DNA of 64,000 nucleotides. Origin: an uncultured Verrucomicrobiae bacterium. GTDB lineage: Bacteria > Verrucomicrobiota > Verrucomicrobiia > Chthoniobacterales > Terrimicrobiaceae. Below, piece by piece: positions 1 to 64,000 of the stretch. Position 1 is the stretch's first letter. Each line of letters starts with the position of its first letter. The stretch lies in the NCBI GenBank assembly GCA_963706955.1, contig CAVPOC010000008.1, forward strand, positions 32,001 through 96,000, read 5' to 3'. The translations under genes were made by a program, and so were the position numbers. Under the pieces are notes generated by a model, which worked only from the letters and a program-made list of their open reading frames with translations, did no database searches and had not been told where the DNA came from.

Positions 1-640
1 TGAGTCCGGAGGAACAGGCGGAAGCGGAGGCGGAGGAGGAAAAGAGGCAACAGGAGGAGTGCGCCAGTCGTCGGGATCGTCCGTGAGCGCGCTAGAGGGT
101 AACCATACTCGCGGGATACCTTGATACTTTAACCGCTCGCACGATGCCGGCGGCACCACCGCTTGCTTGGGTAGTTCGAGGAAGGTCCGCATGAGGACGA
201 TTCGATTCGGATCTTTCGCTTAGCAAGCTCCAAGGCGCGAGAGGTGCAACGGGTTTTTTCGGCTGATAGTGACCGCAAGACGTTGCGGGATCTTGATGCC
301 TTCGGCGAACAAAAGGGACGCCATGTTCCCGAAGTGTTGTCTCACTTGGCTTTTCCCGGATGCCATCTAGTCATCGGATGCTGATAAATACAGGGACTTC
401 GGTTAGTGATGGCATGTCACCGCAGCTTTCATACCACCTCAGACGACTTAAGATTATCACGCACTCGTCGACGCGGCAAATTTCCGCCTAGCATAGAGGA
501 AGCGGAAGGAAGCAAGGCCGCTGGATCCGCCAGCGCATTCGACTGGCGAAGCTGACGCGCTGACAATAACGGTCCCTTCCGTGACCGACTCTCTATTCGG
601 CTCTCTTGCAAGATTTGACACAGCATTCTAAATTACTTAG

Positions 641-1063
641 GTGGGAAAAATGATTCGCGACCATCTTGTTCCCGCGGTTAAAGAGGTATTCCCGAATCTT
701 GCGTTTAAGATTTCACCTACTTCAAATCCTATTATTTCGCTTTCTTCCAGTTCGGCCGAAATCGGCGATCTCCACATATATGACGATGGAGACCAGGCGA
801 CGGTTATCATTACTGGGATTGCGCACGGAGATTTCGGTGTCTATGACGAAAATCTCAATACAGAAGAGAAGGAACAAATTATTACAGAAGACGTGATCAG
901 TTTTCTCGTGACACTATTCTCCGATCGCGTTGTTCTCTACCGAACTTTCTCAAAAGGCATGGGCGGCTGGACCGTTATTGAACAGGGAGTCAAGGACATT
1001 GAATTCATAGCTGGGCGAGAGTATTTTGTTTGGTCTGGTCTTATAACACCGCCTAAAGCCTAA
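641..1063 (+). CDS. hypothetical protein (140 aa), AT-rich
   Basis: Clean ORF with natural amino-acid composition; no family recognised. Confidence 0.7.
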   Translation: MGKMIRDHLVPAVKEVFPNLAFKISPTSNPIISLSSSSAEIGDLHIYDDGDQATVIITGIAHGDFGVYDENLNTEEKEQIITEDVISFLVTLFSDRVVLYRTFSKGMGGWTVIEQGVKDIEFIAGREYFVWSGLITPPKA

Positions 1064-1092
1064 GGGGACTCTCACTATCCCGCCTCGAGTAG

Positions 1093-1295
1093 GCGCTCGT
1101 GGGCAAGACCTACGTCACCCCTCTCGTCACCAAGGGCGCCCGCCGGGCCACGAAGCCTGCCTCGGAGAAGCTTACCTCCCGCCAGCGCGAAAGTGCTGCA
1201 ACTCCTCGCACGAAGGCCGCGCCATGAAGGAAATCGCGGACCGCCTCCAGGTAAGAGCTCGCACCGCGGCCTTTCACAAATACACGATCATGTAG
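1093..1295 (+). pseudogene. NarL/LuxR-family response regulator C-terminal HTH remnant
   Basis: Manual translation across two +1 shifts: ALVGKTYVTPLVTKG...EKLTSRQRE/VLQLLA/EGRAMKEIADRLQVRARTAAFHKYTIM*; no receiver domain upstream. Confidence 0.75.
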
Positions 1296-1432
1296 ATTAC
1301 CGTCCACAGTCCTACGTCCTGGGGTTTCAGTTCGGAAGATGCTATCTGCCTTTCGAAATTTCTGGCGTATTATAATACTGGAATGTGCCTCTGTGACGGA
1401 AAACACGCTATCCCACCAGCCTCCCGCACCGA

Positions 1433-2437
1433 ATGAAAATCACTAACCTGACCACTTCAATCGTTATCGCAATCACTTTCCTGGTAATGTCCCAACTGAT
1501 AATTAGCGCCCGCGCCGCGGACGAGGCCAAAGGGGACACCAAACGCAAGGTGGTAATTGGTTTTATTGCCAAGAGCCTGGCTAATGATGTCTTCCAAGTC
1601 GCTCAGGCCGGTGCTAAAGATGCCGCCCGAGAGCTCGGGCAGAAATACAATGTGGACGTTGAGGTCCAGATCCTGACACCAAATGAGGAAGATGCAGTCA
1701 AACAGGCCGAGGCTCTAGAAGCGCTGACAGGTCGCGCCGATGGCGTTGCAATATCTTGTTCGGACGCAGACACTTTAACGCCATCCATTGATAAGGCCGT
1801 TTCAAAGGGCGTGCCGGTCATGTGTTTCGATTCCGATGCTCCCGAGAGTAAGCGCTTTGCTTTCTATGGAACTGATGACAAGGCGTGTGGTCAGCGAACC
1901 GTGGACCTTCTCGCCAAAGCCATGGGCGAGAAAGGAACGATCGCGATTCTTGCTGGCAATCAGCGCGCCCCCAATCTCCAGAATCGCGTGGCGGGCGCAA
2001 AGGAGGCACTCGCAAATTACCCGAACATGAAACTCAATGAACGGGGCGGGGTTTTCTACCATGCCGAAATTTCCGAAAAGGCAGCGGAGTTTCTCCAAAA
2101 CGTACAGGCTGCCCATCCTGAAATCGAGGGGTGGGCGATGCTCGGCGGCTGGCCATTGTTCACAGCGGATGCCTTAAAATGGCCGGCTGGTTCCATCAAA
2201 GTCGTGGCGGTTGATGCGCTTCCGTCGGAACTCGAATATGTAAAGAAGGGATACGTTGAGGCCCTAATCGCACAAGATTGCTACGGCTGGGGAACCAAAT
2301 CGATCGATATTCTCCTTAACAAGATCGTCAACGACCAGACTCCGCCGGAGGTGAAGCTTATAGATCCGCTGACGCTCGTCACTAAGGAGAATGTGGATTC
2401 CTATGGTGAGAATTGGAAGAAGTTGCTCCAGAAATAG
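1433..2437 (+). CDS. periplasmic sugar-binding protein (RbsB/Peripla_BP_4-like)
   Basis: Signal peptide; IGFIAKSLANDVF, ADGVAIS, VPVMCFDSDAP, FYGTDD and VVAVDA motifs. Confidence 0.9.
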   Translation: MKITNLTTSIVIAITFLVMSQLIISARAADEAKGDTKRKVVIGFIAKSLANDVFQVAQAGAKDAARELGQKYNVDVEVQILTPNEEDAVKQAEALEALTGRADGVAISCSDADTLTPSIDKAVSKGVPVMCFDSDAPESKRFAFYGTDDKACGQRTVDLLAKAMGEKGTIAILAGNQRAPNLQNRVAGAKEALANYPNMKLNERGGVFYHAEISEKAAEFLQNVQAAHPEIEGWAMLGGWPLFTADALKWPAGSIKVVAVDALPSELEYVKKGYVEALIAQDCYGWGTKSIDILLNKIVNDQTPPEVKLIDPLTLVTKENVDSYGENWKKLLQK

Positions 2438-2508
2438 GCCGTCTTACGGGCAGTTTCATTCGCGGATGGGAAGCGCGACAGTTTGGCACTGCCTCAACTT
2501 TGAACTGC

Positions 2509-2790
2509 ATGCGCAAACAAGTCGAAATTGTCAACAAGCTCGGGCTGCACGCGCGACCGGCGGCGCTGTTTGTCCGGTACGTACTCAGGTTCAAGAGCAT
2601 AATCACGATTTGCAAAGGTGAGGAGAATTTTTCAGCCGCCAGCTTACTGGAAGTGCTGACCGCCAATTTAAATTGTGGCGACCGTGTCGTGCTGGAGGCG
2701 ATCGGGCCCGATGAACAGGAGGCACTTAATGAGCTTGAAGCATTGCTGCTTCGTTTTCCCGATGAAGAGGGCGGCGCTCAGGGGAACTGA
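2509..2790 (+). CDS. ptsH: HPr-family phosphocarrier protein
   Basis: VEIVNKLGLHARPAA (His15 motif), AASLLEVL (Ser46 region), GPDEQEAL; start reassigned to ATG 2509. Confidence 0.9.
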   Translation: MRKQVEIVNKLGLHARPAALFVRYVLRFKSIITICKGEENFSAASLLEVLTANLNCGDRVVLEAIGPDEQEALNELEALLLRFPDEEGGAQGN

Positions 2791-2808
2791 GGCTAGCCAA
2801 GAAAACTC

Positions 2809-3099
2809 TTACGTGGGAATTTGATCAAGTCCATCGCCGAGAGTTCGAGAGAAGATCCGCTTCAGAGTTTTTTCCCAGTCTCTCTGCCCGCAGTCGAAAG
2901 CATAGCGATTTATCTTCTCAATTAAATGAACAGGAAGCACTAGGATTTTGGTATGCGGATCGGTGTTATCTTGAAGGGTCAACAACAGCCTCTGGAATCC
3001 TCCTTCACTACGCGATGCCGGGTCTGGTTGCATCAGCGCGTCAAACTCGTCGTCGTTTAACGAAAGGGAGATGGCATTTGGCACCATGTTACGTATCAA
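2809..3099 (-). CDS. small hypothetical protein
   Basis: 96-aa ORF with protein-like composition (GGFQRLLLTLQ...RYAFD). Confidence 0.6.
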   Translation of the reverse strand: MIRNMVPNAISLSLNDDEFDALMQPDPASRSEGGFQRLLLTLQDNTDPHTKILVLPVHLIEKINRYAFDCGQRDWEKTLKRIFSRTLGDGLDQIPT

Positions 3100-3127
3100 T
3101 TAAGGCTGTCCCTGAAGAGGCATCAAG

Positions 3128-3282
3128 TCACATTTGACGCGACCGGCTGAACACCACGTCATAATTGGAATTCGTTTCCCGCCGCACTTGAGAGTGATGA
3201 ATGCCGTGCATTCGGGGCGTGACGAGAAATCGGTTCAGCCAGCGTTCCAGGCGAATGGGTAGCCGCAGATTGCTGTGGTGGA
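3128..3282 (-). pseudogene. sterol desaturase/fatty acid hydroxylase internal fragment
   Basis: HHSNLRLPIRLERWLNRFLVTPRMHGIHHSQVRRETNSNY with His boxes; the rest of the gene is absent. Confidence 0.75.
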
Positions 3283-4925
3283 GATCGGCATGACCGGGTG
3301 GGACTGGAGAGACTGGGCGGGCTGGGCCGGTTTCAACGACGGCAGCGTCAACGGAGGGTCCGGAAACTGGTCGGCGGGGATCTGGCTCACCGCACGGCAG
3401 ATGGCCCGGTTCGGCCATCTCTTTCTCAACCGGGGCAATTGGGCCGGACAGCAATTGATCAGCGCCTCCTGGGTGGATCAGGCCACGTCCCCACAAGTGG
3501 CTCAGAACCTGCCTCGGGGCGCCAGCAGCACGGATCTCAACGGACCCGGAAACTACGGCTTCAACTGGTGGACGAGCGGCGTCCGGTCCGACGGGAGCCG
3601 CATGTGGCCGGCCGCGCCGAACGGCACGTACGCCGCGGGCGGGCTGAACGTCAATGTCTGCTTCGTGATTCCCGAATGGAACATGGTCATCGTCCGCCAG
3701 GGAATGTCGTGGAGAGGCGATCAAATTGATCCGGTCCTGAGCACCTTCCTCGGAAAGGTCGGTGCCGCCCTGGGAACGGCGCCTCCACCGACGGCGCCTC
3801 CACCGACGGACGCCGTCACGAGCTTCACGCTGGTGAATGCGGATACGGATCAGGATCTCGGGGTCCTGGCCGACGGGGCCGTGATCGACCTGACGACGCT
3901 GCCGACCCGGAACCTCAATGTCCGAGCTAATACGTCCCCGTCGCCCGTCGGGAGCGTCCGATTTGTGCTGGACGGAAACGCCGCGATCGAGAACGCCGCG
4001 CCGTACACCCTGGCCGGCGATGCGGGAGGCAACTACAATCCCTGGACCCCCACCGTGACGTCGCACATCCTCACAACAACCCCCTATTCCGGGGCCGGCG
4101 CTACAGGAGCGGCAGGAAACTCCTTGACGGTCCACTTCACCGTCACCGAGAGCGCCTCCAGCTACCGCATCGGCCTGAGCCATGACGGCAACCAGCACGA
4201 TTCGGACGACATCCTCTCCATTGCGATGGGACTGGCCGTCATCGTCGAGTCTGGGCTGGCGCCGAGGCTCGTCCATTGCGACTACAACAACCATCTGGGC
4301 GACAACAATCCGTCCATGGCCGCGGAGATGGCGGCGAGCGCCAACGAGGCTGCCCAGCGATGGGGCATCCCGTCGTCCGTGCTGTTCGACTGCCAGCAGA
4401 ACCTGACCGGAGCGGTCAACAGCATCCGGGACGCCATCAACGCCTCTTCATCGGCCAACCGGTTCTATCTCGTTTGCGCGGGTCCGATGGAGGTGGCCTG
4501 GCGCGGCATCAACGCGTCCGACCCCGCCAAGAGGCAATACTGCACGGCGATCTCGCACAGCCTGTGGAACGACGAGCATGCCGACACTCCGCAGATGACC
4601 CACACGTGGTCGTCGATCCAGTCGAGCGGCGTCCAGACGATCCACATCCAGGATCAGAATCCCGGCCTTCAGACGGGCCTCGCGAACTGGACGTGGCTGC
4701 GCGACTCGGGCGTTCGGTGGGCCTGGCTCTACGGCCGGAACGACGCCGCCTACGCGAACCTGGGGCTCTTCGACTGCTCCGACGCCGGGATGGTCTACTA
4801 CGTCCTTACGGGTCCCTCCGACATGGCCGCCGATCCGGCGAAGATCCGATACCTCTTCACGACCGGCCCGGGGGGGCTTCGAGGAGGGCGCCGGAGGCCC
4901 GGTGGTGACGTCCCTGACGCTCGTG
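3283..4925 (+). pseudogene. fragment of a multidomain secreted protein: serine-hydrolase (beta-lactamase) C-terminus, Pro linker, Ig-like module, HDGN..DDI domain
   Basis: TARQMARFGHLFLNRGNW..QLISASWV; no N-terminal SxxK half; a second VVTSLTLV module starts near 4900 and is cut off; visibly higher GC than flanks. Confidence 0.7.
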
Positions 4926-5360
4926 CAAGGCGCCGCCTTTGACTATCACTCATCCGTCTTCAAGCAAGAATGCGGCGTTCTGGGCCTTGTAGCTGAACAT
5001 GGCTTGGTACCCGCATGACTCCTCGTCGCGAAGTTTTCGTTCACGAAGCAGGCCATTTAGTAATCGGTCTCCGGCTCGGCATTCGCGAGCAGGGAATCGT
5101 GTTCGCTGGGGTTCGGGCAAGCGAGGCAGCAAATGGCGGAGTGAAGCCGCCGTTCTTTCAAGGAAATCTCTCCCAGTTCATCCTCACGTAGTAGAGTTCC
5201 TTGCCTGGTCGTTTGTAAGGTTTGCACCGAGTGAGACGACTGTAGAGTGGATGAATTGTCTCCAGACATCTCGGGCGCCAATTCTGCTGCAGACTTCTCT
5301 GAGAGTTCCTAGCCGAGACGAGCTTGCGAGCCGATTTTTCAGAAGGTCGAGGTGACAGAA

Positions 5361-5660
5361 ATGCTGCGACGTGCTCTTGAATCGCTTTGGGCCTTACAGC
5401 GTCTGACGTGTCGAGAAGCCACTCGACTCGCAGCCCATGCAATGGACCGGCCGTTGACGCTTGGCGAGCGCCTCCAGCTGTCCTCGCACAACCTGCTTTG
5501 CAGCTATTGCAGGAACTACGCTCGCCAGCTTCGTTTCTTGCGCAAGTGGGTGCGACATGACAATAGTCGCAATGCCGGCTCCCCGGAACCCCGAATCCCA
5601 AAGGCCTCGGCTTCCCGCATCAAAATGAGACTCGAGCGCGAAATCTCACGTGCCCAATGA
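5361..5660 (+). CDS. zf-HC2 (ZAS) anti-sigma-like protein
   Basis: LTCREATRL..AMDRPL...ERLQL..HNLLCSYCRNY (HxxxCxxC). Confidence 0.85.
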   Translation: MLRRALESLWALQRLTCREATRLAAHAMDRPLTLGERLQLSSHNLLCSYCRNYARQLRFLRKWVRHDNSRNAGSPEPRIPKASASRIKMRLEREISRAQ

Positions 5661-6124
5661 GCCTCTGCCTAAGGCGACAGTCATCATACCTATCTCGTCA
5701 GACCCCCAACGGGCTCGGCGAGAACAAAGGGGATCCCGCGCTCACCGTCATCTCCAATGCCCTGCGTTTGGCGATCATTTGCTAGGCCGAGTGAACTGAA
5801 AAGTGATTCCGGCGACGCTACTGTCCGGCTGTTCAGTGCCTGGGAAGCCAAATCTCGTAGTTTCCCGGATCGAGATCGTTCGAGTTAGAAACGCTGATCA
5901 AGTTCGGTTCTTCGCCTGTGAATCTCTTGACTGTCTCGGCCAGTCCGCTCAGAAAAGGCTCTTCATTGGCGTTTTTTGAGAAACGAATCTCCAGATTCTC
6001 GGGAGTAGTCAATTTAGCCTCTTTGGCGTTACTTAAACGTCAACACCCTGGACGGTGATTCCTTTCTCCTCAAGCGCCTGAGCCAGCTTCTCGCCCAGCA
6101 TTAGCTGAGAGTCATCGGCGGCGA

Positions 6125-7042
6125 CTATGAAAATGGGAGGTATGCGCTTTTGCCCTTCGTCAGCTCTTCCGGCAACGGCTTCCCCGAATTAAGTGATTGT
6201 ATGGCTGATTCGGCTATCACCCGGAGCGCAGTCCTCGGACTCGAAATCACGAACATATTCAGTTGATCACTGACAAACTTTGAAAGCTCGGCAGAACGGT
6301 TGGCGAGGTCTACCACACCTGTGGCAATCTCCTGAAGGCGACGGTAGTCTTGCACAAGGCTGAGCAGGGCCAGCTTTATCTGAAGCCCAACGCGGATTTG
6401 CTTTTGATCGGGATTCCCCCCTGCCTTGTTATTGATAAAGCTCCAAGTTCGGTCCATAGCCGATAGCTCGGTAATCAGCGCTTTCCTATAAGATTCATCG
6501 GCTTCGACTAGCGTATGAATGTCGAGCATTAGTTGCCTCCTTAAGACTTCGACTTCTGTCACGGTTGGAATCAGGCTCGAAATGCCCCGCACCATCAGAG
6601 GCTTGAGCTCTTGCTGGTAAGTCTGTTGCGCGAGTAGCTGTGGCATCATTCGAAGGGCATCGAGCCTGACGGTCTCATTGGTTGCATTGGCAGCCACCGT
6701 CGACAAGACACTAACGGTCATCTCCGGGGAGATGCGTCCTGATGCGAGCAAATGGTCCACATAGAAAATACAATACTGCTGCTTAATCGGATCTTTGTCG
6801 AATGCGTCGGCCAGGAGCTTCCGCGTCTGCTCCATCTGCCGCTCCCCTTCCATACTAAAAAAGGTCAGAATAGTGATCAACGTGCCCGCGACCGACAAAA
6901 CGACCGGAACCGAGATCTTCTGAATCAGATCAAGGAGCGAGAACTTCGGCTTCGGCTCCTTGATGACGTCTCCACAGTGAGGACAAGTGTTGGCGTTTTC
7001 GGATATTTCGCCGCCACATTCTTTGCATTGCACCATCGCCAT
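6125..7042 (-). CDS. zinc-ribbon membrane protein
   Basis: CKECG..ISENANTCPHCG, one TM helix, then a helical domain. Confidence 0.8.
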   Translation of the reverse strand: MAMVQCKECGGEISENANTCPHCGDVIKEPKPKFSLLDLIQKISVPVVLSVAGTLITILTFFSMEGERQMEQTRKLLADAFDKDPIKQQYCIFYVDHLLASGRISPEMTVSVLSTVAANATNETVRLDALRMMPQLLAQQTYQQELKPLMVRGISSLIPTVTEVEVLRRQLMLDIHTLVEADESYRKALITELSAMDRTWSFINNKAGGNPDQKQIRVGLQIKLALLSLVQDYRRLQEIATGVVDLANRSAELSKFVSDQLNMFVISSPRTALRVIAESAIQSLNSGKPLPEELTKGKSAYLPFS

Positions 7043-7474
7043 AACAAACTTGTTGAAGAGTATCAATGTGAGTTGCGTTTGTCTCTCGACAACCTCGACA
7101 TGACTGGGATTGGAATTGCGAGAGTGTCGGCAACGCTTCTGTATGCAACCAATGCATCAGTGGCACACCCCGGATGTCATTGCCAATGCGATCCAGGAAG
7201 TGAAGACCCCTTGCGCTGAGCCACTTATATCGAAGTGTTCGAAGCGACCGGTTCGCCTACAGCGCAGCGGCGCTCTATAGGCGCCGAAATGCTCCGCCTG
7301 CCTGTTTCGCCGTGCCAATCGCCAATCGACCGCGCCGCCGAGTCATCGTCACGGCACGCGAAAACATGCTTCAGCTTCACCGCGTAGATGGCTCGCTCGC
7401 CGCGAAGACCCTCTGCTCTCCAAGTGTAAGAAAACGGGGAGATTCCCGACTCATCAAACAACCAACGACGCATT

Positions 7475-8011
7475 ATGAAATCCCAACAACTCACTGATCT
7501 CGCCCGCGCGGGCTACGAGCTACTCATCGCGGGCGCTTCAAGTTTGAAATCGCCCTTTCTGCTTATTGTCCGGCTCTATTGGGGCTGGCAGATGTTTGTG
7601 TCCGGCCGCGCGCACTTGTCCGACGTCCCGGCAATGGTGGAGCGCTTTCAGGAATGGGGCGTGCCGTTCCCGACTTTCAACGTTTATGTCTCCGGCCTCA
7701 CGGAGTGTGCGTGCGGTCTCCTGTTGCTCGTGGGTTTCGCCTCGCGGCTAACCACCATTCCTCTCATCGTCAACTTTTGCGTCGCATATCTTACGGCAAG
7801 CCGGGAGGTCCTACTAAACGTGTTTAGCGACCCTGACGCATTCGTTTCCGATGCCGCATTTCTCTTCCTGCTCGCCTCTGTGATCGTCTTCATCTTCGGG
7901 CCGGGTGCGTTCTCGGTGGACGCCGTTCTCAAAAAACTGTTCGTTGCACCGCGCAAGAAGGAGGGCGAAGCCATTGCCGCCGCTTCACCTCTTCCCCAGA
8001 CCATCTGGTAA
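7475..8011 (+). CDS. DoxX family membrane protein
   Basis: LLIVRLYWGWQ, GLLLLVGFASR, GPGAFSVD. Confidence 0.9.
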   Translation: MKSQQLTDLARAGYELLIAGASSLKSPFLLIVRLYWGWQMFVSGRAHLSDVPAMVERFQEWGVPFPTFNVYVSGLTECACGLLLLVGFASRLTTIPLIVNFCVAYLTASREVLLNVFSDPDAFVSDAAFLFLLASVIVFIFGPGAFSVDAVLKKLFVAPRKKEGEAIAAASPLPQTIW

Positions 8012-8434
8012 GCTACGGAGTCTGCACTGAACAAACTTTGAACGAAGGACGATCTGCAAATCTTACAGACCGGCCGAAGAACGAAGGGCGCACCGTGCTT
8101 CACGCACTGGGCGCTGGAGTGGCTTGCGGCCTTTGGGGATGCTCGCGCGGGGCAGGCCATCGCTCAGGACTGCGCCGCCGGCGCCAGCGGGTTGCGCACA
8201 CCGGTGATCCGCTCCCGCGTCACCGCCACGTAGTTTGCCGTCGTGGCAAACTGGGCGTGGCCGAGGCAGCTTGAGCGTCGGCAGATCGTCGGCCATCCTC
8301 CAGCAGATGCGTGGCAAAACTATGGCGCAGACAATGGATGCCGCCGCGGTTGGGCAGGCAAAGAACCCCAATTTCCTTTCTGTTTGCCGAACGCAAAGGT
8401 CAATGACGGGAGCCAGCCGTCGATGACGTTCGGT

Positions 8435-9823
8435 TTATCCCCTCGGTTTAATGTTCTGGTTCAGATGGAACAGATTGTCCGGATCGTACTGCTTTTTGAT
8501 CTGTGCCAAGCGATCATAGTTGGCGCCGTAAGCGGCGGCCACCCGATCGCTTTCTTCTTCCGTCATAAAGTTCACGTAGGCACCATCGGAGGCGTATGGG
8601 GCAGAGGCTTGGAAAAACGCGCGTGCCCAAGCGATACACCGCTCATCGTCTCTCATCTCATCCCATCGCCCGTGAACGTTGAGCACAAACTTTGCGTCCC
8701 GATGACGATATGCCATGGCATCTGCCGAAACGCGATTGGCTGCGCCTGCGATAAGCCCGATGAAAATCTCGCACTGCGGCGAAGGCAGCTTGCCGGCGAA
8801 CTCGATCATAGAGTTCAGCGCGCCATCACCGAGTTCTGTAAAATTATGGGATTTCCAATAGTTTCTCGCGCCAGGTGTAAGCAGAGGATCAAAGGCTTTC
8901 TCCCACTGCGTGTAGGGCTGAGCACCGACGTGTTCGCCGTGGGGGTGCCAAAACGGAGCAGCGGCTCAATCATTTTCCTGCCTTGAACAACATCCCCGGT
9001 GTAGAAGATGGGAAGCACGACCACCTCTTTGCCATGCACCTCTCCGGGAAGAAACGGCAGGGGCGGAGCCTTGCGCAATACCACCCACACATTGAGTTCC
9101 TCAGGTGCCGACTCCACAAATTCGCGATACTGCGTCAGCACCTGCTTTGCCTGGTCGAACGGAAAAACAATCAATCCAGCCAGAATTTCGGGACCGACCG
9201 CATGAAGCTTGAATTCGAATTGAGTAACAACCGCAAAATTACCGCCGCCTCCTCGAATTGCCCAAAATAGGTCGGCGTTTTCCTGTTCGCTGGCTCGGAA
9301 TTTCTTGCCGTCCGCAGTGACCACGTCTGCAGACACCAAATTGTCGACGGTCATGCCGTATTTGCGCGTCAACCAACCGAATCCGCCGCCCAGCGTCAGC
9401 CCGGCGATCCCGGTGGTGGAAATTGATTCCTACCGGCGTAGCCAGCCCATGGGCCTGTGTCGCTTCATCGAGATCGGCCAGTGTCGCACCAGGTTCGACA
9501 TAGGCGCGCTTCTTCTCTGCATCAACGCGTACGTTCCTCATCGTTGAAAAGTCGATCATTACGCCGTTGTCGCACAAAGCGTTCCCCGCAATGTTATGTC
9601 CCGCGCCTCGAATCGATATCTCCAGTCCGTTCTCGCGTGCGAACCAGATGGCATGCGGAACGTCATTGGCCTGTGCACATCGCACGATGAGAGCAGGCCG
9701 CCGATCGATCATCGCATTCCATATTTCGCGAACCTCGTCATAGTTCCCATCACCCGGCAGAACGATCTGACCTTTCACCTTGCTCGCAAGATTCTCGGTC
9801 GCCTTTTTAGGTATGTTTACCAT
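8435..9823 (-). CDS. FAD-binding oxidoreductase (berberine-bridge/BBE family), split by two frameshifts
   Basis: WNAMIDRRPA, RGAGHNIAG, DLFWAIRGGGGNF and KKQYDPDNLF distributed over three overlapping ORFs (shifts near 9425 and 8945). Confidence 0.9.
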
Positions 9824-10383
9824 GGTTTTTTCGTTTCGATTTTGAGCAGTAACGCTGAGCCGAGCGCCCCGAGGTTAGGGGAAGATGCGTCGGCTCGGCC
9901 GGTGTCCCGCGTTGAGTGTTTATTTTTCCGATTTGGTTCGTTGTTTTATACCAACAAGTTAGTACGCCGCTAGGTGAAAAAAGACTAGGCTCGGCTGTCA
10001 GTGTAGCCAACGAGAGTCGAAATCCGCGGATGGCCTTGGTAATGCGGATCGGATGGGCCCTGGGGAGTATGATGGAACCCTCGAGAATGCCTAGAAGCGT
10101 ATGGCCCACAAATGGCCTTCCGCCACACCGGACGGGCTCGACGTCCACGATCTACCGCGACATCCAAGTGCGGGATCATGCCTGAGTCCTTAGAGTACGA
10201 TTTGGAACAGATTCTGCGATGACCCGAAATGGCTCTCATGCTCGTCAGCGCCGATGTTATACGCGTTGATGGGAACTGGTTGGCGTTCGCCGTGTAGGGC
10301 ACGATTCCTTTCCTCAGCCCCCAAAAAGCAGAGCTGGCTCCAGCGCATCCGCGGCATCATTGAACATTCCCAGCGACAGGTGA

Positions 10384-11829
10384 CTATCCGCGCACGACGC
10401 GATACACGGATGCGCTGCCTTCGACGCCGCGAAGAGGGGCAGCAAATTCGACGACCTTATGGCCGGCAAGGAGAGGGCTAACTTCCGGCGCAGTATAGAG
10501 CGCTTCCGAGATACAGATCTCGCCGGCATCTGCCAGGGCCTGCACGCGCGCGGCGACATTCACGGTCTGACCGAAATAGTCCAGGTTGTCGTTCAGCGTC
10601 ACGGCGATTGACGGGCCGCAATGCGCGCCGATCTTGAGGATGATGCCCGGTTCGCCATGCTCGCGATTGTAGCGCTCGATTTCCCCGAGAATGTGCACCG
10701 CTGCCGCGACCGCATCTGTCGGGCGGGAGAAGACAGCCATCACCGCGTCACCGATCGTCTTTACGACAGCGCCGGAATGTTCCTGGACGGCGGCGTCGAG
10801 CAACGCGAAATGCTCGCGGACCAGCGCATAGGCATTCAGATCGCCAAGGCGTTCATACATGGCGGTCGAGCCCTTGAGGTCCGTGAACAGAAAGGTCACT
10901 TGCCGGATACCGAGCCCTTCCCTCTCGTCGACGCGCTCCGATCGGAACAGCCGCCGGAAGGTTTGTCTCGCAAGCAACGTTCCGCCCGACATGTATGGCT
11001 CGAAGTCGAGCACTGGTTTGCTCGTCTGGGCCACGATTTCGGGAGGCCAGTTGATCAGGAGCAGCGAGCCGCGCGCGGGTCCGGAGTTCTCGACCTCGAT
11101 GACGATAGGACCGGGCGGCACGGTGGGCAGCGAAGGTGAAAAGCGCTGCCCATCGTATCTGATTCGCAGCAGCGTTGGCGTCGTTGTTGGCTCGCCAGCT
11201 ACCGGCACCATCAATGCGGCCTGCGTCCTGACGTTCACGCCCGAGAGAGCGCCGGGGCCAAGGTCAGCCCGCAGCGTGGTGGTGGACTCCGGCGGCAAGA
11301 ACGCCAGGCCGCGAACCAATCCGTGGAGAAAGTCGAGAAACCGGACCTGTTGCCCGGGGAGTCGCCCGTCGTTCGAAAATCGAAGCTTCCAATGGAAGTC
11401 CTCGACCGAGAGCGAATCGGGATCATGGAACGGCAGCCGACGGAGTTGCGGCGACACCGTAAACGTGACCTCGATGAAATCGTCCAGGTCGGTGTCGCCC
11501 GATACGTCGCACAAGCCGCAGACATAGTGGGTCTTGAGCGTGCGCAGCGCTCCGAAGCTGTCGAGCACCATGCCGGACTGCGGGCAAATGACGTCCCAGC
11601 TCATCTCGAACAATCCGCTTCGAGTCGCATGAAGGAACAGGTCGATGCTTTCGGCTTCGGCTACTGAGCGGTCGCGAGCGAACGCTAGCGGATTGACACG
11701 GTACAGGGACAGATCGTCGCCGCTCCTGATGAGCGCTTCGAATTTCGAGATCACGCGCGGGCTCCAGGACCGCGCCTGCTCGATCTCCGTCATCTTGCTT
11801 TCGAGAAGCCCTTCCTGAATGTTGTTCAT
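10384..11829 (-). CDS. class III adenylate/guanylate cyclase with N-terminal DUF5939-like domain
   Basis: FLFTDLKGST, VKTIGDAVMA, DYFGQTVNVAARVQ; start taken as MNNIQ. Confidence 0.9.
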   Translation of the reverse strand: MNNIQEGLLESKMTEIEQARSWSPRVISKFEALIRSGDDLSLYRVNPLAFARDRSVAEAESIDLFLHATRSGLFEMSWDVICPQSGMVLDSFGALRTLKTHYVCGLCDVSGDTDLDDFIEVTFTVSPQLRRLPFHDPDSLSVEDFHWKLRFSNDGRLPGQQVRFLDFLHGLVRGLAFLPPESTTTLRADLGPGALSGVNVRTQAALMVPVAGEPTTTPTLLRIRYDGQRFSPSLPTVPPGPIVIEVENSGPARGSLLLINWPPEIVAQTSKPVLDFEPYMSGGTLLARQTFRRLFRSERVDEREGLGIRQVTFLFTDLKGSTAMYERLGDLNAYALVREHFALLDAAVQEHSGAVVKTIGDAVMAVFSRPTDAVAAAVHILGEIERYNREHGEPGIILKIGAHCGPSIAVTLNDNLDYFGQTVNVAARVQALADAGEICISEALYTAPEVSPLLAGHKVVEFAAPLRGVEGSASVYRVVRG

Positions 11830-12281
11830 CTGCGCGCCAGGGCAGTTTAGCGTACGATACTCATTGCCTGAATCCCGGGCCACAAATTTGTTTACAGGCT
11901 CGCCGTTCACCGCACGCGACACACGACCGCGGCGACCCGCTTTAAAAGCGAACTGTCACTCGCGGGCGCTCCCCCCTTCTTTTTCGCAACTGCCCTACAC
12001 CGATCGGCTCTTGGGTGTCGCTCTCGTCCGAAGATTCTTCAAGCAGCCTCGGCTCACGCCTTTTGCTCGGCGATGGGGGCGCCAGCGTTCACAGCAAGGC
12101 AGGCGAGCCAGTCTCCGCCTTCAGCGCGGATGTGGACTATGCCGAATTGCTGCCACGCTTGTTCGAGTTGTAGCCTGGGGCTCTTCCGCGCCGGTATCGA
12201 ATAGCCGCCACCAATCTCAACGGTGCTGGAACAACCGGGCAGGATGACCAAGGCAAGGGTGCCCCTCTACTAAAGCGCTGA

Positions 12282-13774
12282 ATGAAGCTGCCACGCTTGA
12301 TGCCTGTGGCGATTGCCGCCAGTCTTGGTTTCGGCCTTCATCCCATCTGCGCGGCTTCCCCGATGGACTCGGTATCGGTGCCCGACTCCAAAGACAAGCA
12401 GACCCCCGTTGCCGCTGCTTCCCGTCTGACCAGCGAAATGGAGAAGATGGCGGAGCTCCATGACTACAATTTCGTTAATCCGGAGAAGCAATACACCCTC
12501 CCGGAGCTCGTTGATCTGGCACAGCGGCACAATTTAACCACACGAACCGCTTGGGGAGAGCCATCCAGGCAGCCGCGTAAACCGGCATGACCAAGGCTGA
12601 GTTCTACCCCTTACTGACGGTGGTGAGCAGTTATGGTGGGGGATACTGGCATCAGGCCGTGACCGGTGCCCTCAAGCAAACTGGATTAGTGGTCCCCATT
12701 GAACTCAATGACAAGGCCGGTGGACCTTACACCGTCTTCAATGCCGGGGTGAGTCTGCGCTACACCCTCTTCGATTTCGGACAGCGGAGCGCCCTCACCA
12801 ACGCCGCCAAACGCAAACAACTCGCCGCCAATCTCACCTTCAACGCCACGCACCAGACAGTCACCTTCCAAGTCACCCAAGCCTATTACACTCTGGAGAC
12901 CACTCGTCGCCTGATCGAGGCCGCCGAGATCTCCGCCGCCTTGGCGTCGGACATCCTTTCCGCCACCCAGGACAAGTTTGAACACGGCTTGGTGACCGAA
13001 CCAACCCTGCTCCAGGCACGGCAGGCCAAGGCGCAGGGCGAATTCGACCTGGTCAACGCCCGTTCCAACTGGGAGGTAGCCCGCGTCAACCTGATCGAGG
13101 TGATCGGAGCCCAACCGCAATGCGCACTCAAGGTGGCCCCGGCGAATTTCGCCTCTCTCGGGAGTCAAATACAAGAGCCGCTTGACCTCTTCGTCCAGTC
13201 GGCTCTGAAGCAGAAGCCCGACTTACTCGCCAAAGTGGCCGAAGCCCAGGCGGCTCAGGCGAGCCTGCGTGCGGCAAGGGCCGCTCCTCTTCCCACGGTC
13301 TCACTCACCGCTATGCAAAACTACAGCCAGTTTGAGACGACAATCCAAGGCAGCGGTAACGTGCTGAGCAATGTTGGTCTTGGATTCCAGAACTACGGCG
13401 GTTTTGTGAAAGTCGAGTGGCCAATTTTTGACGGCGGCCTGGACAGCAACAAGATCAAGGCCGCCGAGTCGTCGTGGAGGGAGGCCAACGAGGCGGTGCT
13501 CCTCGCGTGGGTTAAGAGCATTGCAGATGTCTTGCGAGCCTATACCAACTTAAAAGCGGCCCTCGCCCGCCGGGAGTCGGCCGAGGCGCTCCAGACTGCG
13601 AGCAAGGCCGCTTATGATTCGCTGCGGGCGAGTTTTGATCTCGGCATCACACCGATTCAGGATGTTCTCGCAGCCCGCACCTCTTTGGCACAGGCCATGG
13701 CTCTGAGGGCTACCGCCGACGGGGCCGTTGCAGCGAGCCTCGCGACCCTCGCCTACGTCAGCGGGCGGCTTTGA
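12282..13774 (+). CDS. TolC-family outer membrane protein, frameshifted near 12570
   Basis: Signal peptide and YTLPELVDLAQRHN continue into AEFYP, YTLFDFG, WPIFDGG in the next frame. Confidence 0.85.
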
Positions 13775-14290
13775 TTTTGGAAAAAACGAGCCATTTTATT
13801 GCTGCCGCCAGTATGAAGGATGGCAAAGGGTTTCGTCAGGGCGGGCGCGGCGGAAGGATGGCTGCTTGTGACGAGTTTACCGCAACCGGAGACTATGAAG
13901 TTTGCATGGACGGCTTAGCCACTGAATTGGCCGATTGGGCTGAGGAGCCGTCAAGCGGCCCCGGTCCGGCTCGCTGCCGTCGGGTAAAAGTGCATTTCAA
14001 ATACCCATGAGGCGTCTTTGGGGTAGTAGCCGGCGCCGGGTAATGCTCATACAGCCAGCGCGCGAATTCCTCTTTTCCCCAACCGGAAAAAATGTGATCC
14101 ACGCCCGATGTTTGCTGGTAACTCCGCGCCTGTCCCCCCTCAAACTGCCGTGTGCTACATTTTGTACTACACGCCGGGGAGCCTACGCCGGGCCGCGCCG
14201 ATGCTAGCGGTGCGCCCGCCCCGCTTGTGTTTATGCGGTTCGGAGGCCGTTTTGCGTTACGCGCCGTTACGCCGCGGGCCGGCAAAAAAC

Positions 14291-14518
14291 TTATTTTCCG
14301 TAGTGGGGAGAAAAAGTCTGCTCGGTGGTCCTGGTCGCCGTTGTTTGAACGAAGACCGTCGTCACCTTGGGAATTCCGGTCCGCAGCATCCGGGTGTAGG
14401 GTCCGTTGGCGAAATAGTTCCGCGGGGAATAAAGGTCTGCCCGGTTCTCAAGCGTCGTGCATGACGTTCCCAGGGCCATGGCGGCGGCGCAAACCATAAC
14501 AAGGAAGGCACGCTTCAC
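14291..14518 (-). CDS. small lipoprotein
   Basis: GTG start, KRAFLVMVCAAAMALGTS-C lipobox-like, CTTLENRADLY. Confidence 0.7.
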   Translation of the reverse strand: MKRAFLVMVCAAAMALGTSCTTLENRADLYSPRNYFANGPYTRMLRTGIPKVTTVFVQTTATRTTEQTFSPHYGK

Positions 14519-14578
14519 GCACAAGAGGTAAACCTCTTCCCTGGTCAACTGTCAATGCGCTAAGACTTGCCAGCACTG

Positions 14579-15523
14579 ATGCTCGCCTATTACGTCCACG
14601 ATCTAAGCCCTTTTCTGGTCCGCTTCGGAGGCAACTTCGGTTTGCGCTGGTACGGATTGGCCTATGTCGCGGCATTCATCATCGGAATTCTCATTGTCCG
14701 CCGGCTCTCGCGCCTGGGATACTGCGACATCCCCGTAGAAAGGGTTTCCGACTTCATCATTGGGTGCGCCCTCTTCGGGGTGCTTCTGGGTGGTCGGCTT
14801 GGTTACATGCTCTTCTACGACCTAGGAAACTTTCTTCAGAATCCCTTGATCTTTTTCCGCATCATGGACGGCGGCATGTCCGCCCACGGAGGAATGTTGG
14901 GGGTCACTCTCTACGCTCTTTGGTATTCATACAAGCATCAGGTCTCCTGGCGAAACTTAGGCGACAACCTTGTCGTGGCCGTGCCGATCGGGCTTTTCCT
15001 GGGCAGGTTGGCGAACTTCATCAACGGGGAGCTCTATGGACGGGTTTCCACTGTGCCTTGGGCAGTGCAATTTCCCAAGGAATTGTATGAGGCGCCCGAG
15101 GAGAGTGTGCGTCAGGTCCTCATGCAAGCCGTCGCGGTTAACCCCAACTGGACTACCGTCGAGCATGTCGTCGAGAACGTGCGCCATTCTCCGGCCTTGC
15201 GGGAGATCCTCGCGGGCGCGCTATCGCCGCGCCATCCTTCACAGTTGTATGAGGCTGCTCTCGAAGGGGTCCTCCTCTTTGCCATTCTTTGGATCCTGCG
15301 GACCCACTTTCGACTTCCGAATGGAATCCTTACCGGCGCCTACTTTGTCGGCTACGCAATTCTTCGGATGATCGCTGAGCTCTTCCGTGAACCAGATGCC
15401 CCTCTGACCGGCCCGCTTACTCGGGGCCAGTTTCTCTCCGTATTCCTGCTCGCGATCGGGGTAGGATTTTTTATTTCTGCCTGGCTCCGGCCTGAATTTC
15501 CAGTCCGCCGCGGGAGGGGCTAA
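14579..15523 (+). CDS. lgt: prolipoprotein diacylglyceryl transferase
   Basis: RWYGLAY, GGRLGY, GGMSAHGG, GRLANFINGELYGR, RHPSQLYEA. Confidence 0.97.
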   Translation: MLAYYVHDLSPFLVRFGGNFGLRWYGLAYVAAFIIGILIVRRLSRLGYCDIPVERVSDFIIGCALFGVLLGGRLGYMLFYDLGNFLQNPLIFFRIMDGGMSAHGGMLGVTLYALWYSYKHQVSWRNLGDNLVVAVPIGLFLGRLANFINGELYGRVSTVPWAVQFPKELYEAPEESVRQVLMQAVAVNPNWTTVEHVVENVRHSPALREILAGALSPRHPSQLYEAALEGVLLFAILWILRTHFRLPNGILTGAYFVGYAILRMIAELFREPDAPLTGPLTRGQFLSVFLLAIGVGFFISAWLRPEFPVRRGRG

Positions 15524-15532
15524 GATTCTGCC

Positions 15533-18193
15533 ATGGTTGTTGTCGATTATCAGCGTGGGGTTCGCTTGCCTTCGGCCGAACTCTGGCTGGACCCGCGCGA
15601 CGTGCGCGAGTTTGCCTTCGTCTCCCATGCCCACAGCGACCATACGGGCTTTCACCGGCGGATCCTCTGCACGCCGGCAACCGCTCGCCTTATTCAGGTG
15701 CGGCTTGGCGACGATATCGCCGCCTTTGAAAGCCTCGCCTTCGGCGAGCTCAGAAGATTTGAGGACTGGTCCGCGACCTTGCTTCCGGCCGGGCACGTGC
15801 TCGGCTCGGCGCAATTGCTTTACCAGGATCGACAGGGCACGCTGCTCTACACCGGCGATTTCAAGCTGCGAAACGGACTTTCCTCCGAGCCGGCCGCGAT
15901 TCCGCAGGCGGAAACGCTCGTCATGGAGACCACCTACGGGTTGCCTCGCTATCAGTTTCCACCTACCGAGGAGACGCTTGGCGCGGTCATAAAGTTTTGC
16001 CACGAAGCTCTCGAAGAAGGCGAAACTCCGGTGCTTTTTGGCTATGCCCTGGGCAAAGCACAGGAAATTCTTGCCGCGCTCAAGACCGCCAATCTCCCCG
16101 TGATGCTGCATGGAGCGATCGCCAGAATCGCGAGGGTTTACGAGGAGTTTGGAATGATTTTCCCGCCTTACGCCCACTTCGAGGCGAAGGCCTCGCGTGG
16201 GCACGTCATCATCTGTCCCCCGGCAATCAATGGCTCCAGGACTCTGCGATTGGTTCACCGTCCGCGAACAGCCGCCCTCACTGGCTGGGCGATGGACGCC
16301 GGCGCAGTTCACCGTCTTCAGGTTGACGCGGCCTTTCCGCTCTCTGACCATGCAGATTATTGTGATTTGCTACGCTATGTTGAAGCGGTGCGCCCTCGTC
16401 GCGTGCTTACCCTGCATGGATTCGCGCAGGAATTTGCCCGCGATCTCCGCAGCCGCGGGATCGAGGCTTGGGCATTGACCGGACCAAACCAACTGGAGCT
16501 CCCCATCTCGATGTCGATCCCACCCGAAACGAACTCTGTCCGCAACGGGGACCCGGCAATGGAAGAGAGCGGCTTCAATCGCTTTTGCCTTGCTTGTGAG
16601 GCGGTGCGCACCTCAACGGGCAAGCTCGAGAAAACTCGCCGCCTTTCGGAATATCTTCGTTCCCTAGACGATCGCGAGCTTCCCTTGGCAGTGGTCTGGT
16701 TGACTGGACGACCATTTGCGCAATCCGATAGCCGCCCTGTGAACGTCGGCTGGGCCGTAATCTATCGAGCCCTTCTCATGGCGAGCGGGATTTCAGAGCC
16801 CGACCTGCGCGCGATCGGCCGCAAGCATAACGATGCTGGGCTGACCGCGGCAGAAGTCATGCGCGCAAAGCCGGGCTCCCGCTCGCTCCCCTTACTCGAC
16901 GTCGGAGATATTTTCGCGCGCCTGCGGGATGCGCGCGGCCCGGTCCTCAAGACGGAGATCTTGACCGGGATCCTCAAGGAGATGCCTGCCCCCGCCGCAG
17001 GTTACCTGGTTCGGATTCTCACCGGTGATCTCCGCATCGGCCTCAAAGAGGGCCTGCTTGAAGATGCCATCAATACCGCGTTCGACCGCGAGATCGCGGC
17101 CGTTCGAGAAGCCCATATGCTACTTGGGAACATCGGCCAGGTGGCCCTTCTCGCGCGGCAAGACCGCCTCCAAGATGCCGAATTGACGCTCTTTCAGCCG
17201 GTCCGATGCATGCTGGCGAGCCCTGAACCCGACAGCGCTGCCGTCTGGCAGCGGCAAGGCGCCGCGGGAACGGTTTGGCTCGAAGACAAATTAGATGGGA
17301 TTCGCGCGCAGGTTCATTGCGACTTGGCGCGCGTTGAGATCTTCTCGCGCGACCTTCGCCAAATCACCGAGTCTTTCCCGGAGATAGCGCTGGCTGCTCG
17401 CAATCTCGGTTGCAGCGCGGTGTTTGATGGCGAGATCCTTGCCTGGGAGGCTGGGAGGGCTCTTCCGTTCCTGGAGTTGCAAAAAAGACTCGGACGGCGC
17501 GAACCGGACCTTTTCCTCGGAGGAGAAATTCCGGTGGCGTACGTAATCTTCGACATCCTTCTGCTCGACCAAGCTTCGTTGCTGAACCAGCCTCTTGCCG
17601 AACGCCGCCGACTCCTTGAGACTCTGACGTTGCAGGAACCATTGCTGAGGTCCAGAGTCGAACCTGCCAGCGACCCTGCGGCCATCGAGATGGCGTTCGC
17701 CGCAGCCCGCGAGCGAGGCAATGAAGGCCTGCTTGCCAAAGATCCCACGAGCTCTTACACCCCAGGCCGCCGCGGCCTCGCTTGGATCAAGCTCAAAAAG
17801 GAGTTTGCGACCCTTGATGTGGCTGTCGTTGCCGTCGAATATGGAAACGGCCGGCGAAGCAAGGTGCTTAGCGACTATACATTCGCGGTCCGTGACGACT
17901 CCGGCGACCAACTGCTAACTATTGGCAAGGCCTACTCGGGCCTTACGGATGCTGAGATTCAGGAACTCACGGATATTTTTCTAAATATCGCGACCTCACG
18001 GCAGGGAAACCGAATTGAAGTCGAGCCCAAAATAATAATCGAAGTTGCCTTCGATTCGATCCAGAAAAGCAATCGCCACGCGAGCGGCCTTGCACTTAGG
18101 TTTCCCCGTATTAAACGAATTCGGGAAGACAAGACTGTCCGCGATATAGATACCCTCGCCACCGCTCGCCGGCTCGCTGGGATCGCGGAATAG
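15533..18193 (+). CDS. MBL/beta-CASP exonuclease fused to ATP-dependent DNA ligase
   Basis: SHAHSDH, AGHVLGS, LSDHAD (MBL); EDKLDGIRAQ, EGLLAK, WIKLK, LRFPR (ligase). Confidence 0.93.
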   Translation: MVVVDYQRGVRLPSAELWLDPRDVREFAFVSHAHSDHTGFHRRILCTPATARLIQVRLGDDIAAFESLAFGELRRFEDWSATLLPAGHVLGSAQLLYQDRQGTLLYTGDFKLRNGLSSEPAAIPQAETLVMETTYGLPRYQFPPTEETLGAVIKFCHEALEEGETPVLFGYALGKAQEILAALKTANLPVMLHGAIARIARVYEEFGMIFPPYAHFEAKASRGHVIICPPAINGSRTLRLVHRPRTAALTGWAMDAGAVHRLQVDAAFPLSDHADYCDLLRYVEAVRPRRVLTLHGFAQEFARDLRSRGIEAWALTGPNQLELPISMSIPPETNSVRNGDPAMEESGFNRFCLACEAVRTSTGKLEKTRRLSEYLRSLDDRELPLAVVWLTGRPFAQSDSRPVNVGWAVIYRALLMASGISEPDLRAIGRKHNDAGLTAAEVMRAKPGSRSLPLLDVGDIFARLRDARGPVLKTEILTGILKEMPAPAAGYLVRILTGDLRIGLKEGLLEDAINTAFDREIAAVREAHMLLGNIGQVALLARQDRLQDAELTLFQPVRCMLASPEPDSAAVWQRQGAAGTVWLEDKLDGIRAQVHCDLARVEIFSRDLRQITESFPEIALAARNLGCSAVFDGEILAWEAGRALPFLELQKRLGRREPDLFLGGEIPVAYVIFDILLLDQASLLNQPLAERRRLLETLTLQEPLLRSRVEPASDPAAIEMAFAAARERGNEGLLAKDPTSSYTPGRRGLAWIKLKKEFATLDVAVVAVEYGNGRRSKVLSDYTFAVRDDSGDQLLTIGKAYSGLTDAEIQELTDIFLNIATSRQGNRIEVEPKIIIEVAFDSIQKSNRHASGLALRFPRIKRIREDKTVRDIDTLATARRLAGIAE

Positions 18194-18203
18194 ACGCCAG
18201 CGT

Positions 18204-18734
18204 CTAGAGATAGTCCTTCATCTCGTAAAGAGCGGGATCGCGCTGGGGACGGCCGCGCCGCAACTTTAGAGACCCTGTCTTATCTTCGGCGGCTGCACCC
18301 TCGCCAAATTCCTCGCCGAGATTTTCCAGAGAGTCGCCGAATTCCTCTTCGAGTTTCTCCGGATCCTCACCGCGTTCCAAGCGCTGGATCATTTGCTCCA
18401 TCGCATCCGGCATTTTTTGTCCGGTCGCCTCGGTCATCTTGCGCATGAGCCGCCCAAGTTGTCGGGGATCCGGGTTATCCTCGTTCATTGAAGACATCTC
18501 GCTTTCCATCTCCGCCATTACTCGCTCCATCCGCGGATCAAGACTATCGGAACCCTCGGGTGCATCCGATTGCTCCTTGGCACGACCGGTAACGGCGAAT
18601 TGCGAGATCATCCGCTCCATTCGCGCGGTGGGATCATCCGGACAGCGCGGCGTCAGCTGACCCTGGGCAACGCTCCGGGCAAGAAAACTGTAAATCCGAT
18701 TCGTGTCCGGAGAGTAGAATTCGTAAATTGGCAT
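18204..18734 (-). CDS. FmdB-family regulator-like protein
   Basis: MPIYEFY N-terminus and DEDNPDPRQLGRLMRKM-type C-terminus. Confidence 0.75.
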   Translation of the reverse strand: MPIYEFYSPDTNRIYSFLARSVAQGQLTPRCPDDPTARMERMISQFAVTGRAKEQSDAPEGSDSLDPRMERVMAEMESEMSSMNEDNPDPRQLGRLMRKMTEATGQKMPDAMEQMIQRLERGEDPEKLEEEFGDSLENLGEEFGEGAAAEDKTGSLKLRRGRPQRDPALYEMKDYL

Positions 18735-18799
18735 CGCATCGGAAATATACCTTCCAGGGGCTTCGGCGCACGCGGGAAAGTGGCTCCACGGTCAGACCC

Positions 18800-20281
18800 T
18801 TAGCGCATGGCGTCGATCAATTCTTCTAGAGTGACCACCGCAAAGCAAGTTGCGGAATCGGACACCGCGTACGGCAAGATCAGCTTTCCCCGGTGAATCA
18901 TGCCGCCACACGTGTAGACGACGTTGGGAACGTAACCCTCGCGCTCGTCGGCTTCCGGTTTGATCAGCGGCTCGCGCAGGCGCCCGATGACACGGCTCGG
19001 ATCGGTGTGATCCAGCAGAATCGCACCGATGCAGTATTTGCGCATCGGTCCGACGCCGTGAGTCAAGACCAGCCAGCCGGCATCTGTCTCGATCGGCGAG
19101 CCGCAATTGCCCAATTGCACAAATTCCCACGGCTCCGCGGGCCGCAGGATAACGTGCGAATCGTACCAAAAGTGCGGATGCTCGGAAAACATCAGGTGGA
19201 TGTTCTCGTTGTCTTGCCGCGAGAGCATGCAGTAATACCCATTGATCTTCCTGGGAAACATCGCCATGCCCTTGTTTCTTACTGCCGGTCCATTGAGCGT
19301 GCAGACCCTGAAGTGAAGAAAGTCTTGCGTCTCGAGCAACTGCGGGAGAATTGTCCGGCCATCATACGCGGTGTATGTCGCGTAGTAAATGGGAGGAGTG
19401 TCTGCGTCGCGAAAGTAAACGAAGCGCGCGTCCTCAATTCCATTGCTCTGGCTTGGGGAAAATGGAAAGATGATGCGTTCGGAGATCGATTCCTCCGGCG
19501 CAAAGGCAATCTCGTAATTCGAGCGGGCCAACAATACCATCTTCTCGCCGATCACCGGCGCTTCTGGATCGGAATGGCCAATTTTGAGGATATCGACAGC
19601 CGTCCGGAGATGATCGAAGGTGAACTTCTCACCGAGGGCGTCGAGAACTTGCCGGGCAAAGTCGGTGTCCAGGCCAAGTTCTCCAAGTTTTCGCAGAAAC
19701 AAATCCCGTTCATACACTGCAGAAGGTATCGGACGCGGTTCGGTGACAAAACGTGAGCCACTCGCGAGCTGTATTTCGCCGTGCTCATCCACGACACCGG
19801 AGCGGAAAGTGATGCAGGAGATATGCCCTTCGCCGGTGGCCCGAAGGCTGAGAATGACCCGCACGCACCCCGGAGCGACGTTGGTCTGATCAGGATGAGG
19901 AATGATGCTCGGATTGAAAAGTGCCGCACTCTCCAGCGAATACTCGCTGGTAAAATACGAGCCGATCAGCAATTGCCGGCTTTCGGAAACGGTCACATCG
20001 CCAGGTAAATATTCCCGCACCTGCGAGAACCGCAGGGCCAAGATGTCTGTGACCCTTTGATGGCGATCTCCGAAGTCATTCAGAATCTCATCGATCAACG
20101 CGCTGACGTGTTCTTCCGATAAGGCGAGAACCCGCGCAAGAATCAAGCGCGCGCGTGGCGAGTCGATCGACTTCATTTCCGTTCCACCGACTGCGGCCGG
20201 AAAGAAAGGGCGCATGAGCACACGGGCGGAATTCGGCCGCAACGTCAGCGGCAAACGGCGCACCGTGATAGACTCACTCAC
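18800..20281 (-). CDS. glycoside hydrolase family 130 (phosphorylase/glycosidase)
   Basis: ESAALFNPS, GIEDARFV, YYATYTAYDG, GNCGSP, EGYVPNVVYTCG. Confidence 0.92.
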   Translation of the reverse strand: MSESITVRRLPLTLRPNSARVLMRPFFPAAVGGTEMKSIDSPRARLILARVLALSEEHVSALIDEILNDFGDRHQRVTDILALRFSQVREYLPGDVTVSESRQLLIGSYFTSEYSLESAALFNPSIIPHPDQTNVAPGCVRVILSLRATGEGHISCITFRSGVVDEHGEIQLASGSRFVTEPRPIPSAVYERDLFLRKLGELGLDTDFARQVLDALGEKFTFDHLRTAVDILKIGHSDPEAPVIGEKMVLLARSNYEIAFAPEESISERIIFPFSPSQSNGIEDARFVYFRDADTPPIYYATYTAYDGRTILPQLLETQDFLHFRVCTLNGPAVRNKGMAMFPRKINGYYCMLSRQDNENIHLMFSEHPHFWYDSHVILRPAEPWEFVQLGNCGSPIETDAGWLVLTHGVGPMRKYCIGAILLDHTDPSRVIGRLREPLIKPEADEREGYVPNVVYTCGGMIHRGKLILPYAVSDSATCFAVVTLEELIDAMR

Positions 20282-20462
20282 GCAACTTGCCCCCCATAGA
20301 AGAAAAGCGGACCAGCCCCTTTAGCAAATCGAGGACAGCCACGAGAATAGGCCGTTTCAGTTGACCGTCGTCGATCAAGCAATTCACGTTGCGTCCCATC
20401 CTGGCGACGCCCATCTGCCGCGGAGCGAAACGAATGTCAAGCGTGTTGCTAAAATTTGCCTC

Positions 20463-20490
20463 TTGCCCTCGTCGGATCCGGTGCTAGCAT
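20463..20490 (+). promoter_or_regulatory. putative sigma70 promoter of the leuA leader
   Basis: TTGCCC-N16-TAGCAT with extended -10 TG. Confidence 0.5.
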
Positions 20491-20496
20491 GCCCAC

Positions 20497-20577
20497 GTGT
20501 CGGCGATTGCGAGCACCTATCTAAATCTTGCTCCTCGACTCGGGTTGCTCCCGAGACGACTTACCTTCCTTTCATAA
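20497..20577 (+). CDS. putative Leu-rich leader peptide of leuA (26 aa)
   Basis: GTG..TAA encodes MSAIASTYLNLAPRLGLLPRRLTFLS with 7 Leu codons, ending about 80 nt before leuA. Confidence 0.55.
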   Translation: MSAIASTYLNLAPRLGLLPRRLTFLS

Positions 20578-20656
20578 CCGGCATAGGCTGCGTTCCCGGC
20601 GGGCGTGCTAGTGCCGCGCTCCTTTTCTCCTCTCCGCCGGCCAACCAATCCACCTT

Positions 20657-22207
20657 ATGTCTTCGAAAATAATCATTTTTGATACGACGCTGCGCGACGG
20701 GGAACAATGCCCGGGCGCCAGCATGAACCTGCGCGAGAAAATGGAAATCGCCCGCCAACTGGGACGCCTCAACGTTGATGTGATCGAGGCCGGCTTTCCC
20801 GTCATTAGCGATGGCGACTTTGAAGCGGTGCGGACCATCGCTTCGGAAATCAGGGGGCCAATTATTTGTGGGCTCGCCCGGTGCGTTCCCAAGGATATCG
20901 ACGCCGCCGGCGCCGCCGTCCGACCCGCCGGCGAGTTGGCGCGCATTCATGTCTTTCTGGCGACGTCCGCAATCCATCGGGAGTTCAAACTGAAGAAGGC
21001 TGAGGAGGAGATCGTCCGGCTGGCCATCGAGGGCGTAAGGCGCGCCAAAGCTTTGACGAAAGATGTCGAGTTTTCCCCGGAAGATGCTTCTCGCACTGAG
21101 CCGGAATTTCTCGCGCGGGTCGTCCAAGCGGCCATCGAAGCGGGCGCCACCACGGTGAATATCCCTGATACCGTGGGCTTCGCCGTCCCAGAGCAATACG
21201 CCTCCCTGATTTCCTACTTGCGTGACAACGTGAGGAACATTGACGATGCGGTGATCAGCGTGCATTGCCACGATGATCTCGGGCTGGCGGTTGCCAACTC
21301 GTTGGCGGCCATCAAGGCAGGGGCTCGGCAGGTGGAGGGAACATTCAATGGCATCGGGGAACGCGCCGGCAATTGCGCATTGGAGGAAGTCGTCATGGCG
21401 ATGAAGACTCGTAGCGAATACTTCAGCGGGGTGCACACCGGCATCGTCACGCGCGAAATCTTGAAGACCTCACGCATCATCAGCCGAATGAGCGGCCTGC
21501 ATGTCGCCCGAAGCAAAGCGATTGTCGGAGAAAATGCCTTCGCACATAGCGCAGGTATTCACCAGGACGGCATCCTGAAAAAACGCGAAACCTATGAGAT
21601 CATGGACCCGGAGGATGTCGGTTGGGGCGGCACGGAACTGCCCCTCACCAAACATAGCGGTCGCCATGCCATGGTCGCCCGACTCGAGCACCTCGGCTAC
21701 AAACTGACCGCCCATGAGATCGCCAGCGTCTTCGAGCGTTTCAAGGATGTCGGCGACAAGAAAAAGTTCGTTTACGACGATGACCTCGCCGCTCTGGTTG
21801 AGGATTCCATGTCGGTCGGAACGGAAACATACATTCTCGAATACATCCACGTCACCAGCGGCTCGACGACGGTCCCGACCGCAACCGTCAAGCTGAAAAA
21901 AGGCGCCGAGACGCTCCAGGATTCCAGTCCGGGCAATGGCGCGGTGGACGCGGCTATGCAAGCAATCGACCGGATCGTAAAACGTCGCGGCCACTTGGCG
22001 CAATACACCGTCGAAGCGGTCACTCAGGGACGCGACTCCTTGGGTGAAGTGACTTTGAAGGTCGACTTTGGCAACGGCGAGTTGATCACTGGAAAAGGCG
22101 CCAGCACCGACGTCATCGAAGCCAGCGCGCGCGCCTATCTCAACGCCGTCAACCGGGCCGAATTGCTCCACGACCGCAAACACGCGTCAGTCCTCGCCCC
22201 GATTTGA
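20657..22207 (+). CDS. leuA: 2-isopropylmalate synthase
   Basis: [27 protein letters not shown]-terminal regulatory domain. Confidence 0.97.
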
Positions 22208-22210
22208 GTT

Positions 22211-22268
22211 ATAGCCGCGATATCGCCATCGCCGCGGGCTTTTTGTAGCGGCGATGTCCTCATCGCCG
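22211..22268. repeat. REP-like palindromes (one degenerate, one GTAG-type)
   Basis: TGTAG-CGGCGATG-TCCT-CATCGCCG preceded by a similar degenerate copy; may also act as the leuA terminator. Confidence 0.55.
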
Positions 22269-22331
22269 ATTGGCCTTTGTCGCGGCGTACTACGGCCGGT
22301 ATAGTAAATTATATCGTCGAGGTGAACCAGG

Positions 22332-22395
22332 TGTAGGGGCGCTTGTGTCAAGCGCCCAGCGATATCCACAGGCGCTTGGCACAAGCGCCTCTACA
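22332..22395. repeat. REPIN: inverted pair of GTAG-type REPs
   Basis: TGTAGGGGCGCTTGTGTCAAGCGCCC ... GGCGCTTGGCACAAGCGCCTCTACA. Confidence 0.8.
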
Positions 22396-22775
22396 AATTT
22401 TGTTTCGCCTTGATCCGGCAACACGCCTGGCTTGGTAATTCCGCGGCAGGCGGAGAAAGCTTAGTCACCAACCCTTTCTAAGCTTGGCAGAAACGATTGC
22501 TTTGGTCGCGATAAAACAGCAATCTCTGATGGACCTAGATCGCCACAACGACGCCGGCGCGCCTTCCGTTTCTGCGCTCCGATTTTAGCCTTGAAGCCCG
22601 GCATTGGTTCGCTACCAGCAATTTTCGCGCTGCCCGGCACCGACCATGATGTTATATTCTGCTCCGAAACCGTTGCGCAAACGCTTCGGGCGCCGATATG
22701 AACAATGTAGGTTTAGCGAAAACTATTTGCCAGTCTCGGGCCGACTGTTTCTCCCTGGTCACTCAATGAATAAAA

Positions 22776-23303
22776 GTGAAAACTCTAGAGTCAAAGATTG
22801 TATACCAAAACAGGTGGATGACCGTAAAAGAGGATGTCGTTCAGCGCGAAAACGGCAGCACCGGAATATACGGAATAGTTGAAAAGCCTGATTTTGCCGT
22901 GATTGCGGCAATGGACAATGGTCGAGTCTACTTAGTTGAACAGCATCGTTATCCGGTGGGTTCAAGGTTTTGGGAGCTTCCACAAGGCTCGTGGGAATCT
23001 AGTTCTATAAGTGCTTGCGACCTAGCCAAAGCCGAACTTAGGGAGGAAACTGGTATCATTGCGCACACTGTTGAGCACATTGGACACCTCTTTCTAGCAT
23101 ATGGATACTCAAATCAAGGATACGATATTTTTATCGCCTGCGAACTAGAGCATGCGTCGCAGGACTTGGACATCGAAGAGCATGGTCTAGCGGTGCGATC
23201 TTTCTTAATCTCGGATGTTGAATCAATGATCGTTGAAGGACACATTAAAGATGGAACTACAGTGGCTGCCTTTGGGTTGCTCAAGTTGAGTAAGAAAATC
23301 TAG
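22776..23303 (+). CDS. NUDIX hydrolase (ADP-ribose pyrophosphatase-like)
   Basis: QHRYPV, WELPQG..AELREETG Nudix box. Confidence 0.9.
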   Translation: MKTLESKIVYQNRWMTVKEDVVQRENGSTGIYGIVEKPDFAVIAAMDNGRVYLVEQHRYPVGSRFWELPQGSWESSSISACDLAKAELREETGIIAHTVEHIGHLFLAYGYSNQGYDIFIACELEHASQDLDIEEHGLAVRSFLISDVESMIVEGHIKDGTTVAAFGLLKLSKKI

Positions 23304-23427
23304 CTACAAGTCTGATGCTTCTTTTCGGGGAATTTCGTTTGAGGTGTCTCGTCTGCTGATGCGGACTGAACAATTTGTGCGCAGTAGCGGACGGTATCAA
23401 TCACATGATTAGATAAGTCGCGTGCTA

Positions 23428-24417
23428 CTACCCTGTGATCACAGAGCTATCAGCGTAACCGCTGGGATGCGTCTTGTGCCAGTCCCAAGCACTTTGCACG
23501 ATGCTTTTGAGATCCGGATGTCCCGGAACCCAGCCGAGAACCTTCCTCGCCCTGGTTGCATCAGCCACAAGTGCGGTACAATCGCCAGGACGACGTGGTT
23601 GAATTTCTGCGGGAATCGGGTGTCCAGTCACTTCGCGACAAACGTCAATGACCTCTTTGACGGTGTAGCCGTCGCCGTTGCCGAGATTGAATGCCCCGTC
23701 GATACCCGGTTTGAGTGCTAGTATGTGCGCCTGGGCGAGATCCCTGATGTGGATATAGTCACGCACACAGGTTCCGTCCCGCGTTTCATAATCATCGCCG
23801 AAGATAAAGACTTTTTCGCGTTTTCCCTGCGCCACCTGTAAGACAAGTGGGATTAAGTGACTTTCCGGGTTGTGCGCCTCGCCATACTTTTCGGTAGCGC
23901 CGCAGGCGTTAAAATAGCGAAGGAATACACATTCAATGCCATGAATTATCTGTCCCCATTGAAAAATTCTTTCACAGAGGAGTTTGGACTCCCCGTACAC
24001 TGACTCAGGTTTCTGCGGCAGAGTTTCGTCCATCGGGGTACGCTCGGGTGTGCCATAGGTGGCGCACGTCGAGGAGAAGATCAACTTCTTGCATCCGGAC
24101 TCCACCATGGCGCTCATCAGATTAAGCGAACCAGTAACATTGTTTTCGAAAAACGGCATCGGTTCTTTCATCGATTGGCCGACTTCGATGTAAGCCGCAA
24201 AATGAATGACGGCGTCTGGGCGATTGGCAAGAAGGGCACTCTTAATGTCCTCCTTGAAGCGAAGGTCGCCCTGGATGTATTTTGCGCGAGGATCGACTGC
24301 GGGTTGGTATCCGCGCTCCAAATTGTCGAACACGACAACTTCATGTCCCTCGTCGCAGAGCAGTTCAGTGGTGACGCTTCCGATGTATCCGGCTCCGCCG
24401 GGAACGAGTACTTTCAT
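23428..24417 (-). CDS. galE: UDP-glucose 4-epimerase
   Basis: GGAGYIGS, FSSTCATYG, YGESK, LRYFNA, DGTCVRDYIH. Confidence 0.96.
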   Translation of the reverse strand: MKVLVPGGAGYIGSVTTELLCDEGHEVVVFDNLERGYQPAVDPRAKYIQGDLRFKEDIKSALLANRPDAVIHFAAYIEVGQSMKEPMPFFENNVTGSLNLMSAMVESGCKKLIFSSTCATYGTPERTPMDETLPQKPESVYGESKLLCERIFQWGQIIHGIECVFLRYFNACGATEKYGEAHNPESHLIPLVLQVAQGKREKVFIFGDDYETRDGTCVRDYIHIRDLAQAHILALKPGIDGAFNLGNGDGYTVKEVIDVCREVTGHPIPAEIQPRRPGDCTALVADATRARKVLGWVPGHPDLKSIVQSAWDWHKTHPSGYADSSVITG

Positions 24418-24500
24418 AGCTGATCTCCTTTTCGCGTGTGGCGTATCATGCGCGTCCTCTAAGGGTGCAACGATGCGCGGTTAGTATTAGACGTGGTAAA

Positions 24501-25667
24501 TCACCTAACTATGGTCGCTCCGGAGGAAGGGACGATGGTTTCCGCGGTAGGCTCGAGCCCTTTAATCCTGCAGATGTCGATGATCTTGGCACAACTAACA
24601 TCGGCATCGGCCTCATGAACCAGAGCTACAACGCTGCCACCCCAGCCACCACCGGAAAGACGCGCCCCAAGGGCACCGGCTTCGCGCGCAGCTTCGACGA
24701 CGATGTCGAGCTCGTCGCACGAATTTTCAAAAGCCGTGCGGGAAGTCTCATGTGAGTCGTAAAGAAACTGGCCAAAGGCTTCGAGCTTACCGTTCTTGAG
24801 CAGCTTCACGCCCTCTTCGACACGCGTAATTTCAGCAACTATATGCGTGGCACGTTGGGCCGCTTCGGGGTCGATCTTACCTTTGTTGGCTTCAAACTCC
24901 TCCCATGAAACGTCGCGCAGCGCGGTCACCGGGTGATCGAGCAGTGCTCCCAGCTCCTTAGCTGCCTTTTCGCAACTAATGCGGCGTGCGTTGTAGGGTG
25001 AGTCGGCCAGCGCGTGCTTGATGTGCGGGTTAATCATCAGGAACACGACATCGTCGGGAAGCTTAACCGGATAAGCTTCCAGTGAGCGGAAATCGCTGTG
25101 GATCAGTCCGTGGTGTTCGCCGTAGATGCTGGAGAACTGATCGAGCAGACCGCAGTTGCAGCCGGCAAAGTCGTTCTCGGCCTTCTGGGCAATTTTGGCG
25201 ATTTCGGTCTTATCGAGTGACACTCCGGCGTATTTGAGAACCGCATACGCGGTTGCGACTTCGAGTGCTGCCGAACTGGAAAGTCCGGCGCCCATCGGAA
25301 TTGATCCCATGAAAGAACAATCTATTCCGTCCGCAATAACCCCTTTGTCGCGAAGATAGTGCATGACTCCCTTTACAAAGTTGGCCCACTGGACCGTTGC
25401 ATCGAGCCGTGTGCTGTTTGAGGGATCGAACTCAGTAGTCTCGTGCAAATCGCTGGCAATAAGGCGGACGCCCGGTTTTTGCGATTTCGAGATGCAGAAG
25501 CAATGGCCCATATTGATCGCCGCGGAAAGGACAGTACCTTCGTTATAGTCCGTGTGGTTCCCCAACACTTCGATTCGGCCCGGCGCGTAGGAAACCGTGG
25601 TAGGTTCAGTCCCGTAGCTTTTGGTATGGATAGCTATGCTTTTTTTAACAACGTTCGGATCATACAT
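24501..25667 (-). CDS. galK: galactokinase
   Basis: APGRIEVLGNHTDYN, PMGAGLSSSAA, GARLSGGGWGG. Confidence 0.95.
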   Translation of the reverse strand: MYDPNVVKKSIAIHTKSYGTEPTTVSYAPGRIEVLGNHTDYNEGTVLSAAINMGHCFCISKSQKPGVRLIASDLHETTEFDPSNSTRLDATVQWANFVKGVMHYLRDKGVIADGIDCSFMGSIPMGAGLSSSAALEVATAYAVLKYAGVSLDKTEIAKIAQKAENDFAGCNCGLLDQFSSIYGEHHGLIHSDFRSLEAYPVKLPDDVVFLMINPHIKHALADSPYNARRISCEKAAKELGALLDHPVTALRDVSWEEFEANKGKIDPEAAQRATHIVAEITRVEEGVKLLKNGKLEAFGQFLYDSHETSRTAFENSCDELDIVVEAAREAGALGARLSGGGWGGSVVALVHEADADVSCAKIIDICRIKGLEPTAETIVPSSGATIVR

Positions 25668-26014
25668 GTTCTACATTCCGTAATGTTTTAGGTATCGCGA
25701 AGCATAGTCCTCATGATGCTAATGGCTTGGATCGGTCGTCTGACATCGTAGTCAACGCCAACTAGAGGCGATTTCATAAGCAGAGGTTATCGCCTCTTGA
25801 CAGTAGAAGGCCGTTGGTCCAATGGGGGCACTGCCCCAGCTGGGCAAAAGAAAGGATGATGGAACACGACAACCAGAAGCCGAATTCAGCCGCCGTGCTC
25901 GACTAGTACGGCCGCCACTGAGACTATGTATCAGCGCGCTTACACGGCCGTCGAAGTTTAGCATCGTGGACCGATCATTAGGGATGAGGTTTCTCGAGCG
26001 AAGCCGCCCGGTTT

Positions 26015-26705
<691 letters not shown>

Positions 26706-27127
26706 ATGGAATAACGGTAAGGCTTCCCAGCTGCTGAGTCTTCCTATCTTGACAGCAAAACCGGCAAATTCCTCGCAGTGCGCTGCGCCGAGCTCCTCGC
26801 CCGCATTTCCCGCCTTCCAAGACTGCATTCCATTCGAACTGTCTTTGTCGGTGGCTGCTGGCCCACCTTTCTTCGGTATTCACATTCGACAAGCTCGATC
26901 CCACGACGCATCTCTATCTGTGATTATTCCGGCATCGTGGAGTGCGAGCTCTTCGCTAACGTATATTGGGGATTCGGTGGGGAGATAATCCGCCCTCCGA
27001 CACTCGAACTTAGCGGCAAGACTAAGCCTTTCGCAAACCACAACGGATACACCCGCCACATGGAAGCGGTGAGGAGAGCCAGAACTTAGTGCTGATCTCC
27101 TGTACTCATCAGCTTCACCGTCTAGGC

Positions 27128-27874
27128 TTATCGTCCTTTCATGTGAATGGATGGGCCCGGGCTAGTCAACTTCGCCATTTCGCTTCGAACCTGCTCATGG
27201 AGTTCAGCGATCCACATCGGTCCGGCATCGTCGCTAGCCTCCCTTGTCTTCTCTCGAAGGTCGCGTGGAGCAATGATCAGCTGGACATCGTCGAGGCCGG
27301 TGCGGGCGACGAGCACGAACAGTTCTTCCACCGCAGGATCTCCGATCGCGATACATCCGATGGACTCCGCGCCTCCATGAATCATGATGTCCCCGCCAAG
27401 CATCGAAAGATCGCGCCCGTCCCGGCCGGCCTGCTCGATATCGGCTGCGTTCGGATAATCGACGCGCAAGGACAAGTGATATCGGCTGTTCGGATTCAAA
27501 AGCTCGATCCGATAGAAGCCCTCCGGGACCTGCTTATCACCTTCACGCAGCTTCGGACCAACAATTCCGCTCGCCGCGAGAATCGGGTATGAGAGAACGA
27601 ACCTTGGTCCATGAAAATCGTCCGCGGCATAAATCTCCAGCCGCTTCTCTTCCTTAAGGGCGAGGAGGGTGAGGTGCTCCGGTGGCCAGGATATCCCTGC
27701 CCGCTCGAAAGCCGGACGCAAGCGGCGGTCGACGTGCGGGCCCAAAACGCGAATCACTTCTTCAATCGTCCGTGGTTTCGGCGGCAGCGAAGCAGGTCGC
27801 AGAAGTTGTCGATAGTACCAGGCGCCGATCCCTGCCAGCGCGAGCAGTACGGTCGCAACCACGCCGAGCCGCAT
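27128..27874 (-). CDS. L,D-transpeptidase family protein (YafK/DpaA-like)
   Basis: GPKLREGDKQVPEGFY, YHLSLRVDYPN, IMIHG..SIGC; N-terminal TM. Confidence 0.88.
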   Translation of the reverse strand: MRLGVVATVLLALAGIGAWYYRQLLRPASLPPKPRTIEEVIRVLGPHVDRRLRPAFERAGISWPPEHLTLLALKEEKRLEIYAADDFHGPRFVLSYPILAASGIVGPKLREGDKQVPEGFYRIELLNPNSRYHLSLRVDYPNAADIEQAGRDGRDLSMLGGDIMIHGGAESIGCIAIGDPAVEELFVLVARTGLDDVQLIIAPRDLREKTREASDDAGPMWIAELHEQVRSEMAKLTSPGPSIHMKGR

Positions 27875-27893
27875 TCGGCCGGCAACCTTCCCA

Positions 27894-28865
27894 CTAGAGC
27901 TTTCCCTCGCGCACATAATAGCTTTGCGCGGCCTCCAGAGCTTCGCTCAGGCTTATCGAGGCACGCCAGCCCGTCAGACGAGCAAACTTGGACCCGTCAA
28001 CCACCCAGCGGTCGGGCCAGATTTCCCGCGCTCGATCGCGTGTCAGGCTCGGCGCTTTTGCCCGCAAACTTGGAATCGTGTCAACGAAAGCCGACAGCAT
28101 TCGAACAACCAGATGAGGGACCGGCACGGTCACTCCTCTCGCATGGCAAGCCGCCGCCGCCGCCGCGATCAATTGCCAGTCGGTCATGGACTGCACCGAA
28201 GCAACATAGCTGGCCTGCGGGCAAGGCTCGCTTTCGAGAGCCAAAAAAATGGCCGTAACGAGATCATCAACTGCGATGAAACTATAGGATTTTGCCCGAA
28301 GTCCTGGCTTGATACGGAGAGCGCCCCGAGCCATTCGAAAAAGCGGAAGCGTGGCCGTGTCGCGTGGCCCCAGGATCATCGGCGGACGCAAGATTGAAAT
28401 CGGACGATTTGGAAATTCGTCACGGATTGCGCGCTCCATCGCGAGTTTGGATTCTCCGTACCAGGTAATCGGCGCATCGGGATCTTCCTCCGACCGAGCT
28501 ACCCTGCCGTCCGGTGTCGGACCACCAGCCGACTGCGACGAGATGACCACTGTGCGGCATTCCGGAGGCAACGCGCGCAGAGTTGCCAGCGTCCAATCGA
28601 CATTGGTCCGAAAGTAATCACTGCGATTTCGCTCGAAAAGGACCCCGCCTCCCAAAACCGCGCGGCGCGGGGAGATTCTTGGCCAGCGATCTGGTAGTGC
28701 GGAAAGCAACTGGATTTCCTGCGGATCTCTCTTTTCAAATCGAAGCTGCTGCAGGAGCTTGTCGGCATTGCGCACCGCCGTAAGCACCTCTGTGCCTTCG
28801 GACAGCGCGCGGAGAAGGATATTCCGCCCAAGGAAGCCCGTGGCTCCGGTGAGGAGCAGACTCAT
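27894..28865 (-). CDS. cerR: NAD-dependent epimerase/reductase, candidate ceramide reductase
   Basis: TGATGFLG, SSQSAGG, YGESK; directly downstream of spt and bcerS; the symbol rests on context. Confidence 0.6.
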   Translation of the reverse strand: MSLLLTGATGFLGRNILLRALSEGTEVLTAVRNADKLLQQLRFEKRDPQEIQLLSALPDRWPRISPRRAVLGGGVLFERNRSDYFRTNVDWTLATLRALPPECRTVVISSQSAGGPTPDGRVARSEEDPDAPITWYGESKLAMERAIRDEFPNRPISILRPPMILGPRDTATLPLFRMARGALRIKPGLRAKSYSFIAVDDLVTAIFLALESEPCPQASYVASVQSMTDWQLIAAAAAACHARGVTVPVPHLVVRMLSAFVDTIPSLRAKAPSLTRDRAREIWPDRWVVDGSKFARLTGWRASISLSEALEAAQSYYVREGKL

Positions 28866-28916
28866 GAAGCATGCAACTGGACCCGAACTTCGCCGGTCTC
28901 GGCGCAGACAGATTTT

Positions 28917-30038
28917 CTAAGAGAGCGATTTCTCATAGATCCTCCACTCCTGCTGTTGAATCCCACCGACCATGAGGCAAATCTCGATAATCTCTTTGTT
29001 GCTTTCCTCGATCCAGCCGATCGTCGCATTGGAGTACCGTTTCTTGGCAGAGACAAACTGCTCGTAAATCAACCACGCATGCAAGCCGCGATCACGAAAC
29101 CGCGGCGAGATTCCGAGAACGGCCTGCCGAACCCAGTTGGTGCGATGTGTCTTCATCAGCCAAAGAATGTGCGGCAGCCTGAGCAGAGGCGGAGTTTTCT
29201 TCACGCGCGCGAGGATCTCATTGAAATTCGGCAGCGAAAGAGCCACCCCCGCGTTCTCTCCGTTAACTTCCGCGATGAGCATCATCTCCGGGTCGGCAAA
29301 CGCCCTCATATCGTCTGCAGTCGCGAGCAACTCGTCCATGGTAACGGGGATAAAACCCCAGTTCCGCTCCAGCGTGGAGTTATAGACCTCCTGGACGATC
29401 TTCAGCTCATCCTCGAGCTTCGACATCCTGATCGGTCGAAGCTTGACGTTCGCTCGCTTGACCATTCGCTCCACAATGCGTTTCAGGCGCGTGGGGACCT
29501 CCAGCCGGTGTAAGGGTAGCAAGTATCCAAAGGATCGCCAGACGACACGAAATCCCAACTGCTCGATGAGCGTCTTTTGATATTCAGGATTCCAGCAGAG
29601 TCCAAGACAGGGTGAATGTTCAAACCCTTCCACCAGCAACCCGCATTCATCATTGATACTGGGATTATAGGGCCCACGCAGGCACTCCCGATTGCGCGCC
29701 CTCAGGATCGCGCCAGCCGCATCGAAAAGCTCCCGGGCCAGCTCGGGGTTATCCTCGCAGTCGAAGAAACCGAAGAAACCGGTGCGATCGTGGTATCGCT
29801 CGTTGTGTGCGTGATTGATGATGGCCGCAATCCTCCCGACAGGTTTGTCCCCGCGCCAGGCAACAAACGGATAAATCTCGCCGGAGAGTCTGTTGAACGT
29901 GGATTTCGGTGAAAGGTATTTGACGATGCTCCCGGGAAAGGGCGGAATGAACGCGGGATCGAGACCATGGAGTCTCTCGGGGAGACTCTCAAAAAGCCGC
30001 TCTTCCTTTCTGGTCCTGCACAAGCGAATCGAGTACAT
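28917..30038 (-). CDS. bcerS: YghO-like GNAT protein, candidate bacterial ceramide synthase
   Basis: VGRIAAIIN, GFFGFFDC, LRGP.NPSINDECGLLVEGF, NWGFIP, WIEESN. Confidence 0.75.
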   Translation of the reverse strand: MYSIRLCRTRKEERLFESLPERLHGLDPAFIPPFPGSIVKYLSPKSTFNRLSGEIYPFVAWRGDKPVGRIAAIINHAHNERYHDRTGFFGFFDCEDNPELARELFDAAGAILRARNRECLRGPYNPSINDECGLLVEGFEHSPCLGLCWNPEYQKTLIEQLGFRVVWRSFGYLLPLHRLEVPTRLKRIVERMVKRANVKLRPIRMSKLEDELKIVQEVYNSTLERNWGFIPVTMDELLATADDMRAFADPEMMLIAEVNGENAGVALSLPNFNEILARVKKTPPLLRLPHILWLMKTHRTNWVRQAVLGISPRFRDRGLHAWLIYEQFVSAKKRYSNATIGWIEESNKEIIEICLMVGGIQQQEWRIYEKSLS

Positions 30039-30117
30039 TCTCGCAGAGAACGAGCGCCGGACCTAATTGAAGTGGCTCAAGCTAAGCAGGCCAGCGCGCC
30101 AATCACCACGGCCATCG

Positions 30118-31464
30118 CTACCTCGAAATGGCTCGACGCGCGCCTTGACCATTCCAATTCGCATCTTGGACTCCCGCGTGCACCGCCGACTTTCTGGAAC
30201 CCTCATCTTCCAAACGAAAATCGAAGACATTGGCCTTGCGTTTTCCAGGATCAGCGTAAGCAGGATCATCGAACGTCCCAAGCTCGCGGGCCAGCTTGGC
30301 AAAGACTTCGAGCACATCGTCGAGATCTTCTTCCGTGTGGGTAGCCATGTAGCTCGTGCGCACAATCGCCTCGCCATAGCGAACGGCCGGATAGATCGCG
30401 GGCGTGGCGAAGACTCCCTCTTCGAAGAGGCGCTGCGTAAACTGGAACGCCTTCGCCTCACTACCAATTAGAATCGGAATGATCGGTGTCTCCGTGTTTC
30501 CGATTTGGAAGCCGAGATGCTTGAACCCCTGGTGCATCTTTCGCGTGTTGCGCCAGAGTTGTTCGATCCGCTCCGGCTCCTGTTGCATAATCTCCAACGC
30601 CTTGAGGACTCCGCCGGCGACGGCGGGTGCCAGCGACGCCGTGAAGATGAAACAGCGCGCTCGATGCTTAAGATACTCGATCATTTGTCCGTCGCCAGCG
30701 ATAAACCCACCCATGGAACCAAGCGACTTGGAAAATGTTCCCATGACGATATCCACCTCATCGTTCAGGCCGAACTCGTGGACAACGCCGCGGCCCTGTG
30801 GACCAAGCACTCCCAGCGAGTGCGCTTCGTCGACGTAAACCCGAGCCCCAAATTCCTTCGCGATCTCCAGCTGCGCGGGCAAGTCGGCAATATCTCCGGA
30901 CATGCTGAAGACTCCATCCATCACCACGAGCTTGCCAGCCTCCTCCGGTTGTCTCTTTAACCGGTTACGCAAAGAGACTGCTGAGTTGTGCCTGTAGGGA
31001 ATGAGCTTCGCCGGCGCAAACTGGCAACCATCGATGATGCTGGCGTGATTTTCGCGATCACATAAAATCACATCACCGTCTTCCGTCAGCGAGGCCAAGG
31101 CCCCCTGATTTGCAAAGAAACCGGTGGAAAAAAGCAACACCGCTTCGCGCTGGACAAATTCCGCCAATGCCTCCTCGAGCTGCGTGTGCAGCTTTAGGGT
31201 GCCATTGAGCAAGCGAGATCCGGTGCAACCTGAGCCATACCTGCGCGTCGCTTCACAGGCGGCTTCGATGACCCGTTCATCCTGTGCCAGGCCCAAATAG
31301 TTGTTTGAGCCAATCATGATCTTGCGCTGACCTTCGCAGATTACATAGTTGCCGTGCGTCTCCTCAATGCATCGAAAATAGGGATAAAACCCCTGCGCCC
31401 GCGCGTCAGCGCTGTCCCTATAATCCCGGCATTTTTGATATAAATCTCTCACCACGTGAGGCAT
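30118..31464 (-). CDS. spt: alpha-oxoamine synthase, probable serine palmitoyltransferase
   Basis: YPYFR, GSNNYLGL, GSGCTGSRLLNGT, NHASIIDG, DEAHS, GTFSKS (PLP Lys). Confidence 0.78.
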   Translation of the reverse strand: MPHVVRDLYQKCRDYRDSADARAQGFYPYFRCIEETHGNYVICEGQRKIMIGSNNYLGLAQDERVIEAACEATRRYGSGCTGSRLLNGTLKLHTQLEEALAEFVQREAVLLFSTGFFANQGALASLTEDGDVILCDRENHASIIDGCQFAPAKLIPYRHNSAVSLRNRLKRQPEEAGKLVVMDGVFSMSGDIADLPAQLEIAKEFGARVYVDEAHSLGVLGPQGRGVVHEFGLNDEVDIVMGTFSKSLGSMGGFIAGDGQMIEYLKHRARCFIFTASLAPAVAGGVLKALEIMQQEPERIEQLWRNTRKMHQGFKHLGFQIGNTETPIIPILIGSEAKAFQFTQRLFEEGVFATPAIYPAVRYGEAIVRTSYMATHTEEDLDDVLEVFAKLARELGTFDDPAYADPGKRKANVFDFRLEDEGSRKSAVHAGVQDANWNGQGARRAISR

Positions 31465-32179
31465 GACCTAATCCCTGCAAGAGTTGCACGAATGTCGCCG
31501 TTGTAAATTCTTTTCCTAGGAGCCTGAGGTAGGCGCACCGTTCAGTCCTGATGGGATTCGCAAGTGAGATAACTGCGTTTCAGGGAAAATCCCTCAAAAA
31601 AGCAGCCTGGATCAGACTGGCGAAGCGCATCCGAACGTCTGGCGCTGCGCCCAGATGTCAAGGCAATCGTCCGGGGAGGAAGATTGTGCCCGCCACGTAG
31701 AGCAAGAAAAAGGCGTGGAGACGGCGTCTAAGCTCTATCCTTCACAACCGATTCCCGACGCATCGGCGGCAAAAAACCCATTTCCTACGACGCCTTTTCA
31801 TTCGACTTTCGCCAACCATTGTCTTGCCAACACATGATCCCGACGGACCGCGGAGGTTGAATGAAAATGATCTAGTAAAATTGAACCCGTCAGATCGGAG
31901 TATCATGCTTAACTCGACAGTGGGAGTCGACTAGTCCTAGTCACTGGCTTCGTCACCAGGGTCGCCGTGGACTCAATCACTCCGTCAATCTTGGGTAACC
32001 AATGTCGGCCATTGTCCGCAGAAAGACATGACCGCTTAAGAAAAGCGATGGGCAGCATAACATCTCTTGGCTGGGCATACGGTCAACTTGGGCGAACCGC
32101 ATGAGTTCGGTTGGTTCCTGAACCTGACGCCCGACTCGGGGGCAGTTGAATCTTTCCCGAGCGGTTTTATCCTAAGCGC

Positions 32180-32344
32180 GTGAAAGCAATTTTCGCATTG
32201 GGAATCTTGGTGTTGACTCTCGCGGGCTGTCGAGGTCCCGGCGGCCCGATGGAGCGCGCCGGACGCAGCGTTGACGATGCGGTTCATGACGTTGGCACTG
32301 GCATCAAGAAGGCCGGCCAAGAAGTTCAGGAAGCAGCGCGATAG
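32180..32344 (+). CDS. small lipoprotein (54 aa), not in the ORF track
   Basis: MKAIFALGILVLTLAG-CRGPGGPMERAGRSVDDAVHDVGTGIKKAGQEVQEAAR; LAGC lipobox. Confidence 0.8.
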   Translation: MKAIFALGILVLTLAGCRGPGGPMERAGRSVDDAVHDVGTGIKKAGQEVQEAAR

Positions 32345-32528
32345 CGGGCACCCGCTCGCCCGCAGGCCGGTCGCGGTTTGGGAGCTGCTCGAACTAACCG
32401 CACCTGGTCGTCGGCGACCAAGATCTCGCAACGGCGCACGAGCCACCATGCCCCGAGGGAAGCTCACCTCCTCGCAAAATCAGATTAGGGGTTGTGGATC
32501 AGCAGATGCACTTTCCACCAAGGCTTGC

Positions 32529-32678
32529 CTAACGGACACGGCCCTCCTCGGTATTCCAACCCCGCTGATCATACTTCTCGAGTGCGGTCTCAGCGGCAGT
32601 GGGTTGATTTTCCGAGGTAGCACAACCGATGATAAGCAAGGAGGCTACAAGTGCGACAAACAGCTTGGTCACGCTCAT
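32529..32678 (-). CDS. small lipoprotein (49 aa), not in the ORF track
   Basis: MSVTKLFVALVASLLIIG-CATSENQPTAAETALEKYDQRGWNTEEGRVR. Confidence 0.65.
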   Translation of the reverse strand: MSVTKLFVALVASLLIIGCATSENQPTAAETALEKYDQRGWNTEEGRVR

Positions 32679-33122
32679 GGTCAACCACTACGGCATTTAT
32701 CAGCGCGTCACAAAAGAAAAGTAAGTCCCGCCTCAGCTCGCACTCCTCAGGCCAAATATCCACCCAGGTTGGGGCGCCCTTAGTCCTAACCTGCAAGGAA
32801 TGGCTTCCACGGGCGCGACAACAAATCAGGCGGAGAGTCCCGCTTGATTATCGAACCGGACGATCTGCGGCCAACCCGCCAACATTGCAACCCCCTTGCT
32901 CTTCCGGAAAGGAAGCTCGCCATACGCGTAGGGCGCTAGCATGAGTCGGCGCCCCGCCCGGCAAGTTTCGTAGCGACCTCAAGCCAGCCAGCGCCTTCGT
33001 CGAGTAGGACCTCTTGCGCTGCATGGACCGTATTGGCGGCTGGGGCTTTCTGGGATTACAGAGGACCAAAGCACCAAGACGATTGTTCTTCTTGAGCAGG
33101 TTACCATATTAGGATGCGCGCT

Positions 33123-33912
33123 ATGACCGACTGGGATGCTTCCGGATACGGCAGGATATCGGGCCTCCAGCAAGCCATGGCCGCGGAAGTGCTCGCGCTG
33201 CTCGATCTTAAAGGCAGCGAGCGCGTTTTGGATGTCGGTTGCGGCAACGGTAAAGTCACCGCAGAGATCGCCTCTCGCATCCCGGAGGGCAGTGTCGTCG
33301 GCGTCGATTCATCCGCGGACATGATCGGTTCTGCAAGGCACGAGTTCGGACCCGGCGCGCTGCCGAATCTTCGCTTCGAAGTAGCTGACGCCCGCCAGTT
33401 GTCGTTTCGGCACGAATTCGATGTGGTGGTCTCGTTCAACGCGCTCCACTGGGTGCCGGAGCAAGAGCAAGCGCTCCGTTCAATACACTCTGCCCTGAGG
33501 TCCGAGGGCAAGGCACAACTGCGTCTGGTCCCAGCAGGCAAGCGCAAGAGCCTGGAAAATGTGATCGAGGAGACACGCCTCTCGTCACCTTGGGCTCGCT
33601 ACTTCACGCGGCTTTAACGATCCTTATCTCCATCTCACCCCTGAACAATACCAAGCTTTAGCTGAACAGAACGGGTTTCGGATCGAGCGCGTTCACACCG
33701 AAGCCAAAGCCTGGGATTTCCAGTCTCGCTCTGGGTTCGCCGCGTTCGGCTCGGTAACCTTTATCGAATGGACGCAATTTCTACCCGAATCAGAACGACT
33801 CGCCTTCATCAACGATGTCTTGGATCGATACCGAAGCGTCGCGACCGATCGATCCGGGGAAGAGAATACCTTTAAATTCTATCAGATGGATATCACGCTT
33901 TCCGCCGCCTAA
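33123..33912 (+). CDS. class I SAM methyltransferase (Tam-like), frameshift near 33610
   Basis: VLDVGCGNG, FNALHW; continues FNDPYLHLTPEQY...FKFYQMDITLSAA* in another frame. Confidence 0.85.
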
Positions 33913-34111
33913 CACAATCACCTGAGAGAATAGACGTGAGCCGACATGAGCTTGAGCCTATTCGTCTCGCTCGGCCGCCAGACCAGCTCCTCTCGCTGAT
34001 GCGTCTGAAAACGGCCCTGCCCATCTACTCGCAGTAGATCCGTTCAGATGAAAGTGTCTCTTCCCTGGGAAGTGAGTTTGCAGTAATGACTTCAAGTCGC
34101 GGAAGATGACC

Positions 34112-35713
34112 ATGAACAGAAACGATATTCAAAAAGCAATTGAGAGCGGCAAAACCGCGCTTGGCATTGAGTTCGGCTCGACGCGCATCAAGGCAGTGCT
34201 CATCGGCGAGGATCATACGCCAATCGCCTCGGGAAGCCATGATTGGGAAAATCGGTACAAAAACGGCGTCTGGACCTACAGTCTCGAAGATGTTTGGACG
34301 GGCTTGCAGGAGAGTTATCGCAACCTCAGCAAAGAGGTTTCCGAAAACTACAACGCCCAGCTACGGACACTTGGCGCGCTCGGCTTTAGCGGCATGATGC
34401 ACGGCTATATGGCTTTCGATAAGGACGGAAATCTACTCGTCCCATTTCGAACATGGCGAACCACCACGACGGCGCAGGCAGCGACCGAACTCACCGATCG
34501 GTTTCAATTCAATGTTCCGCATCGCTGGAGCATTGCCCACCTCTACCAAGCGATATTGAACAAGGAACCCCACGTCCCTGACATCAGCTACCAGACGACG
34601 CTCGCAGGCTATGTCCATTGGAAATTGACCGGAGAAAAAGTCCTGGGTGTGGGCGACGCATCAGGCATGTTCCCCATCGACAGCAAGATCAACGACTACG
34701 ATGCCAGCAAGATCGAGCTGTTCAATAAACGGCTCGCCGCAACTAACATCCCGTGGAAGCTCCAGGACATCTTTCCTAAGGTCCTTGTCGCCGGAAATGC
34801 TGCCGGGGTCCTCACCGAAGAAGGCGCCAAACTCCTTGACCCAACCGGGCAACTCGAAGCCGGAATTCCACTCTGTCCAGCAGAGGGCGACGCAGGCACA
34901 GGCATGGTGGCGACGAACAGCGTTGCCGAGCGAACCGGAAATGTGTCCGCAGGAACATCCGTCTTCGCGATGATCGTTCTGGAAAAGGAGCTCTCAAAAC
35001 TCCACCCCGAGATCGACATGGTGACCACCCCCAATGGCAAACCGGTGGCAATGGCACATAGTAACACCTGCACATCCGATCTCAATGCCTGGGTCGGGAT
35101 CTTCCGAGAGTTCGTCGATGGGCTGGGTGTGGAGATCAGTCAGTCCAAGCTCTTTGAGATGTTATACAAGAAGGGACTTGGCGGAGACGCCGATGGCGGC
35201 GGGCTTCTTGCCTACAATTATCTTTCCGGCGAGCCGATCACCCATCTTGAAGAGGGGCGTCCACTGTTTGTTCGAACGCCCGAAAGCCGCTTCTCGCTTG
35301 CGAACTTCATGCGGGTGAATCTGTTTTCGGCAGTGGCCACATTGAAGATTGGAATGGACATCCTCTTCGAGGAAGAGCAGGTGAAAATCGATCGAGTCCT
35401 TGGTCACGGTGGCTTCTTCAAGACAGAAGAAGTGGGGCAGAAAATCATGGCTGCGGCGCTGAATGTTCCCGTCTCAGTGATGGAGACGAGCGGCGAAGGC
35501 GGCGCCTGGGGAATCGCTTTGCTTGCTGCCTATGTCCTCCGTAAGCAAGAGAATGAAACTTTGGAAGCCTATCTCTCCGAGAAAGTCTTCGCCGAGAGCA
35601 AGAGCACCACGATAGCCCCCGATCAGCGAGATGTTGATGGGTTTGCCGCCTTCATGAAGCGTTACAACGAGGGACTCGCCATCGAAAGAACCGCCGTCGA
35701 GGCGCTGAAATAA
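34112..35713 (+). CDS. FGGY carbohydrate kinase (L-ribulokinase/xylulokinase-like)
   Basis: [36 protein letters not shown]. Confidence 0.92.
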
Positions 35714-35832
35714 TTACATTGAAGTTGAGGGCTGATGGCTGAGGAATTGGTCCTCCTACGCCAAAGCTTCGGCGGAGACGTCTAGAGCAATTCTCGTTAG
35801 AAGTTTCCGAAAACGATGCCAGCACTAAAGCG

Positions 35833-35964
35833 TCTGGGGAGTATACGCGTCCCCGCGTGTGGGGCTCGGCGTCTCGCCGAACACGGTTTTCCGGCGGGAC
35901 GCCGGAAAGTGCACGCGCAGGAGGGGTGAAGGGGCCCCTCCCCCTCTGGCGTGCGCTCCCCAGA
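35833..35964. repeat. palindromic REP-like element
   Basis: Imperfect terminal IR TCTGGGGAGTATACGC / GCGTGCGCTCCCCAGA with internal hairpins CGGCG-TCT-CGCCG and TTTCCGGCG-GGA-CGCCGGAAA. Confidence 0.65.
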
Positions 35965-36256
35965 GAGCAGTTACCTCGCCAGTTCCTAGCGCGACAACCT
36001 CTCTGCGGTGGCAGCGCACAAGGTCCAGATCTCTTGACTCGAATCAGGGCCTCTTCCTGGAGACAGACCATTTCGCCTTCGCCATTTCGGAAAATTCCTT
36101 CGGTATTTGTGATAGGTATGTTAACGCTTCAGTGATAGGTGGCCTGAACTCTTTCAATCCTCTGTGTTCGCAGTGTCCTCTGCGGTAAGAATGAGTCGAC
36201 TTCCAAGCGAGGCGGCCCGCTAGGCGTACTTATCTAATCTTACTAAGCAGGGCCAA

Positions 36257-37969
36257 CTAATCGCCACTTAGCATTTCGAGCTTACCCTTCAAGAACGCCA
36301 GACGCAGACGCTGATGGGCGACACCAGGGATGCCTTGGAGGACGCTGAGACTGTGTTTCACCGCCTCGAGCGCGACCGAAGCATCGCTTGATTCTTGAGC
36401 GGCTTTCAAATAGTCGATCGCCGCGAGCACACCGGCGCTCGGACGTTCCCCTTTGGCGATCGTCATCAGGTCGTTTCTGATCGAGCCGAGTTTGTCGATC
36501 GCCCTTCTTAAAGGTAGATTCGCGGTATTGAGAATGTCTTTCGCATAGCCCCATTTCGAGTTCGCCCAGGCTTCGACGCGCCACGCATCGTCGCGAGCCT
36601 CAATAAGGAAACGTCGAAAGTTGCCACCAATTTCCTTGCCAAACCGCAAATCGAGAATCTGGGTGGCTTCCATTACCGCCTTGCGTGTGAAATCTCGGGT
36701 CGCGTTGCTCTGTGCCACCACCGCGTCCCACCCTTGAATGATTTTGTCCAGCTTCACCCTGGCGTCAAAGGCTTTGCTGATAATGTTGCCGGCGCTGGTG
36801 GCGTACGCATCGATATATTCCAATTCGCCGAGGCTAACGCTGACGGACGGGGCTTGTTCGTCTGTTGCCAGAGGTTCGCTTGGCAGCGCGGCCTCGGCAC
36901 TTTGGAGCTCGTTGACCGCACCCCTCAAGGCGCGCGCCCCTTTCTCGAACTCTTCAACGTGACTGAGCAAGTTGTTAGCGATCTCGAACCTTTTGCTTAC
37001 CTGCTCTAGTGCCTCGAAATGGGCGGCGTGGAGTTGCAGGTAGAGAAATGCCGCATCGACTGCTCCAACCTTACCCAACTCGGCGACCGACCCCAGCGTG
37101 CGCGTCACTCCCCCTCCGGACTTGCCGGTCTTTCCTGCGGACTTCGATGCGTGCTCCCGCCTCCACCCGATGTTCCGCTCCCGCTTCCGCCCGACGTCGG
37201 CCCCCGCGGTTTTTTGGTATCGATTTCGCCTCTCGCTTCGTTTCCCGGGTAAATTTCGCCACCTCGTTCAACATGGCCGCGGGGTACCTTGGCGGGGCTT
37301 GTCGCGGATTGTCGGTTCCTCATCGTCAAAGTCTTGGCGGCGGACCACGTTCGGTTGAGTTCCAGATTGCTGCACAACATGTGTCAGCTCATGTGCCAGT
37401 AAGCGGCGTCCTTCACGCGTTCCCGGACTGAACTCACCGGCACCAAATACCATGTTGTTGCCTACGGTGTAGGCACGGGCGTTTACATCGCACGCCGATT
37501 GCTCCGCAGTGGCGCCGCGATGCACGCGCACACCCGAAAAGTCGTGATCAAAGCGCTGCTCCATCTCTCGCCGTAACGCGGGCTCAAGAGGGTCGCCAGA
37601 GCTGACCAGCGCGTGCTGCACACTGGCGGGAGCCGTAACCGCCTCACTGCCGGATTGCCCTGCATCGCGACGGATATGCCCCGCGCCGCTCACTCCACCA
37701 TGAGCTGACGTTGTCAGCACGTGCCCGGAAATCCGGTCGGCTTCCTGTTCGTAGATATCGCCCGGCCCATTAACCTTGAGCTTGGCTTGCATTATCCCTG
37801 ATCGGAGCAGTCGCCCCACCTGACGGTTACCGACCGTTCGTTGCAGGAAAGAAATTTGGTCAACGGGTGAATTTTCCCTTGGAGAAAGGTTAGGCTTCTT
37901 TGCATGAGCAGAGCAATTTCTGGTCATTGACTCACGTGTTGTGAGTGATGCTCTGTTGCTCGCGCTCAT
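36257..37969 (-). CDS. DUF4157 (eCIS-core) effector A: leader, core, Gly linker, helical C-terminus; frameshifts near 37295 and 37110
   Basis: [47 protein letters not shown]; joined from ORFs 37268-37969, 37105-37380 and 36257-37108 (last join inferred). Confidence 0.8.
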
Positions 37970-38018
37970 CTTTACTCGGTCATGCGGCTTGGCGGCCCTG
38001 CTCTTTGAACTTCGCCTG

Positions 38019-38068
38019 AGGAACCGCGCTCACCGCTGAGCATGGTCGAGGATTGCCAGCAAGATCAA
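38019..38068 (-). promoter_or_regulatory. effector A promoter/5'UTR module
   Basis: Minus strand TTGATC-N18-CATGCT, then GCGCGGTTCCT. Confidence 0.6.
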
Positions 38069-38194
38069 GCCCACAGGTCAGGGGTTCGTTAGGACAATAC
38101 GTTGTGCTTCGACTCGTTTATCTGCGATTCTCTTGCCGAACTGCTCAGTCCGCAGATTTTAGCACAACGCCGGGAAGCTGTGGGAACAGAGAAC

Positions 38195-38610
38195 CTAGTT
38201 TTTGAAGCCGACAGACCCCCATACCTTCGCATCCCTCAGACGTTGCTCCGCTTCGCGTTTCTCGCGGACCTCCTTACGCTCGGCTGCCTGACGCAAGAAG
38301 TCATCTGCCAGAGGCATCAGCACGGGGCAACACGCGCAACGGTGTCAATGGTAAATAGCCCCTCCTCGTCCGTCATGTAACCTTCTTGGGCAAAGATGGT
38401 GAACGCTTCCTCGAGGATCTGATAGTTCCTTCCCCGGGGATGTCCCGCGTCGGACTTGTGACCACAGGCGAGACTGTCGTCATAGGACCGCTCCGCCTTG
38501 CCGACCGCTGCGATCACCTGGGTCGCCACGTCACGCGTGGCGAATCGACGCCAGAGGTTCCCTTGGATCCACCCCAGTCGAGTCTTATTATCCCAGTGGA
38601 GATGCCCGTT
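38195..38610 (-). CDS. possible small ORF directly after effector B (start unclear, one frameshift)
   Basis: NINGHLHWDNKTRLGWIQGNLWRRF...YQILEEAFTIF...DTVARVA/PVLMPLADDFLRQAAERKEVREKREAEQRL*. Confidence 0.35.
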
Positions 38611-38621
38611 GATATTCGTTC

Positions 38622-41600
38622 TTAGTGCATTTGGAGAAGCTGCACCTCAATTTTACCACCGATGGCGGACGGAATAGCCGAAGGCTCCTTAACGATACGA
38701 AACACGAGGCGCATTTCGTTCGCATATCCTGGATTGTTTGGGAGCAAATCAATTTCTTCCCAGCCTATATACGGTTCCTTGGTCAAATTCTTCCGCCGAT
38801 GGGGTGGTCGTTGCGATGTCAACCGATCGATCGCTTTCTGATCGCCTCTGGCATAATCGTCGAATGCGTCCAATATTTTCTTGGCGCCCTTTTTCTCATC
38901 TGCTGTGAGGGTACGGCGGGGTCGTCCTTCGAGGCTCTTGACCCCCTCCGCATGCGGAACTGGGTCGTTGAGTCTCTGTCGGGGAAACGACTCGACCGCA
39001 CGACTCTCGGCCAGCCACTTTTCCTTTATCGCTTGGCCCTGTGGCGACTCCATCGGAACGCCGCTAATCTCCTCTGATGACGGTCCCGGCTGAGTGCGCC
39101 TGATGATCACACACGTCTCTTTGGAACGTCTGCACCAGATTCCACCACCATGGTGTTCCCAGTCATGATTGCCCAACGGTCGGTGAACGCGAGCGCCCTC
39201 ACGTTTGATCAGCTGAGGATGGGCCAGCACCTCGTCGATCTCATGTCGTAGCTGTTGCGGACCAGGTTCATCGAGAAGGCTGCTCTTGGCGACGCTTGCC
39301 TTTCGCACCTCGGCGCTTCCGCTGGCAACGTTCGTCAGATCCAAAGGCGCCGCCGCCGCCGGACGGGGTATCGTCGTCGGCTCTGGGCGCGGCTTCGCCA
39401 CCGGAGACTTTGCAGTCACTGCCGCGGCGCGCTCCGCGGCCCTCTTGATCTGCTCGTTGTTGAGATTGGACATGGTGGCGGCCACCGCATCGGCCTCCCA
39501 GTCGCAACGGAGACGACAGCCGAACAGCCAGCGCTTGGCTCCGTCCGGCAATGCCCCGATGCGGTCGAAGAATTTCCCCAACTTCCTGGAGTGGACGACC
39601 GCCTTGTCGACGATGTAGACCGCGATGTCGCCCGGGAGTTGCAGGGCGGTCATCACCTTGCCGGCGGTCCACGCCACGGCGGCGCCGGTAACCTCCGCCG
39701 CCTTGACGGCTGTCCCGAGTCGCGACTTCCTGAGCGCGTCAACGGCCTTGCCAAATTCGCCGCTCGCCGCCCGCCGTACCTTCGAGACCTGCTCAATGCT
39801 CGTTTCGAGAACCTTGAAGGCGCGCGACGCCTTTACGGCGCTGCCGAGCTTGGACCCCCAGATGGCTGCTTTGGCCCCCGTCGCCGCTCCGCCGGTCAAG
39901 AGCAGCATCGCGGCTTCGGCCATGACGTAGCCAGTTAGATAGCCATGCGCGTGCCCGGCAATGAGCGGGTTGGTGGAATGCAGCTTTTCGGCCCAGCCGG
40001 CGGCCCATTCGCCGAGCATTTGCTTGATCTGCTCTACGGTCAGCTTCTTGAGAGCACCAATGATTTTCTCCAGGTCCGAGACAAGATCTAAGGAAAAGAT
40101 GCTCTTCAACACCTCGTAAATCAGCTTTGCGATGCCGGACACCGCATCCCAGATCGCCTTGAAAAAGCCGTGGACCACGCCCGCACCGAAAGCGATCGCG
40201 TATCCGGCCTTTTCAATCAGACCCATCAAGGCATCGACGATTCGTCCGATTGCGGCCGCCGTGAGCTCTATGGGCCTCACAGCGACCTTTCCTGCGAGAA
40301 CCATCGATCCACCAATGCCAGGACCCGGTAGATTGGGGCTCCTCACCTGTATGAATCGCCGGATGTGCGCATTTTCTGCCTCGCCTCCTGGGTCGAAAGG
40401 ATGTAGCGGCGCATGGGCTCAGACATCTCTTGCAACGCCTTCGGACGCTGAATGAACTGGACCGGAACGATGATCGATTGGCCCGCCTCGATCGGTGTCG
40501 TGCGCGAAAGCTTGTTCAGCCGCGCAAGCGCAGGCGGGACGGCCGGGTTGTCCGATACGTACGCTGCGACGGCATCGAGCGTCGTTCCGGCGTCGGGGAC
40601 CAGGGCGAATACCCCCGGATAAAGCTCAATCCACTTCGGCGTGGCCGCGGACGGTGGTGCGGCTGCCGGACGGCGTCTCGGGTGGCTTGGCTTCAGTCAC
40701 AGTCCTTGTGGCAGCCCGCTCGCGCAGGATCTCGAGCAACGGGCCGCGGAAGTCTGAATCAAGCCTGAGGAAACGCTTGCGCAGGTGCTCCTGCCTGGCG
40801 CCGACGGGCGTGGTCAACGCCTTGAGGACGACCGCGGCACTCTCGTTGTCGAGCAAGCTGAACGCAGCGGTGAGCAATCGCAGGCGGCTTCTCCAGTTTT
40901 CCGAGGTAGAGGGGCGTGTCCAACGTCTCTTCGATGGCATTCATCGCGGCGAATGTGTCATCTACCCCTCCCTTCGCGATGTATGCCGCCAGCACCGCAC
41001 GCGCCTCGTTGCGATCCATCCTCTTCAGCGCCGAGGGCGCACCGGTGCGGGGTTGGCGTGCGATGGAATAATTAGCAGACAGCGACGGATGGCGCGTTTG
41101 GTTACTTTGGCCACCATGAATCCGGGCGGCTCCGGACTGTTGCACCACGTGAGTTAACTCGTGGGCAATTAGCCGGCGTCCCTGGGACGTCCCCGGGGCG
41201 AATTGGCTTTCACCAAATACAATGGCATGACCCACTGTGTAGGCGTTGGCGTTCACGTCCCGTGCCGATTGCCCAGCAGCCGCGCCCGAGTGAATCCGAA
41301 CGTTCGCGAAGTCACAGGCGAAACGTTGCTCCATCTCCTGCCGTAATCTTGTCTCCAGCGGTTTGCCAGGACTAGCAAGAGCCTGATCTACACTGGCGGC
41401 AGCCGTAGCCGTTTTATCGGCGGGTTGCCCGGTGACGCGTTGGATGTGCGGTGGAGCGCCGCCAACGGAGTGACGCGCAGACGTTGCCATCACCTTATTG
41501 GCAACGCGGTCCGCTTCCTGTTCGTAGATATCTCCCGGTTCGTTAACTTTGAGTTTCGTCTGCAGACCCAAGCGCCGTTTCTTGCTGCACTCCTCGCATT

Positions 41601-41925
41601 CGCCCGATATGCCAACTGCACCTCCGCACGCGCATTGGCGCTGTAATATCCCGTGCTCGCTCGCACGCCGCGAGGATGCATCGGCATGTGGGGAACCTGA
41701 CTTCTCTCCAGAGTTCTCGATTGTGAGCTCGGGTCGAAACAGCCTTGATCTTAGCAGCCGTTCTACTTCGCGATTTCCGACCGTTCTCTGGAGGAAAGAG
41801 ATCTGGCCAAGGGGCGAATTAATTCGTGGAGAAAGATTAGTCCTCTGTCCTTCAGAACAGGGATTTCGCGTCTTCGCTGTCTTGGACTCACGGTTTGTGA
41901 GCGATGCGGTCGCGCTTGCACTCAT
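38622..41925 (-). CDS. DUF4157 effector B (about 1100 aa): leader, CxCGG..CEEC motif, core, LysM, TM helices, RelE/HigB-like C-terminus; at least 3 frameshifts
   Basis: [12 protein letters not shown]; protein-like frames run continuously through 40759-41928, 40626-40940, an unlisted LysM frame (about 40400-40670) and 38622-40346. Confidence 0.8.
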
Positions 41926-41969
41926 CACTAGGTCATGCAGCTTGCAGTCCTACTCTCGACACCCACTTA

Positions 41970-42018
41970 AGGAATCGCGCTGATCGGCAAATTGTAGCTA
42001 AGATTCCCGGTTGGTCTA
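41970..42018 (-). promoter_or_regulatory. effector B promoter/5'UTR module
   Basis: Minus strand TAGACC-N16-TACAAT, then GCGCGATTCCT. Confidence 0.6.
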
Positions 42019-42242
42019 GCCAAGAATAGCGGGCTTGACTTCATCGTGTCCATCACCCCGATTCAGTGGATGAGCCGCTCGAGGTCACAGCAGCTGCCAC
42101 CGCGTTTCGCGACGTGTTCGATCGGAGGAGTTCGGCCTGCGTATTTTTACGAGCCGACGAGTGAGAACTGTGGCCGGGCGTATTGGCAGAACCGCACTTG
42201 GAATGCGAACTCGGGGTGGGCGACCCCTCTTTCGACGCTTTC

Positions 42243-43808
42243 CTATTTCTCCGGCTGTTTGTTCGCGGGAGGGCTACCGGTTGGGGTGATCGGCGTAGTC
42301 GTTTTCGCCGTCTGGTCGAGTTTGTCGAAGAGCTTCTCTGCGGCTGCGGCCAGCTTATCCGTTAGCACCTTAAGAGCCGGAAAATCGTCCGGAACGAGGC
42401 GCAGAGCAACAACCTTACTATAGTTCTTGGCGATCAGAGCATTTGAGTAACTTTTTCCGAAAGCCTTGCCTGCTGTGTCGGCATCGTATTTCTCGTGGAC
42501 GAGAAACTCGTAGAAATTGTCCTGTGCAAGCGCGACGTCCTTAACTTGGCCTCCGCCGGCGGCCAGTGGCCCGATCTCTTTCTTTAACGCCTGGCGTTCC
42601 TTGTCCACAGCTGCGGAATTGGCAATTTGCATGAGGCTCATGAAATCTAAAAACACCTGTGTATGCTGGCTCGTCCAGTTCGGGTCGCTCTCCATCATAA
42701 GGCGCGCATGAAGCAACTCATGGTACAACGGGTACAGCCGCAGTCAGGGTGAAGGCCTCGTCCGGGGAGCTCGTTTGTTGGAGGAACTCCTTGTCAGTAG
42801 CCAGAGGGAGGGCCCACGTTACATCAAGAAAGTGCGTCACCTGAACCCCGCCCTTGATCTTGACGCGCTTTTCTTCTCCTTTGACGATTTGCGAACCACG
42901 GAATCCCTGCGCAGCGGAAACTCTTACTTTCCAGAGATGCTCTTCGCCGCCTTTCATCGGCCCTCCTTTAATGGCGGGCGGTTCCTTAGGATTTCGGAAA
43001 TCGATTGAGGCAGGGGTGATCAACTCGGCGAGATCAGGATTCCGCTTCTTGATCTCGTCATGAACCAACTTAGAGTTCGTGGTCGGTTTCTTTGCCGGAG
43101 GATCCTTTTTCTTGGGCTGCCGCTGGATGGCGCGTGGCGCAAAACCCTGCTGGAGGACGTGGGTCAGTTCGTGCGCGATTAATTTTCTGCCTTCGCTTGA
43201 TCCGCGTCGGTATTGACCAGCACCAAATACCACGTCCTCTCCCACGGTATACGCCTGCGCGTTCAACCCTCGCGCGGAGTGTGCTGCTCTCTGATCCGCA
43301 TGCACCCGCACTCGACTGAGGTCCCGTCCAAAGCGTGCCTCCATAGAGGCACGCGTCGTCGAGTCGAGCGGCTCGCCCGGCGCACGCAGCACATCGCTAA
43401 CCAGAGATGGCGCTGCATCCTTTCCCGTTTGGCTGCCTCCGAGGCGCGTTGTCTGCAGCCCCTCATGTTCAGCGCCGAGTTGCTCCGAGTTTCGCTGGTC
43501 GCGCCCTCCGCGCCAAGGGGCAGTGCGCCGCGGTTGCGGCTCAGGCATCTTTGTCACCTCTTCCGAGATCTTATCCGCCTCCTGTTCATAAACGTCGCCA
43601 GACCTCTCCAATTTTAAGTTCGACTTGGTTCGCGTCCTGATTTCAGCAATCGCTCCACTTGGCGATTTCCGATCGCTCTTTGCAGCAAGTAAATCTGCTC
43701 AAGAGGCGCCTCTGAGGTGGCAGAAAACCTTCTCTGGCTCGAGTCAGAGAGAGCACTGCTTTTCTCCGACTCGCATGTTCGGACTAAAGGTTTGGCGCTT
43801 GTTCTCAT
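42243..43808 (-). CDS. DUF4157 effector C with a second, C-terminal HEXXH zincin-like domain; frameshifts near 43615 and 42730
   Basis: LLQRAIGNRQV, GDVYEQEAD, LIAHELTHVLQQ, then LYHELLHA...FLVHEKY. Confidence 0.8.
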
Positions 43809-43950
43809 CTTATCGCCGACAATTCCTGTCATCCCTTCATGTCGCGTGACGCCGTCTCCCCCAGGGATCTCGCCGTCTCCTCTTGCTACCGATCTCGCGC
43901 CCTCCCATTCTCCTCCACGCAGAGGGCGCCAGTTCGCGTTCGAGAAAATG

Positions 43951-45539
43951 TCAACACTTCTTCCCTTCCTCGATCGGCGGATCGGATGAGGTTACCGTCT
44001 TCGTCGCGGCAGGGGAGTCCTTCGTTACTTTTCCTTTCCCCCCTTTTGAATTCTGGCTGGTGACTACCCACCGCTTGGCACAGTCTTCTTCGCTATCCTT
44101 TTTGACCTTCGCTTCTCCCGACCACCTCCAGGTCACCATTGCGAGGGGAACTCTGTTTGCGTCTGGAGGTTGGTCGGGTTTCCACATCAGCCACATTTTG
44201 AAGCTATCTACTGCCTTGACGCGCTCGACAGATGGCGCCACCGGTTGGTGCGGGCTGTCATTGGTAGAGAATTCCACGGGGCCTGAGGAAGTGACGTGTT
44301 GCTCGTCAACGGGATCTTTCGTATCGATCCAGTCTCCGCCGGTGTTCCGGCGGAGGTTCTTACCGGTGAAGAGATGAAAAGATCGACACATATTAGTCAG
44401 CTGAACGTACTGCAAAGTTCCGGGACATCCCGTGGGAACTTCAACCTTTGAGGTAAAGGTTGCCCCGTTAGCTTTGCCGGGCGTCCCTAATATCAACGCA
44501 CATCTCCCGTTGACTTCTCTAACGCCGACAGTACCCGTGATCGCAGCGGTTAGTGATTTATAGAGCGGGACGCAGGGCGAACTTTTGGGCGGTGGGGTTT
44601 CAGGTTTGTCATCGTCTTTCTTGCGGAGCACGGCACGCGACGGCTGGCGGTCAGCTCCTTCTTGCTGAATCACGTGCGCCAGTTCGTGCGCCAGCAGCCA
44701 ACGTTCCGTGCGCGTGGTTGCCGGGTACTGCCCTGCACCGAAGACAACGTCGTTGCCGACGGTGTAGGCCAGCGCGCGAAGCGAGCGAGCCGAGTCGCGC
44801 GCCGGGGCGCCGGTATGGACGCGGACGTTCGAGAAGTCATGCCCGAACCGCTGCTCCATGTCCTGTCGAAGCGCCGGCTCGAGCGGCCTACCGCCACTGG
44901 TTAGGGTTTGGTCTACGCTGGCGGGCACCACATCCACCTGGCCATTCGATTGTCCTGAGAAGCGCTGGATACCTCGTGGAAGCGCCGCTCAACCACGGAA
45001 TCTGCCGGCGCTGCCATCAGCTTGATCGGCAATCCGATTCGCTTCCCGTTCAAAGATATCGTCGGGAGCGTTGACCGTGAGCTTAGTTTGCAGACCCAAG
45101 CGGCTTTTCTTCCGGCACTCCTCGCATTCGCCCGAATGTCAGCCGCACCTCCACATGCACATTTCCGCTGCAATATCGCGCTTCGGCCAGCGCCAAATCG
45201 CCCCGCGCCGATGGGTAGGCAGCTTCTCACGGGAGCGGACTGAACTGACCCGCCAGAGTCTCTCACCCGTTCCCCCCGATGGTCAAGCCCTTCGGCGACG
45301 AATGGCTGAAAAGATGGTTTGCCGACGGCCTGCTCCGTTTCGGGTCTTCTCGGCTTTGCTCACCCATGAATTCAACAGTCGACCTACTTCGCGATTTCCG
45401 ACGGTTCTTTGAAGGAAAGCAATTTGGTCGGTCGGCAAATTTGTCGGCGGAGAAAGCTCGGGCGTGGTTTCTTGCGACAGAGAATTCTGTGTGACGGGAC
45501 TCGCGTGCCGTCAGTGATGCTTTGAGTACCTGCGCTCAT
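43951..45539 (-). CDS. DUF4157 effector D with beta-rich C-terminal domain; several 5' frameshifts
   Basis: MSAGT../ASLTARES/PTDQIAFLQRTVGNREVGRLL, ILQRKCACGG, HDFSNVRVH, LLAHELAHVIQQ. Confidence 0.8.
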
Positions 45540-45583
45540 CTTCTCTCACTGGTACCCTTCTGCGCATGGCTCCTGGGTGCCTT

Positions 45584-45635
45584 AGGAACCGCGCCCACAG
45601 GAAAATCATGATTCAGGATCGCTGAGAAAGGTCAA
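45584..45635 (-). promoter_or_regulatory. effector D promoter/5'UTR module
   Basis: Minus strand TTGACC-N19-CATGAT, then GCGCGGTTCCT. Confidence 0.55.
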
Positions 45636-45720
45636 GACGAAGAGGGCAGAGGTCTTTAGGATTTCACCCCTTGGCCATTCTCATGGAAAGTCCCGAGAGA
45701 TGTAACAGGAATCGGGCTGG

Positions 45721-47052
45721 TTATCCGCGTTTGAGGAAGCTCCGCAACGCAGCGGCCGCCAAGTCTATTACGTAGGAGATTTGCGTCTCTCGGTTCCAGT
45801 TTTTTGGAACCCGAATCCCACCGAATTTACGGATCTGCCTGAGGTAAGCCTTCTTCTCAGCAGCGGAGAGCGTGGCCGCAAAATCATAGCCCGTTCTCAA
45901 CCCTCGATTGTAGGCGTTGACCCGGATGACGTCCGTCGCTTCATCCATAGCGTTAATTCGGAGCACGGACCACCTTCCGAAGAGCTCGCGGGCTTGCCCC
46001 CATGTCCAGTTGAGGAGGCCCATAACAAAACCCTGAGACAACCCCGAAACCGTGTTCTCGTTCTTAACCGCCTCGCGAGCTGCATAATAGCCCGAGCCGA
46101 GAGCCACGAAAACGCCCACCATGGTAAGTACAGGCAGCGCTCCTGCGACGACTGCACCTGCACCTCCACCTAGCACCGATGCGCCCTCGACGGCACCTGC
46201 GCCGGCGGCGCCACCGCCGGCGGCGCCACCGCCGCCTCCGCCCGGCGTCGGTCCCCGGGGCCTAGCCGTATCGATTTCGCCGCTCGTTTGGTTTGATGGA
46301 ATGTATTTCCCCACCTCTCTCGACATGGCCGCGCGCCGAGCTTGGCGGACCGGCTCGGGGATGGTCCCCGCACGTGGCCACTCGCGCGTCGGCATCGTCT
46401 TCGAAGTCGCTCTGAGCGGCGAACCACGTTGGCCGCAGCCGTCGGACTGCTGCACGACATGGGTTAACTCATGGGCCAGCAATCGTCGCCCCTCGCGAGT
46501 CCGCGGGTCGAACTCCCCCGCACCAAACACCAGCGATGTTACCAACGGTGTAGGCACGGGCATTTACATCCCGCGCCGATTGTTCGGCCGCTGGGCCGAG
46601 ATGTACGCGAACCCGCGAAAAGTCGTAGCCCAAAGCGCTGTTCCATTTCCCGCTGTATCGTCGGGTCGAGTGGTTTGCCGGCGCTGGCGAGGGCCGCTCC
46701 ACACTGGCAGGTGCGCTGGCTGTTTCAGCGACAGGTTGCGCGACAACGCGGTGGATGCCCGGTGCGCCACTCACGAGCGCGGGAGTCTGCGTAGCCTGAA
46801 CTTGGTCGGAAATTCGGTCTGCTTCTCGTTCGTAGACATCCCCGGGCTTGTTAACCTTAAGTTTGGCTTGAATGATCCTCGACCTGAGCAGCTGTCCCAT
46901 CCCGCGATTCCCGATCGTTCGTTTGTAGGAAAGCAATTTGATCGACGGGTGAACGCGCGGGCGCCGGAAAATTGTTTCTGTTTACATGAAGAGGGGAATT
47001 CCCCTTCCTTGACTCATGATGTTTTGGCCCATGCTCTAGCGCCTGCGCTCAT
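45721..47052 (-). CDS. DUF4157 effector E with Gly-rich linker, TM helix and helical C-terminus; several frameshifts
   Basis: [56 protein letters not shown]. Confidence 0.8.
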
Positions 47053-47112
47053 CTTTTCCTCGGTTCTGCGGCGGGCTCCCGAGAACCGCTTTAGATAGCC
47101 CCTCTCCCCGTA

Positions 47113-47141
47113 AATATGCTGACGATCGTCCGGTAGATCAA
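47113..47141 (-). promoter_or_regulatory. effector E promoter
   Basis: Minus strand TTGATC-N17-CATATT, at about the same distance from ATG as in A, B and D. Confidence 0.55.
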
Positions 47142-47479
47142 GCGGTAACGTAGAGAGGCTCGTCCATCCCGGTTTTTCACAAACGATTGCCGCAAAGCAG
47201 CACGACGGCATCTTAAGAAATGGCTTCGAACGGAAGCCTTTTAGGGACTTCAACTTGCGCAGGAGCCTTTAGAAAGTCCAATCGCTGCTGACTGTACGCC
47301 GCTTGGCGACTCTCCCGCGCCTTCTAACCAACAGAGCACGTTCAGAGCTTGACTCCTTCAAACTTTCTTCCAGCATCGTGAGCGGAATGAAAGCGTCTCG
47401 GCGTTCGCGTGCGCGTGACGCTCGAAAATTGAGTTCTAACGCAGCGACTGAAAGCGCGCAAGGGAGAGGGACGGAGCTG

Positions 47480-49750
47480 GTGGGGGCTATTGCAGCCGAG
47501 GGCACGGACGCAGCAACAGGGGAGCCACCAGAGCGGTACCAGACAGGTTGGGAGCATCTCTTCGATGAGCTTCGACGCTTGGATTTGCTGATTTCTTGTC
47601 GGCTGCCTAAGCAAGGGGCGGACCCAGGAACAGCGATACCTCTCCAGGAATTCAAGGGTCTGGTGCTGACGGAGGAGGAGATTCGGAGATTGCTAGGCGA
47701 TCCGCTCAACAACTCGCCATCAGAAGCGCATCAAGACACCGATGATTTACCGACGCGGCATCTTCAAGTGGCCCTCGGCCACGTATCCTCCCACATTCAG
47801 GCGCGACGGATCGCGAGCTTGCACGACGGAATCTATTTGCCGTTGCCTTATCTCGCGCAACTCTTCCAGCTGACCGCCTTTGAAGAACAATGTCTCCTCA
47901 TTTGCCTGGCTCCCGAATTGGACCGCAAATACGAGAAACTCTACGCCTACTTGCAGGATGACGTCACGCGCAAGAAACCGAGTGTGGACCTCATCCTGAA
48001 GTTGCTCTGTCAAACGCTGCCCGAGAAGCTCGCAGCTCGCCTGGCCTTCGATCCTAGTTCTCCTCTGATCAGATACCGCCTTTTGCAGATGACCGATGTC
48101 TCATCGGACGGACCATCGCCGTTGATTTCACGCTTCCTGAAACTCGACGACCGGATCGCAAATTTCCTTATTGGCTTCGGGCAAATCCACGCTCGGCTTG
48201 AAATATTTGCCCGGCTTGTCTCCGGGCAGGCGAAGCTCGATGAAGTGCCCGTGAACGAGCAGATCCAGAGCCGTATCCGGAGCGCCATTGACTGGCACTA
48301 CAAGCAGGAACCTTCCCGCCGTGAACCGATCGTCTTCCATTTCAGCGGACCGTATGGTTCCGGGAAGCGTTTGCTCGCGCAGGCCATTTGCGATGAAGTC
48401 AAGTTGCCTGTCTTGCTCGTCGAGTCGGATAGAATGGCGGCCGGGCAGATTCCCTTGGAGGAGGCACTATGGTTACTGGGCCGAGAGGCGGCGCTACAAT
48501 CGGCTGCACTCTGCTTCCAGGATTTTGATTCGCTGCTCGTGGACGATAAACAAGCGCTCCTGGTCAAGTCGCTTCTCGAGGTAACCAAGACCTTTTCTCT
48601 TACTCTCTTTCTTCTCGGCCGTCGAACTTGGAAGCCTCTTGGGCTCCTCAATGATCTCGCCTTCGTCGTCTGCGAGATCCCAATTCCCGACGATGGGATT
48701 AGAAAGAGCCTCTGGAAAGGCCACCTGAACGGACGATCACCGCTCGCGTCTGACGCAGACGCGGGAGCACTTGCCAGCAAATTCCGATTGACGCCGGGCC
48801 AGATCCAGGACGCCTTGGCGGCAGCTGGAAATCTCGCCCGGTGGCGCTCGCCGGAGATTGGCACCCTCACTGCCGAAGATCTTCATGCTGCATGCCGCGC
48901 CCAGTCGGACCCAAAGCTAAACACCCTCGCGCGAAAAGTCCGGCCCGTCCATGGTTGGAAGGACATTGTGCTGCCCGCTGACGCGCTGGCGCAGCTCACC
49001 GAAATGTGCCAGCGAGTCGCGCAAAGTTACCGCGTGCTGGGCGAGTGGGGCTTTGCGTCCAAGCTGTCGACGGGCAGAGGCGTGAACGCCCTGTTTGCAG
49101 GCCCGAGCGGCACAGGCAAGACGATGGCGGCTGGAATTCTCGCCCAGGAGCTCGGACTCGAGCTCTACAAGATCGATCTCTCGCAAGTTGTCAGCAAATA
49201 CATCGGGGAAACCGAAAAGAATCTCGATTCCATTTTCACCGGGGCCGAAAACAGCAATATTATCCTGTTTTTCGACGAGGCCGATGCGCTCTTTGGTAAA
49301 CGCTCCGAAGTTCGTGATTCTCACGATCGCTATGCCAACATCGAGATTTCCTATCTCCTCCAAAAAATGGAGGAGTATGAGGGAGTGGCCATTCTGGCGA
49401 CCAATTTGCGCCAAAATCTCGATGAGGCCTTTGTCCGGCGTTTAGCCTTTTCGATCAATTTCCCATTCCCTGACGAGGGGGACCGGCGCCTTATCTGGTC
49501 CGGCATCTGGCCCGATGGAATGTCTTTCGCCAACAACGTAGATTTCGATCTCCTGGCGCGGCAATTTAAGCTTAGCGGCGGGAATATTAAGAATGTCGCC
49601 CTCGCGGCTGCTTTCCTCGCCGCCGCCGACGGTGGCATCGTCAACATTTCCCACCTGCTTCACGCAGTCCGACGGGAGTTTCAGAAGCTTGGCAAAGTTG
49701 TGACGGAATTCGACCTCCGAGACGCTTCCAGCGAACCGCTAACAAAATAA
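47480..49750 (+). CDS. eCIS AAA+ ATPase (Afp15/Pvc15-like)
   Basis: LAPELDRKYEKLYAYLQDD, GPSGTGKT, SKYIGETEKNL, FFDEADALFGKRSEV, DEAFVRR; start uncertain (open from 47303). Confidence 0.93.
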   Translation: MGAIAAEGTDAATGEPPERYQTGWEHLFDELRRLDLLISCRLPKQGADPGTAIPLQEFKGLVLTEEEIRRLLGDPLNNSPSEAHQDTDDLPTRHLQVALGHVSSHIQARRIASLHDGIYLPLPYLAQLFQLTAFEEQCLLICLAPELDRKYEKLYAYLQDDVTRKKPSVDLILKLLCQTLPEKLAARLAFDPSSPLIRYRLLQMTDVSSDGPSPLISRFLKLDDRIANFLIGFGQIHARLEIFARLVSGQAKLDEVPVNEQIQSRIRSAIDWHYKQEPSRREPIVFHFSGPYGSGKRLLAQAICDEVKLPVLLVESDRMAAGQIPLEEALWLLGREAALQSAALCFQDFDSLLVDDKQALLVKSLLEVTKTFSLTLFLLGRRTWKPLGLLNDLAFVVCEIPIPDDGIRKSLWKGHLNGRSPLASDADAGALASKFRLTPGQIQDALAAAGNLARWRSPEIGTLTAEDLHAACRAQSDPKLNTLARKVRPVHGWKDIVLPADALAQLTEMCQRVAQSYRVLGEWGFASKLSTGRGVNALFAGPSGTGKTMAAGILAQELGLELYKIDLSQVVSKYIGETEKNLDSIFTGAENSNIILFFDEADALFGKRSEVRDSHDRYANIEISYLLQKMEEYEGVAILATNLRQNLDEAFVRRLAFSINFPFPDEGDRRLIWSGIWPDGMSFANNVDFDLLARQFKLSGGNIKNVALAAAFLAAADGGIVNISHLLHAVRREFQKLGKVVTEFDLRDASSEPLTK

Positions 49751-49860
49751 GCCTATTGCGACTGTGTCCCCTAAGGAAAAAGATTCCCGCGCTGATCGCG
49801 CAATTATAGAGTGGCGACTTTAACTCTCCAGAACTTCGACGAGTTGAGACGACAACGAGC

Positions 49861-50715
49861 ATGATTGACGATCTGAGCCAGACCCTGCGAACCATCTTGA
49901 CCCGAAGCGGCAACGATCCGCTCAAGTCAGCGCAGATTGTCTTTGACCGGCCCGCGGACCCATTCACACCGCAGCAGACGACGGTGGATTTGTTTCTCTA
50001 CGACATTCGGGAGGATGTGGAGCTTCGGAGAAACGAGCCTGTGTTCGAGCGCATCAATGGACAGGTTATCACGCATGTGCCCGCATTGCGTGTCGCGTGC
50101 TCTTATCTAGTAACCGCGTGGCCCGGCGGGGAGACTGGCGATGCAGCGGCTTTGCTCGAGCAACGATTGCTGAGCCAGACGCTGCAGGTCTTTGCTGCTC
50201 AGCCGACCATCGACCCTAAGTTCTTGCAAGGTAGTCTCAAAGGGCAGGAGCCCCCATTGCCATTAGTGACCGCGCTGGTGGATCCGCAGAAGAACTTGTC
50301 GGAATTCTGGACCGCACTGGGCAACAAGTTGCGGCCGTCGCTCACCGTAAAGGCCACTATCTCTATCACGGATCTGATTCCGCCAAAAACCGAGCCGATG
50401 GTGCTCATCGAGCATCTGCGATCGGGAATTCGATCCTCCCCCGGCGAGGAGAGCATCATCCCCGCAACGCTTGAAAAGAACTTTCGCATTGGCGGGCGGG
50501 TTAGCGATGCGTCCAGTCGGCCGGTTGGAGCGGCGATTGTTACCGTTGTCGAGCTCGGCCTGACCAGCCGCACCGACGCCGATGGGCGCTTTGTCTTGGG
50601 AACGATGAAAGCGGGTGACTTTACCGTGAGAGTAAAAACCGATACTGCCACGAGCGTCTTTCCAATTAGAGTTCCCGCTCCCACGGGAGAGGACTACAAC
50701 ATTCAACTAACGTAA
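49861..50715 (+). CDS. DUF4255 cap/terminator protein (Afp16/Pvc16-like) with C-terminal carboxypeptidase-regulatory-like domain
   Basis: VDLFLYDIRED, SYLVTAW, FWTALG..LRPSL; TDADGRF. Confidence 0.9.
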   Translation: MIDDLSQTLRTILTRSGNDPLKSAQIVFDRPADPFTPQQTTVDLFLYDIREDVELRRNEPVFERINGQVITHVPALRVACSYLVTAWPGGETGDAAALLEQRLLSQTLQVFAAQPTIDPKFLQGSLKGQEPPLPLVTALVDPQKNLSEFWTALGNKLRPSLTVKATISITDLIPPKTEPMVLIEHLRSGIRSSPGEESIIPATLEKNFRIGGRVSDASSRPVGAAIVTVVELGLTSRTDADGRFVLGTMKAGDFTVRVKTDTATSVFPIRVPAPTGEDYNIQLT

Positions 50716-50760
50716 CTAAAGACTAACAACCCCGGAAACGGGCAACCTAAAAGAACTATC

Positions 50761-52152
50761 ATGCCACAGTACTCATCACCAGGTGTCTATGTCGAAGAGG
50801 CGCCGCCATTAGCCCGTCCGATCGCAGGTGTCGGGACCAGCACCGTAGGTTTCATTGGCCTCGTCCCGGCTCAGTTCGACATCCCGCTGAAAAGAGTCAC
50901 CGGAGAACAGGTCAAGGGCGCCGATAGCACGAAAACAGAGCTTCCGCTGCTGAGCTATCCCGTGCTAACCACCGCAAAGACTTTTAAGGTCCGCGTGGAC
51001 GATGAAGAGCTCGCCGCGCAATTGCTGAATGATGATGCCAGCAAGACTGCCAAGGTAAAATTCGCGAACGCTCCAGCGAAGGAAGCCACCATCAAGGCGG
51101 AGTATCTGACCGTTGCGCGCTTTAAGGCAGTCGAAGCGGGCAAGGCGATCCTCTGCACTAACTTTGGTGAGTTCGCCAAATCCTTTGGGGAGTTTTCCAC
51201 GGACAAAAACCAGCAGATGCTGGCACATTCGGTGCACGGGTTCTTCAACAACGGCGGGACCCGTTGCTACGTCATGCGCTTCGCTGCAGAAGCAGATATC
51301 CAGCGCGACGCTCTCGACGAGTTCGCCGCCATCGATGAGATTTCGCTTGTTGCCGCTCCCGGGATTGTCTCGGAAGGGGTTCAGGAAATGCTTATTGATT
51401 TCTGCGAATCGCTTAAAGATCGCTTCGCCATTTTGGATGGCACCCAGCAGGCAAACAACCCCGAGTTCACTAAGACAAAGATTCAAGGCCAAACTAAGGA
51501 TAGCTCCTATGCGGCGATTTATTTCCCTTGGCTTAGAGTGGACGACTTCACCGGAAGGCTCGTCTCGCCAGACGATCCGCAGAGAGAGCCTCTCTTTGTC
51601 GCCCCCAGTGGTCACATCGCTGGAGTCTACGCGCAGGTGGATGGGGCGCGAGGAGTGCACAAGGCGCCCGCCAATGTCGCCATTCGTGGCGCACTCGATG
51701 TTCAGCATGCCTTAACGAAGGCTCATCAAGAGGGCCTCAATCCGCCAGGTGTCAATTGCATCCGTAATTTGAATGGAAATATCTATGTTTGGGGAGCCCG
51801 AACCATGGGTGGAGACGCCAATGGTGAGTTCAAGTACATAAGCACGAGACGCCTCATGAATTTCTTGCGAGAGTCCATCGAAGAGGGGACGCAATTTGTG
51901 GTTTTCGAACCCAACAATCCCGGGCTTTGGCAGCGAATCAAGCGCTCGGTAGGGGATTTTCTATTAGGCCAATGGAGAACAGGCGCACTTCTCGGTGACA
52001 CACCCGACAAAGCGTTCTTTGTCAAATGCGATGCCGAGACGAACCCTCCGGACGTGCGGGAAGCCGGCCAAGTGGTGACCGAGATTGGGGTGGCCATCGT
52101 CAAACCGGCCGAGTTTGTCATCTTCCGCATCCAGCAACAAACCGGTGGTTGA
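50761..52152 (+). CDS. contractile tail sheath protein
   Basis: YSSPGVYVEE, FFNNGG, GVHKAPAN, VWGART, FEPN, KPAEFVIFRI. Confidence 0.97.
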   Translation: MPQYSSPGVYVEEAPPLARPIAGVGTSTVGFIGLVPAQFDIPLKRVTGEQVKGADSTKTELPLLSYPVLTTAKTFKVRVDDEELAAQLLNDDASKTAKVKFANAPAKEATIKAEYLTVARFKAVEAGKAILCTNFGEFAKSFGEFSTDKNQQMLAHSVHGFFNNGGTRCYVMRFAAEADIQRDALDEFAAIDEISLVAAPGIVSEGVQEMLIDFCESLKDRFAILDGTQQANNPEFTKTKIQGQTKDSSYAAIYFPWLRVDDFTGRLVSPDDPQREPLFVAPSGHIAGVYAQVDGARGVHKAPANVAIRGALDVQHALTKAHQEGLNPPGVNCIRNLNGNIYVWGARTMGGDANGEFKYISTRRLMNFLRESIEEGTQFVVFEPNNPGLWQRIKRSVGDFLLGQWRTGALLGDTPDKAFFVKCDAETNPPDVREAGQVVTEIGVAIVKPAEFVIFRIQQQTGG

Positions 52153-52190
52153 TAACTTAGCAATTAACGAAACGAAAAAGAAAACATCCT

Positions 52191-52619
52191 ATGGCAAGAG
52201 TTGATCCTTATAAAAACTTTAGATTTCTCGTGGAACTCGACGGCATTGTGCAAGCCGGCTTCACCGATTGCTCGGGCTTCGGCTCGGAGGTGGAGGTTGT
52301 GGAATATCGCGAGGGTGGCGATCCGAACCAGGTGCGCAAGTTGCCCGCCAAGACAACTTATCCGAACATTACACTCAAGTGGGGGGTAACCGACTCGCAC
52401 GAACTCTACGATTGGCACCTGGCGGCCCTGCAAGGCCAACTGCAGCGCAAGAACGGTTCGATCGTCCTGCAAGATGACATTGGACAGGAGAAGCTCCGCT
52501 GGAACTTTTTCAACGCGTGGCCCAGCAAGTGGGAGGGATCGGCTCTCAGCGCCAAAGGCAACGATGCGGCCATTGAGACACTCACCGTGAGTTGCGAAAG
52601 ACTCGAACGAGCAAAGTAA
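52191..52619 (+). CDS. tail tube protein (T4 gp19-like, Afp1)
   Basis: DPYKNFRFLVE, EYREGG, ITLKWG, RWNFFNAWPSKW. Confidence 0.96.
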   Translation: MARVDPYKNFRFLVELDGIVQAGFTDCSGFGSEVEVVEYREGGDPNQVRKLPAKTTYPNITLKWGVTDSHELYDWHLAALQGQLQRKNGSIVLQDDIGQEKLRWNFFNAWPSKWEGSALSAKGNDAAIETLTVSCERLERAK

Positions 52620-52632
52620 GAGAACGGCAACG

Positions 52633-52998
52633 ATGTTCGAAACCGAATATGAGTTTACCCTTCCGCGAGGCTATCAGGACCCTCAAGGCGATCTTCATCG
52701 CGACGGGGTGATGCGACTTGCGACCGCGGCCGATGAGATTCTGCCGCTCAAGGATCCGCGCGTGCAGGCGAACCCTGCCTATTTGGTGGTGATTCTCCTC
52801 TCTCGCGTAATTACGCGACTGGGTTCACTTGATGCCATCAACCCAAAAGTGATTGAGGGGCTGTTCGCATCGGACTTAGCCTACATCCAGGACTTCTACA
52901 ATCGGATCAACGGCAATGGCAGTTCGGTGATAAAGGTTGTCTGTCCCCATTGTGAGAAAGGGTTTGAGGTGGAGCCAGAGCGCCTGGGAAAATCATAG
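52633..52998 (+). CDS. tail assembly chaperone-like protein
   Basis: TEYEFTLPRGY, GVMRLATAADEI, LFASDLAY, CPHC; lies right after the tube gene. Confidence 0.8.
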   Translation: MFETEYEFTLPRGYQDPQGDLHRDGVMRLATAADEILPLKDPRVQANPAYLVVILLSRVITRLGSLDAINPKVIEGLFASDLAYIQDFYNRINGNGSSVIKVVCPHCEKGFEVEPERLGKS

Positions 52999-53036
52999 GC
53001 TACCCCCTCGGGCAGCTTTACGAGGAGGTAGCCTAT
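52986..53036 (+). promoter_or_regulatory. programmed -1 frameshift signal (slippery heptamer plus hairpin)
   Basis: G GGA AAA in frame at 52986-52992; stem ATAGGCTACC-C-CCTCG / CGAGG-A-GGTAGCCTAT at 52995-53036. Confidence 0.8.
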
Positions 53037-53147
53037 CTCGCTTCTCACTTTCACTGGCAGCACGAGCAGTTGGTATCGCTGGATCATAGGGAACGTCGCC
53101 GGTGGGTGGAGGAGGTCAACAAAATGCAGCGTTCGACAAGCAGATGA
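52992..53147 (+). CDS. DUF6760-like ORF without a start codon (frameshift extension of the chaperone)
   Basis: IIGYPLGQLYEEVAYLASHFHWQHEQLVSLDHRERRRWVEEVNKMQRSTSR*, in the -1 frame. Confidence 0.85.
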   Translation: MIGYPLGQLYEEVAYLASHFHWQHEQLVSLDHRERRRWVEEVNKMQRSTSR

Positions 53148-53150
53148 CGC

Positions 53151-54470
53151 ATGGTAGCTGAAGCAACATCACAGATTCGAGAACAGGGCTTCGCACCCTC
53201 CGCGGGTATTCATCGCCGTCAGGCGTGGCGTCCGGTGGGACTTCGAGGCGTCGAATCCATTCTCTCGGGCATAGCCACTCGCAGCAAATCCTTTGCGAGT
53301 CACAGAGCACGTCTAACCGCTTGGTACCAGCAGTTCGTGCAGCGGAGCCAGCCGCTTACCGGATGGCAGCCTTTGCTCACGGCACCGTCGGAGGTCCCCC
53401 ACTCCCAGGCATCATTTGGCAGCGCTCAGTCGGCAGAGCGGATCTCCAGAGGAGAGCCTTCAATGATCTCAAAAGACCTGCGCGTTACTCGGCCCATGAG
53501 CGGTCCCCAAGAACAGATGTCGGCAGCACCTCCCCACCAATTTATCGAACAGCCAAGACGGCAGGAGCCTTTCGTTTTGCCTCGATCCATAACCGGGTCG
53601 ATGCACACAGCCGACAGATCGACACCTCCAAGCGACCGCCTGGTCGGCGACTTCTCCAAGCCGGATGAACCGAAGGAGTCAGCTGTTGAGCCGGTGGCCC
53701 CCTCAACGGGCAAGAAGACCGCCGAGAGCGGCGCCCTGCGCGCTCATCCCCTCGAAAAGAGGCGCCTCCCTGCTAGCCCCGCTGAACAAATATCGATCCC
53801 GCCGCCGCCACGAGATGGAGAACAATCTCTCGCCCGTCCCGCAATGCAACTGGCCATTCTTCGACCCTTAAACACCGCGGCGGGCACGGTGAAGCGAATA
53901 GAATCGCGTCCACTCTCTTCCGGCAACGGCACATTCTTGGCCCAAGGAACGACAGACTTCGGCGGAGCCCAACGCTCGCCGGAAGCGAAGCTACCCGCGG
54001 TGCAAACCCGTCTCGTCTCAAGTGTGTCGTCCTTGCCGCGTCAGGAAGTGCGCGGCGGCTTTCCTCTCAGTGTGAATGCGGAGTTTCGTCGTGACGCAGA
54101 CACTTCGTCCGAAGATCCGGTTAGGGTGTCCGTTCGCGATAGCTCAGCAGTTCGGCCTGACGGAGGGCCGGAACCCGTTTCACTCCCTCGCCCGCCACAA
54201 GCGAAGATTCCCGGACCGCTCGCTCTCTCGACCGTGACGCTGCCTGAAGTTCAAATACGCCTGTTGAGGCGTGATGAGCCGGCTTCCGCAACTCAGTCTT
54301 CGGGCAACAATGTCGGCACCGGCGGGCGATCGACGATTCAGCTTCCAAAACCGCAACCACCTGTGCCCGCTGCTCCGCCGCCGCTGGATATCAACGCCGT
54401 GGCCGACAAGGTCTACCAAGCGCTGCAACGGCGCCATCAACTGGAGCGGGAGAGGAGAGGACTCTACTGA
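53151..54470 (+). CDS. Pro/Ser-rich eCIS protein, candidate tape measure
   Basis: Low complexity; C-terminal LDINAVADKVYQALQRRHQLERERRG helix of the kind seen in CIS loci. Confidence 0.65.
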   Translation: MVAEATSQIREQGFAPSAGIHRRQAWRPVGLRGVESILSGIATRSKSFASHRARLTAWYQQFVQRSQPLTGWQPLLTAPSEVPHSQASFGSAQSAERISRGEPSMISKDLRVTRPMSGPQEQMSAAPPHQFIEQPRRQEPFVLPRSITGSMHTADRSTPPSDRLVGDFSKPDEPKESAVEPVAPSTGKKTAESGALRAHPLEKRRLPASPAEQISIPPPPRDGEQSLARPAMQLAILRPLNTAAGTVKRIESRPLSSGNGTFLAQGTTDFGGAQRSPEAKLPAVQTRLVSSVSSLPRQEVRGGFPLSVNAEFRRDADTSSEDPVRVSVRDSSAVRPDGGPEPVSLPRPPQAKIPGPLALSTVTLPEVQIRLLRRDEPASATQSSGNNVGTGGRSTIQLPKPQPPVPAAPPPLDINAVADKVYQALQRRHQLERERRGLY

Positions 54471-55096
54471 TGCCACTCGCCAAAGCGCTCATTATAGATT
54501 GCGACTCGGTATTGAAGATTCCGATCCCTGTGATGTTCAATCCGCCGGAGTACCAGCTTCAGGTCACCAACCAATTCGCGGAGGTCGGCATACCTGGACT
54601 TGGCTCCTCCTTATTGCAGTTTGTCAGAGGAAGCGCCCAGACGCTAACGACAGAGCTGTTTTTTGACACGACCGATAACGGAATAGACGTGCGCGTTCAT
54701 ACGGGACTCGTCCTTGGTTTAACCAGCCTGAATAGCGAAACCCACGCCCCGCCTCGCCTGCTCTTTCTCTGGGGCTCCCTAATATTTCCCTGCGTGTTGG
54801 AAAGCGTGACGCAAACGTTTGATTACTTCAACGCGTTGGGCATGCCGCTGCGGGCGCGGCTGAATGTCACCCTGAAAGGCAACGACACCATTCAGGACCT
54901 TCTCGGCAGCATCCAACTGCTCTCGGCGGATCGCACCAAGCAGTGGATCTTCAAGAGAGGCGATACGCTGCAAAAGATCGCCGCTCGGGAATACGGCGAT
55001 CCCAATAAATGGCGGCCGATCGCAGAGGCTAATAATATCGATAATCCACTGACCATTCCCATCGGCCGAGCTCTAAAAGTTCCCGCTCTAACCTGA
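54470..55096 (+). CDS. CIS tube initiator with LysM (Afp7-like)
   Basis: VMFNPPEY, LFFDT, PPRLLFLWG, GMPLRA, GDTLQKIAAREYGDPNKWRPIAEAN. Confidence 0.92.
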   Translation: MPLAKALIIDCDSVLKIPIPVMFNPPEYQLQVTNQFAEVGIPGLGSSLLQFVRGSAQTLTTELFFDTTDNGIDVRVHTGLVLGLTSLNSETHAPPRLLFLWGSLIFPCVLESVTQTFDYFNALGMPLRARLNVTLKGNDTIQDLLGSIQLLSADRTKQWIFKRGDTLQKIAAREYGDPNKWRPIAEANNIDNPLTIPIGRALKVPALT

Positions 55097-55104
55097 TGTA
55101 ACCG

Positions 55105-56820
55105 ATGGCACTCTCGCAATCGCTGCCCGACGTCTATGTGCCAACGTTTGAGATGACCGTTGGAAATCGGAAGCTGGAGACCTCGCTCGCCAAGAGTATT
55201 ATGGATCTCACGGTTACCGAGCATTCGACGGGACCGAATTCCTTTAGTTTTCGACTGAACGATCCGGAGTTGGCCCTTATCGACGAGAGAAGAGGGCCAT
55301 TCACTGAGGGAACCCGTGTGGAGATCAAGATGGGATTCGTGGGCAAGACGCGAAAGATGATCATCGGGGAAATCTCGGCACTGGCCGCCGATTTACCCAG
55401 CAGCGGTCCGGCCACGGTGCACGTGCAGGGATTCGACTTCTTCCATGGACTCGCTCGGGGCACGGTTTACCGCCAATTTGGTGGAGAAACGCCCAATAGC
55501 GGGATGCTCGATAGTGAGATCGTCTCACGGATCGCCTCGGAAATGCAGTTGCAATCTGACGTCGAACCAACCACTGCGCGTGGGCTGAGAATTCAAAACA
55601 ACGTCACCAATCTTGATTTTCTTCTAAAGCTGGCGAAACTAAACAAATACTTCGTTCGGGTAGATTCCGGGACCCTTTACTTCGGAAGCGAACCCCCGCG
55701 ACGTCCCGAGACGATCCGGTTGGAATGGGGCAAGAATCTCTTGGACTTTTCCCCGCGGCTTAGCACGGCTGGCTTGGTGAATGAAGTGGTTGTGCGAAGC
55801 TGGGATCCGATCCAAAAACAGCGTATTTCTGTGAGCGTGAAGCGCGCCAATGAGAAGCCGAGCCTTTTATCGGAGACTGGATTGAAACAGATCAGTAAAG
55901 GATCGGGCGGGCGCTCGCAGCGTGTCATTGATGTTCCTGTTGCCAATTTGCTCGAAGCGGAGGCACTGGCAGACAGCGTTCTTAGCAATCAGCAGGTCAC
56001 TGCCATCAGCGGCAGCGGCACCTGTCTTGGGGATCCCACGATGCGCGTTGGCGGCAAGCTTGAACTCCGTGGCATTGGTCGCTTCTCAGGAACCTATTAT
56101 ATTAGCACAGTTACCCACTCCATTAGCGGAAGTGGGTACCTGACATCGTTTGAAGTGAGCGATTCAGCCCAAACTACGCGGGAATCTGCCGACGAGCCCG
56201 ATTTCTCGGGTGGTCCTGGTCGCCAGGCGGCCGTCAATGTCTTGATTGGCCTCGTCCTAGATAATCAAGACCCCGAAGGTTTGGGGCGAGTAAAGATCAA
56301 TTTGCCAGGCGTAGCGGAGGATGAGAGCGGGCATTGGGCCCGTGTGGCGGCACCGATGGCCGGCGACGGGCGCGGCATGTTCTTCTTGCCGGAAAAGAAT
56401 GATGAGGTCCTGGTCGCCTTCGAACAGGGCGATGTCACACGACCCTATGTTCTTGGAGCGCTCTGGAACGGCAAAGATAAGCCGCCGGAAGCTAATTCAG
56501 ATGGCCAAAATAATTTTCGTTTGATCAAATCGCGCAGTGGGCATCTGGTTCGCTTTGATGACAGTGACGGCGGCGAGAAAATTGAGATCATCGACAAAAG
56601 CGGGGAGAACAGTCTGACGATAGATACTAAGAGCAATTCTATCTCGATCAAGTCGGCCAAGGATGTCGTTATCGAGGCACCCCAAGGAAAAATTAGCCTC
56701 AGCGCAAAAAGCATTGAGCTGAAGAGCACAGCGGAGACCAAGGTCCAAGCACAAAGCACCATGAACCTTAAGGCGAGCGCAACCATGACGATCAAGGGCC
56801 AGCGGGTAAATATCAATTGA
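55105..56820 (+). CDS. VgrG-like spike (gpD hub fused to gpV/gp5 OB; Afp8-like)
   Basis: LEWGKNLLDFSP, GRFSGTY, DPEGLGRVK, WARVAAPMAG..RGMFFLPE..DEVLVAF. Confidence 0.93.
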   Translation: MALSQSLPDVYVPTFEMTVGNRKLETSLAKSIMDLTVTEHSTGPNSFSFRLNDPELALIDERRGPFTEGTRVEIKMGFVGKTRKMIIGEISALAADLPSSGPATVHVQGFDFFHGLARGTVYRQFGGETPNSGMLDSEIVSRIASEMQLQSDVEPTTARGLRIQNNVTNLDFLLKLAKLNKYFVRVDSGTLYFGSEPPRRPETIRLEWGKNLLDFSPRLSTAGLVNEVVVRSWDPIQKQRISVSVKRANEKPSLLSETGLKQISKGSGGRSQRVIDVPVANLLEAEALADSVLSNQQVTAISGSGTCLGDPTMRVGGKLELRGIGRFSGTYYISTVTHSISGSGYLTSFEVSDSAQTTRESADEPDFSGGPGRQAAVNVLIGLVLDNQDPEGLGRVKINLPGVAEDESGHWARVAAPMAGDGRGMFFLPEKNDEVLVAFEQGDVTRPYVLGALWNGKDKPPEANSDGQNNFRLIKSRSGHLVRFDDSDGGEKIEIIDKSGENSLTIDTKSNSISIKSAKDVVIEAPQGKISLSAKSIELKSTAETKVQAQSTMNLKASATMTIKGQRVNIN

Positions 56821-56830
56821 GGGGCAACCC

Positions 56831-57217
56831 GTGGGAATGCCAGCAGCAAAGAAAGGCGACCAGATCACGGCGGAGGACGTGCACCTTATACAGCCGCCTG
56901 GGACCTTTCCACCAGTGCCCACACAACATCCATTTCGAGGGATTATCACGGGAAGCGTGAGCACTAACGTCAACATCATGGGAAAGCCAGCCGCCATGGT
57001 AAATAGCACTGCGACGAATACGCCGGCGCATCTTCCCATTGGCGGTACTTTCGTGAAACCACCCGCTAACCGCGGCTTGATCATTCGGGGGAGCGCGACG
57101 GTCTTTATTAGTGGCCAACCGGCGGCGCGCAACGGTGACATCGCCATGACGTGCAACGATCCCGCCGATCTGCCAGTCGGCAGCGTCGTCGCTAAGGGAA
57201 ATGTGTTCATTGGCTAA
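56831..57217 (+). CDS. PAAR spike-tip protein (Afp10-like)
   Basis: PAAK, PAAM and PAARNGD motifs. Confidence 0.92.
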   Translation: MGMPAAKKGDQITAEDVHLIQPPGTFPPVPTQHPFRGIITGSVSTNVNIMGKPAAMVNSTATNTPAHLPIGGTFVKPPANRGLIIRGSATVFISGQPAARNGDIAMTCNDPADLPVGSVVAKGNVFIG

Positions 57218-57329
57218 CGGCTTTCGGATCCTGAGTGATGAAAACATCCGCTGATAGTTTAGCTGGCACGCCATCGAGGAACGATGCAGGCGCTGCCACC
57301 TTCTTAGTTGCACTATGTGTTAGATCGCG

Positions 57330-57746
57330 ATGAATGGTGAATCAGATCAACGCAATGAGTTCCTGGGAACAGGAATCGCGTTTCCGCTCAGCGTAACCGA
57401 GGAGGGACTGCTCGCGATGAATGCCCTGGATGATCATGTCCGACAATCCATCCTGCTGATCCTGCAGACCGCCAGAGGCGAGAGGGTGATGCGCCCCGGT
57501 TTCGGATGCGATCTCAACGAGCTTGTATTTGAGCCCCTCAGGCAGACAACCTTCACGCTTGCCGAACATCATGTTAAGGAGGCATTAATCCGATACGAGC
57601 CGCGGATTGAGGTGCTGGGTGTTCAGGTCGGCGTGAACCCAGAGCAGCAGGATGGCCTCCTTATTCGCCTCCGATATCGCGTTCGATCCACCGACACCAC
57701 TTTTAACCTCGTTTACCCGTTTTATGTGGAAAGGGGAGGTTTGTAA
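57330..57746 (+). CDS. gp25/GpW baseplate wedge (Afp9-like)
   Basis: FLGTGIAFP, GERVMRPGFGC, YEPRI, NLVYPFY. Confidence 0.95.
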   Translation: MNGESDQRNEFLGTGIAFPLSVTEEGLLAMNALDDHVRQSILLILQTARGERVMRPGFGCDLNELVFEPLRQTTFTLAEHHVKEALIRYEPRIEVLGVQVGVNPEQQDGLLIRLRYRVRSTDTTFNLVYPFYVERGGL

Positions 57747-60700
57747 TGGCTCTCCCTCCACCGGTTCTCGATCGTAGAGATCACGAGCGGATCGTCGATC
57801 AGCTCCGGAAACTTGCTGCCGAGTATGTTCCGGAGTGGAAGGGCTATCAGCATCCAACCGGAGACGCCGGAGTAATGTTACACCGCATCTTCACCCGGCT
57901 GCTCGAGATCACCCTCGAGCGTCTGAACAAGGCTCCGGGTATGAATCTTGATGCCTTTCTCAACGCCATGGGCGTCAGCCTCTTGCCACCTATCCCGGCG
58001 CGCGTGCCGCTAACATTCTCACTTACCTCGGGCACCGCTCCGACGCGTGTGCCGCAGGGCACTCGAGTAGGCATCGCGCCAAAAGGTGGACAGCAGGCGG
58101 TGGATTTTGAGACGGAAGCGGATCTTACCGTCGTCCCGAGCAGCCTCATCGCCGTCTGGACGATGGATCCGGCATGGGATCGTTCAGCCAATCACTTTGG
58201 GCTAATCGATGGAGGGATCGGCTTCGCACCTCTTCTGGGTGCCAAGCGGCTGTCTCACGCATTATTTCTCGGCGATGAGCAACTGCTCGATTTTCGCAGA
58301 GCGGAGCTGACTATTACCTTCGCAGGTTCTAGTAGCTCGGAGATAGAGGGCCAGCTTAGAAGAACTGTTTGGCGATACGTTTCCGACGGCCGGGCCTTTA
58401 TCCTGCCAGTCAGGGCCGGGGCCACTCCGAATCAGATCACTTTCAGTGTAGTCAACCGGATCGATCAAACGCTGCTTAAAGGTCCTAGCGAAAACCCTGC
58501 TTTGCGCCAGGGCCTGCGCAACCGGTGGCTGCATGCCGCCTTGGAGCAGTCGCTTGCGGAAGATCCCCGTCCGGAACGTCTAATCTTGAAAGATGTTCAC
58601 TTGTCGATCAGCGTGACAAATTTTCCTCCCGACTTTGCGTTCGCAAACAATGCGCCGATCGATGTCAACATGCCTTTCCAACCATTCGGTGAGCAGCCGC
58701 AGGTCGGCGACGCGTTCTACCTGGCTTCTTCCGAAGCGTTCTCTAAGCCTAATGCGAGCTGGATTCTTAGTTTTGAGTTCCCTAAAGCTCCGGATGGGCC
58801 CCCAGGCGTGCCAGACGATTCGCGATCAGCGGCCAAAACGGTCCTGGAATGGGAATTTTTCGGCCCAACCGGCTGGACGAAATTCGAATCCGTCACAGAT
58901 GAAACCGCCTCTTTGTCGAAATCGGGAGCTGTGGTCCTAAAATCGGGCGACTTGACGATGGGCGCGGTCAATGGAGAGAATGGCCTCTGGATTCGTCTGC
59001 GAATCCAGTCTGGCGACTTTGGAAGAGCCGCCGAGTACATCGCAGTGGATTCCGGAGACCCCTCCAAGGGCTTCACGCTGAAAAAGGACACCGGCAATTT
59101 GGCTCCTCCGCTCGTGACAAGGTTGACTCTCAGTTATCAGGCGAACGATGTTCCGGAAGCGGTAATTACCCAGAACGGCTTTCTGTTGGCGGAACAAACC
59201 GTGCCCAACGCCAAGGGGTTCCAGCCTTTTGTCACTCTTCAACATTTGACGCCCTCCCTTTACGCCGACACCGTGCCGTCCCTCTATCTTGGGTTCGACA
59301 AGCTTTCCCCCGAAGAGGTAATGACCCTCTTTTTCGTCGTCGTGCCCCGATCGTTTTCGGGGGACTCGGAAGCCCAGCGTGCCGCAGCTCCGACCTTGCC
59401 GGAGCAATCCCTGCACTGGGAGTATTTTAATGGCGTGACATGGGTCGAGTTGGCCGTGGTTGATCGGACCAATGCCTTCACCGAATCTGGGATGGTCGAC
59501 ATTTTAACGCCGACTGACAGCGCAGCGTTAGCCAAGTTCGATTTAAAAGAGGTTTACTGGATACGCGCTTTGCTGATCCAGACTAAGAATGATGACAAAC
59601 CGATCCGCAGCGACCCTCTGACCACCCCAGGTCTGCAGGCGATTTTCTTAAATACGGTTCCGGCTGTTCAGGCGTTAACCATAAGCAATGAAATCGTCGG
59701 TTCTGGTAACAGTTTGCCCCGACAAACTCTCCGTCTGACGCAGCACCCTGTCTTAGCGAATCCAAAGATTCTCGTGCTCGAACCTGAAGTTCCCAGCGCG
59801 GTTGAACGAGATCAATTAGAAAAGGAGGAAGGCGCGGACGCTATTCAGCCGCGCGTCAATTCGACCACCAAGCAAATGGAGAATTGGATTCGCTGGCACG
59901 AGGTTTCGGGTTTCAACGGTTCATACCCGCATAGCCGGCATTACACACTTGATCATGGCACAGGAGAAATTGCCTTTGGCGACGGCACATTTGGCCTGAT
60001 TCCTCCGCTGGGAACCAACAACATCGTGGCAAACTATCGGGTGGGTGCTGGTTCCAACGGAAACGTCCCCAAGGGAGCGGTCGCGCAGCTTAAGTCTCCA
60101 GTTCCGGGTATCGCCTCAGTCGCAAATCGGCTCGACGCCGATGGCGGAGCCGACCTTGAGACCGTCGAGAGCGCGCGAGAGCGTGGACCCCAAACACTGC
60201 GGCACCGAGGGCGCGCCGTCAGTCGCACCGATTTCGAATGGCTGGCTCGCGAGGCAGCGGGAACGAGGCTCGCACGCGTCGTCTGCTTGTCGAACACTAA
60301 CCGCACCTTAGATTTCGAGCCTGGATGGGTCACACTGGTCATCGTGCCGCAGGGCACCGAGCAAAGACCGGTTCCGAGCGCGGAACTGATTCAGCAAGTA
60401 GCGAAATCCTTCGGCAACCGCTCCTTCGCCGGTTTGAGCGCACTCAACCTGGTAAACGTCGTCGGACCAAGTTACGTGGAAGTCACTGTGGTAGCGGATG
60501 TCGTCTTGCGCGATCTCCGGCAGGCCTCTCAGGTCAAAGGGCAGATCGTCGATGTGCTCGATAAGTTTCTTCATCCGCTGACGGGTGGACCTCACGCTGA
60601 GGGATGGAAGCTGGGAAGGAACGTCTTTGTTTCCGAGATTGCTAGTGTGATCCACACCGTAGATGGCGTCGATTATTTGAAGAGCTTGCAGTTAATTCCC

Positions 60701-61285
60701 AGCCAAGCGCAGCACCGGATCGAAGTCGCTGCCCCAGGGGTCTGCGAACTCGATTTGCCGGAGAATGCGTTAGTTGTCTCGCGGGATGGCCGGAAATCAG
60801 CTCTTCTGGCCGAACCCGTCGCGGCCGGAACTGAGCTGCGGTTTCTCACCACGAAGGGTTTCCAAGTTGGCGATCGCATCATCCAGAAGCTGAATGCCGA
60901 GATCTTTAACCCTCCTCTTACCATCACTGCGGTCACAGCGGACCGTAAGAGCGCCACGCAGGTTATCGGCATTGAGGCCTGGGGATATGATCGACCAGAC
61001 CCGGGAACCCTGCTCTCGACCCCCGATCATCGTATCAAGCTGCCCGTTTCGGCTCTGGGCCAAGAATCCGCTACCCCACCTCTGCGGTTCTTGACCCTGG
61101 AGGACTTCAGCAAAAATGAGGTCGTCCAAATTCAGCTTTCCGAGCAAGGTTCAACGCCGCCACTGCTCAAGATCCGGGAGGTGTCTCCAGCGCCCAATGT
61201 TTGCGTCGGCGGGATCTCTCTCGTGTGCTCCGGACAACATCGCATCACCGTCAGCGCTCCTTCGACAGCGCAAAGCCCCGCCTAA
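57746..61285 (+). CDS. baseplate J-like protein (Afp11-like), 1179 aa
   Basis: LDRRD, FETEAD, WEYFNG..W, FGDG..G..PP, RAVSRTDFE, FLHPLTGG..GW. Confidence 0.92.
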   Translation: MALPPPVLDRRDHERIVDQLRKLAAEYVPEWKGYQHPTGDAGVMLHRIFTRLLEITLERLNKAPGMNLDAFLNAMGVSLLPPIPARVPLTFSLTSGTAPTRVPQGTRVGIAPKGGQQAVDFETEADLTVVPSSLIAVWTMDPAWDRSANHFGLIDGGIGFAPLLGAKRLSHALFLGDEQLLDFRRAELTITFAGSSSSEIEGQLRRTVWRYVSDGRAFILPVRAGATPNQITFSVVNRIDQTLLKGPSENPALRQGLRNRWLHAALEQSLAEDPRPERLILKDVHLSISVTNFPPDFAFANNAPIDVNMPFQPFGEQPQVGDAFYLASSEAFSKPNASWILSFEFPKAPDGPPGVPDDSRSAAKTVLEWEFFGPTGWTKFESVTDETASLSKSGAVVLKSGDLTMGAVNGENGLWIRLRIQSGDFGRAAEYIAVDSGDPSKGFTLKKDTGNLAPPLVTRLTLSYQANDVPEAVITQNGFLLAEQTVPNAKGFQPFVTLQHLTPSLYADTVPSLYLGFDKLSPEEVMTLFFVVVPRSFSGDSEAQRAAAPTLPEQSLHWEYFNGVTWVELAVVDRTNAFTESGMVDILTPTDSAALAKFDLKEVYWIRALLIQTKNDDKPIRSDPLTTPGLQAIFLNTVPAVQALTISNEIVGSGNSLPRQTLRLTQHPVLANPKILVLEPEVPSAVERDQLEKEEGADAIQPRVNSTTKQMENWIRWHEVSGFNGSYPHSRHYTLDHGTGEIAFGDGTFGLIPPLGTNNIVANYRVGAGSNGNVPKGAVAQLKSPVPGIASVANRLDADGGADLETVESARERGPQTLRHRGRAVSRTDFEWLAREAAGTRLARVVCLSNTNRTLDFEPGWVTLVIVPQGTEQRPVPSAELIQQVAKSFGNRSFAGLSALNLVNVVGPSYVEVTVVADVVLRDLRQASQVKGQIVDVLDKFLHPLTGGPHAEGWKLGRNVFVSEIASVIHTVDGVDYLKSLQLIPSQAQHRIEVAAPGVCELDLPENALVVSRDGRKSALLAEPVAAGTELRFLTTKGFQVGDRIIQKLNAEIFNPPLTITAVTADRKSATQVIGIEAWGYDRPDPGTLLSTPDHRIKLPVSALGQESATPPLRFLTLEDFSKNEVVQIQLSEQGSTPPLLKIREVSPAPNVCVGGISLVCSGQHRITVSAPSTAQSPA

Positions 61286-61286
61286 C

Positions 61287-62318
61287 ATGCCGCTGCCAAT
61301 TCCCCCTCTCGACGATCGCAGTTTCGACCAATTGGTGGACGAGGCCAAGGCGCTAATTCCAAAACACTTTCCCGCCTGGACCGACCACAACTTTTCTGAC
61401 CCCGGCATCGCGTTTCTGGACCTGTTCGCCTTTCTCATGGAGAACGCGATTTACCAGATCAACCGCGTCCCAGAACGATCGCTCGAACATTTCGCCAGCC
61501 TGCTGGGGGTGGCGCGCCGACCGAGTGAACCCATCGAGATGTTGTTTCGGAGAGTTCGCGAGAAGTTAGACACGCGTGAGCGTGCGATCACTGAGAATGA
61601 AATAGAGCAGCAGATCCTCGCGCAACCGAAGGAGCGGTGGCGGCAAGAACAGAAAATCGCCCGGGCCGAAGTGATCCTGGATTTACAGGCCGCCGACGAT
61701 GTGCGCCATCCGGAACTAACGTTAAAGATCGTCATTGTCCCTGAACCAAGTTCCGAAGAGGACAGTGCTCCAGTGCCTGCCGATAAGCTTCGCCAAGACA
61801 TCTTTGAATTCCTTAGTGAGCGGGTTCTGATTGGCACCCGGCTTAAGATAGTGCCTCCCGACTATTATTCTTCTTTTCAACTTAGAGCTACTGTCGTTCG
61901 CAGCGGCCAGAGCACACTCGATCGGGCGACCGTCCGTCGCAATGTGGCGAACGCGGTTCGCAAATTTCTCCATCCCACTCTCGGCGGCAAGGACGGGCGT
62001 GGCTGGCCATTGGGACGGTCGATCTTTCGGTCGGAGCTCTACAAGGTGATCGAAGGTCTTCCCGGCGTTGACCATGTCCGCGAGTTGCTCCTTCTCGATA
62101 GCCAAGAGGTTCATACCCGCGAGTCTACCGGTGGCGATGCATCGGTCTCTGCGCGACTCGGGGCGGAGTTGTTGTCGCCGGCGGCCGCTCCGCTCCTTCC
62201 GCTCTCAGCGAATCAGCGCCACTCGCCCGAGACCGTCTCGGAGCTGCCTCTGCCCGGGCCCAGCTCGCTCATTCGGTGGACTGAGCGAAGCTTCGAAGTG
62301 ACGGTCGTAGATGAATGA
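61287..62318 (+). CDS. short baseplate J-like protein
   Basis: LDDRSF..WTDHNFSDPGI, RAIT, FLHPTLGG..GWPLGR; start reassigned to ATG 61287. Confidence 0.88.
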   Translation: MPLPIPPLDDRSFDQLVDEAKALIPKHFPAWTDHNFSDPGIAFLDLFAFLMENAIYQINRVPERSLEHFASLLGVARRPSEPIEMLFRRVREKLDTRERAITENEIEQQILAQPKERWRQEQKIARAEVILDLQAADDVRHPELTLKIVIVPEPSSEEDSAPVPADKLRQDIFEFLSERVLIGTRLKIVPPDYYSSFQLRATVVRSGQSTLDRATVRRNVANAVRKFLHPTLGGKDGRGWPLGRSIFRSELYKVIEGLPGVDHVRELLLLDSQEVHTRESTGGDASVSARLGAELLSPAAAPLLPLSANQRHSPETVSELPLPGPSSLIRWTERSFEVTVVDE

Positions 62319-63472
62319 CGGGAACAAAACGAATGCCTAATCATTCCACACGTCCGATTCAATTCCGCGACTATCTCCCGGAGCTTTTGCGTGGGGATGA
62401 GTCAGACGCTAACAGCTTCCAGAATCGCTTCCTTAAAGCCTTTGAAGACTTATTCGAAGAGCTGCAAAGCGTCATCGAAGGCGTTTCATCAGGAGATCTC
62501 CAACTGATTGCCGATTCCGTGCCATCCTCCGTGGACGGTTCCCAGAAAATACAAATCAACCTGAGATCGCCTCCCGATAAGCCGCCAAAATTCCCGGCCG
62601 ATACCTTCGTCACGCTCGCGCGAGGTGACACCGACTCCACCACGCTCGCGGAGGAATATCCCGGAAAGAATCCTCAATCGCTTTTTGTCCGAGATGCCGA
62701 CTTTGCCCATTCGGTAGCAGCGGGAGACGAAATCGTCCTCCACGCCGGTGGTTTGCCAGACTTGTTCAACCCTGATCTGACACCGCCCCCACAGCTCGCC
62801 CGCCGGCTTCACCTGCACGAATACCAAGTGGATCCCGATTCCACCTTTCTGAATTTTCTGGCCAGCTGGATCGGCCTGCCGTTGCGTAACGAGCTCATCC
62901 CTCGGGGAGGTGAAACCGATCCCCAGGGCCAGCTGCGGGTCGATGACGGATGGTACGAGCGACGCAAGGCCCGCTGGAATCGACACCTTGTGCGCAGCGC
63001 CTTGGACATCTATCCCCGACGTGGCACGCGCGCAGGTGTTGAAGGAATGCTCCGAGCCTGGCTCAAAGATGACCTCGGTGAGAACGGAGTTATGGTCACT
63101 GACCTCTTGCGCGCTTATACGGATGTCGATGCCGTTTTTCAGTTGGGCGTCCGGGCAACTCTGGGAGTTGACACTGTCCTTGGCGAGGGGCCTCCCTTCT
63201 TCTTCGTCACCGATCTGGTGGTGGATCCCACGGTGCGCGGGCTGCGCAATCCGGCCGGAATTGATGTTTTCATTCGTGAGGCTCGATTCATCCTGGAAGC
63301 GGAGACCCCGGCCCACACCTATTTCCAGCTCCGGGTCCATGCCCAGACAATGCAATTGGCGCCGCCGCCAGGGCAGGAGGTCGCCGGCGAGATTTATGCT
63401 CAGCTGGGTGAAACCACATTGTTGTGGGGTGAGCCGTCGATCTTCCTTTCGACGCCTACCGAACAACCATGA
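62315..63472 (+). CDS. phage tail protein (P2 gpI-like baseplate component)
   Basis: DYLPELL, RFLKAFE, FLNFLASWIG, YPRRGTRAG, ETPAHT. Confidence 0.85.
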   Translation: MTGTKRMPNHSTRPIQFRDYLPELLRGDESDANSFQNRFLKAFEDLFEELQSVIEGVSSGDLQLIADSVPSSVDGSQKIQINLRSPPDKPPKFPADTFVTLARGDTDSTTLAEEYPGKNPQSLFVRDADFAHSVAAGDEIVLHAGGLPDLFNPDLTPPPQLARRLHLHEYQVDPDSTFLNFLASWIGLPLRNELIPRGGETDPQGQLRVDDGWYERRKARWNRHLVRSALDIYPRRGTRAGVEGMLRAWLKDDLGENGVMVTDLLRAYTDVDAVFQLGVRATLGVDTVLGEGPPFFFVTDLVVDPTVRGLRNPAGIDVFIREARFILEAETPAHTYFQLRVHAQTMQLAPPPGQEVAGEIYAQLGETTLLWGEPSIFLSTPTEQP

Positions 63473-63528
63473 CTCGCACAAATATGACAAATCCTCGCAC
63501 TGCCTGAGGTCAGAAAGAAAACAAGAAT

Positions 63529-64000
63529 ATGCCTGAAGACAACATCAACAAGCGAATGTATTATTTCGACCGTCAATTCTTGCGAGCCCGCGATTTCAAG
63601 GTCGAGCAGCAATATCATATCGACCGCCACCGCCGGCATAATCGCCTGCTGCATACGCCGGGAGTGGCCACGCCGCATGATCTTACGGTTATGGGTGAGG
63701 AGGGAGATCTTTTGATAACAGTGACCGCGGGCACGGCGATAGACAAAGAGGGTCGTGAAATCATACTCCTAAAGCCAAGACCAATAACTCTCCCTTTCGA
63801 ATTGGGTGAGACTCTCGAGGTTGTCATAAATTTTCAGGACAAGCCGGACGATCGGAGCAGTGATCCCGGCCTGGATGACTTCACACGGGTCACCGAAGAA
63901 CCCAATGTTCAGATCGTTGGCTCTGAGATAACACCCGAGCTCAAGCAAATGATCAATGAAGGCACCGCGTTCCGGCTGGCGAGGATGGAGGTGGTGATCG
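63529..64000 (+). CDS. tail-fibre-like protein N-terminus (Afp13-like), runs off the window
   Basis: MPEDNINKRMYYFDRQFLRARDFKVEQQYHIDRHRRHNRLLHTPGV...VTAGTAIDKEGREI. Confidence 0.8.
   Translation, partial: MPEDNINKRMYYFDRQFLRARDFKVEQQYHIDRHRRHNRLLHTPGVATPHDLTVMGEEGDLLITVTAGTAIDKEGREIILLKPRPITLPFELGETLEVVINFQDKPDDRSSDPGLDDFTRVTEEPNVQIVGSEITPELKQMINEGTAFRLARMEVVI

Follow-up and report, generated by a model that had tools for sequence, protein, structure and literature searches.

A probable Afp/PVC-type contractile injection system with a divergent array of DUF4157 cargo genes in an uncultured soil Verrucomicrobium

Analysis of a stretch of 64,000 nucleotides (here called the window) leads us to conclude, with a probability of about 0.85, that it carries the only contractile injection system of an uncultured soil Verrucomicrobium and the cargo genes that go with it. 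A Pfam scan identified a complete Afp/PVC-type contractile injection operon on the forward strand (47303-64000) and, head-to-head with it on the reverse strand, five genes matching PF13699 (DUF4157, now named "eCIS_core") at 36257-47052. A first-pass annotation had proposed an Afp/PVC-like eCIS gene set beside a divergent array of five genes with a shared N-terminus, and both proposals hold: all core eCIS families were matched, and each of the five genes matches PF13699 and carries the HExxHxxQQ core. The genome contains a single sheath gene and a single ATPase orthologue; outside the array it has four further DUF4157 genes. Between E1, the cargo gene nearest the operon, and the ATPase gene lies a divergent spacer of 250 bp (47053-47302), presumably a shared control region, in which no sigma-70-like promoter was matched.

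The operon, with all genes on the forward strand, begins with an Afp15/Pvc15-type AAA+ ATPase with a winged-helix domain (47303-49750; PF22977, 6e-62; PF00004, 7e-32), whose orthologues in four genomes of the same genus are 74-78% identical. It is followed by a Pvc16_N cap or terminator protein with a C-terminal CarboxypepD_reg-like domain (49861-50715; PF14065, 3e-29; PF13620, 9e-10), the contractile sheath (50761-52152; PF04984 and PF17482, 1.8e-15 and 1.1e-14), a gp19-like inner tube protein (52191-52619; PF06841, 6e-45), and a small tail assembly chaperone-like protein (52633-52998; phrog_508, 4e-7). The next gene (53151-54470) encodes a protein of 439 residues that matched nothing in Pfam, NCBIfam or PHROG and that, judging from its position, is a candidate tape measure. 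Downstream are an Afp7-like tube initiator combining CIS_tube and LysM domains (54470-55096; PF19266, 1.9e-27; PF01476), a VgrG-like Phage_base_V spike (55105-56820; PF04717, 1.9e-27), a PAAR tip (56831-57217; PF05488, 1.2e-17), and four baseplate genes, namely gp25 (57330-57746; Pfam, 1.2e-24), a Baseplate_J/TIGR02243 gene encoding 1,179 residues (57746-61285; Baseplate_J, 2.3e-21), a second TIGR02243 C-terminal-like gene (61116-62318), and a Tail_P2_I/CIS12-like gene (62315-63472). A CIS13-like fibre gene starts at 63529 and runs past the window end at 64000; its NF053767 match (2e-13) is weak and under the cut-off of the model.

Beyond the window, the CIS13-like gene is followed by eight tandem fibre paralogs with a common head (G000:C8:96609-107173), three of which end in an endosialidase-chaperone (S74) domain, as is typical of receptor-binding fibres. 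Six to eight fibre paralogs are present in three genomes of the genus. Multi-fibre eCIS loci have been described in which the fibres likewise share an N-terminal baseplate anchor and vary in their distal parts; in the parts of that paper drawn on here, the reported maximum is five fibres per locus, compared with eight paralogs plus the CIS13-like gene in the single locus studied here, and the paper nowhere contains the stem 'Verrucomicrobi' (PMC12923769).

Common to the five cargo proteins are an N-terminal region (about 60-130 residues) and a zincin-like DUF4157 domain; their C-terminal domains differ. Pairwise identity of the N-terminal parts is 34-67%, and the core reads HELTHVVQQ in three genes, HELAHVIQQ in one and HELTHVLQQ in another. 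The C-termini are unrelated, with few BLAST matches among them at E<=1: a linker of 21-22 residues common to E1 and E5 (E 4e-6), borderline matches for E1-E4 and E2-E4 (E 0.004-0.01), and all others at E>=0.3. No Pfam or NCBIfam family and no solved structure was matched by any of the five C-terminal domains. There are no immunity genes between the cargo genes, unlike in classical antibacterial polymorphic toxin loci, which carry them. That DUF4157 proteins are toxin carriers associated with eCIS, as the annotation stated, agrees with published passages in which they figure as established markers of eCIS cargo and toxins (PMC8213781, PMC11297309, PMC3482391).

E1 (45721-47052, PF13699 in two pieces) consists of the common N-terminal region, DUF4157, the Gly-rich linker shared with E5, and a C-terminus of about 170 residues that contains one hydrophobic segment and matched no family. 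It is the most broken of the cargo genes, with 7-9 frame changes (breaks near 47019, 46922, 46695, 46628, 46538, 46440, 46415, 46303 and 46224). E2 (43951-45539; PF13699, 8.8e-31), with at least 4-6 frame changes, has a C-terminus orthologous to that of an intact gene of 422 codons in the same-genus genome G001 (L003:3302-4567; 74% identity over 256 residues), and its last 90 or so codons may be read-through behind the break near 44238. E3 (42243-43832, PF13699) is the orthologue of an intact G001 gene encoding 567 residues (L003:4828-6528), with which its three pieces are colinear at 77%, 86% and 93% identity; its three frame changes lie near 43634, 43603 and 42735. It bears a second HExxH domain at the C-terminus (AF2 pLDDT 91), belonging to an un-named family of 54 representatives that has no Pfam model and in which H, E, H and an E-K are invariant; in the alignment of 28 rows, 17 of the 27 database relatives contain DUF4157.

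E4 (38622-41925; PF13699, 4e-30) encodes about 1,100 residues, in which the N-terminal region and DUF4157 are followed by a conserved central module, whose end carries the motif RWLFGC..C.WE and for which no Pfam model exists, and by a rare terminal domain of 224 residues with only two homologues. Its three frame changes are all crossed without a break by P0001 (909 residues, 83% identical). PF13699 is annotated in 30 of the 35 proteins matched by the C-terminal piece of E4, and the five relatives checked with Pfam end in nuclease-type domains (Ntox4, Tox-REase-9, GH-E, AHH or EndoU). Directly past the E4 stop and before E5 is an orphan 3' remnant of another cargo C-terminus (38198-38646, reverse strand), which matches the last 125 or so residues of a DUF4157 gene of 518 codons in genome G004 (L004:9825-11378; 71% over 83 residues and 86% over 28); apart from the genome's own copy, its only other match was a weak one of 19 residues in L003 (E 0.003). 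E5 (36257-37969; PF13699, 1.2e-32), with frame changes near 37287 and 37149, ends in an all-helical domain of about 280 residues and ten helices (AF2 pLDDT 77.5); this family lacks a Pfam model and has 51 homologues, mostly of 430-584 residues, 38 of them annotated with PF13699.

Among 69 related loci with 3 kb or more downstream, 39 have DUF4157 genes adjoining the ATPase gene. In three genomes the array beside the ATPase gene is clean and divergent, with four genes in G001, three in G004 and two in G010 and open frames of 422-2101 residues; G009 has one divergent DUF4157 gene beside the ATPase, and G015 has one on either strand, upstream of an ATPase match that is itself fragmented. Orthologues of E2 and E3 occur in G001 in unchanged order, and E1, E4 and E5 have none there. 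The suggestion that the array is a swappable payload repertoire is supported because the C-termini in these same-genus arrays of one to four intact genes are partly different rather than identical, because a displaced remnant lies between E4 and E5, and because the E4 relatives differ in their terminal toxin domains.

About 20 frame changes, far above chance and all of them single-base frameshifts, cut the array into 18 stop-to-stop pieces. We consider it likely that these frameshifts are errors of assembly, since contigs from other studies lack them and ordinary genes are broken too, and the cargo genes are therefore probably intact in the organism. All 12 of the single-base length differences listed against contigs of four other, independent soil studies fall in the array (58 further differences exist beyond these 12), and for 9 of the 12 an independently inferred break lies no more than 5 nt away. 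Over the listed contig pieces, 208 substitutions and 45 gaps were counted in the array (18,355 nt), a ratio far from natural divergence, and one piece has more gaps (11) than substitutions (8); the corresponding counts for the structural genes (21,171 nt) are 69 and 0. Homology-guided alignments of the array contain no in-frame stop codon, same-genus arrays are intact, and housekeeping-type genes in the window, namely an FAD/BBE oxidase gene (three pieces), GalT and a methyltransferase gene, are split as well, as are two of the eight fibre paralogs. It is unlikely, though worth weighing, that the array of this strain is undergoing real decay into five pseudogenes beside an intact machine. Breaks number about 20 in the 10.8 kb array, of which E1 alone has 7-9, and none in the 16.7 kb structural part; at about 2 per kb, their density is some 20 times that of the left 36 kb. 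Uniform sequencing error predicts otherwise, and the contrast could reflect real decay. Relative to other samples, substitutions are 3.4 times more numerous in the array than in the structural genes. Homopolymer density is equal in the two parts, so a simple homopolymer error model fails to explain the contrast. The first-pass annotation had noted that the open reading frames split the array into more than a dozen pieces; this fragmentation is most likely an artefact of assembly and not a feature of the locus.

Two other readings concern the particle itself. Phages share the sheath, tube, baseplate and fibre families, and the operon might be a prophage tail module, or a tailocin killing by membrane puncture alone, with the DUF4157 genes as unrelated neighbours. 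We regard this as highly improbable: the Pvc16_N cap, the CDC48-like winged-helix AAA ATPase and PF13699 are described as eCIS markers (PMC8213781), DUF4157 genes recur beside the ATPase in the related loci, and no head, portal or terminase families were found in the 47 kb upstream or the 16 kb downstream. The annotation had reported that genes for a capsid, portal, terminase or T6SS membrane complex were absent from the window and had named their presence just past it as an argument against an eCIS; Pfam and PHROG scans found none of these families in 30 frames of window positions 641-33909, in the FGGY kinase gene at 34106-35713, or in the 16 kb past the window (15 open reading frames and 16 queries). 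Some systems, such as the Streptomyces CIS and the thylakoid-anchored cyanobacterial CIS, act inside or attached to the producer, and a particle that stays in or on the producing cell, with DUF4157 proteins serving its own life cycle, would fit the sequence as well as a released one; DUF4157 effectors reportedly occur with actinobacterial CIS too (PMC11126660). The CIS13-like gene and the eight fibre paralogs behind the baseplate genes, three with S74 ends, and the nuclease toxins in E4 relatives nevertheless make this reading very unlikely.

The injection system with its own cargo that we favour belongs to a known type. In Afp and PVC, the ATPase and cap genes come last and the toxin genes follow on the same strand. 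In the locus described here, these two genes open the operon, and the cargo array runs in the opposite direction; the effectors adjoin the ATPase/cap end in both, and Afp of Serratia entomophila and PVC of Photorhabdus share with it the sheath, tube, LysM tube protein, spike, PAAR, gp25, baseplate J, fibre, AAA ATPase and cap. These two type eCIS are described in published passages (PMC3482391, PMC8213781), and their cargo lacks DUF4157 (bioRxiv 10.64898/2026.05.27.728243). The novelty implied by the first-pass annotation is overstated, since cargo with a constant head and variable toxins is in print in Zhang 2012 (PMC3482391), Geller 2021 (PMC8213781) and Danov 2024. The PVC-metallopeptidase polymorphic toxins of Zhang 2012 carry very diverse C-terminal toxins behind a constant HExxHxxQ peptidase at the N-terminus, have several genes per genome, often without an adjacent immunity gene, and include Ntox4 of Nitrosococcus, a domain that also ends the E4 relative P0004; the corresponding passages do not mention the E4 central module or the E3 HExxH and E5 helical C-terminal families (PMC3482391). 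A soil verrucomicrobial eCIS, that of Candidatus Udaeobacter copiosus, resembles the present one by its published description, with DUF4157 genes flanking the gene for EAT13, an actin cross-linking toxin without DUF4157 (PMC8213781). Closest in cargo design is AlgoCIS of Algoriphagus machipongonensis (PMC8894135), whose Cgo1 and Cgo2 consist of a system-specific common N-terminal domain, DUF4157 and a variable C-terminal domain; experiments show them to be cargo inside the tube lumen, the N-terminal domain is required, and a part in loading is suggested for an AAA+ ATPase of the locus (bioRxiv 10.64898/2026.05.27.728243). AlgoCIS has two cargo genes, compared with five in a divergent array plus the four elsewhere here, known from sequence, and here the ATPase gene is the first of the operon.

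By analogy with Cgo1 and Cgo2, we infer that the common N-terminal region may be a loading sequence. The forward-strand operon would produce a phage-tail-like particle of cap, sheath, tube, chaperone, probable tape measure, LysM initiator, spike, PAAR, baseplate and fibres, together with the AAA+ ATPase, and this neighbouring ATPase would feed the cargo into the tube lumen via that region. The DUF4157 domain could be a peptidase with an accessory or releasing role; the C-terminal domain, the presumed toxin, would act inside the target cell after injection. The array probably diversifies by recombination at three types of junction, directly past the HExxHxxQQ core (E2, E3), past the Gly-rich linker (E1, E5), or past the conserved central module (E4), and one such event probably left the 3' remnant behind E4.

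Between 36257 and 47052 the DUF4157 family (PF13699) was matched at five places, all on the minus strand, which correspond to five tandem cargo genes named here E1 (adjoining the ATPase gene) to E5 (outermost). All five score above the gathering threshold, E1 with the domain in two pieces (44.7 and 42 bits, the cut-off being 22), and the HExxHxxQQ core is present in every one. In each protein, DUF4157 lies in the N-terminal half, with a variable C-terminal domain behind it. The N-terminal parts are 34-67% identical in pairwise comparison, with 39-67% for the first pieces. Besides noise at E>=0.3, a BLAST comparison of the C-terminal parts at E<=1 recovered only a linker of 21-22 residues that E1 has in common with E5 and two matches of borderline significance (E 0.004-0.01); apart from this linker and the two borderline matches the C-termini are unrelated. 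The first-pass annotation had described five tandem genes with the same N-terminus, a HELxHVxQQ core and unrelated C-termini, and the domain searches and BLAST agree with that description. The start of E1 is 250 bp away from the ATPase gene and all five genes fall inside 11 kb, within the distance of at most about ten genes from eCIS core genes that was used here to define cargo. No sigma-70 promoter was matched in a scan of the spacer between E1 and the divergent ATPase gene.

Divergently from this array, a plus-strand operon runs unbroken from 47303 to the end of the window, and all core Afp/PVC families were matched in it by Pfam. It begins at 47303 with an Afp15-type AAA+ ATPase carrying a winged-helix domain (PF00004 with PF22977) and includes a cap protein of the Afp16/Pvc16 type (DUF4255, Pvc16_N; 49861-50715, PF14065 at 3e-29), a contractile sheath (PF04984, PF17482), a gp19-type inner tube (PF06841 at 6e-45), a 121-aa ORF behind the tube gene that is matched by a PHROG tail assembly chaperone model, a tube initiator with CIS_tube and LysM domains (PF19266 with PF01476), a VgrG-like OB spike (Phage_base_V, PF04717), PAAR (PF05488), gp25 (PF04965), and a Baseplate_J protein of 1,179 aa (PF04865 with TIGR02243 from NCBIfam). 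The last two genes in the window gave weak NCBIfam matches to CIS12 and CIS13. At its C-terminus the cap protein also has a beta-sandwich domain of the carboxypeptidase-regulatory-like type (PF13620, 9e-10). A 439-aa ORF between the tube genes (53151-54470) matched no family in Pfam, NCBIfam or PHROG and is, by its position, a candidate tape measure in the role of Afp14. The gene at 61116-62318 (plus strand) has a 170-nt overlap with the end of the baseplate gene, and its product matches only the C-terminal third (positions 484-658) of TIGR02243, the same model as the baseplate protein; it may be a partial duplicate of that gene.

With a sheath and tube, a baseplate and spike set, an ATPase and cap, and a fibre, the locus has the gene content of an Afp/PVC-like eCIS. 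To the left of the array lie ordinary metabolic and envelope genes and then an FGGY kinase gene (34106-35713); neither this gene nor the 30 frames of 641-33909 gave a Pfam match to a capsid, portal, terminase or T6SS membrane complex, and the proposal of an operon lacking these components was thus borne out. Capsid, terminase or tssJLM genes just past the window would have spoken against an eCIS, and this objection does not apply, since the ORFs of the following 16 kb (15 ORFs, 16 queries against Pfam and PHROG) gave no match to a head, packaging or T6SS membrane family, several of the scanned ORFs having no match of any kind. The source genome (G000; 4.16 Mb in 15 contigs, with the window at C8:32001-96000) encodes one sheath gene and one ATPase orthologue, and therefore a single CIS of this type.

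The variable C-terminal domains had nothing credible in Pfam (E<=10) or NCBIfam (E<=0.01), E1 and E2 included, and five queries taken from them found nothing below E 0.02 in a sequence search of the PDB. The best ESM Atlas matches scored 0.79 and 0.81, below the level where chance matches are common, and were not accepted; polymorphic-toxin-like entries among those for E4 are a lead only. The C-terminal piece of E4 found 35 proteins, 30 of them annotated with PF13699 and most spanning about half of the piece. In the sequences inspected, the relatives have in common with E4 a module that extends up to a cysteine motif, RWLFGC..C.WE, the central module in E4 being about 330 residues long. Five relatives checked by Pfam end in Ntox4 (the protein from Nitrosococcus oceani), Tox-REase-9, GH-E, AHH, and EndoU. 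The last 224 residues of E4 have only two homologues within the length range searched in a collection of 5.8 billion clusters, and a scan of metagenome contigs with the C-terminal piece gave 43 pattern matches and no confirmed one. A RelE/ParE-like identity for the last ~100 residues, judged by eye, was dropped for want of Pfam support.

For E3, a query of the C-terminal 310 residues from an intact orthologue in the same-genus genome G001 yielded 54 representative relatives. In an alignment of 28 rows, 27 of which are database relatives (17 with DUF4157 in front), the H, E and H of an HExxH motif and a downstream E-K are invariant, and from this motif we read the E3 C-terminus as a putative second zincin-like peptidase. 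Its AlphaFold model (pLDDT 91, pTM 0.85) had no Foldseek match at E<=0.001; a wide VIA-align search gave a best Z of 7.8 over the helical part only, inside the noise quoted for the tool, and weak zinc-peptidase hits (4l7a, 7xyo, 4put, 4ka8) were set aside as evidence. The C-terminal 277 residues of E5 occur in 51 proteins, mostly 430-584 aa long and in 38 cases annotated with PF13699, and are predicted to be all-helical (pLDDT 77.5); Foldseek returned generic helical repeats and ClyA/Hbl only, at E>0.08, and no fold match was accepted. At least three candidate new effector domain families lacking a Pfam model are thus present, namely the second HExxH domain of E3, the central module and rare terminal domain of E4, and the helical domain of E5.

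The constant and variable parts join in three ways: right after the HExxHxxQQ core in E2 and E3, after a Gly-rich linker in E1, E5 and the proteins of the same-genus genomes G004 and G010, and after the ~330-residue central module in E4. These three junction types suggest sites of payload exchange and may serve the engineering of loadable cargo. Gaps between cargo genes measure ~100-320 nt, apart from one of 650 nt between E4 and E5, where a fragment (38198-38646, minus strand) lies directly behind the E4 stop codon. At 71-86% identity it matches the C-terminal ~125 residues of a G004 protein, a DUF4157 protein of 518 aa with an E5-like N-terminal half. The fragment looks like a displaced 3' end of the kind left by polymorphic toxin loci, whose classical hallmark, an orphan C-terminal fragment, is thus present once. 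In classical systems each toxin gene is followed at once by its cognate immunity gene, whereas the E1-E5 array has no ORF for an immunity protein between its cargo genes, the 650-nt gap holding the toxin-gene remnant and no new ORF. This agrees with the remark of Zhang et al. (2012; PMC3482391) that PVC-type toxins are often without immunity genes.

Among 18 same-genus genomes searched, 10 had an ATPase match at E<=1e-50, and only four of these matches were full-length at 74-78% identity, the match in G015 being fragmented; the closest genomes by this protein are labelled 'uncultured Verrucomicrobiae bacterium'. DUF4157 genes adjoin the ATPase gene divergently in G001 (four), G004 (three) and G010 (two), where the open frames run to 422-2101 aa; a single divergent gene is present in G009, and G015 has one on each strand by the ATPase gene. 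Orthologues of E2 and E3 are the first two genes of the G001 array, in the same order and at 74% and 77-93% identity, and none were found for E1, E4 or E5 in the same-genus arrays examined, so array content differs between species. The comparison across related genomes that the first-pass annotation had called for thus returned divergent arrays of one to four genes with differing contents, and together with the displaced 3' remnant this lends support to its interpretation of the array as a putative swappable eCIS payload repertoire. Across 80 related ATPase loci of other phyla, DUF4157 genes usually sit downstream on the same strand; they do so in 39 of 69 loci that have 3 kb or more of downstream sequence, and number up to five, in a Pyrinomonadaceae MAG. 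A five-gene array is therefore not unique. Among the 58 loci with 3 kb or more of upstream sequence, divergent DUF4157 genes lie upstream in four, two of them the same-genus genomes. A divergent layout with the ATPase gene first is in the minority.

A stop-to-stop reading cuts the array into 18 pieces, in accordance with the earlier count of more than a dozen, and the question is whether this fragmentation is biological; it is probably an artefact. Frameshift-tolerant alignment to natural intact homologues located 7-9 frame changes in E1, 4-6 in E2, three each in E3 and E4, and one in E5 plus another near 37149, and found no in-frame stops in E1-E5. A 909-aa metagenomic protein 83% identical to E4 runs unbroken across all three of its breaks. 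Contigs of four runs, each from a different study of soil or rhizosphere, were also aligned to 36001-55900. The 12 single-base length differences listed, with another 58 outside the listing, all fall between 37149 and 47077, and nine of these 12 lie at most 5 nt from independently inferred breaks. The 18 contig pieces listed over the array cover 18,355 nt, with 208 substitutions and 45 gaps, and the 14 listed over the structural genes cover 21,171 nt, with 69 substitutions and zero gaps; in one piece over E2, gaps (11) outnumber substitutions (8). Low cover over 43969-45960 in run X1, and contig joints with short sides or low identity, were set aside as evidence on array membership.

If the breaks were real mutations in this strain, the array would be decaying, and the failure of homopolymer content to explain the contrast between array and structural genes leans that way. 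A ratio of gaps to substitutions such as that observed is unlike the natural divergence of coding DNA, and ordinary genes of the window are likewise split by frame changes, both of which lead us to read the breaks as assembly errors. An FAD/BBE oxidase gene (8438-9874, minus strand) is in three pieces, a galactose-1-phosphate uridylyltransferase (GalT) gene (26018-27100, minus strand) has most of its N-terminal domain out of frame, and a methyltransferase gene (33096-33909, plus strand) has an overlapping frame behind it. We regard genuine mutation as improbable; assembly errors piling up in paralogous, strain-variable DNA are probably the cause. A codon-usage Viterbi path tried as a genome-wide measure of frame-switch density was too coarse, registering only six events in the array and for the most part counting normal gene junctions. 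Its densest 10-kb windows, with 14-19 same-strand switches against a median of 4, lie at G000:C6:200001-210000, C4:57501-67500, C2:225001-235000, C8:1057501-1067500 and C3:735001-745000 and may be further error-rich or repeat-rich patches. For automated annotation this is a caution, as paralogous arrays in this long-read-style assembly gather frame errors and so resemble pseudogene fields.

The most unusual element of the locus is its fibre array. The CIS13-like gene at the window end (NF053767 at 2e-13, below the model cut-off) is completed in the stretch of the contig beyond the window (L001) and followed by eight tandem fibre-like genes at G000:C8:96609-107173 (L001:3609-15173), which match PHROG tail-fibre families. 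These paralogs have a common N-terminal region of ~130-200 aa, 59-83% identical, and diverge after it; three of the eight carry a C-terminal endosialidase-chaperone domain (Peptidase_S74), as is typical of fibres, and two are split in the assembly. Among the relatives, G001 has six at the locus and one elsewhere, and G010 has six. A 2026 catalogue of eCIS fibres gives a maximum of five per locus (PMC12923769), compared with eight paralogs plus the CIS13-like gene here, and comparable multi-gene arrays may already stand in Fig. S15 of PMC8213781 or Fig. S2 of PMC12923769. A clostripain-family (Peptidase_C11) gene convergent to the end of the fibre array (L001:15767-17008, minus strand; G000:C8:108767-110008) closes the locus. 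At the opposite end, a dispersed repeat of ~85-130 nt lies at the outer edge of the cargo array (35835-35965), and partial copies of it, 18 in number and at 76-92% identity, occur on contigs C2, C3, C8 and C10.

Four further PF13699 genes with long open frames lie elsewhere in the genome, far from its only CIS locus: G000:C14:52636-55593, which has the N-terminal region of the array; G000:C13:79248-81590, which has part of the E4 central module (26% over 193 aa); G000:C8:1008324-1009904; and G000:C8:162542-164674, whose frame end looks out of frame.

The cargo resembles Cgo1 and Cgo2 of AlgoCIS, in which an N-terminal domain common within the system is followed by DUF4157 and then a variable C-terminal domain. 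A preprint on that system (bioRxiv 10.64898/2026.05.27.728243) reports that the N-terminal domain is disordered, that its deletion abolishes loading and deletion of DUF4157 does not, and proposes that the AAA+ protein Alg15 unfolds cargo. In our complex prediction of the ATPase with the N-terminal region of E4, the region folded at pLDDT <50, a value that is no test of disorder. A constant peptidase followed by variable toxins is also the logic set out by Zhang et al. (2012; PMC3482391), who proposed release by autoproteolysis. In Geller 2021 (PMC8213781) and Danov 2024, DUF4157 serves to mark eCIS, and Ca. Udaeobacter copiosus is listed as a case from the Verrucomicrobia. With these precedents the constant-head, variable-toxin architecture is already known and the novelty is modest; the interest lies in the combination of multi-cargo and multi-fibre arrays and in the un-named effector domains.

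By analogy with these systems, the locus would add a verrucomicrobial genus to the eCIS in which one putative loading head serves many payloads. A wider and tentative reading, to which as a whole we assign a probability of about 0.3, is that one machine may deliver combinatorially, with no fewer than six and perhaps nine cargo genes, the five of the array plus up to four remote ones (at least the one on contig C14 has the loading head), and eight alternative fibres on a common baseplate anchor. Recombination at the conserved 5' parts would reshuffle cargo and fibre arrays alike between strains, and the clustering of errors in exactly these arrays would reflect strain-level heterogeneity in the sampled population. 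If this were true, a clonal population would release mixed particles that differ in their targets and payloads.
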